Below, in pieces: positions 1-64,000 of a stretch of DNA of 64,000 nucleotides (positions are counted from its first letter, which is position 1; each line of letters begins with the position of its first letter). Source of the stretch: a virus; IMG/VR virus record IMGVR_UViG_3300030521_000002, positions 11,294-75,293 of that record. One strand, 5' to 3'. Both the position numbers and the translations under genes were made by a program. The notes below the pieces were generated by a model. The model searched no databases, was not told the origin of the DNA, and saw nothing but the letters and a program-made list of their open reading frames with translations.

Positions 1-213
1 ATGAAATGCCTTACCAAGCATGGCCTGAATCACAGGCTTCTTCATTAAGCTATTAGCAGCCTGTGGAGCATTCTTATAACCAGCAGCACGAGCAGCATTC
101 GTTGCATTAAACGATTTATCAGCCAAAATAGCATCAATAAACAACTGTTGTTGAGCTGTTAATCTGTTCTTATCAGCACCTCTTTTTCGTTCTGTTATCA
201 GTTGTGTTGACAT
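1..213 (-). CDS. terS: Terminase small subunit (5' part; runs off the window edge)
   Basis: Not in the ORF track. Hand translation from ATG 213: MSTQLITERKRGADKNRLTAQQQLFIDAILADKSFNATNAARAAGYKNAPQAANSLMKKPVIQAMLGKAFH. Matches the Terminase_2 pattern LT.xQ..F...NAT.AA..AGY...A..L...P.I. Confidence 0.85.
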   Translation of the reverse strand, partial: MSTQLITERKRGADKNRLTAQQQLFIDAILADKSFNATNAARAAGYKNAPQAANSLMKKPVIQAMLGKAFH

Positions 214-250
214 AACCAGGCTAACTCATCACAGACTATATACCACAAAA

Positions 251-391
251 TCAGATAAACCACGCTGCCAACCAATAGAACACCACCGTCGAAACACAAG
301 CTACACAGAACACTACAAAACAGTTAAAGCAGAACCCCAATATCTCTGCCAACCTTTCCAACCCAGCCGATTCTTCGTCGTAGTAACTCAT
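251..391 (-). CDS. Small membrane protein
   Basis: Probable start MSYYDEE at 391 (ATGA overlap with the upstream stop); hydrophobic C-terminal half. Confidence 0.5.
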   Translation of the reverse strand: MSYYDEESAGLERLAEILGFCFNCFVVFCVACVSTVVFYWLAAWFI

Positions 392-852
392 GTTTGTGCT
401 TGTCCCTGAAACACGACTCTCAACCTTGTCCACTCATTCAGCATCCACTGACAACTATTGTGGGGTCTAATTATAGTTCCCTTACCAGAGACATAATAAT
501 GCTCAAATGGCAGAGTTGACTCTATCAGCAACTGCTTAACCTCTGTATTCTGTTCTACTTTGGCTCGCATAGCCACTTTGAACTTATACTCAAACTCCAA
601 CTTACTATCATCAGGCCAATCATTGATACAAAGGATTCTACCCACCATCTTGGCCTTGTACCCATACATCTTTCTCAGTGCTTCCCGAGAGCCATCATTA
701 GGAGCTAACATCCAATACCAATATCCCTCCAGGGAAGCAAACTCACCAGCAGGAATATGGATCGGCGTATGAGCAAAGTTAGACAGGATACGTCCAACCT
801 CTGTCTCCCCCTTGGAGTAAATGTTGATATGGCCCACGCCATCCTTACCCAT
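388..852 (-). CDS. NADAR/YbiA-like protein
   Basis: LSNF..., F.SLEGYW and MRAKVEQN..VKQLLIEST resemble NADAR motifs (LSNF, S.E, AKF.QN..L...L..T). Confidence 0.55.
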   Translation of the reverse strand: MGKDGVGHINIYSKGETEVGRILSNFAHTPIHIPAGEFASLEGYWYWMLAPNDGSREALRKMYGYKAKMVGRILCINDWPDDSKLEFEYKFKVAMRAKVEQNTEVKQLLIESTLPFEHYYVSGKGTIIRPHNSCQWMLNEWTRLRVVFQGQAQT

Positions 853-855
853 AGA

Positions 856-1590
856 TCACCCACCTCCTACACGGCTCTCTCGCAGCGGGAAATCCTGGGC
901 TAATTGTTCGCGCTTGGCCTTGATCTGCGCTTGCCAATGCTCAGGAAAGTCATTCTCATGCTTAACCACAGCTTTGACCAATCCGGTGTGGTTCATATGA
1001 GCCACCGACCATAATCCAACAGCTAGTTTCTCACGTGTGGTATCACTGAACCTAGAAGCCACAGCCTCCAGCGTATCCCCTGCTACGTTCCTCAATTCCA
1101 CCACAGTCAATTCAGCTGGCATGTTACTCTCCTGCTCAAGTGTGTGTAGCTCTTTGTGAAGCCGATTGTTTGTTTCACATATATCCAAGTAAATCTTCCT
1201 AAACCTCTGTAAATCAAATAGGAGTCGGTTTAACCCACCATGAGCGAAGTATTCAGGACCTGTTCGGTTAGTAATAACCTCATCCAACACGGTTGCTTTA
1301 CAGTCCACCATGAACTTTTCAATAATCCGAGATAGTAAAGAACCCGGCTTATTTGGCAAGTTGGCTACAAGCTCCTTTCCAGCAATATCCCCAACCTCCG
1401 TCCAATCCTGGCTTTCCACTTCCTTGGTAGGTAGACAGCTAGGACTCTCAGCCATTAGCTCTTGGAGAACAACCAGGATATCATATAGGATTCGATCTCT
1501 GGTAGCACCATCCCCTCGACGAGGTTCTCCAAACAAACTGCGTTGCATTTGTTCCGTATGCAAGGGAATGTGATCTTTACTAGCACTCAT
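856..1590 (-). CDS. Hypothetical protein
   Basis: 244-aa ORF with GGAG upstream, in operon context. Confidence 0.6.
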   Translation of the reverse strand: MSASKDHIPLHTEQMQRSLFGEPRRGDGATRDRILYDILVVLQELMAESPSCLPTKEVESQDWTEVGDIAGKELVANLPNKPGSLLSRIIEKFMVDCKATVLDEVITNRTGPEYFAHGGLNRLLFDLQRFRKIYLDICETNNRLHKELHTLEQESNMPAELTVVELRNVAGDTLEAVASRFSDTTREKLAVGLWSVAHMNHTGLVKAVVKHENDFPEHWQAQIKAKREQLAQDFPLRESRVGGG

Positions 1591-1599
1591 CGTCGTCTC

Positions 1600-1938
1600 C
1601 TAGCGTTGGGGTTTGTCGATTGCATTGAGCAGCTTAGCTACCTCGATTGTATCATTCCTCAGAGCCTCTAGGTCACTAGGGAGATTAGGAACATCCCTGA
1701 GACTCCCGAGCACATGGTTGATATAAGCCCTGAGAGCCACCCGGCTAGCCTCATTGTGCAAACCGTCGTTAGGGGCTTGATCGAAGCGCAGGACGAAGTA
1801 TTTAGCTGATAGGTCGGCTTCGCCGAAAACGTAGCTGGTTAGATACTTACCATCAACGCTGCTTACCAAGGCAACGGTACGAGGTTCTAACAGTGCTTGA
1901 ACAGCCGGGTCTAGCGGTGTTCCAAGTTCAACGAACAT
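1600..1938 (-). CDS. Hypothetical protein
   Basis: 112-aa ORF with AAGGA upstream. Confidence 0.6.
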   Translation of the reverse strand: MFVELGTPLDPAVQALLEPRTVALVSSVDGKYLTSYVFGEADLSAKYFVLRFDQAPNDGLHNEASRVALRAYINHVLGSLRDVPNLPSDLEALRNDTIEVAKLLNAIDKPQR

Positions 1939-1965
1939 CAGAGATATCCTTTGTATTACCTTAAT

Positions 1966-2223
1966 TCAAAGCCCTTTTTCAAAGCCCTTTGTAGCGAACC
2001 CTATTTGCAGGTAACTCCACGATTCTTGTATTTCAGCGATCGTTCCGTCCTTAATCCACTTATAAGCCAGAGCTTTGGTTTTGAAGAGGATGGGAAAGTA
2101 AAGCACGCAATCATAGTGGATTTCCCAAGAGCATAGTTGGCCATGTTCGGGATGGTAGACAGAGCAATTATCACTGACATGTAACTCATCTCGATGGTCA
2201 TGGCAGTTCCATCTCTCAGACAT
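1966..2223 (-). CDS. Hypothetical protein (alternative frame 2001-2201 is also open)
   Basis: AAAGGTG upstream of ATG 2223; real frame ambiguous. Confidence 0.35.
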   Translation of the reverse strand: MSERWNCHDHRDELHVSDNCSVYHPEHGQLCSWEIHYDCVLYFPILFKTKALAYKWIKDGTIAEIQESWSYLQIGFATKGFEKGL

Positions 2224-2238
2224 ACTTCACCTTTGTAT

Positions 2239-2288
2239 TAAAAGGGTGGAGCCACCGCAGTAGGCGCAATACACACGGTGCTCCACCC
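2239..2288 (-). terminator. Putative intrinsic terminator/hairpin
   Basis: GGGTGGAGC-CACCG...CGGTG-CTCCACCC inverted repeat followed by TTTT on the minus strand. Confidence 0.5.
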
Positions 2289-2615
2289 CAACCCTAACGC
2301 TTGTATCCTAGCCGATTTCCCCGGTCGGTAAACGATGCACCGTAAGGACTTATAAAAACCCCCAAAAAATATGGTACATGGGGTAGTAATACTAAATGAT
2401 TATATCTACAATGACACCGGGATAGTATTATTACTACTCATTACTCTGTAATGATTGTATTAGGGAGTTAGCAGTAATGTCTAACAGTAGTAACAACAAA
2501 TCTAAGAAGGGCCTTTGGGGACGTTCCCTCAATTTCACTAGCCCTAAGACACAAGCCGAGAAGGAACTCTACCTCGCTTACGACAAGGCTAAAAAGCCAA
2601 ACGGTCTAAGTAGTC

Positions 2616-2837
2616 TCACACACGGTAAGGCATCTCCTCTCGCTCCAGAGGAATCCCCAATGCCTTGCCCAAAGCTTCCGCCGTGGAGCTAAGCATTTGG
2701 CCGTGCATGAGACTACCAGTACAAGGACCATTACGCTCGATGATCCATACGTCGCACATAGCCGTCTCAGGATAGCTCCTAATCCTTAGCAAGACGTTGG
2801 CAGGCTTAGGTTGCCTCTTGAGGATCGGCTTAGGCAT
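2616..2837 (-). CDS. Hypothetical protein with MPKPI N-terminus
   Basis: ATG CCT AAG CCG ATC CTC AAG at 2837, overlapping the upstream stop. Confidence 0.6.
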   Translation of the reverse strand: MPKPILKRQPKPANVLLRIRSYPETAMCDVWIIERNGPCTGSLMHGQMLSSTAEALGKALGIPLEREEMPYRV

Positions 2838-3100
2838 CACTTAGCCTCAGTAGGAACGGTGGGGAGAAATACAATAGGGAGTTGTTCGGCAACTGCCCTA
2901 CCGACAGCTTCAATCAATAGGGTAACACTCTTCTTACACTTCCTCTGTTCCTTAAACCCCTCCCCCGAGCAAGCCAGGATTCTGCCATTGACCGCCCTTA
3001 GATGCCATCTCCACTCTCCCTTAGCGTCTTGGAAGACTTCAAAGCGAGGTGTCTTGGGCTTGTTCGCCTTAGCCTTGATTACGGGTTTCTTCTTTGCCAT
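2837..3100 (-). CDS. YegP/DUF1508-family protein
   Basis: RFEVFQDAKGEWRWHLRAVNGRILACSGEGF fits DUF1508; AGGAGCTAG RBS. Confidence 0.8.
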   Translation of the reverse strand: MAKKKPVIKAKANKPKTPRFEVFQDAKGEWRWHLRAVNGRILACSGEGFKEQRKCKKSVTLLIEAVGRAVAEQLPIVFLPTVPTEAK

Positions 3101-3120
3101 TGTCTAGCTCCTTGTAAAAG

Positions 3121-3684
3121 TTACTCGATTACATCGAACTCATTCCCACAACCACATGTAGGAACTCCCGACTCTTCCAACCACTTACGAGAGATTCGTA
3201 AATTACATCCACACTCACAAACTAGTTTAATTGAACTACTGACCAACTTGGTTCTAGCAGTTGGTAATAGCGCTTGGTGCGGATAAGGCCCAAGCTTTCC
3301 TAAGAACTTATCTAAAAGTTCCTTGAGTTTATCGCCAGGGCCAGCATTAGTGGGCTTTCCAACGAGCCCTAATGACCTGCAAGCGCGAATGAACATTCCC
3401 TTATGGCCACATTGCGTACCAACCGCTACGTGGACTAGCTCATGGGCTACCGTTCCAGCAACTTCGATAGGGTTCTCCAATGTAGGGCTAATAAACAATT
3501 CGTAGATACCCGCCTTGCTAGACACATTGGAATGGCACTGTCCGATAACCCTAGCTTTGCGACTCAATGCCCGAATACATGGCCAACCGCAAGTAATCCT
3601 CCAAGGGTCGAGCTTAAACCCCTTGCGAGAATACATGCCTGTTAGTTCTTCGGCTACCTTAGTTAGCCAATCCTCGCGGTTCAT
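3121..3684 (-). CDS. SprT-like zinc metalloprotease
   Basis: IGQC...I.ISP...HELVH...GHKG.F, plus C-terminal CECG...PTCGCG zinc ribbon. Confidence 0.8.
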   Translation of the reverse strand: MNREDWLTKVAEELTGMYSRKGFKLDPWRITCGWPCIRALSRKARVIGQCHSNVSSKAGIYELFISPTLENPIEVAGTVAHELVHVAVGTQCGHKGMFIRACRSLGLVGKPTNAGPGDKLKELLDKFLGKLGPYPHQALLPTARTKLVSSSIKLVCECGCNLRISRKWLEESGVPTCGCGNEFDVIE

Positions 3685-5042
3685 TCCTCAATCTCCGCAT
3701 AGAGCTTGCGTAACCGATTCGTGAGCTTCCAGCGTTGTTGCTTGTTCTTAGCACCATTGGGCAAGGGCAAGTCCTCACGTTCAATCACATGAATCTTACG
3801 CAAGAACCTGACCAGCACTTGGGTACGTTCCATCGGGTAGTGGGTATAGGCTGCTAAAGTCCCGGTATCCAAGCCTAACGTCGAACGGTAGAGGCAACGG
3901 ACCATCTCCATAGTTTGGCCACTCGCTGTATTGATAGCCACCTTCTTCACCCTCCGCATGACTTCCTCATCAATCGTCTTGCGGTTTAATACCACTGCTA
4001 AGCAACATGCCAACCTTACGAATTGGTGGGTAAGTCTCGTGGGCATTTCTTTAGAGCTACGTTCCTCAAACTTCTGGCCGGGCCTAGCTCGTAAGAAAGC
4101 CGTGAACTCGGCTAACGAAGCGCACGTACCCACAATGGCATCCTCATCAATGGTCAGCATTGAAAGTAAGTCCTCGATGTTGCTCTTGAGCCAATCCACG
4201 TAGCCACCCGTGAGTTGGTAAGCCTCTGCTTTCTCAGGAGTCATTTGACTTTCGGGGTGAGCACTCGATTTCTTCATTACCGAGCGTATAGCCGTGTAGC
4301 CCACCCTTCGCAGAATCTCTGCTTGTTCATCGTGACTTGGGGGATCGAAGAAGACTTTTAGGAACCGATCACCCAATTGGCTTTGGTCCGAGGCTAGCAG
4401 AGCGAACGTGCCCGCCATGATCCAAGGGGTGCGCAATCCCATATAGCGGGTATCTTCATCCTTATTTTTGTAGGTAGAACCTGAAACACCATCGAAGATA
4501 CGCCGTTGCTGGCCCATGATCTCGGCGAAGTTAGCTCCCGAAATGAGCGTATCACCTTCCGGGGTAATTAGCGTCTTACGGTTAATCCTTGAGATGAGCG
4601 AGAAATCCTTACCTTCGCCCCCGCCTTTCCATCCACTATGAAATCCGGTGATGTGCTCCAGGGCATGGCAAGACTTGCTAATTAGCATTCCGTCACAGAA
4701 CTGCGTTTTGCCACTTCCGGCATCAGCAATCACCATGAGAAAGAGCTGGTCCCCAACTTGCTCGGTCGAAGCAGCTACCGCTAGCATGATGCTCAACACG
4801 TCGTCCATCTCGCTTCGCCACTTCATCGCCTTACGCCAAGCATTGATTAAATCCCGGTAACTATTGCAAGGAATGGGTTGAAGCCCGGCGGAACCGTTTT
4901 TAAGGGCCTCATCTTCGTCGCTAGTGAGTGCTAGCTCTAGGGGACGTAATTTCCCTAGTATGGACTCCAAGGCCCGCAATCGGCCTCCTAGGCCCCTAGG
5001 ATTAGACGTTGGTAAACTACCTATCTTAACGGGGGTCGGCAA
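3681..5042 (-). CDS. AAA+/MCM-like ATPase, probable replicative helicase
   Basis: Walker A ADAGSGKT, Walker-B-like LITPEGD, Arg-finger-like GDRFL, C-terminal wHTH-like region; near the primase gene. Confidence 0.65.
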   Translation of the reverse strand: MPTPVKIGSLPTSNPRGLGGRLRALESILGKLRPLELALTSDEDEALKNGSAGLQPIPCNSYRDLINAWRKAMKWRSEMDDVLSIMLAVAASTEQVGDQLFLMVIADAGSGKTQFCDGMLISKSCHALEHITGFHSGWKGGGEGKDFSLISRINRKTLITPEGDTLISGANFAEIMGQQRRIFDGVSGSTYKNKDEDTRYMGLRTPWIMAGTFALLASDQSQLGDRFLKVFFDPPSHDEQAEILRRVGYTAIRSVMKKSSAHPESQMTPEKAEAYQLTGGYVDWLKSNIEDLLSMLTIDEDAIVGTCASLAEFTAFLRARPGQKFEERSSKEMPTRLTHQFVRLACCLAVVLNRKTIDEEVMRRVKKVAINTASGQTMEMVRCLYRSTLGLDTGTLAAYTHYPMERTQVLVRFLRKIHVIEREDLPLPNGAKNKQQRWKLTNRLRKLYAEIEE

Positions 5043-5051
5043 TTTAGCCTC

Positions 5052-5264
5052 CTATCGAGAACAGCGAAGGACCACAATCGCTAGTACTGTGTATCCGGTG
5101 GATTTGACTAATTGACAGAGGATTTCTCTCGGAACTTGCTTGTGCTTTAAGAGGTGCTGACCAGCAATAATCGTATGGCAAATAGCACTGACTCCATGAT
5201 AGCCCAAGCTAACTAAGCACGAAGTATGGTTGAGTTTAGAGAGTTTCGTCATTTGCATCCCCAA
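5052..5264 (-). CDS. Hypothetical protein
   Basis: Fills the gap between the J-domain and ATPase genes. Confidence 0.4.
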   Translation of the reverse strand: MGMQMTKLSKLNHTSCLVSLGYHGVSAICHTIIAGQHLLKHKQVPREILCQLVKSTGYTVLAIVVLRCSR

Positions 5265-5911
5265 TCATGGCCCCAGGCCGATTCAAACTTAATCTCGATG
5301 CCTTGCAAGTTTATCTTTCCATAAGTTTTTACCGCCTTCTCGAAATCGAACTCCGAATCGTTCAGTAACACGAGAATCTCTTTGGTGGTATCAAGTAAAC
5401 CCTGAAATCTAGCTAAGGTTTGCTCAATCTCTTGCAGCGGTTGCTCAACCACCTGCTTGAGGATGTTGGGGGCGTTCTTATTCTTCCGCTTGAATCGCTT
5501 AGCTACCCCGAGCAGAATCTTCTTTTTCTTTTCCGTAGCCTTGATCTTCTCTTTCAATCCCCGTTCTTGGCCTTTGGCTTGATCCACCATCATCGCAATC
5601 ATGTTCTCTTGCTCGGGATTCATATTCTTTTCGAGCATGAAGGCGATTGCGCCGTGAACTAATTGGTGGAGCATCTCCCTAAATTGGGATTCCGAGTTAT
5701 CCGGTCGAGCATCCGTGCTACCAGTCTCATCGTATCGCTTCCGCTTAATCGGATCGGCTAGAATTTCAAATGCCAAAAGAATCTCCTTGTATAGCTGCTC
5801 ATCCCCACCCTTATCAGGATGATGTTCCTTGGATTGCTTACGGAGAGCAGCCTTGAGTTGCTCTAGCGTAGCCTCCCGATCGACTTCGAGGATTGTGTAA
5901 AGGTCCATCAT
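5249..5911 (-). CDS. J-domain (DnaJ-like) protein with coiled-coil C-terminus
   Basis: DLYTILEV...HPDKGG...AFEILADP.KR..YD. Confidence 0.9.
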   Translation of the reverse strand: MMDLYTILEVDREATLEQLKAALRKQSKEHHPDKGGDEQLYKEILLAFEILADPIKRKRYDETGSTDARPDNSESQFREMLHQLVHGAIAFMLEKNMNPEQENMIAMMVDQAKGQERGLKEKIKATEKKKKILLGVAKRFKRKNKNAPNILKQVVEQPLQEIEQTLARFQGLLDTTKEILVLLNDSEFDFEKAVKTYGKINLQGIEIKFESAWGHDWGCK

Positions 5912-6285
5912 TAGAATGGGATTAGATGGTTAACTACCAATCGCTTGCCTCTGAATGACAAGTCCAAATCTCGCTTACTATTCTGGATAAAGTCCCTGGC
6001 AATCGCCAAGCTCTTAGTATCCCACTTGGGATCAAGGGGAGCAGGCAACTCTACGATTCTAGCACCCTTGCCCCAACCAACGGCGTAGCTCATGTGAACA
6101 TCCTTACCAAGAGCAAGCAGTAGCTTGAAAGGCTTAAGAGCTTCGATAGTCTTTTGGGTATGTTCTTCATTCCTCAAAGCTACAGCTCTTAGCCCAGAAT
6201 GCCCCACGAGCCAATACAGACGGCGTAGGACAATGGGATCGTTTTGTTTAGTATCGGTATAGAGAGCGATAACGTCAGGCATCAC
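5911..6285 (-). CDS. Hypothetical protein
   Basis: 124 aa, overlapping start/stop codons on both sides. Confidence 0.6.
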   Translation of the reverse strand: MMPDVIALYTDTKQNDPIVLRRLYWLVGHSGLRAVALRNEEHTQKTIEALKPFKLLLALGKDVHMSYAVGWGKGARIVELPAPLDPKWDTKSLAIARDFIQNSKRDLDLSFRGKRLVVNHLIPF

Positions 6286-7211
6286 ACAACACCACTTAAA
6301 CAGTCACGTAGGTCAAATCCCGACGGTAATTCCAGATTGTACGTTTCATCGCCCCAACAGAGTAAGTTAATCTCGCTCGGTGGGGACTCTGACTCTTGCA
6401 ATAGCTTAGCAATCCGCTCCATGCCACTATAACTAGCCGATGGAATAACAGCACCCGTCTTGGGGTGTTTACGGGGATGGTCATTATGGGCCATGAGGTT
6501 GACGATCTTGCCTGAAAATAAGGAACACCAACTAGGGAAGAAGGTGTTGTTGGAGGGTACAGCAATTATATTCCCCTGACTCAATAGGCTAGCTTCGGGG
6601 TTAGCCGTGGAAACCAAGCCCGCATCCCCTTGTTTAGCGGCTCTCAACACTTCCCAATAGGCTATGGCGTCCCAGACCCCCTCTACTAAGTCAACGATAG
6701 GTTTCTTGTTATCCATCAATTGGGGGCCGAGTAACTTATGGCCTAGTGTTGGTGTGGGATGTAGCAGGAACCTATTTTTCTCTTCCACGAAATGGTAGCG
6801 GTACAACTGCTGCAATTTGCCTTCCTCATTGTAGCCCGGCACTAACCAATCATCGGTGGAAATAGACTTAGCTAAACCCCACATCATTAGCCCATCGCCA
6901 TTTAGTAACCGTCGATCGAGGGCTAGCTCATCGTAGCAGTCCCCGGTTGTGGCATCGAAGCTCATCTCCCAGAGCTTACGGATAAAGACATAAATGTTAC
7001 CACCTTGGATTACTTCCCCTGTTTCTTTACCCTCATTGCAAGAGAAGCACCTCCACTGCCCCGTTTCAATGTTGACAGAGAACTTACCATCCTTGCCGCA
7101 AAAAAGGCAGTCAGACACAGCCTCTTTATCGTTGCCTCTCCAATGTAAATCTAACCCATGAAAGCGATATGGCTTCAAATTATCTGGGGTGGCATTGGGT
7201 AACTTCGGCAT
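6282..7211 (-). CDS. DNA primase (Zn finger + TOPRIM)
   Basis: CLFC...WRCFSC zinc finger; LVEGVWDAIA; HND; GFDLRD. Confidence 0.8.
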   Translation of the reverse strand: MPKLPNATPDNLKPYRFHGLDLHWRGNDKEAVSDCLFCGKDGKFSVNIETGQWRCFSCNEGKETGEVIQGGNIYVFIRKLWEMSFDATTGDCYDELALDRRLLNGDGLMMWGLAKSISTDDWLVPGYNEEGKLQQLYRYHFVEEKNRFLLHPTPTLGHKLLGPQLMDNKKPIVDLVEGVWDAIAYWEVLRAAKQGDAGLVSTANPEASLLSQGNIIAVPSNNTFFPSWCSLFSGKIVNLMAHNDHPRKHPKTGAVIPSASYSGMERIAKLLQESESPPSEINLLCWGDETYNLELPSGFDLRDCLSGVV

Positions 7212-7555
7212 TAGTTAAGACCTTCCTCATAGAATTCTGTTCCTGCAACAATTGGAACACCTTGAACAACTTTTTCCAAAGTGTCTCCACCATCTTCTAG
7301 TGACCAACACAAAGCAACTAACATAGACCTTAAGCATAGCCGCTGATCTTTAGATAACCCTTTTGTTGTTGCGTAAGCTAAAGCAACTTTATCCAGAGCT
7401 TCCCTAATTTGTTGCTCACTCTTCATTGGTTCCCCCTTGTACTGCACCAATCCGCTTAGTCCGGGGCCAGTTGTCTTCCTGGTTAGCCGAAATACGAGCT
7501 TCAGGGGTATACCAGCGTTGTTCACTACGAGTATAAGTATTCCTTGAGTGCTCAT
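7211..7555 (-). CDS. Hypothetical protein (start may be ATG 7426, MKSEQQ)
   Basis: GGGGGA RBS before 7426. Confidence 0.5.
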   Translation of the reverse strand: MSTQGILILVVNNAGIPLKLVFRLTRKTTGPGLSGLVQYKGEPMKSEQQIREALDKVALAYATTKGLSKDQRLCLRSMLVALCWSLEDGGDTLEKVVQGVPIVAGTEFYEEGLN

Positions 7556-7742
7556 AAGGCACTTCTACTTCAAATGATTGCCAATTGGCTTTGACGCAAA
7601 ATCCACGTTCTGCCGAGACTCGGTTGTCCAACCACTGCCCCTCATGTAGCAGTTGATATTGCTCTAGCTCAACATCCTTAGTTGGTGGTTTTAGATAAGT
7701 ACAACCCTGGACTAAGAACACTGCTAACAACAAGCATCTCAT
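7416..7742 (-). CDS. Putative lipoprotein
   Basis: MRCLLLAVFLVQG-C lipobox-like signal; AAGGAG RBS. Confidence 0.55.
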   Translation of the reverse strand: MRCLLLAVFLVQGCTYLKPPTKDVELEQYQLLHEGQWLDNRVSAERGFCVKANWQSFEVEVPYEHSRNTYTRSEQRWYTPEARISANQEDNWPRTKRIGAVQGGTNEE

Positions 7743-7903
7743 CGTTTCTCCTTCACAATTTCGAGGATAGGAACTACAGAGTAAGTACCATCACTATTGG
7801 CACTGGTTTGTACATCAACGATCTTCACGAGCGAGCCCACTTTGTACTTGGTTTTCTTGCGGGCTTCCTCGTGAGATTTGGCTCTAACACAGTCGTATTC
7901 CAT
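7739..7903 (-). CDS. Small hypothetical protein (54 aa)
   Basis: Hand translation MEYDCVRAKSHEEARKK...; GGAGGGG RBS; coupled to both neighbours. Confidence 0.55.
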   Translation of the reverse strand: MEYDCVRAKSHEEARKKTKYKVGSLVKIVDVQTSANSDGTYSVVPILEIVKEKR

Positions 7904-8100
7904 TATACCCCCTCCTTTTCTACGGGTTTTCCATCGGAACCAAACTCGGTGCCTTCTTCGTCTTTATAGTTCAATTCAAGCCGCTTTTTACAATATTGGT
8001 TGAGTGTCAGTTTCTCTTTCGTAGCCTTTAGTCTGACAGTCTCCCGCTCCTCCAATGTCATTCTAACGACGATTGCACCCTTATTCGTAACGGTTGCCAT
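7903..8100 (-). CDS. Ribbon-helix-helix DNA-binding protein
   Basis: IVVRMTLEERETVRLKA..EKLTLNQY fits the RHH pattern; first gene of a divergent unit. Confidence 0.65.
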   Translation of the reverse strand: MATVTNKGAIVVRMTLEERETVRLKATKEKLTLNQYCKKRLELNYKDEEGTEFGSDGKPVEKEGV

Positions 8101-8304
8101 TGCTGCTCCTTGGGTTAATTAACGGTGTTTAAGGGGTCTACCCCTCCCCCCTTGGCAGTGATGGTTCCAGGGTACGGTTATGGAGGTGTAGTCTGGTGGC
8201 ATAGGGACTAGGGACGGTGGGCTAGAGTTGTAAAGCCCAGATGAATTACGTTACTGTTAGGGAAGATTATTTTGAACTATTTTGACGGATTGCTGATAAT
8301 TGTC

Positions 8305-8333
8305 TTGTCAGCACGCCGATACCTTATTATACT
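8305..8333 (+). promoter_or_regulatory. Sigma70-type early promoter
   Basis: TTGTCA-17 nt-TATACT, followed by hairpin TTAACCGC-GAAGG-GCGGTTAA. Confidence 0.7.
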
Positions 8334-8383
8334 TGTTATTAACCGCGAAGGGCGGTTAAACCCCTAACTACGGAGCCCCTAAA

Positions 8384-8593
8384 ATGACCGAACAAGAGCT
8401 TATGGCGGAAATTGAAATTGCAATCGACCGTGTTGGACTATCCGTTGTCTTGCAATCAATTGCCGAAATATGCAGCGAAAAGGCTGACCATGTGATGGAA
8501 ACGTATGCCGATAAAGGTATAGCGAGCAATTGGCGGAACGTGGCAACGATAATTAGCAAAGCATCGGAGACGGTCAAGCGATACGTAAGCTAG
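8384..8593 (+). CDS. Hypothetical early protein
   Basis: CCCTAACTACGGAG leader. Confidence 0.7.
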   Translation: MTEQELMAEIEIAIDRVGLSVVLQSIAEICSEKADHVMETYADKGIASNWRNVATIISKASETVKRYVS

Positions 8594-8637
8594 TTTTCAG
8601 CAGTATACAAACAAACCCTAACTACGGAGAATCGACC

Positions 8638-9096
8638 ATGACAACGACAAGCGTATTAATCCGGAAGCAAGAAAAGAAGTTTACCGCTGAGTATGTGAAT
8701 GAGCGTAAGGAGAATTCCCGTTTAGTTGCAACCGTGCGCTACGACGATAGTTGTGGGAATGGCCACAACTCGTTTGCGATAACTGGTGAATTGCGGAAAG
8801 GATCGCACGTTTCCGGTGGGTGTATCCATGACGAAATCGCCGAACGCCTACCAGAGCTTGCGCCCTTCATCAAATGGCATCTTTGCTCATCGGATGGCCC
8901 AATGCACTATGTTGCGAACACGGCCTATCATGTTGAGCAAGGCAAGCTTGATTACGCTCGTTCATCCGCAATTTGGCCGGAAGCTACCGACGAAGAATTG
9001 ACTGCCCCCGGCTTGGAAGATCGGCTATTAGCTCGCTTGCCTAAGCTCATGGAAGATTTCCGCCAAGCAGTCGAATCTTTCGGATTTACTTATTAA
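8638..9096 (+). CDS. Hypothetical early protein
   Basis: Same CCCTAACTACGGAG leader; YDD.CGNGHNSF.ITG, GGC.HDEI and KWHL..SDGPMHY look like conserved motifs. Confidence 0.75.
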   Translation: MTTTSVLIRKQEKKFTAEYVNERKENSRLVATVRYDDSCGNGHNSFAITGELRKGSHVSGGCIHDEIAERLPELAPFIKWHLCSSDGPMHYVANTAYHVEQGKLDYARSSAIWPEATDEELTAPGLEDRLLARLPKLMEDFRQAVESFGFTY

Positions 9097-9145
9097 CCCC
9101 CTTGCACCGAGACAATTACAAACCTTAATTTGAAGGAAATCTACC

Positions 9146-9541
9146 ATGATCTTAAATTCCCCAATTGAAATCTCCCCGCGTTTGCTCCCATGCGTGAGGA
9201 TCGGCAATGCCATAATCTCGATTACCTATTCCGACAAGTCTGACAGGGAGGGGCGGACGGTCTACGAGTATTTCATCGATACCCCCGAATGGGAACACAC
9301 CAACGACAATGATCTAAAATCCGGTTGTCAAGGTGGTTCGTTGCAATCCGGCTTGGAAAGCTTGCTAAGCTTCCTTGCCGCTTGTGGTGAATCTTACGGT
9401 TATCGGCAACGAACAGGACATGAGGGGGAGAATGAGTCTCTGTTCCCGCCAAATGTTGCCGAATGGGCTTACCAGAATTCCGACGAATTAGGTATGTTGT
9501 CGATCCAACTAGAGGAGGAGTCTGACTTAATCCAAGAGTAG
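9146..9541 (+). CDS. Hypothetical acidic early protein
   Basis: AAGGA RBS; 131 aa. Confidence 0.7.
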   Translation: MILNSPIEISPRLLPCVRIGNAIISITYSDKSDREGRTVYEYFIDTPEWEHTNDNDLKSGCQGGSLQSGLESLLSFLAACGESYGYRQRTGHEGENESLFPPNVAEWAYQNSDELGMLSIQLEEESDLIQE

Positions 9542-9572
9542 ATCACACAACACACGTTAAGAGGGTATTAAC

Positions 9573-9821
9573 ATGCGATACGTAATTATTGCAAAGAGAC
9601 GGTCGGGAGACGCAATTCGGCCATGTGAGTATGTAAGTAAATCTGGCTTAATCTCCTACAATGCGAACAATGCCTATCCGTTTAAGACGCTGAAACATGC
9701 GCAAACAGATATGGAATACTTCGCCGATCTCTATCGGGAGTATTCGTTTCATCTCGAACAGATAATGGCTGGCAAGCTTGCGAATGCTATCCTCCGTGGA
9801 AAGCTGGTTGAAAGGGAATGA
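9573..9821 (+). CDS. Hypothetical protein
   Basis: GAGGG RBS. Confidence 0.6.
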   Translation: MRYVIIAKRRSGDAIRPCEYVSKSGLISYNANNAYPFKTLKHAQTDMEYFADLYREYSFHLEQIMAGKLANAILRGKLVERE

Positions 9822-9878
9822 TCCATACGTTTACCGTTCAATAGCCCAAACCTACCCTAACCTCTAGCGAGCTAAATC

Positions 9879-10085
9879 ATGTTAATTAACCTTTCATTCC
9901 CGATTCGTAGCGAACGTGTGAGACAATTTCAACCGCCCTGGAGGACCGTCTTTATCTACCGTTGCGAGAATGGGCATGAGGTACGTGTTGGCGCAAATTC
10001 ATATCGCGGCAAAACGGCAGTACTGGGGGTGGGTGCAATTGTTTGCCCATAATGCGAATTGAAAGATAAGCATAACTCTGCTTGA
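9879..10085 (+). pseudogene. Small Zn-ribbon-like ORF with an in-frame TAA at 10050
   Basis: MLINLSF...YRCENGH...IVCP*CELKDKHNSA; the stop falls inside a CPxC motif. Confidence 0.4.
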
Positions 10086-10109
10086 CGTTTCCCTTTTCCC
10101 TGCTACAAT
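10082..10109 (+). promoter_or_regulatory. Sigma70-type promoter
   Basis: TTGACG-16 nt-TACAAT with an extended -10 TG. Confidence 0.6.
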
Positions 10110-10163
10110 CCAATCAGTGTTCAGTGTTTTTTGTTTCTTTCCCTAACGTGAGGAGCTAGTATC

Positions 10164-10601
10164 ATGGTCAAAGCAATCGTTTCCAAGAAGTCTGCCAAGA
10201 AGCCTAAGGGGGGTGCGACTATCAAAACCGTTTCCGATGAAAAGCCTGTTGCCAAGGAAACCGCCCCTAAGAGGGCATCAGGGAGCTTGTCAGAAGGATC
10301 GACACGTTCCCGGTTGTTCCGTTGCTTGCATAAATTCCCTGGACTGAGCGCGAAGGAAATCAAGGAGCGTACCGGGATGTTGCCCAATAGCGGCCACTTG
10401 GCAGTATTGCTCGGTGAGGAATGCGAAAACGGTCGGTTGCGATATGAAGAGCATCCAGAAACCGGCAGCAACCGTAGCGTGTTCCTCTACTTTCTGACGG
10501 CCAAGGGGAATTCCGATCTTGGCAAGGATCAGCTCGAATCCCGTAAAGCGGGGGGGCGGATCGGTAAGAAATGGTCGAAGGCTCGCCGAGAAGCTACCTA
10601 A
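10164..10601 (+). CDS. Winged-HTH DNA-binding protein with Lys-rich N-terminal tail
   Basis: PGLSAKEIKERTG...YFLTAKG is MarR/PadR-like; AGGAGCTAG RBS. Confidence 0.65.
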   Translation: MVKAIVSKKSAKKPKGGATIKTVSDEKPVAKETAPKRASGSLSEGSTRSRLFRCLHKFPGLSAKEIKERTGMLPNSGHLAVLLGEECENGRLRYEEHPETGSNRSVFLYFLTAKGNSDLGKDQLESRKAGGRIGKKWSKARREAT

Positions 10602-10626
10602 GCTTTCACGATAAGCAGCAACTATC

Positions 10627-11373
10627 CTACAAAGCCTTCCCTAGACTAATTAGGGAAGGCTTTTTTATTTGTCCGTTCCGTTTGGAGTAAGCCCATTCGA
10701 CTGAAGCTACCGCCGATCGATAACAGGCTTTGTCAATTTCGCACCCGATAAACTTTCGTCCGGTTTCAACACAAGCTACCCCAGTTGAGCAACCGCCCAT
10801 GCACGGGTCGAAAATTAAAGCATCCGGGGGGGTGGTGTTCTCGATGAGATACCTTAGCAGGGCGGTAGGCTTGTGGTTCGGATGAACCTGACTAGGTTGG
10901 TACACCCTTGCATAACTTAGGATATCTCCCTTTCGCTTAGCTAATGGCCTTCCGCTCGCTTTTGCTAAGTACACAATAAATTCGTATTGCGAACCGTAGG
11001 AATTGTAGAGATCTCCACACCCCCAATTTTGCTTATCCCACACCAGAAGATTCTTCACACTGCCATAGACTTTTTTAGCGAGGGGGAGGACTTCTTCGAT
11101 ATTCGTAGGGGAACAAAAACAGTAGATTGAACCTAGCCCTGACAACTTGGATCGAATCGACGTAAGTATGTCCCCCATAAGCACTAAGCTTTCGTCATTG
11201 GCTATTACTTCCGGGGTTTCAGAGGCAACTCGATGGTTCGTTTGGTAACTGATACCGTAGGGAGGGTCGGTAATGACTAGATCGACCGAGTGCCGTTCCA
11301 ATTGGGGAATGTACTTTCGGCAATCCCCAAAAACGAGGGTACAATCCCCAATTTTCTTAATAATAGGGGGCAT
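10627..11373 (-). CDS. DNA N6-adenine/N4-cytosine methyltransferase (beta class)
   Basis: GDC, TDPPY, HPNHKP, DPCMGGCST, FIGCEID. Confidence 0.9.
   Translation of the reverse strand: MPPIIKKIGDCTLVFGDCRKYIPQLERHSVDLVITDPPYGISYQTNHRVASETPEVIANDESLVLMGDILTSIRSKLSGLGSIYCFCSPTNIEEVLPLAKKVYGSVKNLLVWDKQNWGCGDLYNSYGSQYEFIVYLAKASGRPLAKRKGDILSYARVYQPSQVHPNHKPTALLRYLIENTTPPDALIFDPCMGGCSTGVACVETGRKFIGCEIDKACYRSAVASVEWAYSKRNGQIKKPSLISLGKAL
10631..10669 (+). terminator. Intrinsic terminator at convergent genes
   Basis: AAAGCCTTCCCTA-GACTAAT-TAGGGAAGGCTTTTTT. Confidence 0.8.
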
Positions 11374-12569
11374 TAGCTTTCCTCTTCTTGGGAACTCTTG
11401 TGTCTACGGTCCCCTCGGTCGATTCCGCCTAATACCGGGAATTCTTCAAGATGCTTAAACTCCCCGTCGAACCGATACCGCAGGGAGACTCCCTTTTCGG
11501 TCAGTTCCTTCTTTGCAACGAATTGCGCCCAAGCCTTGATAATCAGGGCCACCTTCTCGGGGTTGCTACTCGCCTCATTCCGCATCTCCACGAGCTTGGT
11601 ATGGAGCAAAAGCAAGTCTTTATGGTTACTAGCTAGCTTCTCCCAAAAGTCACAAGCTTGGTCCCATTGTTCCCAATCAATTACCGATTCGTTGGGGGGT
11701 GTCAGTTCCTTATATTCGTCCTGATTGGAGGTAGCGGCCCCCATGAGGTAAAGCAACCCACAAGCGATACCGGAAGGCATGAGCGTGGTTATCTTCCGGT
11801 GCTTACCCCCATCTTCCTCATAAACGAACTTAGCGGCCTCTAAGATGCGTTCGTGACGCTCGATGAAGTCCAAAGACTCACTATGGGTCCGAAGCCCGCT
11901 ATAGGGATTTAGGAACGCTCCCGTGCGTTGCCAAAGGAACTTCACGGCATACTCAAGAATCTTGCTTACCCGTTCCCGTTGGGCATTATTAAGCCCACCC
12001 TCGCGGAAGTACCCACCACGGTAAATCACATCCGCTAACGATCGAGGTTCCCCGGTGTCGATCGTATTGACTACCTCATCTTGCTCATCGCACCCGAAAG
12101 CGATCAAACAGGCTAAAGTTGGCTCTGTCTTCCAAAATTTCTTCCACTTCGCTTGGTGTTGTTCCCATTCTTGGACGGCCAAGATCAGGCCGATTAAACG
12201 GTGCTGACAACTAATGAGCAACCCGGTCTTGCCTACGATCATGGATTCGAGGTTCAACCGCCACTTACCACATAAGACTTCCTGGCGAATAAGGGAAGCG
12301 TTCGTGGGCTTGTAGGGACGGTTCCCCATATTATTTAGGCAACGAACCTTGGTTCCGTAACCGTCTAACAGGGTGAATTCTGCGCCAAACTTACAATCAT
12401 CGGTTTCGGGTTCCCATCCTAGCAGTAGCTTAGCTTCATCTGCCGTTAGAAAGGGATCACGTTCACCGTTACAAAGCTTGATCGAAACTTCCGGGTAGAT
12501 AATCTCCCTACCATTATTAGCTTTTGGTTTTCTTGTCTGAATAGGTTTCTTTTTTAGTAGTGGGGGCAT
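11373..12569 (-). CDS. ParB/DGQHR-like protein, paralog A
   Basis: NRP...W.LN.E..I....SCQHRL...TIDTGEPR.LADV; strongly similar to 25382-26677. Confidence 0.6.
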   Translation of the reverse strand: MPPLLKKKPIQTRKPKANNGREIIYPEVSIKLCNGERDPFLTADEAKLLLGWEPETDDCKFGAEFTLLDGYGTKVRCLNNMGNRPYKPTNASLIRQEVLCGKWRLNLESMIVGKTGLLISCQHRLIGLILAVQEWEQHQAKWKKFWKTEPTLACLIAFGCDEQDEVVNTIDTGEPRSLADVIYRGGYFREGGLNNAQRERVSKILEYAVKFLWQRTGAFLNPYSGLRTHSESLDFIERHERILEAAKFVYEEDGGKHRKITTLMPSGIACGLLYLMGAATSNQDEYKELTPPNESVIDWEQWDQACDFWEKLASNHKDLLLLHTKLVEMRNEASSNPEKVALIIKAWAQFVAKKELTEKGVSLRYRFDGEFKHLEEFPVLGGIDRGDRRHKSSQEEES

Positions 12570-12590
12570 GTACTGACTAGCTCCTTTGAG

Positions 12591-15257
12591 TTAAAGAACT
12601 TCTCCTTCTGACCAATTCTTGGGGTGCCATGTCGCACCGCACGTCAACGGAATTCCAATGCAACCACCAACCGATTCCATGATCTCACGAATCTTCTGGA
12701 TGATAGGGAAATTACCTTTGTTGGACTTGGCTGGCATCTCGATTACCAGCTCATCATGTATCTGAGCAATTATATGATATCCATCCAATGTCTGCAAGTA
12801 ACGATGCACCTTATCCATCGCTCGCATGATTACCCAGCACGCTGAAGATTGGATATGGTAGTTCAAAGCCTGTGTAGGAGAAACTCGCCCCCAAGCACCT
12901 CGATTAAGTTGGATAGGATAGCCGCGATCAGGGTCTACTTCCTTATCTGGCATTGTTTCAACATGGCCATTCTTATTCGCTAGGTTAATGTACTTTTGAT
13001 TAAGTTTGGTGTGCTCCTTCAAACGGTCTTTAACTAATCTCCATGCGCCTTTTTTATGGGCTGCTCGATCGCAAGTTTCTTCCCCACCTGAATAAGAATA
13101 GGCGAAGCCAAAATTCTTGACATGCCCATAGGTGCTTTTATAGGTTTCTCTGAAAGCACCTTTTTGTTCTGCTAGTGGAAAGAATAACTCTGGGTAAATA
13201 ATACTCGCGTTCATCAAGTGGTAACTACCAAAAAATGGTGGCTCATCTGGCTTCTCAAAAATTTCAATCATTACCTGCTCACCACTTTCATAGGCCGGCA
13301 GGCGAAGCTCTAAATTATCGTAATCAATGGATACCCACTCTTTATCTGGCGTGGGTCCAAAACAATAACGAAGATTGAAGTTTTCTTTCTTGCTAATGTT
13401 CTGCTCGTTCGGATTCGAGGAAGACCAGCGAAGGGTTGCCGTGCCAACGCAATTCAAGTTAGGATGAAGCTTATACCAACCTACACTACGTGTTTCCAAG
13501 TCTTCCTGTGTATAATTTGACCGATCGTTGACTGACTGGCCAATCCAAATTTTAGAGCCAGTTTCTCTTGGCTTAGTAACCCCGCTGCATAAATTTGACG
13601 AATCTCCCGAACCTGATCTTCTGTTAGTTTCGCCTTGGCTACTGCTTCTCCCCTGGCTGCCAACATTGGGTTGATTACCAGCGGGTGCTCTGCTCCCCGT
13701 CTTATTTTCTCCGGGTGTGTTCTCGATCCGCTCCGATCCCCTCTGGCCAATCTTTCGGGTTTGAATCGGCTCCAGTGCATCTCCCCTCTCGGCAACCTTT
13801 CCGGGTAAAGTCTCGATCCGTTTCTGTCCCCCGTCGCTTGTCTGTTCTTGGCTACCATATCTGCCGAGTTGTCTTTGTTTGTTCCCAATACTAAGTGATC
13901 CGGGTTTACACAACTTGGGTTGTCGCAGGTGTGCATTACTATTAGGCCCTCGGGAATGGTCCCCTTGAATAGCAGGTAACTCACACGATGGGCCTTGTTT
14001 TGACCCACCACGTGAAATTGTCCGTACCCGTTCTTGAATTTCCCCGCTATCCAAATCCAGCATGTTTCCGTCTTCTGAACCTTGGCCAGAAACTTGACTA
14101 AAACTTTCTTCATTGTCTGTGGGGTCATTGGCATGACGAACCTCGATATATTTCCAAAACCGTTTGTAACCATCCATATAAGCGCAGGCTGTATCCATCT
14201 GCCTTTTGCTTCTAAGCGAGTTTATGAAAGCAAGCGGCTTACTTCTTGGCTTGAGGGATGTTTGATAATGTTCAATCGTATCTTTATTGAGAGATGGGGC
14301 ACCATTCTCAGTCCTGTTGACCACTTCCAATTTTAATACGTCGAATATGAAGGTTGTCAGGGATTTGTTATTTCCAGATTTAGGCAGCTTAAGATCATAA
14401 TTATAGCCCTTGGCTAAGTTTATACAAACTCTTTCAGCTATCCCGCTTCTTTCACGGTAATCCTCGAACAACTCATCTACCCTAGACCCACTGACAGTAA
14501 TTCCACGTTCTTCCATCGCATAGGCTACCGGTAATACTTTCAACCGCTCTTGGTAAATCTTCCACAATCCACGCCGTTCTAGTTCTTCTTTTTGCACCTT
14601 GAACAAAGCCAATGTCACAGCACTGTCGGCATTGGCATAGATATTACACACGTCATGCCAAGGATGGTCAGCCTCATACCCATCCTCGATTGCGATGCAC
14701 CGGGCTAAATAGGAATCGAATTTCCAAACCTTCTCCTTAGCGCTCGGCATCTCGGGCAAACCCTTCTTAGCGATTCGCCAGCCCTTCTTCTCGGCAATCG
14801 CCCTAGCGGCCTTGGTAGCCTTTTCTAAGGCATCCTCATACGGTTGGATATTGATCCCCAGCCATTCCAAGGCTAGGTCAGTTAAGTTATGGGGAGCATT
14901 GGAAGCTAAAAGATGGGCAGCTAAGAGTGTGTCGAGTACCTTCTCCCAAGGCCAAGCAAAATCCAGCTCATTATCAGCATACAAATGGATGAGCATCCCA
15001 GCGTCAAATTTCGCGTTGTGCAAAATCAGATGATCCGCCCCGTAGATCAAGTCCCTGATTTCCAATAGCTCTGACTTGGGGGCGATAACTGAGCGATCGT
15101 GAGGATTGAGTTGCCATTCCCAAAAGGTATTTAACCCTGCTTCATTGCAAGTCGTTACCAGAAATGGCCGAGCACCGAAGTAAAGATCAAGGCCGCTCGA
15201 TTCAGTGTCTACTGACAGAAGTTTTGGGGTAAGCTTCTTGCTTATTGGTTTCGGCAT
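12591..15257 (-). CDS. polA: Family A DNA polymerase with a ~220-aa in-frame low-complexity insert
   Basis: Exonuclease motifs DTESSG and HNAKFD; TATLRWSSSNPNEQNI; motif A DYDNLELR; motif B KNFGFAYSY; motif C IHDEL. Confidence 0.92.
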   Translation of the reverse strand: MPKPISKKLTPKLLSVDTESSGLDLYFGARPFLVTTCNEAGLNTFWEWQLNPHDRSVIAPKSELLEIRDLIYGADHLILHNAKFDAGMLIHLYADNELDFAWPWEKVLDTLLAAHLLASNAPHNLTDLALEWLGINIQPYEDALEKATKAARAIAEKKGWRIAKKGLPEMPSAKEKVWKFDSYLARCIAIEDGYEADHPWHDVCNIYANADSAVTLALFKVQKEELERRGLWKIYQERLKVLPVAYAMEERGITVSGSRVDELFEDYRERSGIAERVCINLAKGYNYDLKLPKSGNNKSLTTFIFDVLKLEVVNRTENGAPSLNKDTIEHYQTSLKPRSKPLAFINSLRSKRQMDTACAYMDGYKRFWKYIEVRHANDPTDNEESFSQVSGQGSEDGNMLDLDSGEIQERVRTISRGGSKQGPSCELPAIQGDHSRGPNSNAHLRQPKLCKPGSLSIGNKQRQLGRYGSQEQTSDGGQKRIETLPGKVAERGDALEPIQTRKIGQRGSERIENTPGENKTGSRAPAGNQPNVGSQGRSSSQGETNRRSGSGDSSNLCSGVTKPRETGSKIWIGQSVNDRSNYTQEDLETRSVGWYKLHPNLNCVGTATLRWSSSNPNEQNISKKENFNLRYCFGPTPDKEWVSIDYDNLELRLPAYESGEQVMIEIFEKPDEPPFFGSYHLMNASIIYPELFFPLAEQKGAFRETYKSTYGHVKNFGFAYSYSGGEETCDRAAHKKGAWRLVKDRLKEHTKLNQKYINLANKNGHVETMPDKEVDPDRGYPIQLNRGAWGRVSPTQALNYHIQSSACWVIMRAMDKVHRYLQTLDGYHIIAQIHDELVIEMPAKSNKGNFPIIQKIREIMESVGGCIGIPLTCGATWHPKNWSEGEVL
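13481..14134 (-). mobile_element. HNH homing endonuclease nested in polA (+1 frame)
   Basis: CWIW...GYGQF...AHRVSY...VMHTCDNPSCVNPDHL..GT..DN..DM; C-terminal AKLTEDQVREIR HTH; GAGG RBS 7 nt before ATG 14134. Confidence 0.9.
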
Positions 15258-15376
15258 TTACCACTTCCACGACAGGGAATACACGTTCTACCACGACTCG
15301 ATTTGCCAGTTCCCGAACATGCCACGCAGTCTCCCGAGCGGCGCAATGGCTTGAGCTTCTTGATAGGCTTAGGCAT
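15242..15376 (-). CDS. 44-aa DnaJ-type zinc-finger mini-protein
   Basis: Hand translation MPKPIKKLKPLRRSGDCVACSGTGKSSRGRTCIPCRGSGKCRNQ; two CxxCxGxG repeats. Confidence 0.75.
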   Translation of the reverse strand: MPKPIKKLKPLRRSGDCVACSGTGKSSRGRTCIPCRGSGKCRNQ

Positions 15377-15617
15377 GTCTATTGACGTGGGTAAACCTAA
15401 CTTGATTGCCACAGCGACAACAGCTTGGTTGTGATAGCAAGCCCTTAATAACGCCTGTCACTGACGTTGGATCAAAGTTTTTAAGTCTAAGGTCCATAGA
15501 AAAGTGGATTATTCTCCATCCTCTCCAACCACAACCAACACAGACGCAACCGCACTTGCGAATTAGGTTCGCAAAGATTTTAGCTTCCTTGTCCTTGCGA
15601 AGATCAACTCTGACCAT
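15369..15617 (-). CDS. Cys-rich hypothetical protein
   Basis: CVGC...CCRC; AAGGTG RBS. Confidence 0.55.
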   Translation of the reverse strand: MVRVDLRKDKEAKIFANLIRKCGCVCVGCGWRGWRIIHFSMDLRLKNFDPTSVTGVIKGLLSQPSCCRCGNQVRFTHVNRHA

Positions 15618-15628
15618 AAATACACCTT

Positions 15629-15662
15629 AAATAAAAGACCAGGGTTGACCTATACACCCTGG
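15629..15662 (-). terminator. Intrinsic terminator closing the non-coding region
   Basis: CCAGGGT-loop-ACCCTGG-TCTTTTATTT on the minus strand. Confidence 0.65.
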
Positions 15663-15985
15663 AAGGTTACGGGGTCTGTTTGCTAACACCGTGTTAATGT
15701 TTGGACTTAGTTAGCTTCCCCAGCACGACTGGTAAGCCGTGTTCTTGTGCGTAAAGGACGAGGCTTGACGGACAGTCTTCCGCGTAGGATCGGGTAGACT
15801 GCCCTTGGCCTAAGCATAACCCGCCACGTACCTAGCTAATCGCGTGATTAGGGGTTGCCTGCCAATCGTCCTACCGAGAGTAGGCAACCAGAGGACACTG
15901 ACTCGATACCAAATTACCTCCAAGCAATTACACTTGAAAAGGTAATCCCAATGCAACGAAATTAAGTAAACGATTGGAAACATAA

Positions 15986-16214
15986 AAGTTGTGGTGGGAC
16001 TCGAACCCACATCTCCATAACTTTCACCCACGATAAGTCTCGCCAACTTCAAGCTTTCGCCCCTGAAAAGACCGTAGGGATGTAATCGCCTTCCATTTAA
16101 TGGCTCCAGGTATTACCCAACCGAGTTTGTCTTCTTCGGGAATTTGCCATTAAAGTAGCACCACGAAACTTATCGTGTTTGCAGTCGGGTGTTTTACCAT
16201 TGAACTACACAACT
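15986..16214 (-). ncRNA. tRNA-like RNA (Cys-like) with a ~150-nt structured insert in the anticodon arm
   Basis: Acceptor AGTTGTG/CACAACT; D-arm GTTC-AATGGTA-AAAC; CT-GCA-AA loop; T-arm GTGGG-TTCGAGT-CCCAC; insert closed by a 14-bp helix. Confidence 0.7.
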
Positions 16215-16304
16215 TCCAATTCAAAAATGTTGGCTCTTACCCGACCAACTTAGGGGCTTTTGTCTTTCCAAAGTTAGTCCCTCTGTTACCAGTGAGACAC
16301 AATC

Positions 16305-16385
16305 ACTAGGAATCGAACCCAGTTCCCGTCTTACCGAAACTCAGCCACCGAGCTGGAGTCGAACCAGCTTTTGCGCCTCAATGCC
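16305..16385 (-). ncRNA. Two tRNA T-arm-like hairpins, one forming an acceptor-T minihelix
   Basis: GCTGG-TTCGACT-CCAGC and CTGGG-TTCGATT-CCTAG. Confidence 0.5.
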
Positions 16386-17522
16386 TTATTTCTCATCGCC
16401 TTCCAATAATCCGAATTTAACTCCCTTATAGATCGTCTTACCATCCTCCAAATTCTTGAGGACGACAGTCTCATTCCCCTCATCGACAGCAGTCACTTCA
16501 CACTCGACTGCCTTCTTAACCCGTTTCTTGTCCTTGCCAAGCGGCTTGAAACGGAAGATATCTTTGACCTTGGGAGTTTCATCTTCCACGGATTCTTCTT
16601 CACTGGTTTCTTCCGTGGACTCCTCCGAGGAAGATTCTTCACTCGATTCTTCTTCCCCGGCTGACTCAGCGCTTGTCACACCATCGAGCAAGGCATTGGC
16701 CACGTCTATCCACTTATCATAGGACTCAGCATCGAGCCCAGCGGTTTCACACTTCTCGGATAAGTCAGCAATCGCCTTCTTGTCGCCCTTATCCGCTTTG
16801 GTCGCCAAGCCCTTGAGTTCGTCCTCATCCCAAGCTGGTGCTGCTGATTCCGCCGGTTCTTCCGCCGCTTGGGAATTGTCTTGAACACCATCGTCGCTAT
16901 CGTCGGTTTCGATCTCGCAACGACCCCGCCAATCATGGTTAACACGGGATTCCTTACCGAGATACGGGTGCTTTTTATTGGCTTCTCCTTCGGTCTTATA
17001 GCTCCCCAACGTGCGGCTACCTTGCTTGACCACGAACTTGCCATTGCTCTTGTCCATGACTTGGCTATCAAACGCCCAAGTACGGAAGCGAATGCCCGGT
17101 TGTTCTTCTTGTAGTTCGGCAGCAATCCCCTCCAACTCATCAAACTCAATGGCATCTTCACTGCCACGGAGTTTCTTAAGCTCATTGAGCATGGTTGCAT
17201 AGTGATCGGCAAACGGAGTCGTTTTACCACCAGCCGTCGTTGTATCACAAAGCGGAATCGGCCCAATGCTGGTACGCAACCCGGCGTATTCCTTGGGGGT
17301 AATCACGATGGCAGACGCCATGAAATACTGTTCACCTTGATTGGGGCCGCTTTTGTATTCGTCGAACTTGCATAATGCTACGCGAGCTTCACCACCCTCG
17401 ATACCGGCTGGCAAATCCCCACCAGCACTCAGCTTGATTGGGTCGTCTTTATGCTCTTCATGCGCTTTGCGCCCTTTCTCTCCCAACTTGGCAGCTAGGC
17501 TGCTTTTCTGCGTCTTGGCCAT
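16386..17522 (-). CDS. Putative ssDNA-binding protein with a long acidic region
   Basis: Beta-rich N-terminal domain (LPAGI..G.A.V...K....YF), E/D-rich linker; downstream of the AAA_24 gene as in Sak4-SSB modules. Confidence 0.5.
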   Translation of the reverse strand: MAKTQKSSLAAKLGEKGRKAHEEHKDDPIKLSAGGDLPAGIEGGEARVALCKFDEYKSGPNQGEQYFMASAIVITPKEYAGLRTSIGPIPLCDTTTAGGKTTPFADHYATMLNELKKLRGSEDAIEFDELEGIAAELQEEQPGIRFRTWAFDSQVMDKSNGKFVVKQGSRTLGSYKTEGEANKKHPYLGKESRVNHDWRGRCEIETDDSDDGVQDNSQAAEEPAESAAPAWDEDELKGLATKADKGDKKAIADLSEKCETAGLDAESYDKWIDVANALLDGVTSAESAGEEESSEESSSEESTEETSEEESVEDETPKVKDIFRFKPLGKDKKRVKKAVECEVTAVDEGNETVVLKNLEDGKTIYKGVKFGLLEGDEK

Positions 17523-17553
17523 AACTAAATTCTCCTAAGTGATAAATACAGAA

Positions 17554-17919
17554 CTACGACTCTTGTTGTGTCAGTTGCCCAATCCCTGCTCGAAAGGCAG
17601 CAAACATCTCGTGGCGAATATACCCCTCTGGATCATTCTTGATAATGGAGGTATGGTTTGAATTGACCAACCATTTATCAAATAAAGCCCGCATTTGCTT
17701 CGCTTGCTCCCCCTCTTCTGTTCGCTTGGTTGTTCTCGGATTAGTCGATTTGCTGCCACGGCGGATAATCGCTTTGTACACTTCCTCACGATGAATGGGG
17801 ACATCAGTAGGAGCTATGCAGCCCAATCTGACCTTATCTCCTCTGATATCCACAACCATGACGATAATATCCTCACCAATCATAATCGACTCATCACGTT
17901 GTCTTGAAAGCACCAGCAT
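17554..17919 (-). CDS. csrA: Carbon storage regulator CsrA with C-terminal extension
   Basis: MLVLSRQRDESIMIGEDIIVMVVDIRGDKVRLGCIAPTDVPIHREEVY. Confidence 0.92.
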   Translation of the reverse strand: MLVLSRQRDESIMIGEDIIVMVVDIRGDKVRLGCIAPTDVPIHREEVYKAIIRRGSKSTNPRTTKRTEEGEQAKQMRALFDKWLVNSNHTSIIKNDPEGYIRHEMFAAFRAGIGQLTQQES

Positions 17920-17928
17920 CTTGTCCTC

Positions 17929-18849
17929 CTAGCCTTTGGGTTTTCCATTTGGAATTGGTTTTCCGTCGATCAGCATTTTGATTAGCTCGAATGTTGGTGA
18001 TTCAATGTATTCCGGTATTACTGATGGTGTACTCGTACGGAATCCGGCAGCATAGTTGGGCGAATATAATGTTCTGAGCCTTCTTACTATTTTACCCGTT
18101 TCTCGGCTCGTCGTGAGAGTCCTCGTCTTACCGGCCTTACCGGGAATTGGCACTTCCTTGGTTTCCGTAAGCACTTCCTTTGCCAAGTATAACCGACAGA
18201 TGTAATCACAAGCGTCATGCAACCAACCTACCGTTTGGCCCCCTAAGTCCGAAGCGATGTAGGACTCCAATTGAAACCCCCGCAACATCTCGGGCTTTTC
18301 CTTATCCGGTGGGTTATGATCCCGTTCCTTAGCCGTAATGACTGTATGGCAATCCATATTGAGGAACGGGCGCAAAGCTTCTTTGGTTTGTTCCGAGCGT
18401 TGGCGGTATTGATCGCGGCTGACCATCCCCCAATTCAATTGCTCAGGTACTTCCGGTAAGTCAAGAATGTCTTGGAGGATAATGTCCTGGTAGCTCGTAG
18501 CAGAATCGAGTACTACAGTTTTGAAAGTAATCCCATTCCATTCCATTTCCCCGTCTTTAAGCTCCTGGGCTAGTCGAAGGGCTTTTTCCATCGTCTTAAT
18601 GCGCATTAAGGTAATGCCAGGAACTTTGGCAACAGTCTTAGCTCCCCCGGTCTTGTTGGGCTCAAAAGATACCAACAACAAAGGCTTCGGGAACTGACAT
18701 GCTAGCCAAGTTTTACCCGTCCTGTTCTGCCCATAAATAACCAGCTTGATAAACTCATCTTCCAGTTCCTCAATCGGAATGGCTTCATCGAGAACGCTGC
18801 CAGTGTTGGGTTTCTTGGCATGGGCAGTCTGCTTGATAACTTTAGGCAT
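17929..18849 (-). CDS. AAA_24 / Sak4-like ATPase
   Basis: IYGQNRTGKT, FKTVVLDSAT; start MPKVIK at 18849. Confidence 0.8.
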   Translation of the reverse strand: MPKVIKQTAHAKKPNTGSVLDEAIPIEELEDEFIKLVIYGQNRTGKTWLACQFPKPLLLVSFEPNKTGGAKTVAKVPGITLMRIKTMEKALRLAQELKDGEMEWNGITFKTVVLDSATSYQDIILQDILDLPEVPEQLNWGMVSRDQYRQRSEQTKEALRPFLNMDCHTVITAKERDHNPPDKEKPEMLRGFQLESYIASDLGGQTVGWLHDACDYICRLYLAKEVLTETKEVPIPGKAGKTRTLTTSRETGKIVRRLRTLYSPNYAAGFRTSTPSVIPEYIESPTFELIKMLIDGKPIPNGKPKG

Positions 18850-19984
18850 CTTGTAGCTCTGGGAAAAGATTGGTGACTCGTTGAAGGCCAAGTGTACTAC
18901 CGGTTTCTAAATGCTCGTCTAATTCTGTTGCACCGCCATCTAGTAAGGCAGAATAGCAACCAAAGGGCATGATGAAATGTTGGTGATTGTTTTCCATCCA
19001 AGGGTCTTGGAAGTTCTGTGAGGCTAGGTACTCATACCAATCACAGAGTTGTTCCAAGATCGGATTTAAGCACCTCTGCTTGAATTTAGCAACATCCCCA
19101 GCCGTGAGGTTTATTTTCCACCTCATAAAAAACCAGTTATCTCGCTTCTCTTTGATGGAGGCTTTGCATTCTTCTCTGATAATCCCATCCAAGCGACCAT
19201 AGAATTCTTCGTCTGTCTCCTCTGGCTTCTTAGCAGTGGCTTGGTGCTTACGGATAGTAAACTTACCACCGCTCAAGGGGCGACGAACAGCATTGAATCT
19301 AACCCCACAAATCGGAACACCATCGCTCTCCTTACTCAATGGCCCGTTCTCTCTAGTATACTCTTCCAACGCCACGGTATAGATGAGCGTTTGCAATTCA
19401 AAGTGTAGCTGACGTTGTATCTGCTGCTTATCAATATCGCCTTTTGACTTATTTTCCTGTAAAAATATCCCAACATTCTTACCCTTGCCAATCAGGTCTA
19501 CGCTGTCCCACTTACCTCTCAAATAGACAGTCCGCCCCGACGGTAATTTATAAGGAACTTTGAAGACCTTCTCTTGGAAGATTGGTGTTCGATCCTTAAC
19601 ATCCGGGTGCTTAGACCAAAAGTCCATGTAATGTGGGAACTGGGTACGACAGATGTTGTACCAATGGTTAATTTGATCTGCTGCTAATTTGTACTGATCG
19701 AACAACCCTTGGCAGTAAATCTTTAATCTACCTTGCCACTTGTTACTTGCCCTAGCCCCAACGGCAACTTCCTCAGCATGGCTCTCTTCACAAATATGCC
19801 ACATTTGCCCGTAAAAAATTCTGTGGTTCCAGCCATCGGCTTGCTTAAGGCCCTCAATAGTCTGTATTCTGAATCTTTCCCTGCAAACTAAAAATTTTGA
19901 GAGCAAGCTGAACGTAATGCCATCAACTTCTGGGCCTTGCCACACTGGTCTTTTAGCCGCATTTCTTATGACTGGTTTCGGCAT
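18842..19984 (-). CDS. PD-(D/E)xK exonuclease
   Basis: TFS.L..F..C, G...H, E..F, LRGKWD, QENKSK, Q...Y. Confidence 0.8.
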   Translation of the reverse strand: MPKPVIRNAAKRPVWQGPEVDGITFSLLSKFLVCRERFRIQTIEGLKQADGWNHRIFYGQMWHICEESHAEEVAVGARASNKWQGRLKIYCQGLFDQYKLAADQINHWYNICRTQFPHYMDFWSKHPDVKDRTPIFQEKVFKVPYKLPSGRTVYLRGKWDSVDLIGKGKNVGIFLQENKSKGDIDKQQIQRQLHFELQTLIYTVALEEYTRENGPLSKESDGVPICGVRFNAVRRPLSGGKFTIRKHQATAKKPEETDEEFYGRLDGIIREECKASIKEKRDNWFFMRWKINLTAGDVAKFKQRCLNPILEQLCDWYEYLASQNFQDPWMENNHQHFIMPFGCYSALLDGGATELDEHLETGSTLGLQRVTNLFPELQDA

Positions 19985-20699
19985 TTTGTCTCCTCCTTTT
20001 CCATGATTCTTTCCTTGCTTCCGCTATCTTCGCTTTACATCCAGGTGTATTTAGTGCCTTTTTGATGGCTGCCTTATGGGAGTCAGACAATCTTTTGTCT
20101 TCTCTTGCATCCCATTGCGCCTTGACTATCAGGGATATTTTCTTTTTAGTTTCTTCGCTACGCTTTCTGCCCTTATTTTTCATCGAGATACTTTTACACA
20201 CAGCCAAAGACCGTTTCTTACCGACGGAAGCTTTTGGACCCATCCTCAACGCTTCTAATTGCTTTTCGGTTAGATTGCCTTTTCTCTGTTTAGACCAAAG
20301 CAATTTGGTTTCTTCTGTGGGCCTATACCAAGCTCTCCCTTTCTTCGATTTAGCAATATGTTCCTCAGATAGTTTTACTCCTAAACAACTACCAGCGGTT
20401 GGGCATTTATTATAGCCAGTATCTTGTTCAGCGGCTCTTAGTTTATCCATCCAAACCTGTTCTCTTGGAACACACATTTTCTTTTGGCAAGTTTCCAAAA
20501 CAATAAATTCAAAGGCTTCTTCACCATACTTTAACCAAGCCCTCTGCAAGTGTTTATTGTGATGTAAATCCCTCCTTAACAGACATTTGTGTATGTACCA
20601 CCTCTTTTTGATAGAAACAGCAGCACTTCCTACATAGACTTTGAGCGAGATTTTATGCCGTATTGCATACACTCCTGTCTTGTAAATAGGTTTGGGCAT
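19953..20699 (-). mobile_element. Free-standing GIY-YIG homing endonuclease with NUMOD3-like repeats
   Basis: GVYAI...VYVGS...RW..H...H.N.HLQRAW.KYG...E...GYN; repeated SEE/SEET.K. Confidence 0.9.
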
Positions 20700-20710
20700 G
20701 TGCTTGTTCT

Positions 20711-20905
20711 TTATGCTTGGAGGGATTTCAGTAACATCGGTAGATTCTCAGCGTCTTCTAATACTTTCTGATCCATAATATCTGTTACAAGCCACAACCA
20801 ACGATCCCTATTAAAAGTTACCCTAACCTTGCGCTTGTACTTCGCTTCGGCTGTGGTTTGTGCTTCTTCCACCAGCTTTTCATATTGCCAACGTCTGCTA
20901 GCCAT
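20711..20905 (-). CDS. Hypothetical protein
   Basis: 64 aa, GAGG upstream. Confidence 0.55.
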   Translation of the reverse strand: MASRRWQYEKLVEEAQTTAEAKYKRKVRVTFNRDRWLWLVTDIMDQKVLEDAENLPMLLKSLQA

Positions 20906-20914
20906 TCCTAAACC

Positions 20915-21004
20915 TCACTTATTGAGTTTGTGGCTGATAACAAACAATAGCCCAATAACCATTCCCAGTGCTAAGATCACTATACTTCCCTGTTCATACG
21001 TCAT
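20915..21004 (-). CDS. 29-aa single-TM peptide
   Basis: Hand translation MTYEQGSIVILALGMVIGLLFVISHKLNK; ATGA overlap with the UDG stop. Confidence 0.5.
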   Translation of the reverse strand: MTYEQGSIVILALGMVIGLLFVISHKLNK

Positions 21005-21705
21005 AGTTCACCAAAGGCTTCGGCTAGGGTTATGATACAACGCTTTATGGCGAGAGATTGCTGGATTTGTTCGCTGCGAAGTATGGCTGCCGGGTGCAGA
21101 ATTGTGATGATCTTAGGATAGAGCTGCGAAACTTTAGCAACAGGATTGCCGCGTTGTACAGCTTTAGATTTAGGGCTTGCTTCCTTGCTAAGTCCAGTTC
21201 TTGCAGTTTGAGATTCTGGGCTTGGGTGATGAGACGCATATTTGGGTTCCTGAAGAATCTTGGGGAGCCATTTGTAGGCTAGCTCTCCGACACACACAAT
21301 CAACTTAGGTTTCGTCAAAGCTACCAATTCTACCACACGAGGAGCGCAAGCTTCTATCGAGGCTTTGGGAGGTTGTGCAGCCTTTTCTCCTTGCTGCATT
21401 GGCAGACATGCAATCAAATTGCTATATGCAAAGGTTGGTTCCCCCTCATTAGCAGCAACTGCTCGTTCGATAATCTTGTGCAGCAAGCGTCCGGCAGGCC
21501 CCACAAAAGGCTGTCCAATAACATCCTCACTTTGTCCAGGTGCTTCGCCCAACATAAGTACAGAAGCCGGGATAACACCCTTGAGCAGCACCACGTGATT
21601 ACGCCCCTTACACAAATCACACCGCTGACAATCTCGCCATTTTATTTTGTGCATGTCCCAAGGTGAGAACAATTTAGCAAGCTTATTGGAAATTGGTTTA
21701 GGCAT
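21001..21705 (-). CDS. udg: Uracil-DNA glycosylase, family 4
   Basis: CQRCDL, GEAPG..ED..G.PFVGPAG, HPAAILR; start MPKPIS at 21705 with AGGAG. Confidence 0.9.
   Translation of the reverse strand: MPKPISNKLAKLFSPWDMHKIKWRDCQRCDLCKGRNHVVLLKGVIPASVLMLGEAPGQSEDVIGQPFVGPAGRLLHKIIERAVAANEGEPTFAYSNLIACLPMQQGEKAAQPPKASIEACAPRVVELVALTKPKLIVCVGELAYKWLPKILQEPKYASHHPSPESQTARTGLSKEASPKSKAVQRGNPVAKVSQLYPKIITILHPAAILRSEQIQQSLAIKRCIITLAEAFGEL
21045..21239 (-). CDS. Candidate nested gene in the +1 frame of UDG
   Basis: MRLITQAQNLKLQELDLARKQALNLKLYNAAILLLKFR; AGGA 8 nt upstream; coincides with a UDG insert. Confidence 0.45.
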   Translation of the reverse strand: MRLITQAQNLKLQELDLARKQALNLKLYNAAILLLKFRSSILRSSQFCTRQPYFAANKSSNLSP

Positions 21706-21905
21706 TACGACTCCTGACAAGTTGCTACAAGTTCCGAGACCACTCGATGCGCATGGGACAAGATGATTATCTCATCAGCAAAGGCCCCCAAATCGTGCTT
21801 CATCATGCCGCCTCGGATTGTTCTTAGAACTTTCAAACACGTTTCCACTGCTTCATCCGGGGTATCTTCAAAGGCAAATTCATCAGTCTTTTCTAGGTCA
21901 ATCAT
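21705..21905 (-). CDS. Hypothetical protein
   Basis: 66 aa, operon context. Confidence 0.6.
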   Translation of the reverse strand: MIDLEKTDEFAFEDTPDEAVETCLKVLRTIRGGMMKHDLGAFADEIIILSHAHRVVSELVATCQES

Positions 21906-21916
21906 CTTGGGTTCCC

Positions 21917-22144
21917 TTATTGCTTAGTTGTTCGCCACAGGATTAAAGCACATCGCTTGAACATCCCATCGGCTAGAGAGTCGATTAACATTTCCGCCTG
22001 CTTATCCTCTAGCAAAGCTCGCATCAACGTACGATGTTTTTCAGTGGTAGATTCCAACCAATCTGTAGCAAGTTTAACCAGAGCATAAACTCGGTCAAAT
22101 GCTGCTAAATCTTGGTCAAACTTCGATAGGTCAGGTAAGTCCAT
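21917..22144 (-). CDS. Hypothetical protein
   Basis: 75 aa, TAATG coupling. Confidence 0.6.
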   Translation of the reverse strand: MDLPDLSKFDQDLAAFDRVYALVKLATDWLESTTEKHRTLMRALLEDKQAEMLIDSLADGMFKRCALILWRTTKQ

Positions 22145-22665
22145 TATCCTAATTTCCCTTCATGTAAACGCTGGCAATAAAGGGCAATCAACATTGCATC
22201 ACAGACCGCTCGTTGTTTACCGAGAGTCTCTTTCCAGATTTCCTCTCGGGGGAATAACTGTTGGGCTTTTGCTCGCAGTCGGTCCTTCCACTTGTTAGTA
22301 GCCTCACCTGCCTTGCGATTACTGATCCCCATTGCTTGTTGCCATTTGTAGGCTTGAACTGTCTCGAAGGGGATTTGAGCGGCAGTTAAAGCTGTTCTTA
22401 GGGCCATATAACTACCGTAGAGTTTAGACATAGGAGATTTTCCAATTCCTTTAATAGCTGGATGAATCCACTCAATAACTGCTGTAACATTAGAGTCTTT
22501 CAATCCACTTATAAGAAACCAAATCCCAAGCTCTGTCTCAGGCATTGAGGCCCGTAAATCAAACATTCCACTGGGATAAATTGCTGCAATACCCCCATTG
22601 GCGCCTGGATCAATGCCTAGATACAAGCGGTCTTTAGTGATTGGTTTTGGCAAAACGGTATCCAT
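22144..22665 (-). CDS. RuvC-like Holliday junction resolvase
   Basis: YLGIDPGANGGIA, AVIE, V...WQ, A.QLFP, DAMLIA. Confidence 0.85.
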   Translation of the reverse strand: MDTVLPKPITKDRLYLGIDPGANGGIAAIYPSGMFDLRASMPETELGIWFLISGLKDSNVTAVIEWIHPAIKGIGKSPMSKLYGSYMALRTALTAAQIPFETVQAYKWQQAMGISNRKAGEATNKWKDRLRAKAQQLFPREEIWKETLGKQRAVCDAMLIALYCQRLHEGKLG

Positions 22666-22848
22666 CCCTTTCTAGCAGGTTAATTCCTACCCATTCTTCC
22701 CCCATTAGGAACCACAATTCTCTTTCTGTCATCTAGCAGTAGAACCCTAGCCGCTGCTTTACAACCTACTTCACCCATTGAGGACTCGTTGATTTGCCGG
22801 CGGATAGGTCTGCCACAACATGAACAGGCTTGTATGTTGGAATTCATG

Positions 22849-23091
22849 TCAATTATTGTTTGGTTGTTCAAACTTTAATCTTCGCCAATCGTCGGCTATT
22901 TCTTCCAAAAGTTTTATCGTGTTTTCTCCATTAGCTTGATTTTTGGACAATCCTATAGCCATAACTTCGTGATGAAAAGCATCAAGAGCATCGTTAAAGG
23001 TTGCTGCAAAGTAAATCATAAGCGTAAAATCAAGCAGTTGCTCATGGGAAAGTTCTGCTATCTTACTCCGAAAATGCTCGCTACATGTCAT
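22849..23091 (-). CDS. Hypothetical protein
   Basis: 80 aa. Confidence 0.5.
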   Translation of the reverse strand: MTCSEHFRSKIAELSHEQLLDFTLMIYFAATFNDALDAFHHEVMAIGLSKNQANGENTIKLLEEIADDWRRLKFEQPNNN

Positions 23092-23093
23092 TG

Positions 23094-23312
23094 TCAGTTC
23101 CTTTTCCCCAAATTAGTAATTCCTACATGATCCCCAACAATACCTACTGAGACTCTAACACTAGCCCGCTTGGCAGCTTGTCTGACCTGTATGGCAAAGG
23201 AATGGGGCTCACAAAAGAAGTGTATATCCCTGCGAAATTCTTGGGTGTCTCCCTTCTTCCCTAACCAAGATTCCCAGGGATACTTGGCCCGTCTCCCGCG
23301 CTTAACCGGCAT
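23094..23312 (-). CDS. Small basic DNA-binding-like protein
   Basis: GRRAKYPW motif. Confidence 0.55.
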   Translation of the reverse strand: MPVKRGRRAKYPWESWLGKKGDTQEFRRDIHFFCEPHSFAIQVRQAAKRASVRVSVGIVGDHVGITNLGKRN

Positions 23313-23584
23313 TAGGGATACTCCTCAGTAAAAACAATGCCTAATGCTATCAGTAACATTCTTACGTCTTTTCTGGTTGCTGGATTTGGGGCGACATAGT
23401 CGAGTAGTCCTTCAATTCCATTTGTTGGAGGTCTTGGTGCCATTAAGTGCGGCTTATCATCGACTAACCGAATACAGAGCATATGCAATGACCCACCATC
23501 CGCACGACGGAGTCCAGCCAACCATTTAACAGTAACGATCTTCATTTCTTCCGGAATTTCCACATCTTGCTTTTTCTTAGGCAT
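23312..23584 (-). CDS. Hypothetical protein (start MPKKKQ)
   Basis: GAGG RBS and ATGCCTAA overlap with the upstream stop. Confidence 0.55.
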   Translation of the reverse strand: MPKKKQDVEIPEEMKIVTVKWLAGLRRADGGSLHMLCIRLVDDKPHLMAPRPPTNGIEGLLDYVAPNPATRKDVRMLLIALGIVFTEEYP

Positions 23585-23768
23585 TAGGAACCTCAACTTG
23601 GGTAATCGGACCCTCAACATCCTCAGCATAGTATTCTGACAACCCGAGACACATTGTTCCGAGTAGGTTCTGATACCAAATGTACTTGCCTTCGATCGCT
23701 TGAGGCCAAGTTGGGCCAATGATAGTGTGCTTGTAACATTTGCCGATTTCAATCTCTGTGGGTTTCAT
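23577..23768 (-). CDS. Hypothetical protein
   Basis: MKPTEIEIGKCY. Confidence 0.6.
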   Translation of the reverse strand: MKPTEIEIGKCYKHTIIGPTWPQAIEGKYIWYQNLLGTMCLGLSEYYAEDVEGPITQVEVPNA

Positions 23769-23966
23769 TTAATCCACCTTAATTGGAATTACACATTCAA
23801 CCAGTATCCACTCATAACTGGGAACTGAGTTACCAAGCCAGTTAGTTGGAGCAAACCAGTGGTTGCCTTTGTAGTTATACCCCACGGCTGCTAGGCTACT
23901 ACCACCATCTTTCCAGTGGATTCGGTACAACCCTAAAGGTAGTTCATTTGCTTGCGCTTGTGTCAT
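23769..23966 (-). CDS. Hypothetical protein
   Basis: LPLGLYRIHWKDGGSSLAAVG. Confidence 0.6.
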   Translation of the reverse strand: MTQAQANELPLGLYRIHWKDGGSSLAAVGYNYKGNHWFAPTNWLGNSVPSYEWILVECVIPIKVD

Positions 23967-24310
23967 TATTCAAATCCTGCTTTGGTTAAAGCTGCTCTGG
24001 ATTTGGTAATCCAATCAAGATACAGATCGTCTAAGTCATCTGCTTGAGCAATCCCCATACCTTCTGCTATGGTGACTTCACCTCTAGCAGCCTTGCCATA
24101 AATACTTGCATCATATTTAACCGCCGCTTGGCAAGCAGCAATAAGTTCTGGGATAGCGAGGCATATTTTGAGAATTGCGCGGAGATTTGGCAGTAAGAAA
24201 TGAAACGGTGGAATGATTGCCAATCCAGTTGCATCTCTGATACATGTCGTACTTCCATCACTCAAAACATCCTCCCGCCAAGGGAAGTGTAAATCGACTT
24301 TCGGTTGCAT
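23966..24310 (-). CDS. Hypothetical protein
   Basis: GGAGG RBS; first gene of the leftward unit. Confidence 0.65.
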   Translation of the reverse strand: MQPKVDLHFPWREDVLSDGSTTCIRDATGLAIIPPFHFLLPNLRAILKICLAIPELIAACQAAVKYDASIYGKAARGEVTIAEGMGIAQADDLDDLYLDWITKSRAALTKAGFE

Positions 24311-24722
24311 AGAATTTCCTCCATTTCCTTATAGCGTCAATATACCCGGTAAACGGCGGGAGCGGTTCACTTCCTGCGGAATAAGGCTAAACCGGACGAT
24401 CCCGAAAACATAGGGTCATCAGTAGTAACCTCTGGTGCGTTGACCCTGCCGGCGCAAGGGGGTCTCGAAAAACCCCGAGGAAAATAGGCTCGATACCGCC
24501 CTCAAATAATTATTCCCTTAGCCACTAGCTATTCCACTAGACTTATATTATATTAGACTACGGGAGAGTGTTGTTATAGTAGTAGTTATCTACTACTTTA
24601 CAGAGGGAAGTGTCAGACATACCCTTTCTAAATCTTCTTAAACCGGGCTTTACTCTTTCCGGTATTTCCTTATAGTGGTAATTCAATTAGGAATTAACCC
24701 TATCCTTAAGGAGAACCCTGCC

Positions 24723-24998
24723 ATGCGAACCCGCGATGAGATTGACTCAGATGTAGAAGATACGGAGGGACAAATTGAAGAACTACGGGAACAGATAGGA
24801 GAGAAGGATTCGGAGCTTCAATCACTAGGCCGGGAAATCTCCATTAAGGAGGATGAGCTTGACGAAGATAAAGATGAGCTATCAGACATGGAAGAAGAGT
24901 TGAGCGAACTAAACAAAGAATTGCAAGATTTGGAAAACGCCTTATCGGAACTTAACACTGAACAATCAATGGAGGAAGATGAAGACGCGGAAGTTTGA
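24723..24998 (+). CDS. Highly acidic coiled-coil early protein
   Basis: AAGGAG RBS; very D/E-rich heptads. Confidence 0.7.
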   Translation: MRTRDEIDSDVEDTEGQIEELREQIGEKDSELQSLGREISIKEDELDEDKDELSDMEEELSELNKELQDLENALSELNTEQSMEEDEDAEV

Positions 24999-25057
24999 AA
25001 CCCCTAACTAGGAGCTAGTCATGTTCAACAGCCCTTTAACTCGCACGGAGGCGCAAG

Positions 25058-25273
25058 ATGGTAAGAATTATTTCTGCTAGGGACTTGGGAGCAAGTCACT
25101 TCGATCTAGGGTGCGATTGCACCGCCGATGGGGTCGTTTATGAAAGCGACCTATCTATTTCGGCTAAGCCCCCCAAGCGTAGACTCTTGGAGGCTGAATT
25201 TGACATTCCGGTAACTACTGCCCAGCCGTTCTTGGGTGGTCAACCTTTAGTGACAAAGGAGAATTTGTGGTAA
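25058..25273 (+). CDS. Hypothetical protein (possibly frameshifted from ATG 25021)
   Basis: Strong AGGAGCTAG RBS points to 25021, whose frame stops after 19 aa. Confidence 0.4.
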   Translation: MVRIISARDLGASHFDLGCDCTADGVVYESDLSISAKPPKRRLLEAEFDIPVTTAQPFLGGQPLVTKENLW

Positions 25274-25566
25274 GGACTGCTTGGAAGCGAAACCTCAAGG
25301 AGTTCCAACTCTTAACCAAGTTGGATCGACCGGAATACTTTGGATACCGTCAACTTCAATTGCATAAGGAGCTAACCCAGAATGCCGAAACTATTAACGA
25401 AACCGACAACACCCAAGAAGGACAAGCAGCAGAAACCGTTGACCCCTACGTCCAAGAGTACGTCGCCCGAGAAGAGCGAAGAAAGAAACGGTTCAGCGGA
25501 GGCAAAGCCGGTCAAGAAATTAGCGAGTTCCAAGGAACCGAGAAAGATTCTGTACCCCGCAATTGA
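25267..25566 (+). CDS. Hypothetical protein overlapping the next gene by 185 nt
   Basis: AAAGGAG before GTG. Confidence 0.45.
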   Translation: MVRTAWKRNLKEFQLLTKLDRPEYFGYRQLQLHKELTQNAETINETDNTQEGQAAETVDPYVQEYVAREERRKKRFSGGKAGQEISEFQGTEKDSVPRN

Positions 25567-26677
25567 ACTTAAGATTTGTACCCCGAGTAGTCCACTCACG
25601 GTAGCCGATGCTAAAAAACTACTCGAATGGCGGGAAGAGACGGAGCATGTCAAATTCGACGGAAAGGAATATGGCAGTGCTTTCCATACGAGGGGCAACG
25701 AAGAGACACGTAGGCGGGTTTGGTGTGCCAACAACCAGACGAATCGACCGATCGTGTGGCCAATGGTGGAAATGCTTTGGCAAGAGATTCTCCGGGGGAA
25801 TTACCAACTCAACGGAGAAACCATCATCATTGGCAAGACAGGGTTTGTCCTTAGCGGGCAGAACCGTTTGATTGCCTTAGTTCTAGCTGCCGAGATGTGG
25901 GCGGCTAAACCGGGACAATACAAAGAGGTTTGGAAGACCGAACCCACGATTACCGGGCTCGTGGTTGTGGGTATCGACGAAACCGATAAGGTGGTTAACA
26001 CCATTGATACGGGCAAACCTCGCGATATGGCAGACGTTTTCTACCGTAGCGAGTTCTTCGCCAAGTTCCACCCCAAGCAGCGCAAACCCCTGGCTAAGTT
26101 GGCCAAGTTTGCCCTGAAGATGCTTTGGCATCGTACGGGGGCCGATAAAGCGAATGCTTTTGCACCCCGGCAAACCCATGCTGAGAGCATCGACTTCGTG
26201 AAACGTCACCCCAAGCTCTTGGAAGCGGTTAAGCACATCTATGAAGAAAATGGGACCGATGGCAAGATCAATCAGTTTCTTTCTCCGGGGTATGCCGCCG
26301 CTCTGATGTACCTCCAAGCCGCTTGCCTTACCGAACGGGAGCGAGAAACCAAGGATGGCTATGGTGAGGTCGATACCCCTTCCGAGAAACTCCTCGATAT
26401 GACCATGTGGGATAAATCCAGTGAATTCTGGGTAATGCTCGCCGGTCGTTCCAAGGAATTCGAGGCTGTGACCCAAGCCGTCGCCCAAGTTCGGGACTAT
26501 GACCACGGCCTAGGTGGCTCGATCGACGAACGTACCACGATCCTCATCAATACGTGGAACGTCTGGACAAGCAACAAGAAGGTGACGTTGGCAGGGATTA
26601 TGCCCAAGTACCATGACGGTGACGATGGCAAAACCCTGGTAGAAGTTCCTCACCTCGGTGGAATCGACGTGCGTTAG
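25382..26677 (+). CDS. ParB/DGQHR-like protein, paralog B
   Basis: NRP...LNGETIIIGKTG..LSGQNRL...TIDTGKPR..ADV. Confidence 0.65.
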   Translation: MPKLLTKPTTPKKDKQQKPLTPTSKSTSPEKSEERNGSAEAKPVKKLASSKEPRKILYPAIELKICTPSSPLTVADAKKLLEWREETEHVKFDGKEYGSAFHTRGNEETRRRVWCANNQTNRPIVWPMVEMLWQEILRGNYQLNGETIIIGKTGFVLSGQNRLIALVLAAEMWAAKPGQYKEVWKTEPTITGLVVVGIDETDKVVNTIDTGKPRDMADVFYRSEFFAKFHPKQRKPLAKLAKFALKMLWHRTGADKANAFAPRQTHAESIDFVKRHPKLLEAVKHIYEENGTDGKINQFLSPGYAAALMYLQAACLTERERETKDGYGEVDTPSEKLLDMTMWDKSSEFWVMLAGRSKEFEAVTQAVAQVRDYDHGLGGSIDERTTILINTWNVWTSNKKVTLAGIMPKYHDGDDGKTLVEVPHLGGIDVR

Positions 26678-26709
26678 GTGTTGTTTCAGTTCTTTCTTTT
26701 AAGGAGTTT

Positions 26710-27342
26710 GTGATGCAAGTGAAAAATACCCCAATTAAGTCGCTTGTTAAGGCTGGTTACAACCCGCCAAAGCGGAGTAAAGCTGGTGGGAGCCTTACGC
26801 AGTTGGAGAAATCCATTGAAAAGATCGGCTTGGTTTATCCAATAGCCGTTACCAAAGAAATGGAAGTTATTGATGGGCATCGAAGAATAGCTGCCTGTCA
26901 AAAGCTAGGTTGGGATACTATCCCCGTGATCGTCGTAAGCGTTGAATCCCGCGAACTGGCTTATGCCGAAGTAAACGCCAATAATCTCAAGTTGTCTGGT
27001 AACGATAACCTAACCGTGTATCTACAAAACCCCGACGCGGTTACTAAGAAAGCAGATCGGCGGTTTGAATCCGTCGAAGAGATAATTGGCAAAGTCTTAC
27101 TCAAGCAGATTTGCAGTCGTGGGTTTTCTTTATCCACCGTGGGTATCGCAAGGCGAGCTTGCATCTACGTTGGTAAAGGAACGGACGATAAGTCGTTCCT
27201 AAAGCGAACTATCGCTTGGCTGATTCGCTACCGCAACCAACACTTGATTCGTGGATACATGGTTTTTCAATCACCGCCGCAAGTTCTTTATCGGGCGATT
27301 ATGAAGAACAAGGACATTCGGGTTAAGTACACAACCCAGTGA
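26710..27342 (+). CDS. ParB/Srx N-terminal domain protein
   Basis: YNP...L..SI...G...PI.V....IDGHRRIAA...LG. Confidence 0.85.
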   Translation: MMQVKNTPIKSLVKAGYNPPKRSKAGGSLTQLEKSIEKIGLVYPIAVTKEMEVIDGHRRIAACQKLGWDTIPVIVVSVESRELAYAEVNANNLKLSGNDNLTVYLQNPDAVTKKADRRFESVEEIIGKVLLKQICSRGFSLSTVGIARRACIYVGKGTDDKSFLKRTIAWLIRYRNQHLIRGYMVFQSPPQVLYRAIMKNKDIRVKYTTQ

Positions 27343-27353
27343 TCGAAGTAACT

Positions 27354-27394
27354 AATACCCCGCAGGTTCTTTCGAGAGCTTGCGGGGTATTTTT
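27354..27394 (+). terminator. Intrinsic terminator
   Basis: AATACCCCGCAGGTTCT-TTCG-AGAGCTTGCGGGGTATTTTT. Confidence 0.85.
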
Positions 27395-27502
27395 ATGTAC
27401 CCACCCGAACGTAGGGTAGCTTATAAGGGCCGGATTGGGTATAATTGTTTACTGTGAGGCGCAAGCCGGAAGATCAATTACCCTAATGAGCAGGAAGTCA
27501 GT

Positions 27503-27697
27503 ATGGCAAATAAAGCACTTCTACTTGAACAACAATTCCAAAGAGCGATGGAGGGTCAACGAGTACGTTACCCACGAGACGGCGCTATTGGTACACTCAG
27601 AAGAAACTCTGAGGGCCATTTTGTCGTGATTTGGGATGACGGTGTCGAAGAAACCCCATGGACCAGACGATGGGCTAAGCATTTGGTGCTCGAATGA
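27503..27697 (+). CDS. Hypothetical small beta-barrel-like protein
   Basis: GQRVRYPRDG..GT....VV.WDDG; AGGA RBS. Confidence 0.6.
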   Translation: MANKALLLEQQFQRAMEGQRVRYPRDGAIGTLRRNSEGHFVVIWDDGVEETPWTRRWAKHLVLE

Positions 27698-27885
27698 AAC
27701 CCACCGAGCTAGCCACCTACCTTGCCCTCAGTCACCAACAAGTCAGAGCCTTGTTGCGCAAGGGCAAGATCAAGTCTACCAAGAAGCAGACATTCACCCG
27801 CGAAGGACGGGAGTTTGGATTTGAGTACGAGATTACCCCCGACGAAGCCCAACGTATCCAACAGGAGAGAACCAATGCCAAGTAA
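27694..27885 (+). CDS. Excisionase/MerR-type HTH protein
   Basis: TELATYLALSHQQVRALLRKGKI. Confidence 0.75.
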   Translation: MKPTELATYLALSHQQVRALLRKGKIKSTKKQTFTREGREFGFEYEITPDEAQRIQQERTNAK

Positions 27886-29017
27886 GAAGACCAAAGCGAT
27901 TCCCCCGTCCAAGTTGGCCGACAAACTAGCCAAGCACAAGTCAGAGTTGGATGATGCCCCCCACCTGATCGTCCAAGCGCTCGCAGGAACCGGAAAAAGT
28001 ACCACAATTATCGAGGGCATCAAACTACTGTTTGATATGCCCCCCTCGATCATACCGAGCCCACAACAGCAAGAAATTTGGGATTCGATCCTCTTGAGCA
28101 AGGGGAAAGCTAAGTCTGTGTGCTTTTGCGCCTTCAACAAGAGCATTGCAACAGAACTTCAGCAACGTGTTCCTCCCGGTTGTATCGCCCAGACCATGCA
28201 CTCGATGGGATTCAAGGCGGTTCAAGCGGCCTTTGGTAAGGTCCAAGTCAATCAGTACCGAGTACAAGACATTATCAGCGAACTACTCGGCAAGGATATT
28301 CGGGATTTGCGCAAAGACAAGTTCACGATGATTAAAGCTGTGGAAGAATTGGTAGGGTTGTGCAAGCAGACTTTGACAGGCTTTGAGCGACCTAAAACCG
28401 GAATCGAGCGATTGGATTATGCCAATTACAACTGTCAAATCGTATGGCCGGAAACTCTTGCTAACTTGGCAGATTACTACGACGTGGATTGCAACGGTTC
28501 TAGTGCTGAAATCTTCGACCTAGTTCCCCAGGTCTTGGAACGCTGCAAGGACGTTGCCAAGGATCGTTGTATCGACTTTGCTGATATGGTGTGGCTCCCG
28601 GTTGTTCTTAATCTTTCGGTGCAACAATACGACTTACTACTGGTGGATGAGGTTCAGGATTTAGCTAAAGTACAACAACAACTCGCTCTCAAGGCCGGTA
28701 AACGCTTGATACTTGTAGGCGACAGTCGGCAAGCTATTTATGGTTGGGTTGGCGCTGACTCTGGCAGTATGGAGCGAATGTACGATATTTTGTTAGACTA
28801 CTGTCGTGCTTGTGATGGGGCTGGAACTATTCTTGGGGCAGTTTGTGAGCAATGTGCCGGTAAAGGAAGTGAAGGGAGGGGTTGTCGAGTTCTACCCTTG
28901 ACTGTCACTCGCCGTTGTGGGAGAGCCATTGTTGAGGAAGCTAAGAAGATTGTTCCGAATTTTGAATGGCATCCGAATAACGGGGAAGGAAAAGTCAGCT
29001 ATGCACGGATGAACTAA
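27875..29017 (+). CDS. UvrD/Rep-like SF1 helicase, N-terminal fragment
   Basis: ALAGTGKST, AFNKSIA, TMHS, IDFADM, VDEVQD, VGDSRQAIYGW.GAD, L..TRRC. Confidence 0.9.
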   Translation: MPSKKTKAIPPSKLADKLAKHKSELDDAPHLIVQALAGTGKSTTIIEGIKLLFDMPPSIIPSPQQQEIWDSILLSKGKAKSVCFCAFNKSIATELQQRVPPGCIAQTMHSMGFKAVQAAFGKVQVNQYRVQDIISELLGKDIRDLRKDKFTMIKAVEELVGLCKQTLTGFERPKTGIERLDYANYNCQIVWPETLANLADYYDVDCNGSSAEIFDLVPQVLERCKDVAKDRCIDFADMVWLPVVLNLSVQQYDLLLVDEVQDLAKVQQQLALKAGKRLILVGDSRQAIYGWVGADSGSMERMYDILLDYCRACDGAGTILGAVCEQCAGKGSEGRGCRVLPLTVTRRCGRAIVEEAKKIVPNFEWHPNNGEGKVSYARMN

Positions 29018-29025
29018 CAAGATAC

Positions 29026-29120
29026 AATTAGATGTAAGGCTAGACCGGCCAGTCGAAGAGTCAGCACCACACTGACCTGCCTTATATCTAATTTTGTGGG
29101 GTTACTGGTGGAGTAACTTC
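29026..29120 (+). promoter_or_regulatory. Structured leader of the GIY-YIG gene (three-way junction plus RBS hairpin)
   Basis: 15-bp helix 29026-29040/29079-29093 with two internal hairpins; GGGGTTACT-GGTGG-AGTAACTTC over the RBS. Confidence 0.6.
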
Positions 29121-29121
29121 T

Positions 29122-30079
29122 ATGCCTTCTCCCAAGGGTTGGAAATCTGGCGTTTATTGTATTCTTAATACGATTAACGGAAAAAGATACATTGGCAGTG
29201 CTGCTAGGTGTTTCAAAGGGCGATTAGCGGATCATAAGCTTAGGCTTAAAAGTAAAACACATGCTAATCGGTACCTACAAAACGCTTGGAATAAGTACGG
29301 CGAGAAGGCATTTCAATTTATGGTTATTACCGGATGTTGTCCCAGCCTTTGCATAGAGATTGAGCAGCAATACATAGACTTGTACAACTCATCCAACTCT
29401 AAGTTTGGCTACAACATCTGCCCAAGAGCCGGCAGTAGATTGGGCACCAAATTATCACCAGAGGTTTGTGCCAAATTTTCCATAATCTCCAAGGAGAAAA
29501 TGAACCGCCCAGAAGTCAGAGCTAAATTATCCGCTGGGACAATAAGGGGCGATGAAGAACCCAGAACTTAGAGCTATTCTCTCAACAAAGGCCAAGAAAA
29601 GATTCCAAGACCCGGAAGCTAGAAGGAAGGCATCTAGAAAAGCAAAAGAAGTTCAGAACAAACCCGAAGTAAGGGCTAAACGGCTAGCAACTTTGAGTTT
29701 ACCTGAATACCAAGAAAAAGTTTCTAGGCTCCAAAAAGATTCTTGGAAAAACAAGTCAACGAGAGATAAAAGAATAGCGGGAATGAAGAAAGCTGTTTTA
29801 GCACCAGGATTCAAAACGAAACTTTCTATTGCATTGAAACAAGGCTGGAGAAAATGTCTTATTAGACAAGGGATTATTTTGAAGAGCCGAATCGGAGAAA
29901 GGGAGTTTACTGTTAGTGAGGTGGTAGAAGTCATGCAATACCAAAGTAGGTTTGGAGCCAGAACTCTTATTTGGAAGTTGGTCAGTTTGGGATTAGCAAC
30001 ATGCTTAGTGCAGCCCGTAACCAAGCATGTTGTTGGAATTTTCGGGTGGAATGAGGAAAACGAACTATGGAAAATTTAG
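29122..30079 (+). mobile_element. GIY-YIG homing endonuclease, frameshifted at about 29546-29549
   Basis: GVYCI...YIGSA...GYN; PE.R.K repeats continue across ORFs 29122-29571 and 29552-30079; deleting one G fuses them. Confidence 0.8.
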
Positions 30080-30636
30080 GCTGCTACAGAGAGTTAGTTA
30101 AGGATGGGGATTTAGTGCTGTGCAGAATTAACGCACCGCTAGTTTCCGAGTGTTTCAAACTATTGAAATCTGGTAGGAAAGCTTCGATCCAGGGTCGTGA
30201 CATTGGCCAGGGGCTTATCAAGACCATCGAGAAGATGAAAGCTAGTTCCATCGTTGACATGGTTGCCAAGCTCGATGATTGGCTACGTGCTGAGACGCTC
30301 AAGGAACAGGCCAAGCGTAACCCCCGAGAACAGAAGACCATCAACCTAGGTGACAGGCATGATTGTCTTTGTACGTTTTGTGAGGATGCTCAGAGCGTAC
30401 AAGATGTGGTTGACAAGATTACCCGGATATTCTCTGACACCACGAGCGGCGGGATTCTCCTAAGTTCCATACATCGCGCAAAAGGGAAAGAGGCATCTCG
30501 TGTTTTCCTCTTGCAACCCAAGGGGGCAGAAGTAAATCACCCCATGACAAAGACTGCTCAAGGCAAGGCCGAGAACCAAAATCTAATGTATGTGGCAATT
30601 ACCAGAAGTATCCAAGAACTTATTTTTGTGAGCTAA
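30067..30636 (+). CDS. UvrD/Rep-like helicase, C-terminal fragment
   Basis: VLCRINAPL, SSIHRAKGKE, NLMYVAITRS (motifs IV-VI); own GAGG RBS. Confidence 0.88.
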   Translation: MENLGCYRELVKDGDLVLCRINAPLVSECFKLLKSGRKASIQGRDIGQGLIKTIEKMKASSIVDMVAKLDDWLRAETLKEQAKRNPREQKTINLGDRHDCLCTFCEDAQSVQDVVDKITRIFSDTTSGGILLSSIHRAKGKEASRVFLLQPKGAEVNHPMTKTAQGKAENQNLMYVAITRSIQELIFVS

Positions 30637-30639
30637 ACA

Positions 30640-30948
30640 ATGCCCAAGCCAATCTCCAAGAAGAAACCAACTCCACCCCCGATCAGCAAGCCCCAGGAAC
30701 CTAGCCCTTACTCCAACTTGCTCCTAGCCTATGGTGATAAACCACCATTTACTCCACGCAAGGGCAAGGGCGATGTGGTTGTGGACATTAAACGTAAGTT
30801 GCAGGAGTATGTCTTCATCCTCGATAACGGAGATACCTTCACTGCTCCTACGTTGGTCAAGATTCCGGGGGATCGGATCGAAGCCAATGGGCGAGCTTAT
30901 GCTGATGGCCGTGGTCAGAAGTTACGTGACAAACTTAACATGGAGTAA
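30640..30948 (+). CDS. Hypothetical protein with MPKPI N-terminus
   Basis: MPKPISKKKPTPPPISKP. Confidence 0.65.
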   Translation: MPKPISKKKPTPPPISKPQEPSPYSNLLLAYGDKPPFTPRKGKGDVVVDIKRKLQEYVFILDNGDTFTAPTLVKIPGDRIEANGRAYADGRGQKLRDKLNME

Positions 30949-30951
30949 ACG

Positions 30952-31137
30952 ATGATGATGCAAACGATCGCTAATTGGGATACGGAGTTTTCCAAACGTA
31001 TCGTTGCCAGATGCCGTTCGGGAGATGCCGAAGCAGACCATTCACGTGCCGATGGGATTTTGGTTGATTTTCTCAATCTGATTGGGATGGAGAAAACAGC
31101 CAAGGCATTTGAAGAAACCGAGAGGCAATACGATTAG
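30952..31137 (+). CDS. Hypothetical protein
   Basis: GD.E..H..AD..L motif; GGAG RBS. Confidence 0.6.
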   Translation: MMMQTIANWDTEFSKRIVARCRSGDAEADHSRADGILVDFLNLIGMEKTAKAFEETERQYD

Positions 31138-31280
31138 CGTTAATCTAGGTAGTTTGGGAAGCACCCCATACAACCGCCTAGGATCGCCGTGGCCGCGTTG
31201 TAAGCCCTAACGTCTAGAATCACGTACCGATAATCCAAACGCATTACCGTGCAAGTGGGTGCCCTTAAATCGAGGATTCT

Positions 31281-31496
31281 ATGCCCAAGCCCATCCTATT
31301 CCGTCACGAAGGCCCGCTAATCGTCTTTAGGGATATTTGGGCAGGGCGAATTGCCTACCGAGACCCTCCCGTGCATGGGGAGCAACTTGTAGAGATAGAG
31401 AGCTACGCCGAAGCCAGAACCCACGCTGCTCAGCTAGGCTACAAAGGAATCAGTGTTGTGTTTGAAACCCTAACCCAAGGAGTGAGCGATGTATAA
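31281..31496 (+). CDS. Hypothetical protein with MPKPI N-terminus
   Basis: GAGGA RBS; MPKPILFRH. Confidence 0.65.
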   Translation: MPKPILFRHEGPLIVFRDIWAGRIAYRDPPVHGEQLVEIESYAEARTHAAQLGYKGISVVFETLTQGVSDV

Positions 31497-31851
31497 GAGC
31501 TTTTTAGTAACCCTGCAGATGCCAGACGGAGTTGATGTTGAGCAAATGTCGGAGTATATCCAAGAGGCGGTTGGGATTTATGCCAATGTCTATTGCCCGG
31601 AATTTAAGCTCAAGCTTGACGCTAGGAGTATCGCTTGCCGAGAGTACATTGACAGTGATTACATCAACTTCAATGCGATTGCTCGGGAAGCAATGAATGG
31701 TCTCTTAGCTGCTTGGACTTACCAAATATCTGATGTTGAACCTAAATGGGTAGCAGCGAGAGCCTACGAATGTGCCGTTGCTATGGAAAAAGAACGTAAG
31801 CGACTATTAGAAGCCACCACCCCGGCAGACGCTACCGGAGCTAGCGAATAG
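31489..31851 (+). CDS. Hypothetical protein
   Basis: AREAMNGLLA...A..AY..A.AM..ER is a common phage motif. Confidence 0.7.
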   Translation: MYKSFLVTLQMPDGVDVEQMSEYIQEAVGIYANVYCPEFKLKLDARSIACREYIDSDYINFNAIAREAMNGLLAAWTYQISDVEPKWVAARAYECAVAMEKERKRLLEATTPADATGASE

Positions 31852-32041
31852 CGTTGAATGGCTCGGGGTGGTGGCTATTTCAAAGGCTTGAGGATCGGTT
31901 ATAATTGCGGGAGTCTAAGGCCACGTGCCCGATAAGGGCAGTCACCTAAATTTGGTGTTCCATTAACCCCAGGAGTTTTTATGAGAGTCAGTTTGGTTAG
32001 TGTGTAAATAAGACGGATAGGGTGAAAGCCATTAGAAGAAT

Positions 32042-32082
32042 AAGCCCAGCTAGTTGTAATGATTAGCTGGGCTTTGTTGTTT
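32042..32082. terminator. Hairpin/terminator between convergent units
   Basis: AAGCCCAGCTAG...TTAGCTGGGCTTTGTTGTTT. Confidence 0.65.
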
Positions 32083-32815
32083 CTATATGCTCTTGATAGG
32101 CATTCTTAATCTTCCTCCGCTCTTTGTTCCAACCCTTGTAATCGTGAAAGGCTTGCATCTGTACTTGCCTTTCCTCTGCCCCCTCGATTAGTTCTCCATC
32201 GAGTCTAGGACTTATGCGCCCGTGCCAATCGCGGTCGCGTGGACCTAGGTGCAGCACATCGAACAAGGGCCTAATCTTGTCTTGCTCTTTCCACTTCGAT
32301 TGGAATAGCCCATCAGCCCCACCCGCATGATTGAACATCGGGCTATACCAAAGCTTGTTGGTTAGTACGGGATCATCGGCATGGAACAGTTGGAAGTAAC
32401 CTTGGAAAGCTTTATCGTGACTGGGAACGGCTAACTCCCAATCGAAACCATGATGCCAGCGAGTAGGGTCACTGAGGATTCTACGCCGTGGGGAGTATAG
32501 TTTGCCAATCTCCAACTTGGGTAAGTTCATTGGGTTAGGGAAGAGGATATCGGCATCCCAGATCAGTATCCAACCTGATTGACCTAGCTCAGTCAGACCT
32601 TCTTGCAAGGCACACCCCTTATTAAACGCCGCTCCGCTGCGATAAAAAGCATCAGTTACATAACAACGAGCATGGGGGATAGTCTTGACCAACTCTTGCG
32701 TTCTCAAATCTTGGGGGCTAGTAACGACAAGGCATTCCTCCAAGTGACAGATGTTTCTATGGAGGGTTACAGCAAGAAGATCATCAAATTGAACGCTGAC
32801 TACAATGCCTCGCAC
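32063..32815 (-). CDS. Glycosyltransferase (GT-A/GT2-like)
   Basis: FNKG, WILIWDADI (DxD), GYFQLF; probable GTG start at 32815. Confidence 0.75.
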   Translation of the reverse strand: MRGIVVSVQFDDLLAVTLHRNICHLEECLVVTSPQDLRTQELVKTIPHARCYVTDAFYRSGAAFNKGCALQEGLTELGQSGWILIWDADILFPNPMNLPKLEIGKLYSPRRRILSDPTRWHHGFDWELAVPSHDKAFQGYFQLFHADDPVLTNKLWYSPMFNHAGGADGLFQSKWKEQDKIRPLFDVLHLGPRDRDWHGRISPRLDGELIEGAEERQVQMQAFHDYKGWNKERRKIKNAYQEHIETTKPS

Positions 32816-33843
32816 AAATACTCCCGTTTGAGGTTGGGCAATAACACTTGCCAAGGGTAGAGAGCAAGGCCCCTGATAGATCGGCCATACATCTGCGTGT
32901 GGGGGAGTTCTACGTCTTCCCAGCGTTCCTCGAAGATGGCATTCAAGGATTCCCAACGCTTGATTGCGCCTTGGTTCTTCGTTACCTGATCGTCCCATTT
33001 ATTTCTCTGGGTAGAACACAGGGCTTCTAAACGACGCTGAGCCGCTTCCCTGGATCGTATCGGGGCGTGGAACAAGGTAATATCGAAGTGAGGCTCGAAG
33101 ATGGAATGTTTAGTCAGTCTCTCCTGGAGAATAGGGGAGCCGGTTTGTTTGAGCGGGGAATCATTAGGAACAGTTACTGTATGATTACCGCGATTGTGGG
33201 CAATATCCCTTTGTCCATTCAAGAGCCTAATCAATGGATGCTTCCAGTGGCCGCAATTAGTTCCCTCAATCATGCCCCCACGTCGCCATACCCCATGCGT
33301 CATACATAAAGCAGGATGACCGGCAGTGTAGTGTTGATCCTTGGTAGGGTATAAATCCACCGAGTCACAACCCACCATCCTAATCTCGGGTGGTAATCCC
33401 CTGATGGTTTCGATGATCGTTCTTCCATCCTTACCAGTAGGGAATTCATCACTATCCAATACCATCCACCAAAGATCAGATTCTTGCCTCAGTGTAGTTT
33501 CAGATAAGATCAGCTCGTTCTGGAGGTGGATACGCAAATCCTCATCGTACACCTCTGTCTTATATTCCTTGGCTAAGATCGCCCCCGCCTTTTGGGCAAG
33601 TTCAATCGTGTTATCAGGACTGGTATTATCCAAGAGGAAGACTCTGGAAGCACCTTGGGCAAAACAGTTCTTGATATTAGCTTCGATAATGTCAGCGTCG
33701 TACCAAGACGAGACAATCGCGTAGAGCTTAGGGGGGCTGGCTTCCTGATCTTGCTCTACCTGTTTGGGATTGGGGAGGATGCTGCGCCAATTGGGAGGAG
33801 CCCCACCATTGAGTTCTTTATGCCTGGTAAGTCCCTCACTCAT
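32800..33843 (-). CDS. Glycosyltransferase family 2
   Basis: LDNTSPDNT, WWMVLDSDEF. Confidence 0.8.
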   Translation of the reverse strand: MSEGLTRHKELNGGAPPNWRSILPNPKQVEQDQEASPPKLYAIVSSWYDADIIEANIKNCFAQGASRVFLLDNTSPDNTIELAQKAGAILAKEYKTEVYDEDLRIHLQNELILSETTLRQESDLWWMVLDSDEFPTGKDGRTIIETIRGLPPEIRMVGCDSVDLYPTKDQHYTAGHPALCMTHGVWRRGGMIEGTNCGHWKHPLIRLLNGQRDIAHNRGNHTVTVPNDSPLKQTGSPILQERLTKHSIFEPHFDITLFHAPIRSREAAQRRLEALCSTQRNKWDDQVTKNQGAIKRWESLNAIFEERWEDVELPHTQMYGRSIRGLALYPWQVLLPNLKREYLCEAL

Positions 33844-34331
33844 TGCTTGACTCCCTTGACAACCGTCTCTCGGTAAGCATTCCGCAAGAAAGGTGCCCAC
33901 AACTCAAAGTCCACTGAGTTACGGCAGAATTCCAGACAAGCAGGGTTGGGAACTTCCTCAATTCTTTCAATCACAAGACCATCTTTGGCAGTCCAACCCT
34001 GATCACGAACAGACCGCCAAAAGTGTGGGGTCATCACGTGGATATGGCCGTGGATCATCGAGTCATCATGGGAAGGGTGTGGCATCCGTAACTCAAACTT
34101 CCCAGTGGGCATTAATAGCCTACCAATCTCTTGCAAGACCTGTCGCCACTCTTCCACGCCAAGATGCTCTAAGACGTGGCTGCATAGCACATAATCAGCA
34201 CAACCTGATTCTAGTTCCACAATTCTGGTACGGATATCTGAGAGGATATCTGGCTCATTAGCTGGCCACATATCCACACCGAGGAAACCCTCGCGCTTAT
34301 TGGTTCCACAACCTAAATCAATTTGTAGCAT
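33840..34331 (-). CDS. Class I SAM-dependent methyltransferase
   Basis: IDLGCG, GVD, SHVLEHL, RLL.P.G. Confidence 0.85.
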   Translation of the reverse strand: MLQIDLGCGTNKREGFLGVDMWPANEPDILSDIRTRIVELESGCADYVLCSHVLEHLGVEEWRQVLQEIGRLLMPTGKFELRMPHPSHDDSMIHGHIHVMTPHFWRSVRDQGWTAKDGLVIERIEEVPNPACLEFCRNSVDFELWAPFLRNAYRETVVKGVKQ

Positions 34332-35312
34332 TCAACCCCCCGGAGTGTGACAGCGAAGGCAGATAAAACCATCTTCACATTTCTTTCTGCCAGATACTTT
34401 TTCTACGAGATCGCGATAAACGGGGCCATGAAAATACTCCAGCAGTGATGTGTCTTTAATGTTTGGAAGAATCACCTCTTTATGATAATCCATGCAACAC
34501 AGCCTAATTGCTCCATCCCAACCAAAGTGTAACCACTCGTCAATTCTAGGGCAGTGGAAAGGGTGTTCTGGGTCGATCTTTCTAACCACACCCATGTTGA
34601 GCTGATTAGCGCCCCGCTCGCTTCTGTGTAGAGTCCCCGCCCTATCGTGAAAGTGGAAGGCATCAATACTGACGTTATCCATATTAAGCTGGTGGTCTAC
34701 GGTTAGCTTCTTCCAGTATTCCAGGTATTGCTCTCGACTGAAATACACGTGTTTCTTGTCAAAACTAGTTCCAGCACCCCTAATTTTGATGATGAACTTA
34801 CTATTAGAAGCCTTTATCAGATAAATCAGGTTCTCCAAAGACTTTTCGTAGTCCAACTCCATAATGTGCTCAAACGTCTGTTTATCAATGCCATGATGAC
34901 TTACCCATAGGTCATGTCTTTTACCCGAGAAGCACTCGAATAGCTTAGTAACAACCGATTCGGTTAAAGCCGTACCATTGGTACTAACCTCGACGCACGT
35001 CTTTGGAAAGTACCTGTAAATATCATTGATCTTCTGAAAGATGGTTTTATCGATGAGAGGCTCTTGCATTAAATATGGAATCATTTTCCCATTGTTAATG
35101 GTGCCGCTAAATGGGACTAAATTCCTGAGTATCAATTGCCAAGTTTCATCGGTCATCTTACCGGGATTGGCATGGTGGTCAGACTCAATCCAGGGGCAAA
35201 ATAGACACGAGGCATTACAGCGACTATGCGTCTGTATCTGCACATACTTAATCTCTGGCAACCAACCATAACGAGGTAGTACCAGAAGTTTCTTATTCGC
35301 TTGCTTTAGCAC
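34332..35312 (-). CDS. Radical SAM enzyme with SPASM/Twitch domain
   Basis: CNASCLFC; EPL; STNG; C...DG...LCC.D...C..C. Confidence 0.9.
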   Translation of the reverse strand: MLKQANKKLLVLPRYGWLPEIKYVQIQTHSRCNASCLFCPWIESDHHANPGKMTDETWQLILRNLVPFSGTINNGKMIPYLMQEPLIDKTIFQKINDIYRYFPKTCVEVSTNGTALTESVVTKLFECFSGKRHDLWVSHHGIDKQTFEHIMELDYEKSLENLIYLIKASNSKFIIKIRGAGTSFDKKHVYFSREQYLEYWKKLTVDHQLNMDNVSIDAFHFHDRAGTLHRSERGANQLNMGVVRKIDPEHPFHCPRIDEWLHFGWDGAIRLCCMDYHKEVILPNIKDTSLLEYFHGPVYRDLVEKVSGRKKCEDGFICLRCHTPGG

Positions 35313-36982
35313 GCTACACCATTCCTTACGAGTTCAGTAAATTGTTCAGCATGTTTATTCCAGCTTCTCGACTCGGCCCATTCCCTAGCTGCTTGACTCT
35401 CTTGGAGGATTGGTTTGCCTAACAGTCCCTTGCAAATATCCACCAAAGCTTGAGGATCAGGTAAGTACCAATCCACTGGCCGCTTTACCTTGCGTTGTTC
35501 AATCTTGGCGGGAAGCTTGGCTATCGAGGGGATTTCATTCCAAGGTTGCCCATCCGTGGTAATCACTGGCATCCCACAAGACATAGCTTCCATTGGTTCC
35601 AAGCCTAGGCCATCGACGGAGTGAGGACAGATAAGAACATCCCCCTCATTGTACAAATCGCTGTTCTCGGCAATCTTGTTTTCTGCTTGTTGCGTGTGTG
35701 AGACTAAGGGAAACTCTGGCCAAATCTTGAGGGCGTCTTGGATAACTTGCATTCCCTTGCGCCCATTGAAGCCACCATGCCCAGCTAAGAACAGAAACTT
35801 GTTGCATGTAGCCCTAGGTTTGAATTGGAAGCGTTCTACATCGACGGGCCAAGGAAAGTACACGCACGGAACGACATGGGCAAATTGGTCGTAGCAGTGT
35901 TTGGTAGGGCAGATAAAAAGATCAACCTCTGTGGGCCATCCCTTGGCCCCAGCTGGCATCCATTCCATCATCGGCACACAAACGACCCGTTTGTTCTGCG
36001 ACTTAGCCAAGGGGATTAGGTGGTTGTAGTAAGGGGTTTCACAAAATAATACTGTGTCCATCCCTTGGAGAAACTTCGTCAGCTTAGTCATTGCGCCTTC
36101 TGGGCAAACCCAAGTATCCACCAAAGGCAGGGGATTCTTCATCGGTTCGTGATTGTGAGGCTTGACTAGCCACTTATCAATTTCGGCATAAGTCGCGATT
36201 TGGCGGTTGAGTTCCCCGAGCCCGGTGTTGCAATGATATCCTACAAGCCCTATACGCTTCGTAGGACGCGAGCTAGGAGATTTCGGGATATTAGCCGCCC
36301 TAGGTTCCAAGAGCGTTAGGGCGTCGAATTCGGCCCCTAAATAGGTGCTAGCAATTGGAAAGGGAGCGTGGCCCATCGAGCTATTCCCGTTCCCCGTATG
36401 TTGGATCAAGCTCGGATTATGCACGTACTCAAACCAACCCGCGTCTTTCATGGCTGTTACTATCCCGCCATCGATTGAACAATGCCCTCGTTTGGCATCC
36501 AAGGGGCGGTTGACCATGTGGGGCTGGGCTAACAAGGTTCTCAGGGCTTCATTGGAGAATACTAAACCTACTGCTCCCTTACCATCTTGGTTGGATAAGT
36601 ACCAACCTTTTTTGGGCTTCTCATTCTCTGGAAAGCAAAGAAGATTTAAGTAGCCCTTGGCAGGATACTCACACTTCTCAAGATACTCTTTGAGGTTAGT
36701 ACAAGCTTCAAGGTCATCTTGAAATATCACAAATCTGTCAGCCTTGGGATTCCTGAGGTAGAGTTCCCAAGCGGCCATAACCCAATTGCCAAAGGTTCTT
36801 AGCCGGGCAAACCTAAAAGTCTTGGTATATGGGTGGAGGTATTCTGGAACGACGTCTTTGATTTCTCCGTCTATAAACAAGTGAGGATTCTCAAACCCTG
36901 CCTTGGCCAAGGATTCCAGGGTCTTGGGGAGTAAATCCCCGAACCGAGAAGGAACAGTGGTCACAGCCGTTGCCCAGATCAT
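35306..36982 (-). CDS. Two-domain glycosyltransferase (GT-A + GT-B/GT4-like)
   Basis: QDD, PSLIQHTG; GRKG, DGLGLEPMEAMSCGMPVITTD. Confidence 0.8.
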   Translation of the reverse strand: MIWATAVTTVPSRFGDLLPKTLESLAKAGFENPHLFIDGEIKDVVPEYLHPYTKTFRFARLRTFGNWVMAAWELYLRNPKADRFVIFQDDLEACTNLKEYLEKCEYPAKGYLNLLCFPENEKPKKGWYLSNQDGKGAVGLVFSNEALRTLLAQPHMVNRPLDAKRGHCSIDGGIVTAMKDAGWFEYVHNPSLIQHTGNGNSSMGHAPFPIASTYLGAEFDALTLLEPRAANIPKSPSSRPTKRIGLVGYHCNTGLGELNRQIATYAEIDKWLVKPHNHEPMKNPLPLVDTWVCPEGAMTKLTKFLQGMDTVLFCETPYYNHLIPLAKSQNKRVVCVPMMEWMPAGAKGWPTEVDLFICPTKHCYDQFAHVVPCVYFPWPVDVERFQFKPRATCNKFLFLAGHGGFNGRKGMQVIQDALKIWPEFPLVSHTQQAENKIAENSDLYNEGDVLICPHSVDGLGLEPMEAMSCGMPVITTDGQPWNEIPSIAKLPAKIEQRKVKRPVDWYLPDPQALVDICKGLLGKPILQESQAAREWAESRSWNKHAEQFTELVRNGVAC

Positions 36983-37377
36983 ACTTCTGCTTTCCACTTG
37001 CCAATAGGACATTCTTCTGTAGCCATTGCTATTTTTTCCCTTAGATGGCAGCCACAAATCCCACAAGTTGGAGTAACCGAGTCTCTAAAATGTTCACACC
37101 CTTTGCATATTAAAAGTAGGATTTTCTCTACGAGTTCAGGACTGCGATTTGGCATTCCGGCTAACATCCACTTAGCATTTGCTTTTGAGTATCTAATTCC
37201 TTTAACTAGAATGTTTGGTTTGTCAGTCTCTTCAAAGTTTGGACTTGTAAAGCAAGTATGTGTGAGGCATGACTCGGATACTTTGAGGGAATAAGAAATC
37301 CTGCATACAGGGCATTCAAAACGATAATTTCCAGTTGGAAGCAAAGTTCCGACTAACTTTTGCGTTGTCTTTATCAT
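36979..37377 (-). CDS. Cys-rich protein
   Basis: ICKGC...CGICGC...K..MATE.CP.GKW. Confidence 0.7.
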   Translation of the reverse strand: MIKTTQKLVGTLLPTGNYRFECPVCRISYSLKVSESCLTHTCFTSPNFEETDKPNILVKGIRYSKANAKWMLAGMPNRSPELVEKILLLICKGCEHFRDSVTPTCGICGCHLREKIAMATEECPIGKWKAEV

Positions 37378-38087
37378 ATAAACCCAGCAAATCTAAAGGT
37401 TGCTGGCCCGGATACACCATTGCACTGTCTGTGAGGATCGCTTGATCCTTGTTCTTCTTTCCAAGGAATAAGAGTTCCTGGCAAGGTTGTACAATCTAGT
37501 GGAGTTGTAATATCCCCTTCCCAAACACCAACCCATTGAAATCCGGTATCTCTTTCGTCTACCTCAACAATCCCAGAGAATGTACTACCTCCCAAGCTAA
37601 ATTGGACAAATAGATCACAAGTTTTCCCGCAAATTTCGACTTCATCAATCAGCGACCAAGCACAAGCGGGAGTAAGGGGATCATAGTTGAAATCTGGTAG
37701 CTCGTAAGAACGGTTGAGGACGGAACACTCACAGAGTCGATCGGCAATTCCAGAAACTGTTACAATTGCTTTATTGGGGACTGACCCGGTGGAACAAATA
37801 TCGCAAGTAGCTAACGTAAAACAATCACTACAGTCTTCTAGCACTTCCGAAATAGAAACTTCTTCAGCTACCTCACAATTCTCTGGGCTAAGTTCCCTAG
37901 CTCCAACCCCGTAACAAATGCCGGCGATTCTCACAACTGCGCCAACATGAGCAGACATATCTGAAATTGTCCATAGAATACTTCCATCGCTACAACTAGT
38001 TAGTGGGTAGCAACAGCATTGATCGCATGGCGGACCTAGGTTAAAAGTTCCCATGTCTAGCTCACACCTACAGTTAAGCCAGTCCAA
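37374..38087 (-). CDS. Cys-rich putative virion/tail-tip protein
   Basis: PPCDQCCC, many Cys; end of the tail module. Confidence 0.55.
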   Translation of the reverse strand: MDWLNCRCELDMGTFNLGPPCDQCCCYPLTSCSDGSILWTISDMSAHVGAVVRIAGICYGVGARELSPENCEVAEEVSISEVLEDCSDCFTLATCDICSTGSVPNKAIVTVSGIADRLCECSVLNRSYELPDFNYDPLTPACAWSLIDEVEICGKTCDLFVQFSLGGSTFSGIVEVDERDTGFQWVGVWEGDITTPLDCTTLPGTLIPWKEEQGSSDPHRQCNGVSGPATFRFAGFI

Positions 38088-39466
38088 GCTGTACCAGTTG
38101 TTCCACTAACCTCGTCACAACCACCGCCCGTAACAGTTTTAACAAAGGTATCTGTAGTTGGGCTCCAAGCGAAAGTTTTGGTAATGGTGCGACCGGCTTT
38201 GTAGCAGAGGATACGCCCCTTGTACACGTCGATCTTTTTAGTTTTAAGCGAGATGGTAAATCCGGCACTGCTACCTGTACCACTAATAGGGCCACTGGGG
38301 TCAAGAATTTCTATTTCTTGAGTAGCTCCATGCTCTGCTACATTAAAAACAAGATATTGTCTGGTAGCACTATCGAAAAAGGCTACTGCCTTTAATCCGT
38401 CAGGGGCATCACAAGTTGTGGAGTGATAAGCATCTTCCAAAAGCCCCAATGGGTCTTGAATATCAGGTTCTTCCGGTTCGGTAATATCTAGCTCGGAACC
38501 ACCATAATCAAGCACTTCATCTAGATAGCCCCCAGTTCCAGTAGCCCCATTCATCGTGGAAATCACAATCCATTGAGCAGGACCAGTGCCTTGTAATGCA
38601 ATGTACACATCAGATTTATTGTCATATAGGCAGTAGAGTTTATCGCCAGCTTTGGAGTTGATAAAGAAGTTGGATTGGTCAAACACCACTAGCACAACAT
38701 GTGTACCTAATGGTTCTCCTGGGATTTGGGTATCTTGTTGGGAACCAACGGCATCGAGTAAATGGCCCTCTGCATAATGAGCAGTAAATCCCTCATCCAA
38801 CTCAACTAAGATTAAGCCTGCTGAGGATTCGCACTCAATAACTCGATAAACATTCAAAGTGGTATCGAGGATTGCAATTCCGTAAGCGCCCATTAGTGCA
38901 TGTCGGAAAAGCCCATCTTGGTCATAGACAATAACTTGGGTACCAGTTCCAGCATCAATATCCGTGGGTAGGGTACCCCAATAGTTATTAACTTGCGCTT
39001 CGGCAAAGTAACCACTCGCCCCGCCTGTGCCTACCGTTAGGTGCATGTTCTCCAATAAGCGAAATACGATCCCAGAACTTCCACCGCTACCTACCGTTGC
39101 ATACCAATCCCCAAACTTGTCTCGAATGATTGGTCGATAACCCTGACTAATTGCCGTCGTGGAGGTGTTGTACACTACAATCGAAAAGTCTGGAACTGGT
39201 AACTCACCTGACCCAGCCATCCCTAAATCAGAGAGTTGGTAGACATTGCAGATCACCTTGCCTGGAATCAACGTGCCTGTGAAAACAGTAGCAGCAGGTA
39301 GACCAGCTTCTGGAATCGCTGCTACATAACAATCGCTGGATTCCCCATGTTGGAGAGGATCAATGTTAGGCAACGGCTGATTCTGGGGACGAGCACGATA
39401 CTCCGCCAGAATCTTCTGGAGTAAGCGACCGTCTTCAGGGGTCAGGGCAACTACTGTCTTAGACAT
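38057..39466 (-). CDS. Putative tail/baseplate protein
   Basis: Beta-rich with repeated GTG turns; downstream of the tape measure. Confidence 0.55.
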   Translation of the reverse strand: MSKTVVALTPEDGRLLQKILAEYRARPQNQPLPNIDPLQHGESSDCYVAAIPEAGLPAATVFTGTLIPGKVICNVYQLSDLGMAGSGELPVPDFSIVVYNTSTTAISQGYRPIIRDKFGDWYATVGSGGSSGIVFRLLENMHLTVGTGGASGYFAEAQVNNYWGTLPTDIDAGTGTQVIVYDQDGLFRHALMGAYGIAILDTTLNVYRVIECESSAGLILVELDEGFTAHYAEGHLLDAVGSQQDTQIPGEPLGTHVVLVVFDQSNFFINSKAGDKLYCLYDNKSDVYIALQGTGPAQWIVISTMNGATGTGGYLDEVLDYGGSELDITEPEEPDIQDPLGLLEDAYHSTTCDAPDGLKAVAFFDSATRQYLVFNVAEHGATQEIEILDPSGPISGTGSSAGFTISLKTKKIDVYKGRILCYKAGRTITKTFAWSPTTDTFVKTVTGGGCDEVSGTTGTAWTGLTVGVS

Positions 39467-39470
39467 GGAA

Positions 39471-39983
39471 CTACTTGGGGAAAACGTAGAGGTGGCACTT
39501 GGCCGATTCGTGTTGGCAACGAATTTGGAGTTGGGCAGGGTTGCTCACTCGGATGAGCTGAGGCCAACCTGGAAACACTAGGATTTTGAGGGGGAAGCGA
39601 CTGTTATCTCCCGTCGGTACTTCGCAACTAATTTCCACTACCCGCTTCTCACAATCAGCTCTCTCCGTATCGGTCGGTTGAACTTGGCGACCCTTGCCCT
39701 CATTATTCGTAAGGATGAGATAGCCGATTTGGTCGGGAGCGAACCACCCAAAATCGAGGGGTTGCCATTCTTCTTTGGCCACCAACCTCCGCTCGTAGGG
39801 TTGTTCCAACGGTTGTGGATAAGCATGAGCAATAGCATGGATCGTAGTGGGTTGTTCCCCTAAATGCTCATAGTTGAAACTAAAGCTGCAAGTGATCCTG
39901 TCTTTGTTGGTAAGAGCAGGTTGTAGAGGAAAAAGTTTTTCTTCCGGTAGAGGGGGAGGCGGTCCCTGTAATTCCTCATTCAT
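39471..39983 (-). CDS. Hypothetical tail-module protein
   Basis: AGGAGCTAG RBS. Confidence 0.6.
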   Translation of the reverse strand: MNEELQGPPPPLPEEKLFPLQPALTNKDRITCSFSFNYEHLGEQPTTIHAIAHAYPQPLEQPYERRLVAKEEWQPLDFGWFAPDQIGYLILTNNEGKGRQVQPTDTERADCEKRVVEISCEVPTGDNSRFPLKILVFPGWPQLIRVSNPAQLQIRCQHESAKCHLYVFPK

Positions 39984-40005
39984 AGCTAGCTCCTATGAGT
40001 GAAAG

Positions 40006-40422
40006 TTAGGCTTCAAATGCTTCTACGACGACTTTGGCTGGAGCAGTATCAGCCTTAATGCGGACAGTGTTACCACCGCCAGTAGTTCCAGTACCTGTCA
40101 TAAACTCTTGGGTGAGATACCGCGAGAACCTAATCGGAAAGAATTCTCCTGGTAGTAACTCCATAAGCGGAAAGAAATCCACTCCATCCCAAATCCCTAC
40201 TGTGACAAAGTTAGTGGAGTCAATGTTCTTAATGATCCCCAACCCAGGTTGGGTAAGCTCACTGAAGTTGACATCGGTGCCTTCCAAGGTAGCTGCAAAA
40301 GCACCAGGGCAGGGACCATTGATACCAGTTACGGTAGCTTGGAAGTTGGATGGATTACTGACGTAGTTAATGTTTCCTATACGCACACGCAATTGGGTTT
40401 GGACAGTTGCTTCGCGGGCCAT
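40006..40422 (-). CDS. Putative tail protein
   Basis: Probable start MAREATV at 40422; KNID.TNFV...L.PGE. Confidence 0.6.
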   Translation of the reverse strand: MAREATVQTQLRVRIGNINYVSNPSNFQATVTGINGPCPGAFAATLEGTDVNFSELTQPGLGIIKNIDSTNFVTVGIWDGVDFFPLMELLPGEFFPIRFSRYLTQEFMTGTGTTGGGNTVRIKADTAPAKVVVEAFEA

Positions 40423-40429
40423 GATCCAC

Positions 40430-41380
40430 CTAAAGGGAACTGGGAATGTCAAGATCGTAGAGGTTAGCTTCGGGATATTTCTTAACCGTTGGCAGGAACG
40501 TAGGGGACTCTGGCGTAAGGGAGGGATTGCCTAAACCATCCAAGGCAGTTTGTACGGGAAACCTTGCTCCCTTTTCGTCCTTGAACACCTCGAAATTGTT
40601 GGGGTTGGTGGCATCGGTAGCAATCGGATACCAGACATGTGGGTCTTGGCCCAGGAGTGCCTTGCCCCAATCTCCGCGTAAGACATTGAATCCACGGTCA
40701 GGAATATCAGCATCATCGAACGTGTTGTAACGGATATCAAAGTCAAACCGGCGGGTGTAGTAGTACGTGCAAATGCCGTACAGTTTACGTTCATACACCA
40801 CATTGCTGAGTTTTACACACCTTGCACCTAGTCCCCACAAGCCAGAGTCGTTCACATGGTCGATCATCCCGCTGAACACATCCAAGCCAAGGTTCAAGAC
40901 ATTCTGCCCGATGATGACTGTGGGGCGGTTAGCATCCTTCTCAACAAGAATAGTTTCATGGCTGCTACTCTTAATCCGCTTGTTGTTGTAATCTACTCCG
41001 ACTAGGGCTGTGTACTTGACGAAGCTACCACTGATGCTTTGCGGTTCGGAGAGCGGGTCTTCAATTTGAGTGTCTTGGCAACGACGGAAGGGGAGTGTGG
41101 TGAATTCCTGATCCACCCACCATTTCTTGCAAGGATCACCATCGTTGATCTTAGATGAGACGTTCATCTTAGGCGAACAGAAGGCCCACAGGTCTACATC
41201 GTTGGCAATCCCTGACCAAGCAGAGCCAACCAAGGGGAGCCCAGCTGCGTTAAATACGGCGAATGGTCCATCTAACTTATTGGTGGTTCCTACCTGCCAA
41301 CGAACCTTGTAGGTGCGATGCCCGATACCATCCGTTGACATGCCCCAAGAAACAGGGCCACCCTCAACTGCTGCTGACAT
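40430..41380 (-). CDS. Putative distal tail/hub protein
   Basis: Directly downstream of the tape measure. Confidence 0.55.
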   Translation of the reverse strand: MSAAVEGGPVSWGMSTDGIGHRTYKVRWQVGTTNKLDGPFAVFNAAGLPLVGSAWSGIANDVDLWAFCSPKMNVSSKINDGDPCKKWWVDQEFTTLPFRRCQDTQIEDPLSEPQSISGSFVKYTALVGVDYNNKRIKSSSHETILVEKDANRPTVIIGQNVLNLGLDVFSGMIDHVNDSGLWGLGARCVKLSNVVYERKLYGICTYYYTRRFDFDIRYNTFDDADIPDRGFNVLRGDWGKALLGQDPHVWYPIATDATNPNNFEVFKDEKGARFPVQTALDGLGNPSLTPESPTFLPTVKKYPEANLYDLDIPSSL

Positions 41381-44001
41381 TAGTTAGTGCTCCCCAAGGT
41401 TTCGAGAACAACGCCATCTTTGCTGGCTTGTTGCCGAGTAGATTCAGCAATTTGGGCTAAGAAGGCTTTCATCTCAGTTAGCAACTCTTTGTTGTTAGAA
41501 GCTTCTATATTAGGGGGATTATTCGGGCTACGAGGCGGGCCTGGGGTCTTTGCTTCTACGTCTGTTTTTCTGTCAAAGTCAAAGATAGTTTTATCAAACC
41601 TTTTGTTGGCCTTATCCCGGGCTAACATTTCCTTAATCGAAGGAATTTGCCCCTTTCTTTGCATCGTATGGATAGCTACTTTAAGCTTGTCTTCATTTCT
41701 ATTCTGTGCAAACCTAGCTCGCTTATCTTGGGTAGTGTTCTTGCGAGCCATTCCAGATAGCGAAGGCTTGATCGGATTTTTACCGACGATGTTTTGTTGT
41801 TGTTGAACCACTTGCCCTAGCCAACGGTAATACGCTTCACTACCAGCGTGGAGTGCGATAGGGTCAAATTCAACTTGGATACTAACCTTTGTTTGACTGT
41901 CCTTAAGTTCCTTGTCGAGAACTTTCTTGGCTCGGTCATACGTTTGTTGAAACTCTGCTCCGTTCTCTTTTAGCAACTCATTAAGTTCCTTCAGCTTCTT
42001 GTTGTACTTTTCTTGCGGAGTAGCCATCTCATCAGTCAGTTGTCTGCCTCTACGTAAAGCGTCTTCATGTTCCTTAAGAGCCCTGTTGCTGTCTTTTAAC
42101 GCCTTGACTGTAGCTTTGTCTACTGGACCAGCATCATCCATACCATGGGCATGGTCATCATTAGCCTCTCCTAGCCTATCGAGGGCTTTATCACGTTCTG
42201 GCCCGGCCGGTAATTTCATAGCAGCCGCCCTAGCTTCAGCAACCCTATTAAGAGCACCAGCCTCTTCTTGAAGTTGCTTGATATAAGCCCCAATGTTGGC
42301 TTCTTTTTGCTCCTCCTCTGCTTTATCTTCTTCGGCGGCTCTTCGATTCTCCTCTTGGTTGTTAATTAACTGCTGTTGAGCCATTCTTCTAGCTTGGAGA
42401 TTCTTAATCTGCTCAGCAGTTAATCCTTCCAAAGCCAGCTTCTCACGTTCGAGAATTATCGTCATGGCTTGCTCACTAGTCAAGCCTTGTTGAATCAGCT
42501 TCTCCCGCTCTTGGATTTGGTGAATCGAGCTTTGGATAGCAGTTGTTTCTTCTTCATACCTCTCAGCTGCTTCACGGAGTTGGGTAGCTCTAGCTACAGC
42601 ATCGGCACCAGCTTGCTTTTCAGCAGCAGAGTATTCTTGAAGGTTCTTGATCTGTTTCTCAATCGCCATCTCGGAATCAACTGTGCTTGGTCGATCACCA
42701 CCTTGAATACGCCTAGCTCGTTCTAGCTCGTCATTGGTTCTCCCTTGCATCGAGAGTTCCAATTGCAGCTGCTCCATCTTCTTGTTGTGGGCACGATCGT
42801 AGGAGCGTTGGGCAGCTTCAAAAACTTGAAGTTCCGATTTTTCAACATCCTCCAAATCCTGTCTAGCGGCTTTTTCGCGGAGAATTTTAGCCGCTTCATC
42901 AATACTAGTCTGCTTTTGGAGAGTTTGTTGAGCCTCTTCTTCCCTAATCTTTCGCTGTGTTCCTAACTCTTCATCGAGTAGTTGGATGTTCTTGCGGGCT
43001 TGTTCTGCTCGTTGCAACTCGGCTTGCATCCGTTCTCTTGCAATAGCCGCCTCATCTTTAGCTCCTGATGATCTAACATCACTCTTCCGATCAATAAGTG
43101 GATTGAATGGCTGGCGTTGCTTGTCCAACTCTTGAAAAAAGGTTGGACCACCAAAGATGCTATTAAACGTCTCGCGGCTTAGTAAATCTTTTTCTGGGCG
43201 GGTAGCAACACTAGAATTTTTAGGAGCAGTTCCAGGAATACGCCAAGCTCGCTTGTTCTCCCTGTCAGCTTGGTTCTTCCTGACCTGAAATTCGTCTTCA
43301 GTCTCAGTTGAATTTCGATGCTTATCACCCATGAAAGCATCCCACTCACCGCGAATCTCCCTGATGTTGCGCTTAACTTGTTCATAGCGAGCACTCCAAC
43401 CACTCATCTGTGACATTTCTTGGGAGTTGGCGTCTATCTTCCGCTTCTGGTTGTAAATCTCTTGTTCTTCTGCTACATCTCCCAGTACCTTGATTTGCTC
43501 CCGATACTTTTGGGTGAGGGTTTCGGTGTCTTTAGCCAGGGCAATCGTTTTGGCAGAACTTCGATCAAACTCCGTGATGAGCTTCCCCATCATTGAGGTG
43601 GTAGTATCTACGATCAGCCCTAACCCCTTGTAGGTCACATAGGCAGCCCCAATACCCAACCCAATTTGGCCAAGTGCTGACCCCATCTTGAGCAAGCCAC
43701 CAGCAGCAGTAAATGCTCCTGCTCCAATACCGATCGTTCTAGCAGTTAAGTCAATTGCCTTGGGAATTACGCCACTGATAGCAATCCGATAAGCTCCGTA
43801 GCTTCCTACGGCTACTCTCGTGGCTGTCTCGACGGCATCCCCGGTACTCTTCCATGAGTTACGCATCGACTCCGTGGATTTATCAACCTGCCGCTCAGCT
43901 TCCTCCGTCTGCCTACGAGAGTCTTGCAGCATCTGGCGATAATTGGAATTATCACCCTGCAAACGCACGATCAACTTCTGCAGTTCCAACTCATTTGACA
44001 T
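41380..44001 (-). CDS. Tape measure protein
   Basis: L..LIVRL.GD N-terminus, Gly/Ala hydrophobic stretch, long coiled coil, TPQEKY; follows the chaperone frameshift pair. Confidence 0.8.
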   Translation of the reverse strand: MSNELELQKLIVRLQGDNSNYRQMLQDSRRQTEEAERQVDKSTESMRNSWKSTGDAVETATRVAVGSYGAYRIAISGVIPKAIDLTARTIGIGAGAFTAAGGLLKMGSALGQIGLGIGAAYVTYKGLGLIVDTTTSMMGKLITEFDRSSAKTIALAKDTETLTQKYREQIKVLGDVAEEQEIYNQKRKIDANSQEMSQMSGWSARYEQVKRNIREIRGEWDAFMGDKHRNSTETEDEFQVRKNQADRENKRAWRIPGTAPKNSSVATRPEKDLLSRETFNSIFGGPTFFQELDKQRQPFNPLIDRKSDVRSSGAKDEAAIARERMQAELQRAEQARKNIQLLDEELGTQRKIREEEAQQTLQKQTSIDEAAKILREKAARQDLEDVEKSELQVFEAAQRSYDRAHNKKMEQLQLELSMQGRTNDELERARRIQGGDRPSTVDSEMAIEKQIKNLQEYSAAEKQAGADAVARATQLREAAERYEEETTAIQSSIHQIQEREKLIQQGLTSEQAMTIILEREKLALEGLTAEQIKNLQARRMAQQQLINNQEENRRAAEEDKAEEEQKEANIGAYIKQLQEEAGALNRVAEARAAAMKLPAGPERDKALDRLGEANDDHAHGMDDAGPVDKATVKALKDSNRALKEHEDALRRGRQLTDEMATPQEKYNKKLKELNELLKENGAEFQQTYDRAKKVLDKELKDSQTKVSIQVEFDPIALHAGSEAYYRWLGQVVQQQQNIVGKNPIKPSLSGMARKNTTQDKRARFAQNRNEDKLKVAIHTMQRKGQIPSIKEMLARDKANKRFDKTIFDFDRKTDVEAKTPGPPRSPNNPPNIEASNNKELLTEMKAFLAQIAESTRQQASKDGVVLETLGSTN

Positions 44002-44715
44002 TTGGTTTACCTAAGCGTTGTTGCCAACTGGCCTTGGAGATTGCAGTCAGGTTCTTAATATGCTCTGCACTAGGAGGCTTGGGAGCAGTTTCTTTGGGAT
44101 ACCAGTGTTCTAACCAATGTTGCCAACCGACATACTGACGATGGGTTATTGGCCCCGGCCAGCCAAACACTTCATGTAAGTGCTTGTTCAGCTTGGTGGC
44201 AAGGTAGTAGTAGTCGTAGTATCCCCTGGCACGTTTTTTATTAAGTCCTCATCGCTCAACATGTCATTGAGTTCTTTGAACCGAGGATCAGTCAGAGTTC
44301 GCAGGTAAGTCCGGAATTCCACTAACCCAATCGGACACTCTTCTCGTAGCAGGGCTTCTTCTAACGCTGACTTACCATCCCTAAGTAGTGGTTCGTTTTT
44401 CTCGTTCATGTCCGAGTTATCGAGAACCCACTGGTAGAGTTGATTGACTAACCGAGCTGGCCAATTACAAATTACCCCCAAAGGAACTGCAGCGTTGGTT
44501 TCCGTGATTCGTAGGCAACGCGAGACTAGCTGAGGTTCCACCCCGGCTAAATTTCTCATCCCAGCATACTTACCATCCACATAAGTTGAAGCAGCCATGT
44601 TACCATTTCGCCACTCCACTGCTGCTGATTCCCCAGCCTCGTCCAAGGTGTATTGCACACTCTTGTACTTGACCGGCATGGACCTTGGTTGCAGGTCTTT
44701 ATCGAAGTCGAACAT
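43991..44715 (-). CDS. Tail assembly chaperone G (44188-44715) and -1 frameshift product GT (to 43991)
   Basis: In-frame A AAA AAC slippery site at 44239-44233; the -1 frame is open (RARGYDYYYLATKL...WQQRLGKPNVK) up to the tape-measure start. Confidence 0.8.
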
Positions 44716-44812
44716 AGAACTAGCTCCTAAAGGAATAAATAGCCCCTAAGCCGCCCATGTAGGCAAGCGAACCTGCACGTAACGGCTATCGGGGGAAGAG
44801 AATAGACGGAGA

Positions 44813-45286
44813 TTAAGTTCCAGGGGCGTAAGTTCCAGCTGGACCTGTTTCCACACCGGAAGTTGGGTCTTGGTTCGTCGGGGACATAGTAATCGTGGCT
44901 TCCGGTTGCGTACCTTCCACGAGCGGAGCCCGTTGGAATTGACGCAGAGCCAAGTACCAGTTCTCTGTCGAACCGTCCGGGTAATGGATCGTCCAAGAGT
45001 GTGGGACGTTCAACAACGCCAAAATTTGCGTTAGTACCGCTGGATCATAGGCTACCACCACTTGCATATCCGTAGCAGTCACCAAAGCGCGAGGCTCAAA
45101 AGTTCTCCAGGTTGTATTGAACATGGTTGTCTGGGGAATCATTTCCCCGCCATCCAACCCTGGGGGCTGCACCGTCTTTTCCCAAAAGGACACATCCGGG
45201 TCCATGGCCGAAGCAATCTTGGTCGAGTAGCCATCCTTGAGTTTGATACCACCTGGGGTCGAACGAGCTGTCGTCGAAAGAGGCAT
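44813..45286 (-). CDS. Major tail tube protein
   Basis: PPGLDGGE.I..T......T, YDP, TI.YPDGST; position upstream of the chaperone. Confidence 0.75.
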   Translation of the reverse strand: MPLSTTARSTPGGIKLKDGYSTKIASAMDPDVSFWEKTVQPPGLDGGEMIPQTTMFNTTWRTFEPRALVTATDMQVVVAYDPAVLTQILALLNVPHSWTIHYPDGSTENWYLALRQFQRAPLVEGTQPEATITMSPTNQDPTSGVETGPAGTYAPGT

Positions 45287-45304
45287 AAAAATCTCCTAAA
45301 AAGG

Positions 45305-45781
45305 TTATGTGCCGGTTCCAGTTTCACCATCTACTAACAAAGTAATTGTCGCTACTGCATTTGCTGAGAACAGTCTTCTCCGACTCGTGGGAGCTTCTGC
45401 GCCCATCGAAATCACATCGCTGGTTCTCGTAATGGCTTGGACAAGATAAGAAGTCGTTCCAATTACTACTGTATCCCTGAGTACAAACTCGTCAAAGCAA
45501 CGGAGGACGTTCTTGGCTTTGAGATACCCATCCCCGTTATCATCCGAGCGAACTTTGACTTGTAATCCAAAAGGGCCTTGAACCTCCCCATCGGTGTGTG
45601 TTCTACCTTGAATCGGGCCTTGCGTATCGTAAATTGCCAAGGCACTATCAGGCTTGTCTGCTAAGAACCCCACATAACATGGCCACGGGCCTACGCCATC
45701 GTCCGGGTCAGTGCAAAGATCATAGTCCACCAACAATTGGCGAATGATCTTGGACGGGGGGTGGCGTAGGAAGTGGCTCAT
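45305..45781 (-). CDS. Tail terminator-like protein
   Basis: PD.A..IYDT.G, LQV.VRS, FS.N; position. Confidence 0.65.
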   Translation of the reverse strand: MSHFLRHPPSKIIRQLLVDYDLCTDPDDGVGPWPCYVGFLADKPDSALAIYDTQGPIQGRTHTDGEVQGPFGLQVKVRSDDNGDGYLKAKNVLRCFDEFVLRDTVVIGTTSYLVQAITRTSDVISMGAEAPTSRRRLFSANAVATITLLVDGETGTGT

Positions 45782-46206
45782 TTACGTTTCTTGTGCAAGG
45801 CTTTAATTTGTTGGGAGATTCCGTAGGCTTTTTCGGCTGCCGCTGTAGCGTTCCCCTCCGTCGCTACGAAGCCGCTAGCACGGAGGGCGGAAGTATCTAC
45901 CGGAACGATCGATTGGGCTTCTCGGAGCAAGCGGAGGCCCGCTACGAGCAATCCTTGGAGGATGCTCCCCGTTTGCTTGGTAACGGAGCTAGCTATCTTC
46001 CCTAAATCGGCTTGTAAGTACCTCGCGGGAGCTTCTAGGAACTTGGCTTGCTTACCGGGGGCGTGTTTAGCATCAAGGTTCTCATGGACGAAAATTCCAT
46101 AATTTTGTGTAAATCCCACGACTACTGAGGCATTAGCTTCGATTAGGGCCTTTTGCTCTAGTGCCGAGAGTTGGGTAATCAGTCCTCTGCTGCCTTCTAG
46201 GTTCAT
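45778..46206 (-). CDS. HK97 gp10-like neck/tail completion protein
   Basis: YG.FVHE, GKQAKFLE.P, VPVDTSALRAS. Confidence 0.75.
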   Translation of the reverse strand: MNLEGSRGLITQLSALEQKALIEANASVVVGFTQNYGIFVHENLDAKHAPGKQAKFLEAPARYLQADLGKIASSVTKQTGSILQGLLVAGLRLLREAQSIVPVDTSALRASGFVATEGNATAAAEKAYGISQQIKALHKKRK

Positions 46207-46532
46207 GCTGCCCTCGCTTGTTCTACATTAAACTGATTTTCCACGGCAGCTTGGCCAGTCCCCGTGCTCCACCAGCGATAGTAATAGATACCCACTAAGC
46301 TCCCATCAATGTTAAAATGGTACTCCCCGGTAGCGTCCTTCACAACCTCTACATCATCCCCGTAAGTTTTCGTGGTTTCTGTACCTTCTGGGTCTTCGTA
46401 AGTGATATGTACTATGTCTGGGTCTATTTTGGCGTCATTATTTTTAGGGTTGGTAAACACGCCAGTAACTGTGACAAGTGATCCCATCGGATAGGAATTA
46501 AATGAGCTAGCAGTACAACTCATGGTCAACAC
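46203..46532 (-). CDS. Ig/BppU-like virion protein
   Basis: DP.......P.G......DATG.YH.....G.Y.YRW.STG. Confidence 0.55.
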   Translation of the reverse strand: MLTMSCTASSFNSYPMGSLVTVTGVFTNPKNNDAKIDPDIVHITYEDPEGTETTKTYGDDVEVVKDATGEYHFNIDGSLVGIYYYRWWSTGTGQAAVENQFNVEQARAA

Positions 46533-46726
46533 GCTTCGTCGCTAGGGGTTAATTGGGTTACAACTCGATCTTCTGTAGAGCAGGCATAGGCTAGACGATT
46601 GGAGGTTGAAGCTATCGTTACTAAACTGTCACTAGCATTAAGACAAGATCTTGTTGGTAGCGTCGTAGTCGCACCCAACACGAATGGGTAGTTCAACCAA
46701 TCAGTAATCGAAACTAAGGAAATCAA
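46526..46726 (-). CDS. Hypothetical protein
   Basis: Coupled to both neighbours. Confidence 0.45.
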   Translation of the reverse strand: MISLVSITDWLNYPFVLGATTTLPTRSCLNASDSLVTIASTSNRLAYACSTEDRVVTQLTPSDEAC

Positions 46727-47268
46727 CTAGCGGCTCCTACATCATCCACGCCAGTCACCGAGGTATAAGTTTGTGTGGTATTAACCGTGGTTCCATCGGC
46801 TCGATAAGTTTTGATCGTCGTGGCATCTTTCTTATGCCGATAGAAGAAGGCTCCCCAAACTTGCATCAGCTTTCCGAGAACGGTAGTTGCTACTCCGTCA
46901 GGAACATCTCCTGACAAGTTATCTAATCCATTGGAGCTTAGCACTCCATCACTAATCTCTGCTCCCGCTACGAGTCGCTTGGAACGTAGGGTCAACCGGA
47001 CAATCCCACTAGCTCCGTTGTCGTGGATATAACTCGTAACTCCATCAGCTACATCCCCATGATTGCCAGTATTAACGCCTAGATACTTTCCTGCATAGAT
47101 TCCGGTTCCGGCAGTTAAGGTAATCTTAGTATCAGCTTCGTCTGGAGCAACCTGCCAACCAGGACCGCCCGTATTGGTAGTGTCGTTCCAAAGGTAGCCA
47201 TCCGAAGGGCGTTCCCTGGTTTCGTACAAGTCCTTGCCAGAAGGGGCGGTAATAATCGTGGTCAACAT
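46723..47268 (-). CDS. Putative virion protein
   Basis: Thr/Gly-rich; follows the fibre gene. Confidence 0.55.
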   Translation of the reverse strand: MLTTIITAPSGKDLYETRERPSDGYLWNDTTNTGGPGWQVAPDEADTKITLTAGTGIYAGKYLGVNTGNHGDVADGVTSYIHDNGASGIVRLTLRSKRLVAGAEISDGVLSSNGLDNLSGDVPDGVATTVLGKLMQVWGAFFYRHKKDATTIKTYRADGTTVNTTQTYTSVTGVDDVGAAS

Positions 47269-47269
47269 A

Positions 47270-50200
47270 TTAGAGGCTCGTTACGCTTTCCCAAACAGTT
47301 CCAGTAAATACGCAAAGCTTATGAAGAGTACTGTCGTAAACCACTAAACCTTCTGGTGGGGTACTGATAGCATTTTTTTGCGTGGTTGTTACTCGTGGTG
47401 GTAAAAATCCCTTGGTAGTCGAATCTAATTGCAGAAGCGCGACGGCGTTTGGGCCAGTGGTTCCAATCCCAACATTCCCCGTAGACGCCTGCACAGTCAT
47501 TCGGTCAGTTGAATTAGGCGCAAATGTTATGTTCTCTGTACTAGCGTTGGTAAGAAATGCCAAGCCGTTAGGAGACCCAATCGAGAAAAAGTAAGCTCTC
47601 CCATTCCACTGAGTACCAATGCCACTATTGGAAGCACAGGCAAAGGTAACCCGGCGTGAGTCACTAAACCCAAAATCCATCCCAGCTTGCTCACCACTGC
47701 CAGTTGGATTGTTGGCATTTCTAACATTGACCTGTAGACCGCCACCTGTACCGTCAACATGGAGGACATTGCTAGAGTAGTAAAAACTGGCTGACTCGCC
47801 CCAAGTGTTTGTTGAGGTAGCGTATGGGATGTAGGTAGCTGTCGCTGAATTCGGTAACTTGAGTGTGCTCCAGAGTGGGGCAGTCGTTACGCCACCGCTG
47901 CGAAGGTAAGAACCCACGGCAACATCAGCAAGCTTGGCAAGTGTATTAGCCGCACTGGCATAGATTAAATCACCAACGGCGTAGCTGGAAGGGGGTGTAG
48001 TAGCAGCCCATAAATCTAGATCAGCATCATATGCCTGAACATTCGTCCCAATAACTAGCCCCAAAGTAGTTCTTACCTGAGCAGGCGTGCGACTCGCCCA
48101 AGCGCTAGAAACGGAGACTATGAAGTTATCGGTAGTGGCTGTCAGGCCGGCAAGCGTTGTAAGATCACTGTCTAATGGCTGATAGGTAGAAGCAGCACTA
48201 GCTACTGAAAGGAAGTCAGCGTCCGTACAAGCAGTATTAAATTGAGCTAAGGTGCCTGTAATTCCTACAATGCCGGTTTGATCGCCGGTGTTGGTGCCGC
48301 TGATACTTGCCGTAGCTCCAACTGTCAGTGTAAATCCACCGGTGGCTAATGTTCCGTTACCGGTAATAACCCCAACAAGACTGAGAGCAGTTTTTTGCGC
48401 AGCTGCATCGGAGTCAGCGAGGCGTGCTAAGCCAAAGGTGCTTGGAGTGGTGCCGAAGATTGGCGATTTAGTGATCGTGCCACTGGTTTTTGCGGGATCG
48501 TACTTTACAACAGCACTGACATTCAACGAACCTCCACTCTGCACTAAGTCGTTTTTTCCGAGCGGTGTTGAAATCGCCCCAGACATGAGATTCAGTGTTC
48601 CGCCTGATACCGAAACGGCATCGTTCGTTAGTGCGGACAAGCTGAGCGTCGTGAGAAAATGCGTTCCGCTAGAACAAGAAACAACTGGCATCGCTCCGCC
48701 CAAATCCTCGAAGTGATCAATGTCAAGATGCGTTGTTGGAGATCCGCCGCCAAGCAGCAAAAGGGGAGAGTCTTCAGTATTCCCTGTAATCTTCTGAATC
48801 GTCAGCCATGCCTCCAGGTTGTTGCTCCCAAATTGGTTTCTGATCTGAACCACAGGGCCGCTTGACGCAATCGACTCGACCTTATCAGCCTTCAAATAGG
48901 CTTTAGTTGCGCCAGAAGTTCCGTAAATACTAATTCCCGTTCCCTCTGATCCGCCGACAATATATTTTGCTTCAATCCAAGCACGGCAGACACCGGTACC
49001 ACCAACACTAACCGCATCTCCATTTGCAGAGCTGACCTCGTCGGCGTTTACCCAGATAAAGCCACTTTCACTACTGGATGTTCCAACCGCATATAAACCA
49101 ATTCCACGGACGATAATCCGCTGGCATGAAATAAACATGGGGCCACGTTCCCAATAAACCCCCCAATCACCAGTTGATAAGTTCGTCAGTATCTCTTGAC
49201 ATTCGAAGATCGTATCACCTTCTTTTTGGAAGATGGCGCCTGAATTCGCGGAGTACATGCTGCGGCAATTGCACCTGATTACCGTGCTTGAATTCTCGAT
49301 TCTGAAAACTTGACCGCCGTGATTCAAAAGGCCAGATGCACTTCCCTCATTGCTTAGTTTTCCAAATCCGCCAATCTTGAACGAGATTGCGCTGCCGGCA
49401 TCATCAAATAATGCTGTGGTAAGGCTAGTGCCAGTTCGCTTAATCTCGGCATTTGATGACAGCCACCAGTCGATACCATTCTTCGCTAGGTTGGAGTCCA
49501 CAACTTCAGCGATGGAATTCAGGTAAATTATGTCGCCGGATGCGGCAGCATTCTTAGCCGAAATTAACACTGTCCCCCTTGCTGTGTCTGTATCCGCAGC
49601 TGCGTCGTAGGCGGTAGAGGTGCCGTCTTTGTGAACGACCACACATGTAGCCGAGGGATAAGCGGCAAGGGTTGTGCGCGCTGCTGCTGCGTCGGCATCG
49701 TCAACTAGCGTGCGACCAAAAGCCGAAAAGTCCGCTAAAGCAGCAGTTCCACTTCCCGTGAAATAAGGGAGTTTATTTGCTGCTGAAGTTAGTCCGCCGA
49801 GTGCTGAGAGTTCAGCGTCTAACGGCTGGAATCCTGCCGCAACATAAGCACTGACCGCTTGGACGCTAGGGTAGAGCGTGTTGTTGAGCGTAACGAATGA
49901 GGTTGCCTTGTTGGCAACATTCTCTGGAACATAGCTGTAGGTAGCAGGAATAAGTGCCCAATTACCAGCCGTTTGTCCTGGTGTATCAGCGATAGCTCGA
50001 ATTGAACTGCCGATAGTAACGCCAACTCCTCCCAATGTTCCAGCAACGCTGATAAACCACAAATCACCTTTGAGGATTGCTCCACTTGTCCCGCTCCCAC
50101 CGGATGCTGGAAATGTATTCACCGAAGCATCGTAGCTACCACGATCATCGAGCAATCCCACCACTAGACTATCGGCGTACGTATGAACAAAGGCAGTCGT

Positions 50201-50593
50201 GGCTAACTTGGTGGAACTATCCGAGGATGTAAGAGTCGGGGCTGCTGGAGTTCCGGTAAACGTAGGAGAGGCTAGGTTGGCTTTGAGATCAAGGGCGGTT
50301 TGTTGGGCTGTACTGACAGGCTTTCCAACATCCGAAGTATTATCGGCGCTGCCTAATCCCACTTGTGTCTTAGTAACGCTGTGTGGATTCGAGGTGTTAC
50401 CAGTATGGGTTGCAAGTGCCGTGGAAGCATTGGAGGCCACTAGGGCGTCAGCTGTAGCTTGGGCAGTACTGACGGGTTTGGAAGAATCCGCCACATTGTC
50501 TACATTTCCTAGACCTACGTCACCCTTGTTGAGAGTTACGTCATCGGTCTTGCCAGCAACACTTGTTACCGGAGGATAGTTACCAACACCCAT
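47270..50593 (-). CDS. Tail fibre / receptor-binding protein
   Basis: Fibre repeats VGLG.(V/A)DN...[29 protein letters not shown]; C-terminal GNVGIGTT and [10 protein letters not shown]. Confidence 0.8.
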
Positions 50594-50674
50594 TACTTAT
50601 TCCTTATTAAAACCACTGGCCCCTTGATAGAAGCCAGTGGCCCCCAACGAGGCGGAACCCACCGAAGCTCCCGC

Positions 50675-51151
50675 CTATTTCTTACCTTCAAACGCGGTTG
50701 TTTTATTAACCTCAGCAACAAGACTCTCCAAATCAACAGGTTCTTCTTTGGCTACTGCTACCGCAATCAGCAAACATACACCTTGAAACAACCCATTTGG
50801 GATACAAACTTGCTTAAGGATTTGATCCCCATATCGCCTCTCGATTTCCAAAGCGAGTTCTCGATCTGATAGTTGCCTACCGATCCTTTGGTAAAACCTG
50901 CGTAACTCATTCGATAATTCCTTCATCCATAATTTGGCATCGTTTGAAATTTCTACGGGCGAGTTCAGGGTTGCAATTCCCTTTTGGATCGCTTCGGAAA
51001 CTGCCCTCCGCATCAGGAAGTCCCACATCGTCTCTACCCGCACCTCCATCCGACTAAACTTGGCTATAACAAAGGTGAGCATCCCACCAACGGAGATAAA
51101 TGTTCCCAAGATCGTACAAACAATTGCAATTTGTTCTCCAGTCAACGTCAA
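50675..51151 (-). CDS. Single-TM membrane protein
   Basis: N-terminal TM, then AKFSRMEVRVETMWD. Confidence 0.6.
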   Translation of the reverse strand: MTLTGEQIAIVCTILGTFISVGGMLTFVIAKFSRMEVRVETMWDFLMRRAVSEAIQKGIATLNSPVEISNDAKLWMKELSNELRRFYQRIGRQLSDRELALEIERRYGDQILKQVCIPNGLFQGVCLLIAVAVAKEEPVDLESLVAEVNKTTAFEGKK

Positions 51152-51591
51152 TTCTTTACCCGCCTTACAACTGCTAACACATGCACCCCTGTTTTAGGAA
51201 TAACCATTGGTGCTAATTTGATTTGGATTTGAAAGTTGGTCCCATTCCGATGGAGCCCTTCTAGGACTTGCCCGGTTCCCATCTCCCGAGTTCCAGGGGC
51301 ATTAAAGAACCCTGTTCGATGGTCAATATGTTTTTCTCGAAGCTGATTAGGAATCAACATCTCAATCTCTTGTCCCAACACTTCCTGTCGATCGTAACCA
51401 AACATTAGTTCAGCTTGTACATTAAAGACAATTACTCTGCCATCTTCATTGATGACAATCTTAGCATCCGGCGAAGCTTCCACGATCTTGAGATAGATCG
51501 CCTCTACCTGCCCTAAATCACAAATAGGTTCCCTATGAGTAATCTCTGGCTCAAGGGTCGTTTCCCCTGATTGATTGTCAGTTTCTGTCAT
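51148..51591 (-). CDS. Stand-alone PAS domain protein
   Basis: IVEASPDA.IVINEDGR...FN.QAE.MFGY...E.LGQ.IEMLIP...G.HRNG. Confidence 0.9.
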   Translation of the reverse strand: MTETDNQSGETTLEPEITHREPICDLGQVEAIYLKIVEASPDAKIVINEDGRVIVFNVQAELMFGYDRQEVLGQEIEMLIPNQLREKHIDHRTGFFNAPGTREMGTGQVLEGLHRNGTNFQIQIKLAPMVIPKTGVHVLAVVRRVKN

Positions 51592-51615
51592 GCTTTACTC
51601 GTCTCTATCTGTTGT

Positions 51616-51765
51616 CTATTTTCCTAACAACAAAAACACCCCAGCAGCAATCGCCAAGCAACCGACGATTACCCCAGCAAAGGCTACGGTAATGTTGGTT
51701 ACGGCAAGGATACCTACCAGGATCAAGTACAAGCAAAGCAGAATCATTCCAATTGACTTAGCCAT
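51616..51765 (-). CDS. 49-aa two-TM membrane protein
   Basis: Hand translation MAKSIGMILLCLYLILVGILAVTNITVAFAGVIVGCLAIAAGVFLLLGK. Confidence 0.65.
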   Translation of the reverse strand: MAKSIGMILLCLYLILVGILAVTNITVAFAGVIVGCLAIAAGVFLLLGK

Positions 51766-51780
51766 CTGACACCAGCTTTC

Positions 51781-53493
51781 TTAATCGTCGTTGGTGATAG
51801 TTCCATTACCGATTGCATTCCCTAACTGCCCATTGACGGGGTTGGTGAGAACAAGGGTAAATGTTTCATTGGTTTCGTTCGTCGTGTCACCAATAGCCAA
51901 GACATTTACCGTCTTGCTAGTTTGCCCAGCAGCAAAAGTTACGTCCCCACTGGTTGCTACATAATCTCCACCCGTAGCTGTTCCGTTAGCCGTGGCATAA
52001 TGCACAACCACTTGTTGTGTGGAAGGGGCCGAGAGGGTAATCGCAAAGGCTAGTTGACCGGCTGGGGTGGTTCCTGAGCTACCTCCACTTAGGGCAGGCA
52101 ATGGAACAGGACTTAGCAGATTCTTGGTTGAGCTGGAAATCTGCGTATTGTTATCAAGCGGCCACCAGGACCAATCGACGTCGTTGGTGTCCATGTAGCT
52201 CACGAGCGCGTTGAGCCATTGACCGGACTTGCCCGAGGTATTGAGCGTGCCGAATTCACCAACCCAAATCGGTGCGATGTTCTGCTTTTCCAAGTAGCCC
52301 CACATCTTGTCCCAATAGGCAGGCATGTTGTTGGGGAACGCCGACGAATTGAAGGGACCAATGGCAAACTCGTCCGGCCCGTAATCATGGGGACTATAAA
52401 CAAGTCGATTAGCGATGTTGAGCACAATTGGATTATTCCCAGCTTGGGTTAGGTCACCGCCCCACCAGCTATCTTGGACTGACCCTACCCCTTCTACAAT
52501 GATCAGCCAATTTGGGGCTTGGGCTAGTACAGCATTACCGGCCTTTTGAGCAGCGGTCTTCCAACTCGACCAGGAGGCTTGGCCATGAGGTTCGTTATGC
52601 AAGTCAGCCCCGATTACGGCAGGTGAGTTTTTGTACCTTGCTGCTAACATTGACCAATCATTGACCCAACCCTGCTCGGTGTAAGAACCGTCGTACCACA
52701 ACCCTGATTCTTGGGCGGATTCCCCATTATTGGAGCGATGATGGTCAAGAATCACCCGCATCCCAATTTGACCTGCGTAATTGATGGCATTATCCAACTT
52801 GGTCATGTTGGCTGAGCTGGTCAGGAATTGGGAAGAGTAAGGCAAGCGGATCGTGTTGAACCCTTGAGATTTGGCTTGATCCATCTTCTGGTTAATGTTC
52901 GATGGCATTCCGCTAGGTGTTTCAGCTCCATAGATAGCAATTGCATTCAGGTCAATGACTCGATTCTGACTATCCAGAATCTTATTTCCGCTCGTATGCA
53001 AAGCCGTGCTGGAAGAACCTGTGGTCGTATTGCCACCCTCAACAGCAGTTGCATTTCCCACGGAAATAATCGGGTTGTCTACTGGAGGTGGGTCAACAAC
53101 CACCCCGTCATCATTTTTAATTGTGCCGGCACCGCGACTATCAGTGATGAGGATTCCCCGAGCAGCAGAAATATCCAAGTAGAACTGCTCATCTTGTTCA
53201 ACAACCATATCTCCTTTGACACCAATCGTAACCAGAGCTTGTGTTTTACCTTGGGGAATCGTGACCGATCCTAAGTTGCCTAGATAGTCATTTTGCCAAT
53301 TGGCCGTCCCACCCGTAGTATGCCAATTGATCTTCGTGTTAGAAGCAGCGGGAGCGCTGAGCGTAATGGGAAACACCATCAATTGTGTACCTGAATTGCC
53401 TTCCAAGACACTAGCGTCCCCTACCGCAGCAGATAACACCCTGCGCTCTTCGAGATACTCGCCCAGCAGCTTCTTGCCAAAGTTTCTTCTCAT
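51781..53493 (-). CDS. GH5 endoglucanase flanked by Calx-beta domains, Planctomycete-type leader
   Basis: FNTIRLP, ILDHH, LHNEPH (acid/base), YSPHDY, WVGEFG (nucleophile); Calx-beta I.NDD ends; EYLEERRVLSA. Confidence 0.9.
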   Translation of the reverse strand: MRRNFGKKLLGEYLEERRVLSAAVGDASVLEGNSGTQLMVFPITLSAPAASNTKINWHTTGGTANWQNDYLGNLGSVTIPQGKTQALVTIGVKGDMVVEQDEQFYLDISAARGILITDSRGAGTIKNDDGVVVDPPPVDNPIISVGNATAVEGGNTTTGSSSTALHTSGNKILDSQNRVIDLNAIAIYGAETPSGMPSNINQKMDQAKSQGFNTIRLPYSSQFLTSSANMTKLDNAINYAGQIGMRVILDHHRSNNGESAQESGLWYDGSYTEQGWVNDWSMLAARYKNSPAVIGADLHNEPHGQASWSSWKTAAQKAGNAVLAQAPNWLIIVEGVGSVQDSWWGGDLTQAGNNPIVLNIANRLVYSPHDYGPDEFAIGPFNSSAFPNNMPAYWDKMWGYLEKQNIAPIWVGEFGTLNTSGKSGQWLNALVSYMDTNDVDWSWWPLDNNTQISSSTKNLLSPVPLPALSGGSSGTTPAGQLAFAITLSAPSTQQVVVHYATANGTATGGDYVATSGDVTFAAGQTSKTVNVLAIGDTTNETNETFTLVLTNPVNGQLGNAIGNGTITNDD

Positions 53494-53517
53494 AGTTCTA
53501 GCTCCTTGAGAATTGGG

Positions 53518-53835
53518 TTATTTAATCTGCTTGTAAAGTAGTTCACCCTTGGGATTCACCAGCCACCTGAATTCATGGCCCTCGCGGACAACTCTCATAT
53601 TATCAGTCGGTTCCCAAAAGACTGGTGTATTCATTAGGCTGGTTTCACCACCATACTCAATCCAATCACTGTCTTTAATTTCGATGTGTGAGATTTGGAT
53701 AGCAGACTTAGGTTGGTCTACAATTGCTTGCTTACCCCAGTGCATGATCCAACCGATACCTAAGCACACTAAAACAGTACCAACGATAGCTAAACCTTTA
53801 GGCTTGCCATGTGGTTCATCAATTGTGTCTACCAT
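53518..53835 (-). CDS. Membrane-anchored protein
   Basis: One TM segment. Confidence 0.55.
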   Translation of the reverse strand: MVDTIDEPHGKPKGLAIVGTVLVCLGIGWIMHWGKQAIVDQPKSAIQISHIEIKDSDWIEYGGETSLMNTPVFWEPTDNMRVVREGHEFRWLVNPKGELLYKQIK

Positions 53836-54080
53836 TAGTCGCTATTCTCCAATTTGGCCCTGAGTCGAATCAATTCTTCGTGATGATCTGAGAGTTGTTT
53901 TCGGTGAGTTCGTAGTTCATTCCAAATCAGCTTGTGGTCAGAGCTGTTGTTATCCCACAACATACCGATTCGAGTTTCCATACGAGTCAGTTTTGCTGAG
54001 AGATGCCAACAAGCCCCGAACACAGCCGATACCATTGCCGAGGAAAGGCCAACGAGAGCGATCCAATCGTGCGCAGTCAT
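53835..54080 (-). CDS. Single-TM coiled-coil protein
   Basis: TM then AKLTRMETRIGMLWD; resembles 50675-51151. Confidence 0.6.
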   Translation of the reverse strand: MTAHDWIALVGLSSAMVSAVFGACWHLSAKLTRMETRIGMLWDNNSSDHKLIWNELRTHRKQLSDHHEELIRLRAKLENSD

Positions 54081-54128
54081 GTGACATACTCTTGGTGCCT
54101 CATTCGCCTAGTAATAAGGAAGAGAAAT

Positions 54129-54449
54129 TTACTTCTCTTCTGGAACGCCTGCCGTCACATTCAAAGCCACGGCCTTGCCACCGAGGACTTCAATATCCAA
54201 CACTCCACCGATGGCTTCCACCCCAGCCCCCACGTCAGCATCAGCACTAACTTGGACTTGGGCCACACCGAGCTTACCCGTCGTTACAGCAGATGCAGCC
54301 AGACCATCAGTAGCTACTTCCAACGTAATCACACTCTCATCCGAGCTAACCCAAGTTGGTACGCCATCCACTTTGGCAGGATTGCCAGCAGCGTCTACGG
54401 GGTTTACAGCAATACCAACCTTCTGAGTTGCGGTCAATGCAAGGGACAT
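54129..54449 (-). CDS. Ig-like domain protein
   Basis: D..GNPA....P.W.SSDESV...G.A.V.V. Confidence 0.75.
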   Translation of the reverse strand: MSLALTATQKVGIAVNPVDAAGNPAKVDGVPTWVSSDESVITLEVATDGLAASAVTTGKLGVAQVQVSADADVGAGVEAIGGVLDIEVLGGKAVALNVTAGVPEEK

Positions 54450-54461
54450 AGCACTTACTCC

Positions 54462-54671
54462 TTAGATACGAGAAGAAACAGGACCGATACGAAATTCCAG
54501 CCTACCTTTAGGCTTGGGTAAACTTTCTACTTTGAGGTAATACCAAGTCGTGGGAAAGAACCAACCAATCGTAGTATGGGACAAGTTGAGAATCTTGTAC
54601 TTCTCTCGGTTGGTATACAGTCTGAGCCATTGCTCATAGGTATCGTAATTGGTGGTTTGTTTGATAATCAT
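54462..54671 (-). CDS. Hypothetical protein
   Basis: 69 aa, coupled to the upstream gene. Confidence 0.5.
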   Translation of the reverse strand: MIIKQTTNYDTYEQWLRLYTNREKYKILNLSHTTIGWFFPTTWYYLKVESLPKPKGRLEFRIGPVSSRI

Positions 54672-55081
54672 TGTTCTGCTATTCGATGGGATTCACACAG
54701 ACGGGAGAGCTTTTGGCCGTTCTCTAATTTGCGAGTAATCCACCAATTAACTAAAGCGGCTACTGCTGTAACCACGATCGCTTGGAGAATCCAGGTAAAC
54801 AACATCCCCATCGTAATGACCATGATGAACCCATAGTCTTGCTTACGTTCCTTCATCCTCTGCAATACAATGGGCTTGATCCGCTCGGCCAAGTGGCATT
54901 TGACGACTTCTGGTTCCATGCCTTCATAATCCGGCAACCACTTATCGATACCCGTCTCAGTTGCCAGTTCAATCGCTTTTCGATGCTTGCGCAAACGGCT
55001 CGTGTCTTTGGGGTCGCCACTCCAAGAGGCCATCCGATAAACTTCACTGACAATCTGGGATTTCTCTTCAGCGTCGTTCAT
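54668..55081 (-). CDS. Membrane protein
   Basis: YGF followed by a C-terminal TM. Confidence 0.6.
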   Translation of the reverse strand: MNDAEEKSQIVSEVYRMASWSGDPKDTSRLRKHRKAIELATETGIDKWLPDYEGMEPEVVKCHLAERIKPIVLQRMKERKQDYGFIMVITMGMLFTWILQAIVVTAVAALVNWWITRKLENGQKLSRLCESHRIAEQ

Positions 55082-55509
55082 ACCTTAGGTTCCTCCTTCA
55101 CAAACACACCCTGACTCCAGAAGGTTGTTACCATCGCGTCAATGGCCCCTGAAGCAAAGGACATGAGCAGGGCTTTCATATACCTGGCAATCCAGTTCTC
55201 CAACATTTGGGGAATCACTGGAATTTGGATAACCCCTACAACCACATCGAAGAACTTGCTCAGCATGGTCATTGCCGCCGCTTTCTTCTCGGGCTTGGAT
55301 AAGTCCCCAAATTCGGCTTGCAAGAGGGCTACTACTTCGCCTATAGCGATTTGCATAAGCCTCCAAGCCGCTCCGATAGCCATTCGCTCGACTTTGGAGA
55401 TAGGGACCTTCAAAGCCTCTAAGCGGGCCTCCAGACGCACCCAAATCGAATCTAGGGTGGGTTGGGGAACTACCGGAACCGGGGCGGGAGTTGGAATGGG
55501 ATCAGCCAT
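55078..55509 (-). CDS. Helical protein, holin-like
   Basis: LS.PEKK..A motif; amphipathic helices. Confidence 0.45.
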   Translation of the reverse strand: MADPIPTPAPVPVVPQPTLDSIWVRLEARLEALKVPISKVERMAIGAAWRLMQIAIGEVVALLQAEFGDLSKPEKKAAAMTMLSKFFDVVVGVIQIPVIPQMLENWIARYMKALLMSFASGAIDAMVTTFWSQGVFVKEEPKV

Positions 55510-55843
55510 CTTGTTTCTCCTTGAATCGGATGTATCCTCTAATCCTTACAGGACATTGACCAGCAGCATTGTCTATTGTGCCGCTTGGGTTCCATTCTTG
55601 AACCATCAATTCCCGACCATCCTTTAAGTCAATAATCTGTTCTGGAACTGGGGAGAGAGCGTTGAATGTTTCTCTCAGTGGGAACTTATCTAGATCAACC
55701 AACTGATGAGTTCGATAAGCAATGTTTCCAAGATGGCTGCTTTCGACAATCTTCTGGTCATTAAGGGGAGGAAAATCTGGATCGACCATGCTATATCTCC
55801 TAGTGTCTTCTCGTTTTACGCTTATAACCATCAATATCGCCAC
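55502..55843 (-). CDS. Hypothetical protein
   Basis: 113 aa. Confidence 0.45.
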   Translation of the reverse strand: MAILMVISVKREDTRRYSMVDPDFPPLNDQKIVESSHLGNIAYRTHQLVDLDKFPLRETFNALSPVPEQIIDLKDGRELMVQEWNPSGTIDNAAGQCPVRIRGYIRFKEKQDG

Positions 55844-56655
55844 GAACGGCGACCATAGTTGTTGTAATTGGTACTGGCAGGCTTCTCGGGTTCAATCACT
55901 GCGGTAGGGTGTAAGAGTTCCGTCAACTCAGCTTTGCTCTGCAATCCATTGTGGAAGACGCCACCTTGGCCCTGTTTGTAGTAGCAGAGCAATGGTACTT
56001 GTTGTCCTTTGAGAAAGTTCTTCTCGGCAAACTCCCGACACTCATCTACATCCAAATAGACAAACTCAACGTCTGCTAATTGACCAGCAGTCTCTAGCTC
56101 ATGCAAGTTAGCCTTAGTTGTCTGACAAGGTGGGCACCAGCTTGCGCCTACCAAGACGAGCAACCCATGCCCATTCTTAGCACAAGCGTGGAAAGCCGAG
56201 TTGTAAGCAGTCTCACCAGCACTCAGTTGTTTTTCTGGGGGTGGGGAAGCTTTGGTTTCTAACTCAGGTGCAACACCCACTACCTGACTAATCTCTGGGG
56301 GAACCGAGACTTCCACACTCTTTGCCGGGGTAGAAGAAGCGGGTTTTTCGTTCATTACTTCTACGAACCTAGCGATAGCAGCATTGGCAGCTTTTTGAAT
56401 GTGTTGAGATTTGGGAATCTCAATTTGAGCTTCCTCTTTATTCAGTCCCAAGGCTTGGAGCACACTCAAGGCGATTCCGGCCCCAATTGCGCCTTTGGGA
56501 ACATCTCCTGTAGGCAACACAACCACATCCGTCGTGGGTGTAGGAGCCACAACAGGTGTCACAAACACCACCTCATCAGGTTGGTTCATCTGGTTAAAGA
56601 TGAAGCCCACCACGAGCAGGATTAGCACCATCAATAAGAGGTTATGCAGTTTCAT
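55831..56655 (-). CDS. Membrane-anchored/exported thioredoxin
   Basis: N-terminal signal/TM; GASWCPPCQ; cis-Pro-type QVP. Confidence 0.85.
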   Translation of the reverse strand: MKLHNLLLMVLILLVVGFIFNQMNQPDEVVFVTPVVAPTPTTDVVVLPTGDVPKGAIGAGIALSVLQALGLNKEEAQIEIPKSQHIQKAANAAIARFVEVMNEKPASSTPAKSVEVSVPPEISQVVGVAPELETKASPPPEKQLSAGETAYNSAFHACAKNGHGLLVLVGASWCPPCQTTKANLHELETAGQLADVEFVYLDVDECREFAEKNFLKGQQVPLLCYYKQGQGGVFHNGLQSKAELTELLHPTAVIEPEKPASTNYNNYGRRSWRY

Positions 56656-56657
56656 GG

Positions 56658-57473
56658 TTACACCGGGGAGGCTGTGACTTGGCGAAGTGCAAAACCACTA
56701 TCAGGCGTACCCTTGCCTTCTCGATAGACGGCATAGCCGAAGAATCCAGCTTCGTTCTTGGCACCCCAATTTCCCCAGCTGTTGCGAATTCTTAACCCAT
56801 AGGAATTACCTTCGATCTTAACCAGGTCACATGTCATCATTACATGACTCATCCAATCGTAGGCAAAAGCACCGGCTTGGCTGAGCAAGCAAGCCGTGGC
56901 CCACACATCAAAGTCGTCTTTGCACTGATAGACTTCCAATGCCTTGTGGTTCAAACGGTCCTTGATACAGTTCTCATTCTTCATCAGGGCTTTACTAGTA
57001 TCGTTGTTGCCCCAGTACTTCGTGGAAACAGCCCCATGCTCGACAAGGTACTTGAGAGCCACACCTTCATACCCACCACTATGCCCACCGCTGATAGGGA
57101 CAGCCAACGAACACCCGGAAAGGTCGATATGAGGCAAGTTCATAATAGCTCTGGTAGCCATGAACGCCCCACAAGGCCCTTGCGTCCAACAGGTTGGTAA
57201 TCCATCCTGATCCATCGGGGCATAACGCTGATAGTCGCTAATCCGCGTCTTGAGCTTGATTTGCTCCTCGATCCGAGCATCCCACTCAGTGCGGGGAATC
57301 TTCTTAAAGGCAGTTTCCCACACGGCTGAGTAACCACCCGGATTGTGCCCTTTGGGGGGAGCCATCCGGGAAAGCAACCTTCGCTCCCCGTTAGCAATTA
57401 CGCTCGTACCATCCCCTACCAACTCTTTGAAATTCGAGTCATCATAAACCTTCTCACCAGCGAACAAGCTCAT
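56658..57473 (-). CDS. Papain-like (C1) cysteine peptidase
   Basis: DQDGLPTCW (Gln, Cys), SHVM (His), IRNSWG.WG (Asn). Confidence 0.85.
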   Translation of the reverse strand: MSLFAGEKVYDDSNFKELVGDGTSVIANGERRLLSRMAPPKGHNPGGYSAVWETAFKKIPRTEWDARIEEQIKLKTRISDYQRYAPMDQDGLPTCWTQGPCGAFMATRAIMNLPHIDLSGCSLAVPISGGHSGGYEGVALKYLVEHGAVSTKYWGNNDTSKALMKNENCIKDRLNHKALEVYQCKDDFDVWATACLLSQAGAFAYDWMSHVMMTCDLVKIEGNSYGLRIRNSWGNWGAKNEAGFFGYAVYREGKGTPDSGFALRQVTASPV

Positions 57474-57949
57474 TTGGCACCCCCGAAGACTCGTTGTGCT
57501 TCTTTATTGAAAGTAACCTTATCCAGCACTTGCCCCTCATAGCCCGTCTTACCATTACTGAAGATAGCCCAGGGCAACTTAGCTGGTGGTTGATGGTCTT
57601 TGAACTTCTGTAGACCTTCCTGAACCCAAGGTGGCATCAACTTGACATCATCTTGTTGGTCTAACAGTATGAACCCTGGTTGGCCATTAGGCTCTTTGGT
57701 CGTGTGTTGGGTAAGGAAATCACGAGGACTGCCAGGGGCATTCGAGAGCATAATCTCACGTTGTTCCGGGGTCCAACTCCCACGGTCATCTGTTTCCTCA
57801 ATCAGCAAGGCATGATTACCTGGCACACTGATTGGAGCAGGTACGTTGACCGTGGTTACAAAGTAGCTCTTGACGGCAGGCTCTACAATAATCCCTGCAC
57901 AAAGGGCTACTGCAACGACAATTGGAAATGGAACTTTCAAAGAGCCCAT
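57470..57949 (-). CDS. Exported/membrane protein, possible thioredoxin-like fold without CxxC
   Basis: N-terminal TM; LLIEET...LD.....LPWAIFSNG. Confidence 0.5.
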   Translation of the reverse strand: MGSLKVPFPIVVAVALCAGIIVEPAVKSYFVTTVNVPAPISVPGNHALLIEETDDRGSWTPEQREIMLSNAPGSPRDFLTQHTTKEPNGQPGFILLDQQDDVKLMPPWVQEGLQKFKDHQPPAKLPWAIFSNGKTGYEGQVLDKVTFNKEAQRVFGGAK

Positions 57950-58323
57950 TACTTAGCCTCCTGTGCAGGAGTTGTGGCACAAGGTTGTATGCTCTCGGCG
58001 AACTTTGCCAAAGCTTCTGCTTTTGGACTCGCTTCTAGGGGGCGATCACAGGGCAGTAATGGGAATACATCCAAGAGCAGCTCGCAAGCTTGGCTGCAAC
58101 CATCCTCTTTACAGAGGTTGTACAAGTCCTCCCACAACATAACCCGATGGGCTACCGAATCGGCTGGTAAGGCTTCTTCTGTCTTGTGAATTACGTGTGG
58201 CAGGGAGGGCAACTTGACAGAACGTAAGGCTGGTAGAGCGTAATGAATAAACGCCCAACCACCAAGAATAACTATTACTGCTATTCCCATCCCGATCTGA
58301 AAATAATCTACGGCGAACAACAT
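57949..58323 (-). CDS. Membrane protein
   Basis: N-terminal TM. Confidence 0.6.
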   Translation of the reverse strand: MLFAVDYFQIGMGIAVIVILGGWAFIHYALPALRSVKLPSLPHVIHKTEEALPADSVAHRVMLWEDLYNLCKEDGCSQACELLLDVFPLLPCDRPLEASPKAEALAKFAESIQPCATTPAQEAK

Positions 58324-58337
58324 ACATGCTCCTTGGG

Positions 58338-58631
58338 CTATTGGTTGGTGCGAGTGTCAGTCAACCACTTTTGAATGGTGTTTAATACGATGGAAATGAA
58401 GGGGATGATTACCAGGGCAATTGGGCTAGAAGGTAATGTATCCAGGTATTGCAAAGCTGCTGTTACCGCTGCACTAGCTGCTACAACCAAGCCACCACGT
58501 AACACTCGCCAAGCATCGTTACGAGTGAAATTGAAGGCGGCTGATCCAGCGGCTGGGCCAGCAAAAAAGAATGACGCCACGTAGGCTACAAAGGTCAACC
58601 CGATTGCCAAAATCCAATGCCACGATTCCAT
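58338..58631 (-). CDS. Three-TM holin-like protein
   Basis: Three hydrophobic helices in 97 aa; AGGAGCTAG RBS. Confidence 0.6.
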   Translation of the reverse strand: MESWHWILAIGLTFVAYVASFFFAGPAAGSAAFNFTRNDAWRVLRGGLVVAASAAVTAALQYLDTLPSSPIALVIIPFISIVLNTIQKWLTDTRTNQ

Positions 58632-58652
58632 AACTAGCTCCTAGCATGGGTA

Positions 58653-58814
58653 CTAACGATGGCAACCAGGACCAGAGCAAGTGGCGTGCTTGTAAACAAC
58701 CTTGTTCGTGCCTCTTGGCCCCATGTGGCGGAAGGCTCGCCGTCCGAACATGGCGTGCGCTTCCAAGCAGGAGAACATAACTACCACACAGACCAGCACT
58801 TTGAGAGACTTCAT
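58653..58814 (-). CDS. Small secreted peptide
   Basis: Probable start at 58814 (AGGAGCTAG RBS); signal MKSLKVLVCVVVMFSCLEAHA; ends CSGPGC. Confidence 0.6.
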   Translation of the reverse strand: MKSLKVLVCVVVMFSCLEAHAMFGRRAFRHMGPRGTNKVVYKHATCSGPGCHR

Positions 58815-58824
58815 AACTAGCTCC

Positions 58825-59175
58825 TTAGTTAGAATTCCAAACCCGAACATTGAGACTGTACTGAGTTTCAATCGCCTTGATATCGGGAACTTCATCGACA
58901 CTGACTACCTCACGTAGGTTGTCCAAAGGTGTTGGTAGGTTTGCCAAACAACCCTGTCGTATCCTACTGTTAGGGGCAACGTATCGGTCAACATCAACGA
59001 TGGCCACAATGGAAATGGGTTGGCCATCAGGACCATCTTGCTGGCTCTTAGTTCGCTCCCAACGGGCACAAACCTCGATTGGTGTGGTACTGACGGTAGG
59101 GTTGCCATTTCCATCATAGTTGCCTGTAAACTCCCAAACCACAGCCTTTTGCGGTAAGTCGGTTTCGATGCTCAT
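58825..59175 (-). CDS. Head closure / head-tail joining protein
   Basis: Q.AVVW...D.NG.P....P.E...RWE; position. Confidence 0.6.
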   Translation of the reverse strand: MSIETDLPQKAVVWEFTGNYDGNGNPTVSTTPIEVCARWERTKSQQDGPDGQPISIVAIVDVDRYVAPNSRIRQGCLANLPTPLDNLREVVSVDEVPDIKAIETQYSLNVRVWNSN

Positions 59176-59594
59176 ACAAGTGGCACAGGTCTGGTAGAAT
59201 CCGTATCGTTCCCTAACCAGTGCATCTTGGCCACGCCACGCACCCCTGTTTCCGCTTCCTTAGACCGCTTGGCAAGTTGGTTCGTAACATCCAACAACAT
59301 GGCGGTTTGGCCGTATTGCGTGGAGGCTAGCACCATTGCTGTTTGTCCTTGGAATTGGGCATTGGCTCGCCCGGTGGACTTGGCTTGATACCTTTGATCT
59401 TCGTGGGAGTAGAAATGAGCAGCCAGGAAAGTTTCGATCTGCTTTAACAGACTTGTATTTAACTTGCTCTCCGTATCTACACTCACCAACCAATCCGTAA
59501 GAGCCGTGGCTGACGCCATGAATCCCACGAGATTGTATCGTGACTGGACCTCGATAATGGCTTCTAGGTCAGCCTTGCTAATTCGTTGGGACAA
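59172..59594 (-). CDS. Head-tail adaptor
   Basis: IE..LAAHF, L.ST.YGQ.A..LD. Confidence 0.75.
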   Translation of the reverse strand: MSQRISKADLEAIIEVQSRYNLVGFMASATALTDWLVSVDTESKLNTSLLKQIETFLAAHFYSHEDQRYQAKSTGRANAQFQGQTAMVLASTQYGQTAMLLDVTNQLAKRSKEAETGVRGVAKMHWLGNDTDSTRPVPLV

Positions 59595-59603
59595 AATAGC
59601 ACC

Positions 59604-59966
59604 TTAGACAGAGACTTGCGCTTGGATGATCGTGTCGATGATCTCGTCCTTGGTCTTGGCATCACCGAGGTTGATTTCCTCGCCCGAAGCATACTTCTGC
59701 AATTCCTTGATCGTCATGCCTTCCAGGGCTTCTCGGTCCCCGTTGTTGTCGCTCGTTGAGGAAGCCACAGGAGCAGCTACCTCATCGGTATGCAAGCGAC
59801 GGAACTTTTCCCGACCGAACTTCTTATCAAGTTCTAGATGCGTGGTGATAATGTTGGTCTTGGGGTCTTTAGCAGAATGCAAACCATTCTCGTCTTCATG
59901 CAACCCCACCATCAACTGGTAACGGTACAGCTTACGAGTAACAGGGGGAACAATTGGCTCTGGCAT
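59604..59966 (-). CDS. Rho-N/HeH-domain virion-associated protein
   Basis: LEGMTIKELQKYA...I.L..A.TK.EII..I; start MPEPIV at 59966. Confidence 0.7.
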   Translation of the reverse strand: MPEPIVPPVTRKLYRYQLMVGLHEDENGLHSAKDPKTNIITTHLELDKKFGREKFRRLHTDEVAAPVASSTSDNNGDREALEGMTIKELQKYASGEEINLGDAKTKDEIIDTIIQAQVSV

Positions 59967-60044
59967 GGTGTAGCTCCTTGGAATTGGGGAAAGACTTGGA
60001 ATAGCTCCCTCTGGTTGCCCAGAGGAAGTTGATTGCAAGTCTTA

Positions 60045-61193
60045 TCAGCTGGTGGTTGCGTGCAAAATTCCGCAGCGATCTGAGAAGTCGTGACGCAGTT
60101 GAGGAACCATGATGCACATGACTTTGAAGTGCAGCATTAGACCACCCTTGGTTTCCCACTGAATCGTGGTGATATCCATGCCGTTGACAGCCCGAGCCAC
60201 GTCACTGGTCATTTGCACCATGATGAGCGTGAACGGGTTGGTGGCAGCCGACAAGAAGTCCAGACGACGTACATCCTGAATACCTTCGATAGATTGCAGG
60301 CGTTCCCGTAGCGTTTGCGTGGCTACGTTTCCACCCGTCAAGATGTAATCGTTATCCATGTACTGGTCCCAATCGTTGCTGTGATACAACATGAAAGGAC
60401 CAAAGAAGTTCTGGGCAGTCAACTGATCTCGCATGGCTAAGACGTTAGCTACCGTGGTAGCAGCGTTGGAGCCGGTCGGTGTAGCCAAGTTGGTCTTGGT
60501 CAACCGTTGCGGGAAGTTGGTGTAGCCATAAACCTTGGAAGTACTCTCATATAAAGTCGAGGCACCGTAGGTTAGCCCAGTCTGGACACCCACCAAAGTC
60601 TTCTCCACCGATTCCGCCACACGTCGAGCAGCAGCTTCGGGCAAGGTCATATCCAGAGGCGTGCCACTATTGCGACTCACGTCCAGACGACGCTTGCTGA
60701 ACGAGAAACCGCAATGCGTAACGGGCAGGGGCAATCCCTGGAGCTGGAATTGCGGAGCGTCATCACGGTCATCGGCTACCCCGTCCATGTCTACGAGAGC
60801 TTCCCCAGGGTCGCTCATCATTTCATGTTCAAGGATCATCTTCCCGTAGCCGTTGAAGCCACCGTAAGAAGCAGCTGCTGACAAGTCGCTCCAAGCACGC
60901 AAGCGTTTACGAGCTTCGTGGATCACCGCTTGATCCAACAAAATCCACTCGTTCTTGCGCAAGGTGGTGGCATTGGTGACGAAATCACCGCGATTACCCG
61001 TCATAATCTTGCGATAGATAGGTTTGTTGTCATCTGACATGCGACGGGTGTTAATCGTCACACAGCGTCGGGCTCGTGCATCCAGGTAAGGACGCATCAA
61101 ACCGGGATCAAAGTTCTGATGACCCCCATTGGCGACGAGAGCACTGGCTACTTCGCCGTACCCGCGTCCGTCTACAATCATGTCCATTGGCAT
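60045..61193 (-). CDS. Major capsid protein (HK97 fold, encapsulin/linocin-like family)
   Basis: LR..EW..LD..V, PLP..H..F....R.L..SR..G.PLD, AAR.VAE..E, YG.TN.P. Confidence 0.85.
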   Translation of the reverse strand: MPMDMIVDGRGYGEVASALVANGGHQNFDPGLMRPYLDARARRCVTINTRRMSDDNKPIYRKIMTGNRGDFVTNATTLRKNEWILLDQAVIHEARKRLRAWSDLSAAASYGGFNGYGKMILEHEMMSDPGEALVDMDGVADDRDDAPQFQLQGLPLPVTHCGFSFSKRRLDVSRNSGTPLDMTLPEAAARRVAESVEKTLVGVQTGLTYGASTLYESTSKVYGYTNFPQRLTKTNLATPTGSNAATTVANVLAMRDQLTAQNFFGPFMLYHSNDWDQYMDNDYILTGGNVATQTLRERLQSIEGIQDVRRLDFLSAATNPFTLIMVQMTSDVARAVNGMDITTIQWETKGGLMLHFKVMCIMVPQLRHDFSDRCGILHATTS

Positions 61194-61231
61194 CGAATAG
61201 TCTCCGATATGTAAAAGGAAGGCGAGTAGGT

Positions 61232-61690
61232 TTAGTGGCCCGTATATTGACAGAGCACTAACGTATCTGCCGAAAGTGCCGCAGTCGTTTCTTTAACCTT
61301 GAAAGGCTCCATTTCCGGGGAACCCGTCGTGGCGATCAGCTTACCAGTCCCATCGTCGATGATGAGCTTAGCAGTAATGGCGAACGCATCGCCCGTGCCA
61401 CTCTGGTTTTGCAACAACATCTGGAGTAGCTCACCCGTCGCTGGGATATAGGCGAAGAAGTGGGCACCATCCGCGTAAGCCGTACCGACACCGTTGCCTT
61501 GGAGTGAATCCTCCAACAGTACGGCTACGAGGTCTTGCTCACCATCCGCTGCCCCATTCCAAGCTTCCCAAGTACCATCGGATTTCTCCGAGATACAAGT
61601 ACCAGGCTTGGGAGTCTGGCCAGAAGCCAGCGTTCCTTCAAAGTAGATGCCCCTGGCCGGGCTACTTACAATGATCTTTGCTCGTGACAT
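61232..61690 (-). CDS. Head decoration/cement protein
   Basis: EG......PG, ED.LQG......AY..G; between scaffold and capsid genes. Confidence 0.65.
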   Translation of the reverse strand: MSRAKIIVSSPARGIYFEGTLASGQTPKPGTCISEKSDGTWEAWNGAADGEQDLVAVLLEDSLQGNGVGTAYADGAHFFAYIPATGELLQMLLQNQSGTGDAFAITAKLIIDDGTGKLIATTGSPEMEPFKVKETTAALSADTLVLCQYTGH

Positions 61691-61731
61691 GAAAATCTCC
61701 TAAGGTTATATGAAGAGTTGAGAGGAAATTA

Positions 61732-62580
61732 TTAAGCCTTCTTCTTTTTGAAGCTAGGACTTTCCTCTGCCCAATTGACAGTTACCGGGATCAGCATATC
61801 GCTGTCGCTTTCTCCCTTGCCTTGGCTATTGGCCGAAAGACCAGCCGCAGCCCCCAAGTAGTTCGCCGTAGGCTCGCTAGCCTCGGTGAATTCCTCGAAT
61901 TCATACTCGTTGTGAACCGGACCAGCCAAGTCGGCAAGGGCTGTGAGTTCATCCAGACCCTTGCGCATCAACGCTTCTGGCTTGAAGCGATTGCGAGCAT
62001 TGGCAGTGATTCGTTTGACCAAATCTTGCTTCTGCTTGGTTTCCACCCGCATGGCGTTTTGGACTACCGAGCGAATCTCCGGGGGAGCAGTCGCCAACCA
62101 CTGATTAGCGGTTGGAGGCTTGGCAACTTTACGAACATTGCCAGTGTACTTGCTGCTTTGGTTGAAATCCCCACCCGAAAGTGGAATCCCAGCCCCATCC
62201 GCCATGCCCTTCTTACCGTCTACATCATCGCCACCGGATCCATCCGAATGTTCGCCGCCAGCTTCGGAGATTTCCCCATCGCCTTCCTCATCTTCGCCCT
62301 CATCTTTCTTCTTGGGTTGGGCCATTAGCTCACCCTCGGCATTCAGAGCGAAAGACAAGGTTGTGCCACCCACGTTCAATCCCTGGCCAAGTTGGTTGAC
62401 TACCAACTCATTGCGCTTGGCAACTTGGAAGGATTGGTTCAATCGCAACAGACCATCATCAGCCGTGTTCTCCAACAATTCTCGGTCATTGGCAGTAAAC
62501 ATCTGCAATGATTCGCAATCACAGTTGACAACCAGCTGGTCGATCAATTGCTTGCGTTGATTTACATTCAACTTAGGCAT
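61732..62580 (-). CDS. Scaffolding protein
   Basis: Start MPKLNV at 62580; acidic/helical; upstream of decoration and capsid genes. Confidence 0.65.
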   Translation of the reverse strand: MPKLNVNQRKQLIDQLVVNCDCESLQMFTANDRELLENTADDGLLRLNQSFQVAKRNELVVNQLGQGLNVGGTTLSFALNAEGELMAQPKKKDEGEDEEGDGEISEAGGEHSDGSGGDDVDGKKGMADGAGIPLSGGDFNQSSKYTGNVRKVAKPPTANQWLATAPPEIRSVVQNAMRVETKQKQDLVKRITANARNRFKPEALMRKGLDELTALADLAGPVHNEYEFEEFTEASEPTANYLGAAAGLSANSQGKGESDSDMLIPVTVNWAEESPSFKKKKA

Positions 62581-62593
62581 GGTTTCTTCTCCA

Positions 62594-63853
62594 TTAAAGA
62601 ATACTGTCAAGAGGGATATTCGTATTACCAACCATTACAGGGTTACTTTTACGAGCCCCTGGTTTCTTAGTGCCAAACCTCTTAGGCTTAAGCGATTTGG
62701 GTTTCTTGGAAGTAATAATGCTCAATGACCTTGGGGCAGTTGGACTATGTGAAGCAGCCCCCATCCCAAGCATGTTGTTAGATTGCTCATTACCAGAAAG
62801 GCGACGAGCTAAGTGCATACTGGCATCACCAACAGCGCCTAGCCCATGACTAGCAGCTTTGTGAAGAAGCGATCGATGATCTTTGGGTTTACGTTCTTTA
62901 ACTTCCCCTTGCCCTGTTTCAGTCTTACGTAAGGCATAGCCCACACCACCGCCTAGACCGGAAGCTCCACCTAGAATTGCGCCCGGTAGACCATAAGTTG
63001 CAGCACCGCCGGCAGCACCAGCGGCACCTCCTAGTAACCCATAACCAGCAGCCTTACCAAGCGTATGTAGAAAGCTCTGATGCTTCTCAGCATGGGCTTG
63101 GTGTTTGGCTCGTTTAGATCGACTAGGGGCAGAGGTAGCTAATTCCCGATGCTTGGCTATTCGATCTTCGTGATAGCTTTTGAGCTTGGCATGAGAATCG
63201 TTGTCGTCACCTTGCCCTTTATGTTCTTCGTTCCACTTCGTCCAATCGTTGGCAGTCAAGTGGTCATCAGAGCCAAGCACCAAATCCAATTCGTTCACAA
63301 GTACCCCACAACCGTCATTGATCGAACAAGCTCCCTTAGCCGTGGGGAGGATTGCCACATGATCTGGACGGTAGTTACGAGCAATGAAGTCGAAGTTGCG
63401 ACCGTTGAACACCCCTTGGAAGGGCTCGTTATCGGTGAACAAGCCAGTGCTCAATTCAATGCTCTTGTTATTTTTGAGTTGGTTATAAATCCACGGATAG
63501 ACAGCCTTGGTCTTCTCAACGTCAAACCAGCCCTCTGCTGCTAACTTACCCTTGTTGGTAATGCGAGCATTAAACACATGCCCAATCCCTTGTCGCTCCA
63601 AGATATGGGGGAGCCTCGCAGAGCAAGGTTGCCCATTCTCGACCGGATGCTCGACCACCAACGGCATCGAGTTCCATGCCATCGGGTCACGAGAGACCTC
63701 ATCCGAGGGGTAGTAGAGAGCGCCTCGGCTTCCGGCCAACACACCGGGAGTGATTAGTGCCAGAGGGGCGACTAAGTATTTACGACCGTTTAATGTCTTA
63801 ACTGAGACATTGCCACGGAGATTAGCAGTGATGCTCGTAAGATAAAATCCCAT
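62594..63853 (-). CDS. Prohead protease (DUF2213-like) with C-terminal extension
   Basis: WN..P.V..HP, IELSTG, RNYRPDHVAILP...GACS..DGCG. Confidence 0.75.
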   Translation of the reverse strand: MGFYLTSITANLRGNVSVKTLNGRKYLVAPLALITPGVLAGSRGALYYPSDEVSRDPMAWNSMPLVVEHPVENGQPCSARLPHILERQGIGHVFNARITNKGKLAAEGWFDVEKTKAVYPWIYNQLKNNKSIELSTGLFTDNEPFQGVFNGRNFDFIARNYRPDHVAILPTAKGACSINDGCGVLVNELDLVLGSDDHLTANDWTKWNEEHKGQGDDNDSHAKLKSYHEDRIAKHRELATSAPSRSKRAKHQAHAEKHQSFLHTLGKAAGYGLLGGAAGAAGGAATYGLPGAILGGASGLGGGVGYALRKTETGQGEVKERKPKDHRSLLHKAASHGLGAVGDASMHLARRLSGNEQSNNMLGMGAASHSPTAPRSLSIITSKKPKSLKPKRFGTKKPGARKSNPVMVGNTNIPLDSIL

Positions 63854-64000
63854 GCCGAGAATATAGATGGCACGGGTCGCTAACGGTATAGCTAGCTAAT
63901 AAGTGTTACCTTATGGTTTACTCATCAGCTGAGAGCATACGAACGTGCTTGTAGTAGGCTTTTCTGCTACGCATTACCCCTAAAATCTCTTGCTATAGTG

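Follow-up and report, generated by a model that had tools for sequence, protein, structure and literature searches.

Why should unrelated proteins of one phage, encoded on both strands, begin with the same few residues, MPKP(I/V)? The phage is uncultivated, has a 75-kb genome and belongs to a large uncultivated clade; the window, i.e., the whole stretch of DNA analysed, spans 64,000 nt. The pattern ATGCCNAARCCNRTH (ATG-CCN-AAR-CCN-RTH) was matched eight times in the window versus 0.05 times expected (100 shuffles). A ninth strict copy has a TTG start (resolvase, 22653), and all copies are located at gene starts: PKP[IV] occurs nine times in the predicted proteome, in 9/9 cases immediately 3' of the start codon. 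The strict (M/L)PKP(I/V) starts lie at 2837, 15257, 15376, 19984, 20699, 21705, and 22653 (TTG) on the minus strand and at 30640 and 31281 on the plus strand. Looser variants are TTG-MPTPVK (5042), MPKLPN (7211), MPPIIKK (11373), MPPLLKKK (12569), MPKVIKQ (18849), MPKLLTKP (25382), MPSKKTK (ATG 27875) and MPEPIV (59966). Every start named in the original prediction, strict or loose, was recovered in place, and we added the loose starts MPDVIAL (6282), MPVKRGRR (23312) and MPSPKGWK (29122). Proline followed the first ATG in 17 of the 47 genes in the DNA-metabolism block versus 5/64 elsewhere in the window (background after internal Met, 6.8%). The concentration on DNA-metabolism genes, as originally claimed, also holds across the clade.

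Pfam and PHROG matches bore out the predicted identities of the methyltransferase, family A DNA polymerase (PolA), AAA_24 ATPase, PD-(D/E)XK nuclease, both GIY-YIG endonucleases, uracil-DNA glycosylase (UDG), RuvC-like resolvase, UvrD-like helicase, and primase. On the minus strand, strict tags start a 73-aa protein with no Pfam or PHROG match (2616–2837, MPKPILKRQPKP), PolA (12591–15257, MPKPISKKLTPKLL), a 44-aa CxxCxGxG zinc mini-protein (15242–15376, MPKPIKKLKPLRR), the nuclease (18842–19984, MPKPVIRNAAKRPVW), a GIY-YIG endonuclease in which MPKPIYKT adjoins the GIY motif (19953–20699), UDG (21001–21705, MPKPISNKL) and the resolvase (22144–22653, phrog_1770, TTG start, (M)PKPITKDR). Loose tags on this strand start both halves of a split primase-helicase, which is one fused protein in relatives: the helicase/ATPase half (3681–5042, (M)PTPVKIG, TTG start with a strong Shine–Dalgarno (SD) site) and the primase half (6282–7211, phrog_239/47, MPKLPNAT). 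They are also found on the N6_N4 DNA methyltransferase (10627–11373, Pfam PF01555, E 3e-26, MPPIIKKI), a phrog_5931 protein (11373–12569, MPPLLKKKPI) and a 72-aa protein (23094–23312, MPVKRGRRAKYPW), and the AAA_24 (Sak4-like) ATPase begins MPKVIKQT (17929–18849). On the plus strand, a second phrog_5931 protein (25382–26677, MPKLLTKPTTPKK), the N-terminal part of the UvrD-like helicase (27875–29017, MPSKKTKAIPPSK) and the second GIY-YIG endonuclease (29122–29571, MPSPKGWKSGVY) carry loose tags; a 102-aa protein with a Pro/Lys-rich tail (30640–30948, MPKPISKKKPTPPPISKP) and a 71-aa protein (31281–31496, MPKPILFRH) carry strict ones. The label "ParB-like pair" given to two of these genes had to be dropped: both are phrog_5931 proteins, a family without an assigned function, and the genuine ParB-like N-terminal domain (26710–27342) is untagged.

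The expectation that orthologues in related phages would be tagged held for some proteins. Orthologues of the zinc mini-protein begin MPKIPERK, MPKIPKRKK or MPKPPKPK, those of the resolvase begin MPKKKPSLT or MPRTKSNNF with the distance to GIDPG unchanged, and 120/120 nuclease orthologues inspected had a basic tail of variable length ahead of the WKGPE core. It failed for PolA, most orthologues of which are untagged. The PolA of this phage has ~11 extra residues before the exonuclease DTE motif; most orthologues have no such extension and start directly at xxS(L/V)DTET. Judged by these orthologues, the tag on PolA is probably an add-on.

The similarity is one of peptides, not a DNA repeat, as originally proposed: the tag codons are diverse and vary as the codon usage of the genome predicts. 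Even serine is encoded differently, by AGC in PolA (MPKPISKKL) and by TCC in UDG. For identical residues in non-homologous tagged genes, the same-codon rate was 0.37 versus 0.39 expected in the phage under study and 0.39 versus 0.37 expected in relatives. The caveat that overlapping stop codons might have produced the tag largely fell on the same evidence, as this rate equals the random expectation; in its favor, CCT-AAR (which contains TAA) was present in three of the nine tags.

We compared 1816 genes from 79 related loci with 56 unrelated IMG/VR phage loci. MP starts accounted for 17.6% of genes in the relatives versus 5.2% in the unrelated loci, and MP[KR] starts for 7.2% versus 1.1%. The refuting outcome named in the original prediction, equal frequency in other phages, did not arise: exact MPKPI..KK starts across IMG/VR were no more common than expected by chance, and MP[KR] starts were 6–15 times commoner in relatives than in unrelated loci. 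A position profile gave the clade consensus M-P-[K/R]-[I/V/L]-x-K/R-K/R, with K/R enriched at positions 3, 6, and 7. The pair of K/R at position 3 and I/L/V at position 4 was present in 26% of genes with Pro2 and in only 2% of genes with Ala2. Non-homologous genes of one genome tended to share a version of the motif, or dialect, one per genome, for example MPRLIDDE, MPKID, MPKLP, MPKIP or MPVSNR. Of these, MPRLIDDE and MPKID are acidic, and MPVSNR has no K/R at position 3. Identity at positions 3–7 between non-homologous MP genes was 0.765 within and 0.493 between genomes (permutation p-value < 0.001); the effect was absent at positions 8–12 and in non-MP genes.

In six complete genomes, MP starts were found in 57 of the 243 replication-module genes versus 34/367 genes elsewhere (odds ratio 3, p-value = 2.5e-6). 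Tag frequency among relatives was 0.80 for the primase-helicase, 0.80 for the methyltransferase, 0.65 for the Sak4-like ATPase, 0.45 for the resolvase, 0.38 for the nuclease, 0.20 for UDG, and 0.18 for PolA; in families of the same module it was 0/39 (5-hmdU kinases) and 0/25 (CsrA). With the tag missing from PolA in ~82% of relatives, it cannot be a strict requirement for any client. The frequency of MP starts per genome spread continuously from 0 to 45%, and G004, a complete relative, is nearly tagless. On phylogenetic trees the MP state was distributed almost at random (19 changes versus 22.5 for the nuclease and 20.3 for AAA_24 with shuffled labels). Gain and loss of the tag are very frequent.

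We put the probability at roughly 45% that the MPKPI start works as a short peptide for docking or recognition at the N-terminus, with a common partner as its putative reader. MPKPI would be the version used by this phage of a clade motif consisting of M-P-[K/R]-hydrophobic and further charged residues, a motif that proteins working on DNA have probably acquired many times and independently of each other. Met is normally removed from Met-Pro starts, which leaves Pro at the N-terminus, and a single common partner would read the tag from that end. Among the functions listed in the original prediction, a role in docking to a hub agrees best with the dialects, with the kinds of protein that are tagged and with the charge complementarity, while sorting to a replication compartment or nucleoid found no support.

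The candidate reader is a conserved acidic core protein of 378 aa (16386–17522, minus strand; AF2 pLDDT 84–87). Its gene is the second one from that of the Sak4-like ATPase, the CsrA gene lying between them, and the protein is retained in G004 despite the near absence of tags there. It comprises a weak OB-like domain (residues 36–208), HeH (231–283), an acidic linker and a Tudor/SH3-like barrel (309–378), and had no match in Pfam, PHROG or PDB sequence searches. Residues 309–378 are predicted to form a small five-stranded beta-barrel, matched at middling VIA scores (Z ~8) by SGF29 (3me9, Z 8.8, rmsd 3.5 over 67) and SMN (4qq6, Z 8.6, rmsd 1.6 Å over 56 residues) and by Foldseek with a probability of 1.0 to several Tudor domains; the fold is also found in KOW and PWWP nucleic-acid binders. 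Four aromatic positions in the barrel seem conserved, which is suggestive only, the C-terminal sequences having been compared by eye. The best VIA matches of residues 36–208 were weak OB folds: PrgE (8s4s, Z 5.5, rmsd 4.1 over 105), followed by ligase OB domains and RPA (Z 3.4–4.1). Because of its OB-like domain, acidic linker and Tudor/SH3-like barrel, the protein might act as an SSB-type hub.

Tag charge anticorrelated with the charge of the candidate reader (rho = -0.44, p-value = 0.0012, n = 50 genomes, statistics that ignore relatedness). The association was the strongest among nine core families tested, and neither non-MP N-termini nor the overall charge of the locus showed it; a phylogenetic-pairs test of the covariation had only three usable pairs. 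Selection on the peptide, its spread through the clade, the dialects, the enrichment in the replication module and the charge covariation are results; that a reader exists, that it is the 16386–17522 product, and what its binding would achieve are inferred. The candidate itself is MP-started in 37% of members.

The nearest known systems are the interactome of the SSB C-terminal tip (E. coli SSB; T7 gp2.5, whose acidic tail binds polymerase and gp4) and clamp-binding or PIP-box motifs. There, too, unrelated DNA-metabolism enzymes are brought onto one hub (here, a candidate) via a short terminal peptide, the client list includes polymerase, UDG, exonuclease, helicase, primase, and a recombination mediator, and charges are complementary, the candidate hub being acidic with a weak OB-like domain. 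In contrast to these systems, the shared peptide is on the N-terminus of the clients and is Pro/Lys-rich; the candidate hub would read through a folded Tudor/SH3-like domain, where SSB presents an acidic tip; and the motif differs from genome to genome as dialects, unlike the conserved PIP boxes and SSB tips. The tags resemble none of QL[SD]LF, Qxx[LIM]xx[FY][FY] and the acidic D-D-D-I-P-F tip. Another parallel is offered by N-terminus-anchored readers such as the SGF29 tandem Tudor on H3 A1-R2-T3-K4me3, BIR on AVPI, and the N-recognins ClpS and GID4, which share with the candidate system a motif of 4–5 residues at an N-terminus freed by Met removal, a basic residue in it and a small beta-barrel or pocket as reader. 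The C-terminal domain of the candidate superposes on the Tudor domains of SGF29, SMN, and TDRD3, but the likeness is one of fold only (7–20% identity), and small barrels have nucleic acids among their ligands too. Anchored readers belong to eukaryotic chromatin, apoptosis and degron systems, whereas no methylation machinery is evident here.

The main rival reading, to which we give about half the weight and which the original prediction did not consider, is that the first ~5 residues are a co-translational expression or maturation motif favoring early elongation and/or quick deformylation and Met trimming, with each phage converging on the optimum set by its host for those genes that have to be translated while templates are still few, ahead of replication. 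The motif lies directly at the start codon and covers only 4–7 residues. Like the signature of highly expressed genes or the translational ramp (Tats 2006, PMC1397820; Verma 2019, PMC6920384), it has a small residue, K/R, I/V, and K at positions 2–5, and selection acts on amino acids whatever the synonymous codons. Its consensus M-P-K-(I/V/L)-x-K-K parallels the A2, K3, I4, and K5 enriched in highly expressed E. coli proteins (PMC1397820). As to the host, MAG matches were limited to one bin of Saccharibacteria and one of an archaeon. A further parallel is the K|N-I|Y early-elongation motif at codons 3–5, which raises yield irrespective of synonymous codon (PMC6920384), and therefore selection for expression also predicts the peptide-level pattern. 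The high lability of the tag and the continuous 0–45% range would fit soft, quantitative selection, and selfish GIY-YIG genes are tagged too. However, late genes, presumably the most expressed, are unenriched (9% MP in the six genomes). Pro replaces Ala at position 2, and the K/R-hydrophobic pair is tied to that Pro and missing after Ala2, the usual high-expression residue. The C at the fourth coding position of the tag opposes the A enrichment reported there for 99% of bacterial genomes (PMC5850271). It is difficult to see how a conserved ribosome could give rise to genome-specific dialects up to seven residues long, the acidic MPRLIDDE among them, the SD sites of MP genes are not weaker, and a charge anticorrelation specific to one protein is left unexplained.

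Two other protein-level readings appear improbable. The Pro/Lys-rich tail could be a DNA-binding arm for non-specific contact or sliding that needs no protein reader, like the lambda repressor arm, SPKK or AT-hook-type tails or the adenovirus pVIc sled. The enrichment on DNA-acting enzymes, the K/R at positions 3, 6, and 7 and the basic tail of the nuclease orthologues would agree with this, but non-specific electrostatics predicts neither an exact pentapeptide nine times nor genome dialects, some of them acidic (MPRLIDDE, MPKID), and leaves the invariant Met-Pro unexplained. We give equally little credence to a conditional N-degron, in which a new N-terminal Pro or Lys/Arg would be exposed once Met, or Met-Pro as a dipeptide, is removed, and a protease system of the host or the phage would set when replication proteins are degraded. 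ClpXP recognizes lambda O through its N-terminus, N-terminal Lys and Arg are secondary destabilizing residues in E. coli, and an extreme N-terminal M-P followed by K/R and a hydrophobic residue resembles N-terminus-anchored recognition; against this, the tag has no associated protease or adaptor in these genomes, and the MPVSNR dialect has no K/R at position 3.

Compartment or organelle sorting (phage nucleus, BMC or encapsulin type) found no support either: the conservation expected on essential clients was not found, the tag being present on PolA in ~18% of relatives, labile on trees and nearly absent from G004, and no gene of a kind that encodes a shell or a phage nucleus came to light. The T4 capsid-targeting sequence is likewise a terminal peptide common to unrelated proteins of one phage, kept at the protein level and present in relatives as well; unlike it, the tag is much shorter, is carried by replication and recombination enzymes and not by head cargo, and changes dialect between genomes, with no sign of a cleavage site or a link to head assembly. 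A DNA- or RNA-level cause (a repeat, gene conversion, an operator for an RNA-binding repressor such as the phage CsrA, stop overlaps or mis-called starts) is very improbable and already largely refuted by the codon evidence, for although ATGCC is invariant, three tags contain CCT-AAR and the phage encodes a CsrA homologue, wobble positions vary as genome codon usage predicts, upstream sequences have only a normal RBS in common, GGA, the core motif of CsrA sites, does not occur in the tags, SD sites of MP starts equal or surpass those of other starts, and orthologues start at the same place.

We therefore return to the docking peptide. MPKPI on unrelated DNA-handling proteins looks like an apparently undescribed N-terminal handle with a putative reader, a partner that would gather the tagged enzymes at replicating or recombining DNA, or may control them as a group.

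The original prediction of a shared MPKP(I/V) start on unrelated proteins was borne out in this phage, whose virus record spans 75,293 bp; the window corresponds to its bases 11294-75293. The pattern ATG-CCN-AAR-CCN-RTH had eight matches in the window, compared to 0.05 expected from dinucleotide-preserving shuffles, and a ninth copy begins with TTG at 22653. PKP[I/V] occurred nine times in the mechanically predicted proteome, every time right behind the start codon. The genes with this strict tag encode a 73-aa protein with no assigned function (2837), family A polymerase (PolA; MPKPISKKL, 15257), a 44-aa CxxCxGxG mini-protein (15376), a PD-(D/E)XK nuclease (19984), a GIY-YIG endonuclease (20699), UDG (MPKPISNKL, 21705), a RuvC-like resolvase (22653, the TTG start), and two small proteins with no assigned function (30640 and 31281). 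Looser versions (MPTPV, MPDVI, MPKLP, MPPII, MPPLL, MPKVI, MPVKR, MPKLL, MPSKK, and MPSPK) were found on ten more genes of the 2.6-31.5 kb block. Proline followed the first ATG in 17 of 47 genes of this block versus five of 64 outside it, and followed internal methionines in 6.8% of cases. PolA of this phage carries approximately 11 extra residues, whereas in most of its orthologues only two to four residues precede the exonuclease DTE motif; in the nuclease family, a basic tail of 5-45 residues stood ahead of the conserved WKGPE core in all 120 orthologues inspected. Judged from these sequences, the tag is an add-on to its proteins.

Several features of the tagged genes were recorded alongside. 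The mini-protein gene (15242-15376, minus strand) lies upstream of PolA, contains a DnaJ-type CxxCxGxG zinc motif, and is conserved in relatives, where it is MP-tagged (start codon followed by proline) in every case. The same motif occurs, weakly, inside the N-terminal part of the helicase (PF00684, E 0.003; 28796-28867, plus strand, residues 359-382 of the 27722 frame). The primase-helicase, a single gene of 720-780 aa in relatives, is split here into a primase (6282-7211, minus strand) and an ATPase (3681-5042, minus strand), each with its own MP start; between the halves lie several small genes, one of them for a J-domain protein (5249-5911, PF00226). A parvulin (Pin1-like) isomerase in the ATPase was rejected, as the single-sequence PDB match (E 0.017) was not reproduced by a family profile.

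A scan of IMG/VR for MPKPI..KK (ATGCCNAARCCNATHNNNAARAAR) returned 56 single matches, approximately the chance level, and no contig with several; thus, the exact tag is confined to this phage. A literature search for 'MPKP' in phages found nothing relevant. No PolA in INPHARED exceeded 30% identity, indicating that the phage has no close cultured relative. Elsewhere, a handful of relatives was found through PolA. The PD-(D/E)XK nuclease had 1737 homologues in a large protein collection, many of them from contigs of 60-100 kb, and is encoded by at least 110 IMG/VR loci; 80 IMG/VR loci of relatives were gathered with the nuclease family alignment. These relatives lack MPKPI, yet M-P starts are common among their genes: 17.6% of 1816 genes started with MP and 7.2% with MP[KR], versus 5.2% and 1.1%, respectively, in 56 unrelated IMG/VR loci. 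In the pooled profile of MP genes, position 3 was K (34%) or R (12%), position 4 was I, V or L in 49%, and positions 6 and 7 were K or R in about one third. The combination of K/R at position 3 with a hydrophobic residue at position 4 was seen in 26% of genes after Pro2, 2% after Ala2, and at most 11% after any other residue. M-P-[KR]-hydrophobic therefore forms a single coherent motif and no generic basic start. Gene starts followed a longest-ORF, first-ATG rule, and some are wrong (two were caught), so that the MP fractions and the lability estimate below are noisier; such errors should mostly dilute the signals.

Individual genomes use their own versions, or dialects, of the tag. We found MPKIP(E/K)RK in four related loci (L001, L060, L061, and L098), MPKLPxK in L122, MPKPV in L123, and MPKID in L147. 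Among the complete related genomes, G002, with nine MP genes in a row, has MPVSNR, MPVANR, and MPISSK, and G001 has the acidic MPRLID(D/E)E. With this phage left out of the computation, the identity of positions 3-7 between non-homologous MP genes was 0.765 within genomes versus 0.493 between them (permutation p < 0.001). There was no such effect at positions 8-12 or among non-MP genes. Look-alike tags within a genome used the same codon at a rate of 0.39 versus 0.37 by chance. Dialects on non-homologous genes without codon sharing indicate that a genome- or host-specific factor selects a particular N-terminus of 4-7 residues.

The predicted concentration of the tag on DNA-metabolism genes, already evident in the gene block of this phage, extended to six complete genomes (five of them carry terminal repeats or reach at least 90% completeness): 57 of 243 genes of the replication/recombination module had MP starts versus 34 of 367 elsewhere (OR 3.0, p = 2.5e-6). 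The fraction of family members with MP starts was highest for primase-helicase and MTase (0.80 each), followed by Sak4-like AAA_24 (0.65), resolvase (0.45), phrog_5931 (0.42), nuclease (0.38), a 378-aa core protein (0.37), UDG (0.20), PolA (0.18), and helicase (0.16). In the same module, MP starts were absent from 5-hmdU DNA kinases (0/39), CsrA (0/25), and an HTH protein (0/11). The MP state is very labile: it changed 19 times on the nuclease tree (22.5 with shuffled labels) and 19 times on the AAA_24 tree (20.3 with shuffled labels). The MP frequency per genome varied continuously from 0 to 45%, and G004, a complete relative, is almost without tags. No gene family tracked tag richness positively by presence or absence, and the presence of the 5-hmdU DNA kinase was weakly negative. 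The original prediction had also allowed for a compartment-sorting signal. This was not supported, since essential clients such as PolA are mostly untagged and one complete relative is nearly tagless. N-terminal extensions linked to the intracytoplasmic membrane of Atribacter were rejected as a parallel, being 10-73 aa long with no common motif (PMC7736352).

The kinase itself (PF18723, E 1e-45) was detected at L148:16988-17878 and in 38 other related loci. Kinase-bearing loci had somewhat fewer MP starts (0.136 versus 0.21, uncorrected p = 0.002). Relatives also encode a thymidylate-synthase-like protein (L096:19452-20651), and the two together suggest that part of the clade hypermodifies thymidine. 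Clustering found no such gene in this phage.

The dialects, the list of clients, the tie of Pro2 to the K/R-hydrophobic pair, the add-on nature of the tag, and a charge covariation described below favor a peptide read by a partner, to which we give a probability of about 0.45. The readings considered here draw on comparison with the SSB interactome, T7 gp2.5, lambda O and ClpXP, and the MetAP rules. The main rival, possible but not probable in our estimate, is a co-translational expression or N-terminal-maturation motif. The tag is very short, sits right at the start codon, and resembles both the A2, K3, I4, K5 signature of highly expressed E. coli proteins (PMC1397820) and the K|N-I|Y early-elongation motif, which is active whatever the synonymous codon (PMC6920384); its lability and continuous frequency spread would fit a soft selective pressure. 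However, late genes are not enriched, the K-hydrophobic pair rides on proline and not alanine, C at the fourth coding position opposes the A enrichment general in bacteria (PMC5850271), and acidic seven-residue dialects are hard to derive from a conserved ribosome. If this rival holds, the tags would be an unusually clear natural case of selection acting on the first five codons at the amino-acid level, and would offer host-specific leader peptides for protein expression. That the tag is a plain DNA-binding arm seems improbable, and so does its action as an N-degron.

A cause at the level of DNA or RNA is the least credible. The Pro, Lys, and Ile codons of the tags track the general codon usage of the genome, and across all strict-tag pairs the same codon was used at identical residues in 37% of cases versus 39% expected under independent draw. 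The PolA and UDG tags agree at eight of nine residues but encode serine by AGC and TCC, respectively, codons that no synonymous path joins. Upstream, the tags share only an ordinary RBS (consensus AAGGAGCTA), and the Shine-Dalgarno sites of MP starts are equal to or better than those of other starts; compensation for weak sites was rejected on this ground. DNA copying or gene conversion was rejected on the codon analysis, which supports the prediction of selection on the peptide. Given this codon diversity, the ordinary RBS, and the good Shine-Dalgarno sites, it is very unlikely that the tags stem from a DNA repeat, from recent gene conversion, from an RNA operator, or from mis-called starts. 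An extended RBS consensus, (A/T)AGGAGCTA(G/A), was noted upstream of approximately 13 gene starts (e.g., 12569, 25382, 39983, 44715, 53493, 58631, and 59966). GAGCTA occurred 13 times within 25 nt upstream of starts (1.3 expected); its CTA part has no complementarity to the usual 16S 3' end.

For a partner-read peptide, a candidate reader is the 378-aa protein encoded at 16386-17522 (minus strand), although we consider this particular assignment doubtful. Its gene is part of the clade core (62 of roughly 75 clustered genomes), present also in the tag-poor G004, where its apparent absence was a gene-calling error, and lies two genes from the Sak4-like ATPase. Searches of Pfam, PHROG, and PDB gave no sequence match. 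AlphaFold models (pLDDT 84-87) comprise four parts: a beta-rich part (residues 36-208) that is structurally closest to OB folds, with weak matches (PrgE, Z 5.5; ligase OB domains; RPA), a helix-extended-helix resembling Rho N-terminal/LEM/SAP domains (231-283; Z 4.8, rmsd 1.5 A over 42 residues), a disordered acidic linker (284-314), and a predicted small Tudor/SH3-like barrel (309-378). The barrel superposes on the Tudor readers SGF29 (Z 8.8) and SMN (Z 8.6, rmsd 1.6 A over 56 residues), with a Foldseek probability of 1.0. Sak4 genes are associated with SSB genes, and the protein is probably the SSB-type partner of the Sak4-like recombinase.

The 378-aa family is very acidic (median net charge -29). 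Across 50 genomes, with kinship ignored, its charge was anticorrelated with mean tag charge at residues 3-9 (rho -0.44, p = 0.0012), also without the three acidic-tag genomes (rho -0.43). This was the strongest relation among nine core families and the only one to survive correction for 18 tests; only three supported phylogenetically independent pairs were available, giving no power. No correlation was found for non-MP N-termini (rho -0.02) or overall locus protein charge (rho -0.04). Such an anticorrelation would be expected of a hub and docking peptides with complementary charge.

Between the Sak4-like ATPase and 378-aa genes lies a CsrA homologue (17554-17919, minus strand; PF02599, E 3.6e-21, residues 1-51) with a C-terminal extension of approximately 70 aa. 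At least 25 related loci share a conserved 63-aa version (MLVLSR...), and we found no description of phage-borne CsrA in the open-access literature.

Regarding the host, no tRNAs were found as a clue. A search of genome contigs for clade members yielded only one Saccharibacteria MAG contig and one archaeal MAG contig. Clade contigs were binned in MAGs labelled Candidatus Saccharibacteria, 'archaeon', and Candidatus Pacearchaeota (L169, CAZWFX010000034.1; L170, JANQNF010000005.1; protein P0020). This placement probably reflects co-binning of small-particle fractions or a binning artefact and no host relationship; the clade may still have a CPR or DPANN host.

The docking reading can be extended, speculatively and with low probability, to a private code in which tag and hub co-evolve. 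The processed N-terminus would expose a peptide of 4-7 residues (M-P-K/R-hydrophobic...) that docks enzymes of replication, repair, and recombination, and resident homing endonucleases as well, on the phage's own acidic hub, a protein with a weak OB-like domain and a Tudor/SH3-like barrel. Co-evolution would give each lineage its own dialect, spread over a large clade of uncultivated 60-100-kb phages, and the dialects may shield the replisome from co-infecting relatives and host proteins. Should the tag be a docking code, the replisome of a bacterial virus would be organised by short linear motifs that the virus itself encodes and that diverge fast, with the polarity of reader and client reversed compared to SSB tips. 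It would also provide a simple sequence rule for predicting which small proteins without known function in these phages act at the replication fork. Whichever reading holds, the dialect pattern is reproducible and testable in a widespread, so far uncharacterised phage clade.

Follow-up and report, generated by a model that had tools for sequence, protein, structure and literature searches.

The family A DNA polymerase gene (polA) of this phage contains, within a single uninterrupted frame, a second complete gene, which encodes an HNH homing endonuclease in the polA +1 frame. The nested gene is confirmed as real, and the comparisons given below show that stops have been selected against in the polymerase frame across it. 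This arrangement probably represents a hidden homing endonuclease insertion of the ShiLan type that is read through without splicing, and the most likely product, judging from the sequence, would be a polymerase synthesized in one piece, in which some 200 residues form a flexible loop.

Organization of the polA locus

The following features were identified; positions refer to the window, i.e., the whole stretch of 64,000 nucleotides that was analyzed.

12591–15257, minus strand: polA, an uninterrupted ORF of 888 aa for a family A DNA polymerase (Pfam, Foldseek, family alignment)
14844–15224, minus strand: 3'-5' exonuclease domain of polA, aa 12–138 (Pfam PF01612 and invariant residues)
13479–14153, minus strand: polA insert, K369–G593, 225 codons, between the GY.RFW and WY.LHP motifs (alignment)
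14141–14144, minus strand: Shine-Dalgarno-like GAGG within polA codons I371-E372-V373 (sequence; presumed function)
13481–14134, minus strand: HNH_3 (His-Me finger) homing endonuclease gene, 217 aa plus TAG, in the polA +1 frame (Pfam HNH_3)
13865–13996, minus strand: His-Me finger and zinc-binding catalytic core, aa ~47–90 of the 217 aa of the HNH protein (Pfam match and invariant residues)
12609–13478, minus strand: polA palm and fingers past the insert, aa 594–883, including motifs A (DYDNLELR) and C (HDE) (PF00476)

The two ORFs are as given in a preliminary description of this DNA, which had placed a complete HNH gene led by GAGG (ATG at 14134, stop at 13481) inside the 888-aa polA frame. 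At its full extent, the HNH ORF covers 13481–14173 on the minus strand; the ATG at 14134, 6 nt downstream of the GAGG, is the start that is consistent with the rest of the family. Likewise, the ribosome-binding site and the HNH gene fill the insert, as had been noted: the ATG lies 19 nt past the codon of W368 and just two insert bases follow the TAG, so that only ~20 nt of the insert are found outside the 654-nt HNH ORF. The HNH start falls at polA offset 1084, that is, 1 mod 3, and hence each polA codon is composed of the third position of one HNH codon and the first two positions of the next.

Both genes appear to be intact

The long ORF matches the DNA_pol_A (6.7e-29) and DNA_pol_A_exo1 (5.6e-06) families of Pfam, with both PF00476 and PF01612 above the cut-off and the PF00476 match spanning profile positions 92–380. 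In an alignment of 60 sequences of the family, polA retains all 49 invariant columns, including the exonuclease residues D17, E19, D85, Y207 and D211 (the DxE, D and YxxxD motifs are all present) and the polymerase residues D645, E650, K714, H834 and D835. The predicted structure matches the Klenow fragment, Bst polymerase and Pol I of phage G20c with E-values of ~1e-20 in Foldseek, and the modeled fold appears to be Klenow-like and complete (TM-score up to 0.80, normalized by the target). The 75-kb record, rated 100% complete by CheckV, yielded no other PolA match and no PolB match; with no second polymerase detected in the genome, polA is unlikely to be dead. In the GenBank phage collection, only distant relatives were found (<30% identity), and a scan for promoters and terminators detected none inside polA. 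The single public run that contains the sequence is a DNA run, and in its independent Logan assembly the region lies on a 75-kb contig that is identical throughout; given that this run is possibly the source of the window itself, the agreement excludes an assembler artefact only.

The nested ORF is recognized by the HNH_3 family of Pfam (6.6e-14; 51.7 bits, with the curated cut-off at 24.8; residues 60–103 of the 230-aa version of the ORF) and by endonuclease and HNH families of PHROG, with E-values down to 7.5e-30. Among its 1276 homologs, the best show ~50% identity over 94–100% of the length. All 14 family-invariant residues are retained, among them C25, H68, C70, D71, C75, H80, G84 and N89, which include the catalytic His and Asn and the zinc ligands. 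The HNH protein is modeled by AlphaFold2 with a mean pLDDT of 92.6, and the top fold matches of the model are I-PpoI and I-HmuI, with weak E-values (0.04–0.05; Foldseek).

The polymerase frame is kept free of stops

Across the HNH ORF, the polA frame contains no stops, as had been reported, and the HNH frame has only its own terminal stop, whereas the remaining forward frame has 18 stops and the reverse frames have 8–11. Under the logic of the preliminary description, a polA stop requires a T-ending HNH codon before a codon that starts with AA, AG or GA. The rule itself stands, the codons that precede those starting with AA, AG or GA ending in G (25), C (21) or A (17) but never in T; the count of such codons is 63, not ~46 as given originally. 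Overall, T-ending codons make up 12.8% of the HNH gene vs. 28.8% in the other genes of the phage.

The proposed check by codon shuffling turned out strongly in favor of purged stops: none of the 20,000 synonymous permutations within the HNH gene left the polA frame open (P < 5e-5), and the permuted sequences had 8.18 stops on average (sd 1.99, minimum 1). Twenty-eight further ORFs of the window, with 11,032 codons in total, contain 16.7 stops per 218 codons in the same frame relation, with at least 5 stops in every 218-codon stretch and a longest open run of 71 codons, so that none of the 4,935 windows of 218 codons in the other genes of the phage is open. Free-standing relatives of the HNH gene (n = 67) average 18.3 stops by the same measure.

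Read in the polA frame, the insert is polar (GRAVY about -1.25), with 17% hydrophobic residues vs. 35% in the rest of polA. Shuffles yield a GRAVY of -1.15 vs. -1.23 observed (p ~0.14), with p ~0.02 for the hydrophobic fraction. The polarity of the loop is thus nearly automatic in this frame relation and provides no independent evidence of selection on a linker; with so weak a test, additional selection on linker polarity is not adopted here. In the AlphaFold2 model, polA residues 384–582 have a pLDDT below 50 and are predicted to lack secondary structure; the same DNA scores ~30 in the polA frame vs. the high value of the HNH frame. This prediction fits the claim that the off-frame translation is carried as a disordered loop.

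Several familiar types of insertion were considered and found unsupported. No Pfam family, Hint and intein domains included, was detected on the polA-frame insert at E ≤ 1. The ends of the insert (K after RFW and ...SVG before W) are not the C/S/T...HN ends of an intein, no strands are predicted and the HNH gene leaves no space for splicing blocks; the statement of the preliminary description that intein ends are lacking agrees with these results. The Rfam intron covariance models gave no match on the insert at E ≤ 10, in line with the earlier remark that there is no room for a group I core; the ORF fills the insert, and the RNA fold is unremarkable compared with shuffles (z = -0.43), so that a group I intron that carries the HNH ORF appears unlikely. 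A host gene split in the manner of Aeh1 nrdA/mobE was dismissed as well because polA has no stop and no in-frame start led by a Shine-Dalgarno sequence was found in polA downstream of the HNH gene.

The insert is scattered among polA relatives

Alignment with endonuclease-free homologs, which had been suggested as a check on the boundaries, bears out the insertion: the span of query residues 361–593 is 693 nt here vs. 36–60 nt in the loci of ~160 insert-free relatives. The extra DNA amounts to a net ~650 nt, close to the 654 nt of the HNH ORF, and the length of the insert (675 nt) is a multiple of 3. Four other polymerases of 842–917 aa (P0057, P0109, P0121 and P0122) have an insert at the same site of polA. 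Degenerate back-translation of these inserts fits the HNH protein of the window in the same frame relation (z = 11.6–20.5), and 21–22 of the 22 invariant or near-invariant HNH residues can be encoded without a forced stop; the four protein sequences are, accordingly, compatible with hidden HNH ORFs. A further polymerase, P0026, has at this site an insert comparable in size and polarity, which does not fit the HNH protein of the window in any of five alternative frames (z from -1.5 to 0.2). All or most of these five insert-bearing sequences come from Logan assemblies.

Altogether, insert-bearing polymerases number 6 among 568 homologs. On the polA tree of 60 sequences, they imply 5 gains or losses, at least 4 of which are forced by well-supported branches, and the nearest relatives of each carrier lack the insert; such scattering over the tree is the pattern that homing gives. 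Scans of the viral, metagenome and genome contig collections turned up only insert-free polA loci. In five of the loci (L075, L077, L081, L092 and L097), a related free-standing HNH gene adjoins polA, in another (L102) exonuclease and polymerase are encoded by separate ORFs, and in L020 a second case was found, with a RecT-like gene as the host. With regard to broken polA frames in relatives, which the preliminary description took as counting against its reading, the record is divided: four relatives have open inserts, and in four others (P0244, P0245, P0247 and P0248) polA is an N-terminal fragment that ends 4–9 residues past the same RFW motif. The latter fragments suggest that frame-breaking alleles, either split or spliced, also occur at this site.

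A possible mechanism and its alternatives

Taken together, these observations support the mechanism put forward in the preliminary description. Under this scenario, a variable surface loop of polA would have received a copy of a mobile cassette that consists of a short Shine-Dalgarno leader and a complete HNH_3 gene. The insertion point immediately precedes the most conserved coding stretch of the polymerase, and the second frame of the cassette has been kept free of stops by avoidance of T-ending codons before codons starting with AA, AG or GA. Because the length is a multiple of 3 and the second frame is stop-free, translation initiated at the polA ATG would continue through the cassette to yield the complete polymerase, which is predicted to carry a polar, disordered loop of ~200 residues and is presumably active with the loop in place. 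Neither RNA splicing nor protein splicing would be involved. The endonuclease would be made separately from the same mRNA, by internal initiation at its own Shine-Dalgarno sequence and ATG. In co-infected cells it presumably cleaves polA alleles that lack the insert, whereupon repair would copy the cassette in, i.e., result in homing.

An alternative that we regard as unlikely is that the insert is translated as part of polA and the loop is then removed or cut, by proteolysis or by an unrecognized reaction at the protein level, so that the enzyme consists of two associated chains or a religated one. Complete disorder, as predicted for the loop, would expose it to proteases, and the polA family does include a split member (L102) as well as the N-terminal fragments of four relatives, which terminate right here. 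However, no specific protease site is indicated, and the insert has neither intein-like ends, nor a Hint or intein domain at E ≤ 1, nor room for splicing blocks. Moreover, this alternative still requires read-through translation and is, in that sense, a variant of the mechanism outlined above.

Less probable still is that the insert is spliced out of the RNA by a divergent self-splicing intron, the core of which overlaps the HNH ORF, or is skipped by ribosomes; in either case the open polA frame would be irrelevant to synthesis of the polymerase. Introns are the classic carriers of HNH genes in phage polymerase genes, and the broken alleles at the same site in relatives are consistent with such a history, but there is no Rfam intron match at E ≤ 10, only ~20 nt of the insert lie outside the HNH ORF and the RNA folds no better than shuffles. 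The ribosome bypassing known from T4 gene 60 spans 50 nt, as opposed to 675 nt here. Above all, removal or skipping of the RNA leaves unexplained the purge of the 8–17 expected stops and the open frame in at least four other lineages.

It is very improbable that one of the two genes is dead, that is, that polA is a decaying pseudogene disrupted by the HNH gene or that the HNH gene is a relic and the insert now a mere loop of the polymerase. Homing endonuclease genes often decay after fixation, yet the HNH gene is full length, with every invariant residue, an ATG led by a Shine-Dalgarno sequence and a confident structural model; polA, for its part, has lost none of the residues invariant in its family, no other polymerase was detected, and the sporadic distribution of the insert indicates recent mobility. 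The chance that the open frame is an accident or an assembly chimera, as a single metagenomic contig might suggest, is negligible given the permutations and genomic windows, none of which is open, the identical contig from a second assembler (on the same run) and the homologous inserts in other data sets.

Relationship to known systems and implications

To our knowledge, the earlier view was that homing endonucleases persist in essential genes only via introns, inteins or gene splitting. In phage SPO1, the HNH endonuclease I-HmuI is reportedly carried by an intron in the polymerase gene, and in Aeromonas phage Aeh1 a free-standing homing endonuclease gene, mobE, is said to split the host gene nrdA. 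Another intron-borne HNH, I-PfoP3I of Pf-WMP3, is likewise reported to reside in a phage polymerase gene (PMC3428280). What all three have in common with the polA locus is an HNH homing endonuclease that adjoins a conserved coding stretch within an essential replication gene; in each of them, however, the host frame ends, with two chains or RNA splicing as the consequence, whereas the polA frame is open and neither a restart nor a ribozyme was found at this locus. In cyanobacterial dnaX (bioRxiv 10.64898/2026.09.14.751524) and in actinobacteriophages (bioRxiv 10.1101/2025.01.02.630785), inteins have been described in which the homing endonuclease is encoded out of frame or in antisense. As in polA, the endonuclease is overprinted in an in-frame insertion of a replication gene, and the host-frame overlap is unstructured; in these inteins, Hint domains flank the overlap and the insert leaves the protein, whereas the polA insert has no splicing blocks, no intein ends and no room for either.

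Overprinted phage genes, such as Rz/Rz1 of lambda and genes B, E and K of phiX174, arose in place, and both products serve the phage. The polA locus resembles them in that two proteins are encoded in two frames of the same DNA but, unlike them, would pair a horizontally mobile selfish gene with a passive linker.

A fourth way, in which the parasite is read through in another frame, was added by the report on the ShiLan domain and the Pacc40 gp60 insertion, HNH genes hidden out of frame in the DNA methylases of mycobacteriophages (Arsenault, Gosselin & Gogarten, Genes 2025, PMC11855218); the route that the preliminary description claimed as new had thus already been published. The likeness is close: in both cases there is an insertion relative to insert-free homologs, a host frame without stops, a complete HNH ORF in a different frame on the same strand that starts ~18–19 nt into the insertion and stops a few bases at most before its end, a lack of intein motifs, no detectable intron, a host-frame loop predicted to be disordered and a patchy occurrence in related host genes. 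In both, moreover, some relatives have a related free-standing HNH gene adjoining the host gene (Tiff81 and Sashimi there, the five polA loci listed above here). The differences concern the host gene (the only detected DNA polymerase here vs. the ShiLan methylase, which is not essential according to the authors), the HNH start (canonical Shine-Dalgarno sequence and ATG vs. a proposed leaderless GTG), the carrier (an uncultured root-metagenome phage vs. actinobacteriophages) and selection for the open frame, which is quantified here and, in the portion of the report at hand, comes without a statistical test. What is new here is the identity of the host gene, the only DNA polymerase detected in the genome, along with the RecT-like case L020.

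Strong selection for the open frame, the sporadic spread within a deep polymerase family and the recombinase case together make the read-through route look general. The polA locus is also a clean experimental system, with an easily assayed enzyme, a defined loop and natural loop-free alleles. ORFs of this kind are annotated as a single long polymerase, gene callers miss the nested nuclease, and the off-frame loops contaminate protein databases as apparent domains. More tentatively, and with slightly less than an even chance in our estimate, we hypothesize that the stop-free second frame could be a heritable, portable adaptation of a lineage of HNH_3 endonucleases, achieved via depletion of T-ending codons. 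Such a ‘frame-neutral’ cassette would colonize unrelated replication and recombination genes (polA in one phage family, and the RecT-like gene) without an intron or intein, and would home among polymerases that are only 40–55% identical. If this is the case, a replicative polymerase works with a parasitic loop of 200 residues, and through-translation by ribosomes engaged on polA may throttle the synthesis of the endonuclease.

An HNH gene nested out of frame in the polymerase gene

The window comes from an IMG/VR virus record of 75,293 nt that is complete according to CheckV; the only public run containing it is a root metagenome, and a contig from a second assembler on the same run is identical. 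The preliminary description placed a complete HNH gene, with a GAGG and a start at 14134, in the +1 frame of polA, and this arrangement is borne out by profile searches:

12591..15257, minus strand: polA, family-A DNA polymerase ORF, 888 aa (Pfam)
polA aa 12-138: DNA_pol_A_exo1 (Pfam)
polA aa 582-883: DNA_pol_A (Pfam; profile positions 92-380)
13481..14173, minus strand: HNH ORF in the +1 frame of polA (Pfam HNH_3, 6.6e-14)
14134, minus strand: ATG of the HNH gene, consistent with the family and giving 217 aa
minus strand, 6 nt upstream of this ATG: GAGG

Against PHROG, the HNH ORF matches HNH and endonuclease families (best 7.5e-30). Two same-strand ORFs follow polA (10627-12569, minus strand), one of 398 aa (11373..12569) and one of 248 aa (10627..11373) containing the methyltransferase motif DPPYGISY; the former's stop and the latter's start overlap by one base at 11373.

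The polA homologs (n = 568) are mostly 650-710 aa long. In the DNA of about 160 loci of polA relatives from IMG/VR and JGI metagenomes, the positions flanking the insert are spaced by 36-60 nt (rarely up to ~180), vs 693 nt here. Alignment to endonuclease-free PolA, a check proposed in the preliminary description, shows that the insert starts at K369, directly after the conserved GY.RFW, and ends at G593, directly before WY.LHP. The HNH ATG lies 19 nt into the insert and only two bases follow its TAG; therefore, the extra DNA is essentially a Shine-Dalgarno sequence (SD) plus the HNH gene, as originally proposed. Some 17 residues downstream of the insertion site, itself a variable loop, lies the most conserved stretch of the family, T.RWSS..PNEQNISK, which we infer to be the sort of sequence that homing endonucleases usually target.

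Both reading frames appear functional, judging from residue conservation and structural models. The HNH protein has 1276 homologs, many of 200-220 aa, the best being ~50% identical across 94-100% of the length, and retains 14 of the 14 residues invariant in a 44-sequence alignment (C25, W28, G38, R50, H68, C70, D71, C75, H80, G84, N89, D92, K96 and G162). Its AlphaFold2 model has a mean pLDDT of 92.6; Foldseek places the His-Me-finger homing endonucleases I-PpoI and I-HmuI on top, with weak E-values, and matches the C-terminus to helix-turn-helix domains. Likewise, polA retains all 49 residues invariant among 60 sequences, among them the acidic residues of the exonuclease and the aspartates of motifs A and C, and 610 residues of its Klenow-like model reach pLDDT ≥90. 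Residues 384-582, which the HNH DNA encodes in the polA frame, are predicted at pLDDT ~30 without secondary structure, consistent with the disordered loop suggested initially; a Pfam search of the polA-frame insert gave no match at E ≤ 1. polA is the only family-A match in the genome, and no family-B polymerase was detected there.

Selection on the open frame

Across the HNH ORF, the polA frame contains no stops, the other forward frame 18 and the reverse frames 8-11. A polA-frame stop requires a T-ending HNH codon before a codon starting with AA, AG or GA; none of the 63 HNH codons with such starts is preceded by T, so that the avoidance rule noticed in the preliminary description holds throughout, and the synonymous-codon shuffle envisaged there left the frame open in 0 of 20,000 permutations (mean 8.18 stops, sd 1.99). 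When another 28 window ORFs are read in this frame relation, they average 16.7 stops per 218 codons, with at least 5 in any 218-codon stretch and a longest open run of 71 codons; 67 free-standing HNH relatives from loci of relatives average 18.3. T-ending codons make up 12.8% of the HNH gene vs 28.8% elsewhere in the phage. Thus, the open polA frame exceeds chance. Because the frame relation by itself accounts for most of the loop's polarity, selection on this frame is clearly marked by the purge of stops alone.

Expression of the two products

Under the most economical reading, polA ribosomes would read directly through the cassette, yielding a polymerase that is active and carries a disordered polar loop; translation of the HNH protein would start internally from its own SD, and this protein would cut insert-less alleles in mixed infections. 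Proteolytic clipping of the loop after translation is a less probable variant. A two-chain polymerase made through reinitiation is unlikely because the polA frame offers no SD-led restart past the HNH gene. Splicing or ribosome bypassing of the insert would leave the stop purge without a reason; in line with the lack of room for a group I core noted initially, intron models gave no matches, and the predicted RNA fold does not outperform that of shuffles (z = -0.43). An intein is rejected, given that an explicit search of the insert recovered neither intein ends nor intein domains, as first described for the ends.

Distribution of the insert

Five other polymerases (P0026, P0057, P0109, P0121 and P0122; 842-917 aa) carry inserts at this site, each 160-190 residues long. 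Degenerate back-translation of the insert proteins, with the possible +1-frame amino acids aligned to the HNH of the window, gives z = 11.6-20.5 over shuffles for all except P0026; each of these four inserts could encode 21-22 of the 22 HNH residues that are invariant or near-invariant, and no stop is forced within the aligned range. These protein sequences point to hidden HNH ORFs in the four relatives. The P0026 insert (residues ~383-548) fits this HNH in none of five alternative frames, and a different nuclease gene may be hidden there. It is similar in size and polar composition and occupies the same polA site.

On a polA tree built after removal of the insert columns, the six insert-bearing polymerases are dispersed, with five changes needed, at least four of them forced by strongly supported branches. 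P0121 and P0122 are the only insert-bearing sister pair, and the nearest relatives of both the window (P0001, P0012) and P0057 (L226-L229, 63-66% identity) lack the insert. Such a disjunct pattern in the sequence tree is what homing would be expected to produce, implying that the cassette was already stop-free on arrival.

Other mobile DNA in the polA family

In eight loci, a gene for an HNH relative (31-49% identity) lies immediately next to polA, either upstream or downstream (L075, L077, L081, L092, L097, L165, L198 and L205; L168, L173 and L245 represent the same contigs as some of these). The adjacent polA genes are insert-free and on the same strand, and some of the HNH genes abut or overlap the polA start. 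In L150 (2001-2736), a duplicated 41-aa N-terminal fragment of polA, followed by an HNH-like ORF, directly precedes an intact polA, which may be the footprint of an endonuclease-gene insertion. In L102 (2480-5349), a 241-aa DNA methyltransferase gene (DPPYGIG motif) divides polA into separate exonuclease and polymerase ORFs of 232 and 480 aa; the start and stop codons abut. A 310-aa in-frame insert within the PNEQNISK motif in L171 (3219-4148) matches Hint weakly (E = 0.0033) and is probably an intein. Frame-breaking occupants of the RFW site, a split gene or an intron, are probable in other lineages because four N-terminal polA ORFs (P0244, P0245, P0247 and P0248; 360-378 aa) stop 4-9 residues past the same GY.RFW; P0244 is on a 78.8-kb contig. 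Separately, P0002, P0010, P0021, P0030 and P0087 have in-frame polA inserts of 90-140 aa after residue ~341, several annotated as PF14216 (DUF4326), and apparent polA frameshifts in L065 (4185) and L246 (2575) are either sequencing errors or real.

A second case in a RecT-like gene

Locus L020 (IMGVR_UViG_3300014492_000001) contains, by sequence comparison, a second, independent putative read-through case:

3964-5121: RecT-like gene with nested HNH (phrog_561, 2.7e-18)
3986..4447: HNH_3 gene, 153 aa, AAGGAG 7 nt upstream of the start

The likely ATG of the RecT-like gene overlaps the stop of an upstream PD-(D/E)XK exonuclease gene, and the HNH gene lies near the 5' end, just past the seventh codon. 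The HNH is 41% identical to that of the window and stands in the same frame relation; the host frame has no stops (permutation mean 4.6, P = 0.0012) and HNH T3 = 0.12.

Relation to known systems

The preliminary description regarded this arrangement as another route of endonuclease tolerance; the architecture, however, has already been published, matching the "ShiLan domain" and the Pacc40 gp60 insertion (Arsenault, Gosselin & Gogarten 2025, PMC11855218). There, in a mycobacteriophage methylase gene, an out-of-frame HNH gene begins 18 bp inside the insertion and ends within its final four bases, the host frame is open without intein or intron, a loop is predicted, the distribution is disjunct, and other phages have free-standing HNH relatives next to the host gene; that evidence is computational only, as here (PMC11855218). 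True inteins with out-of-frame endonuclease genes are the subject of two preprints (bioRxiv 10.64898/2026.09.14.751524; 10.1101/2025.01.02.630785). What the present case adds is a quantitative measure of selection on the open frame, the spread of the insert across a deep polymerase family, and a host gene that is the sole detected replicative polymerase and presumably essential.
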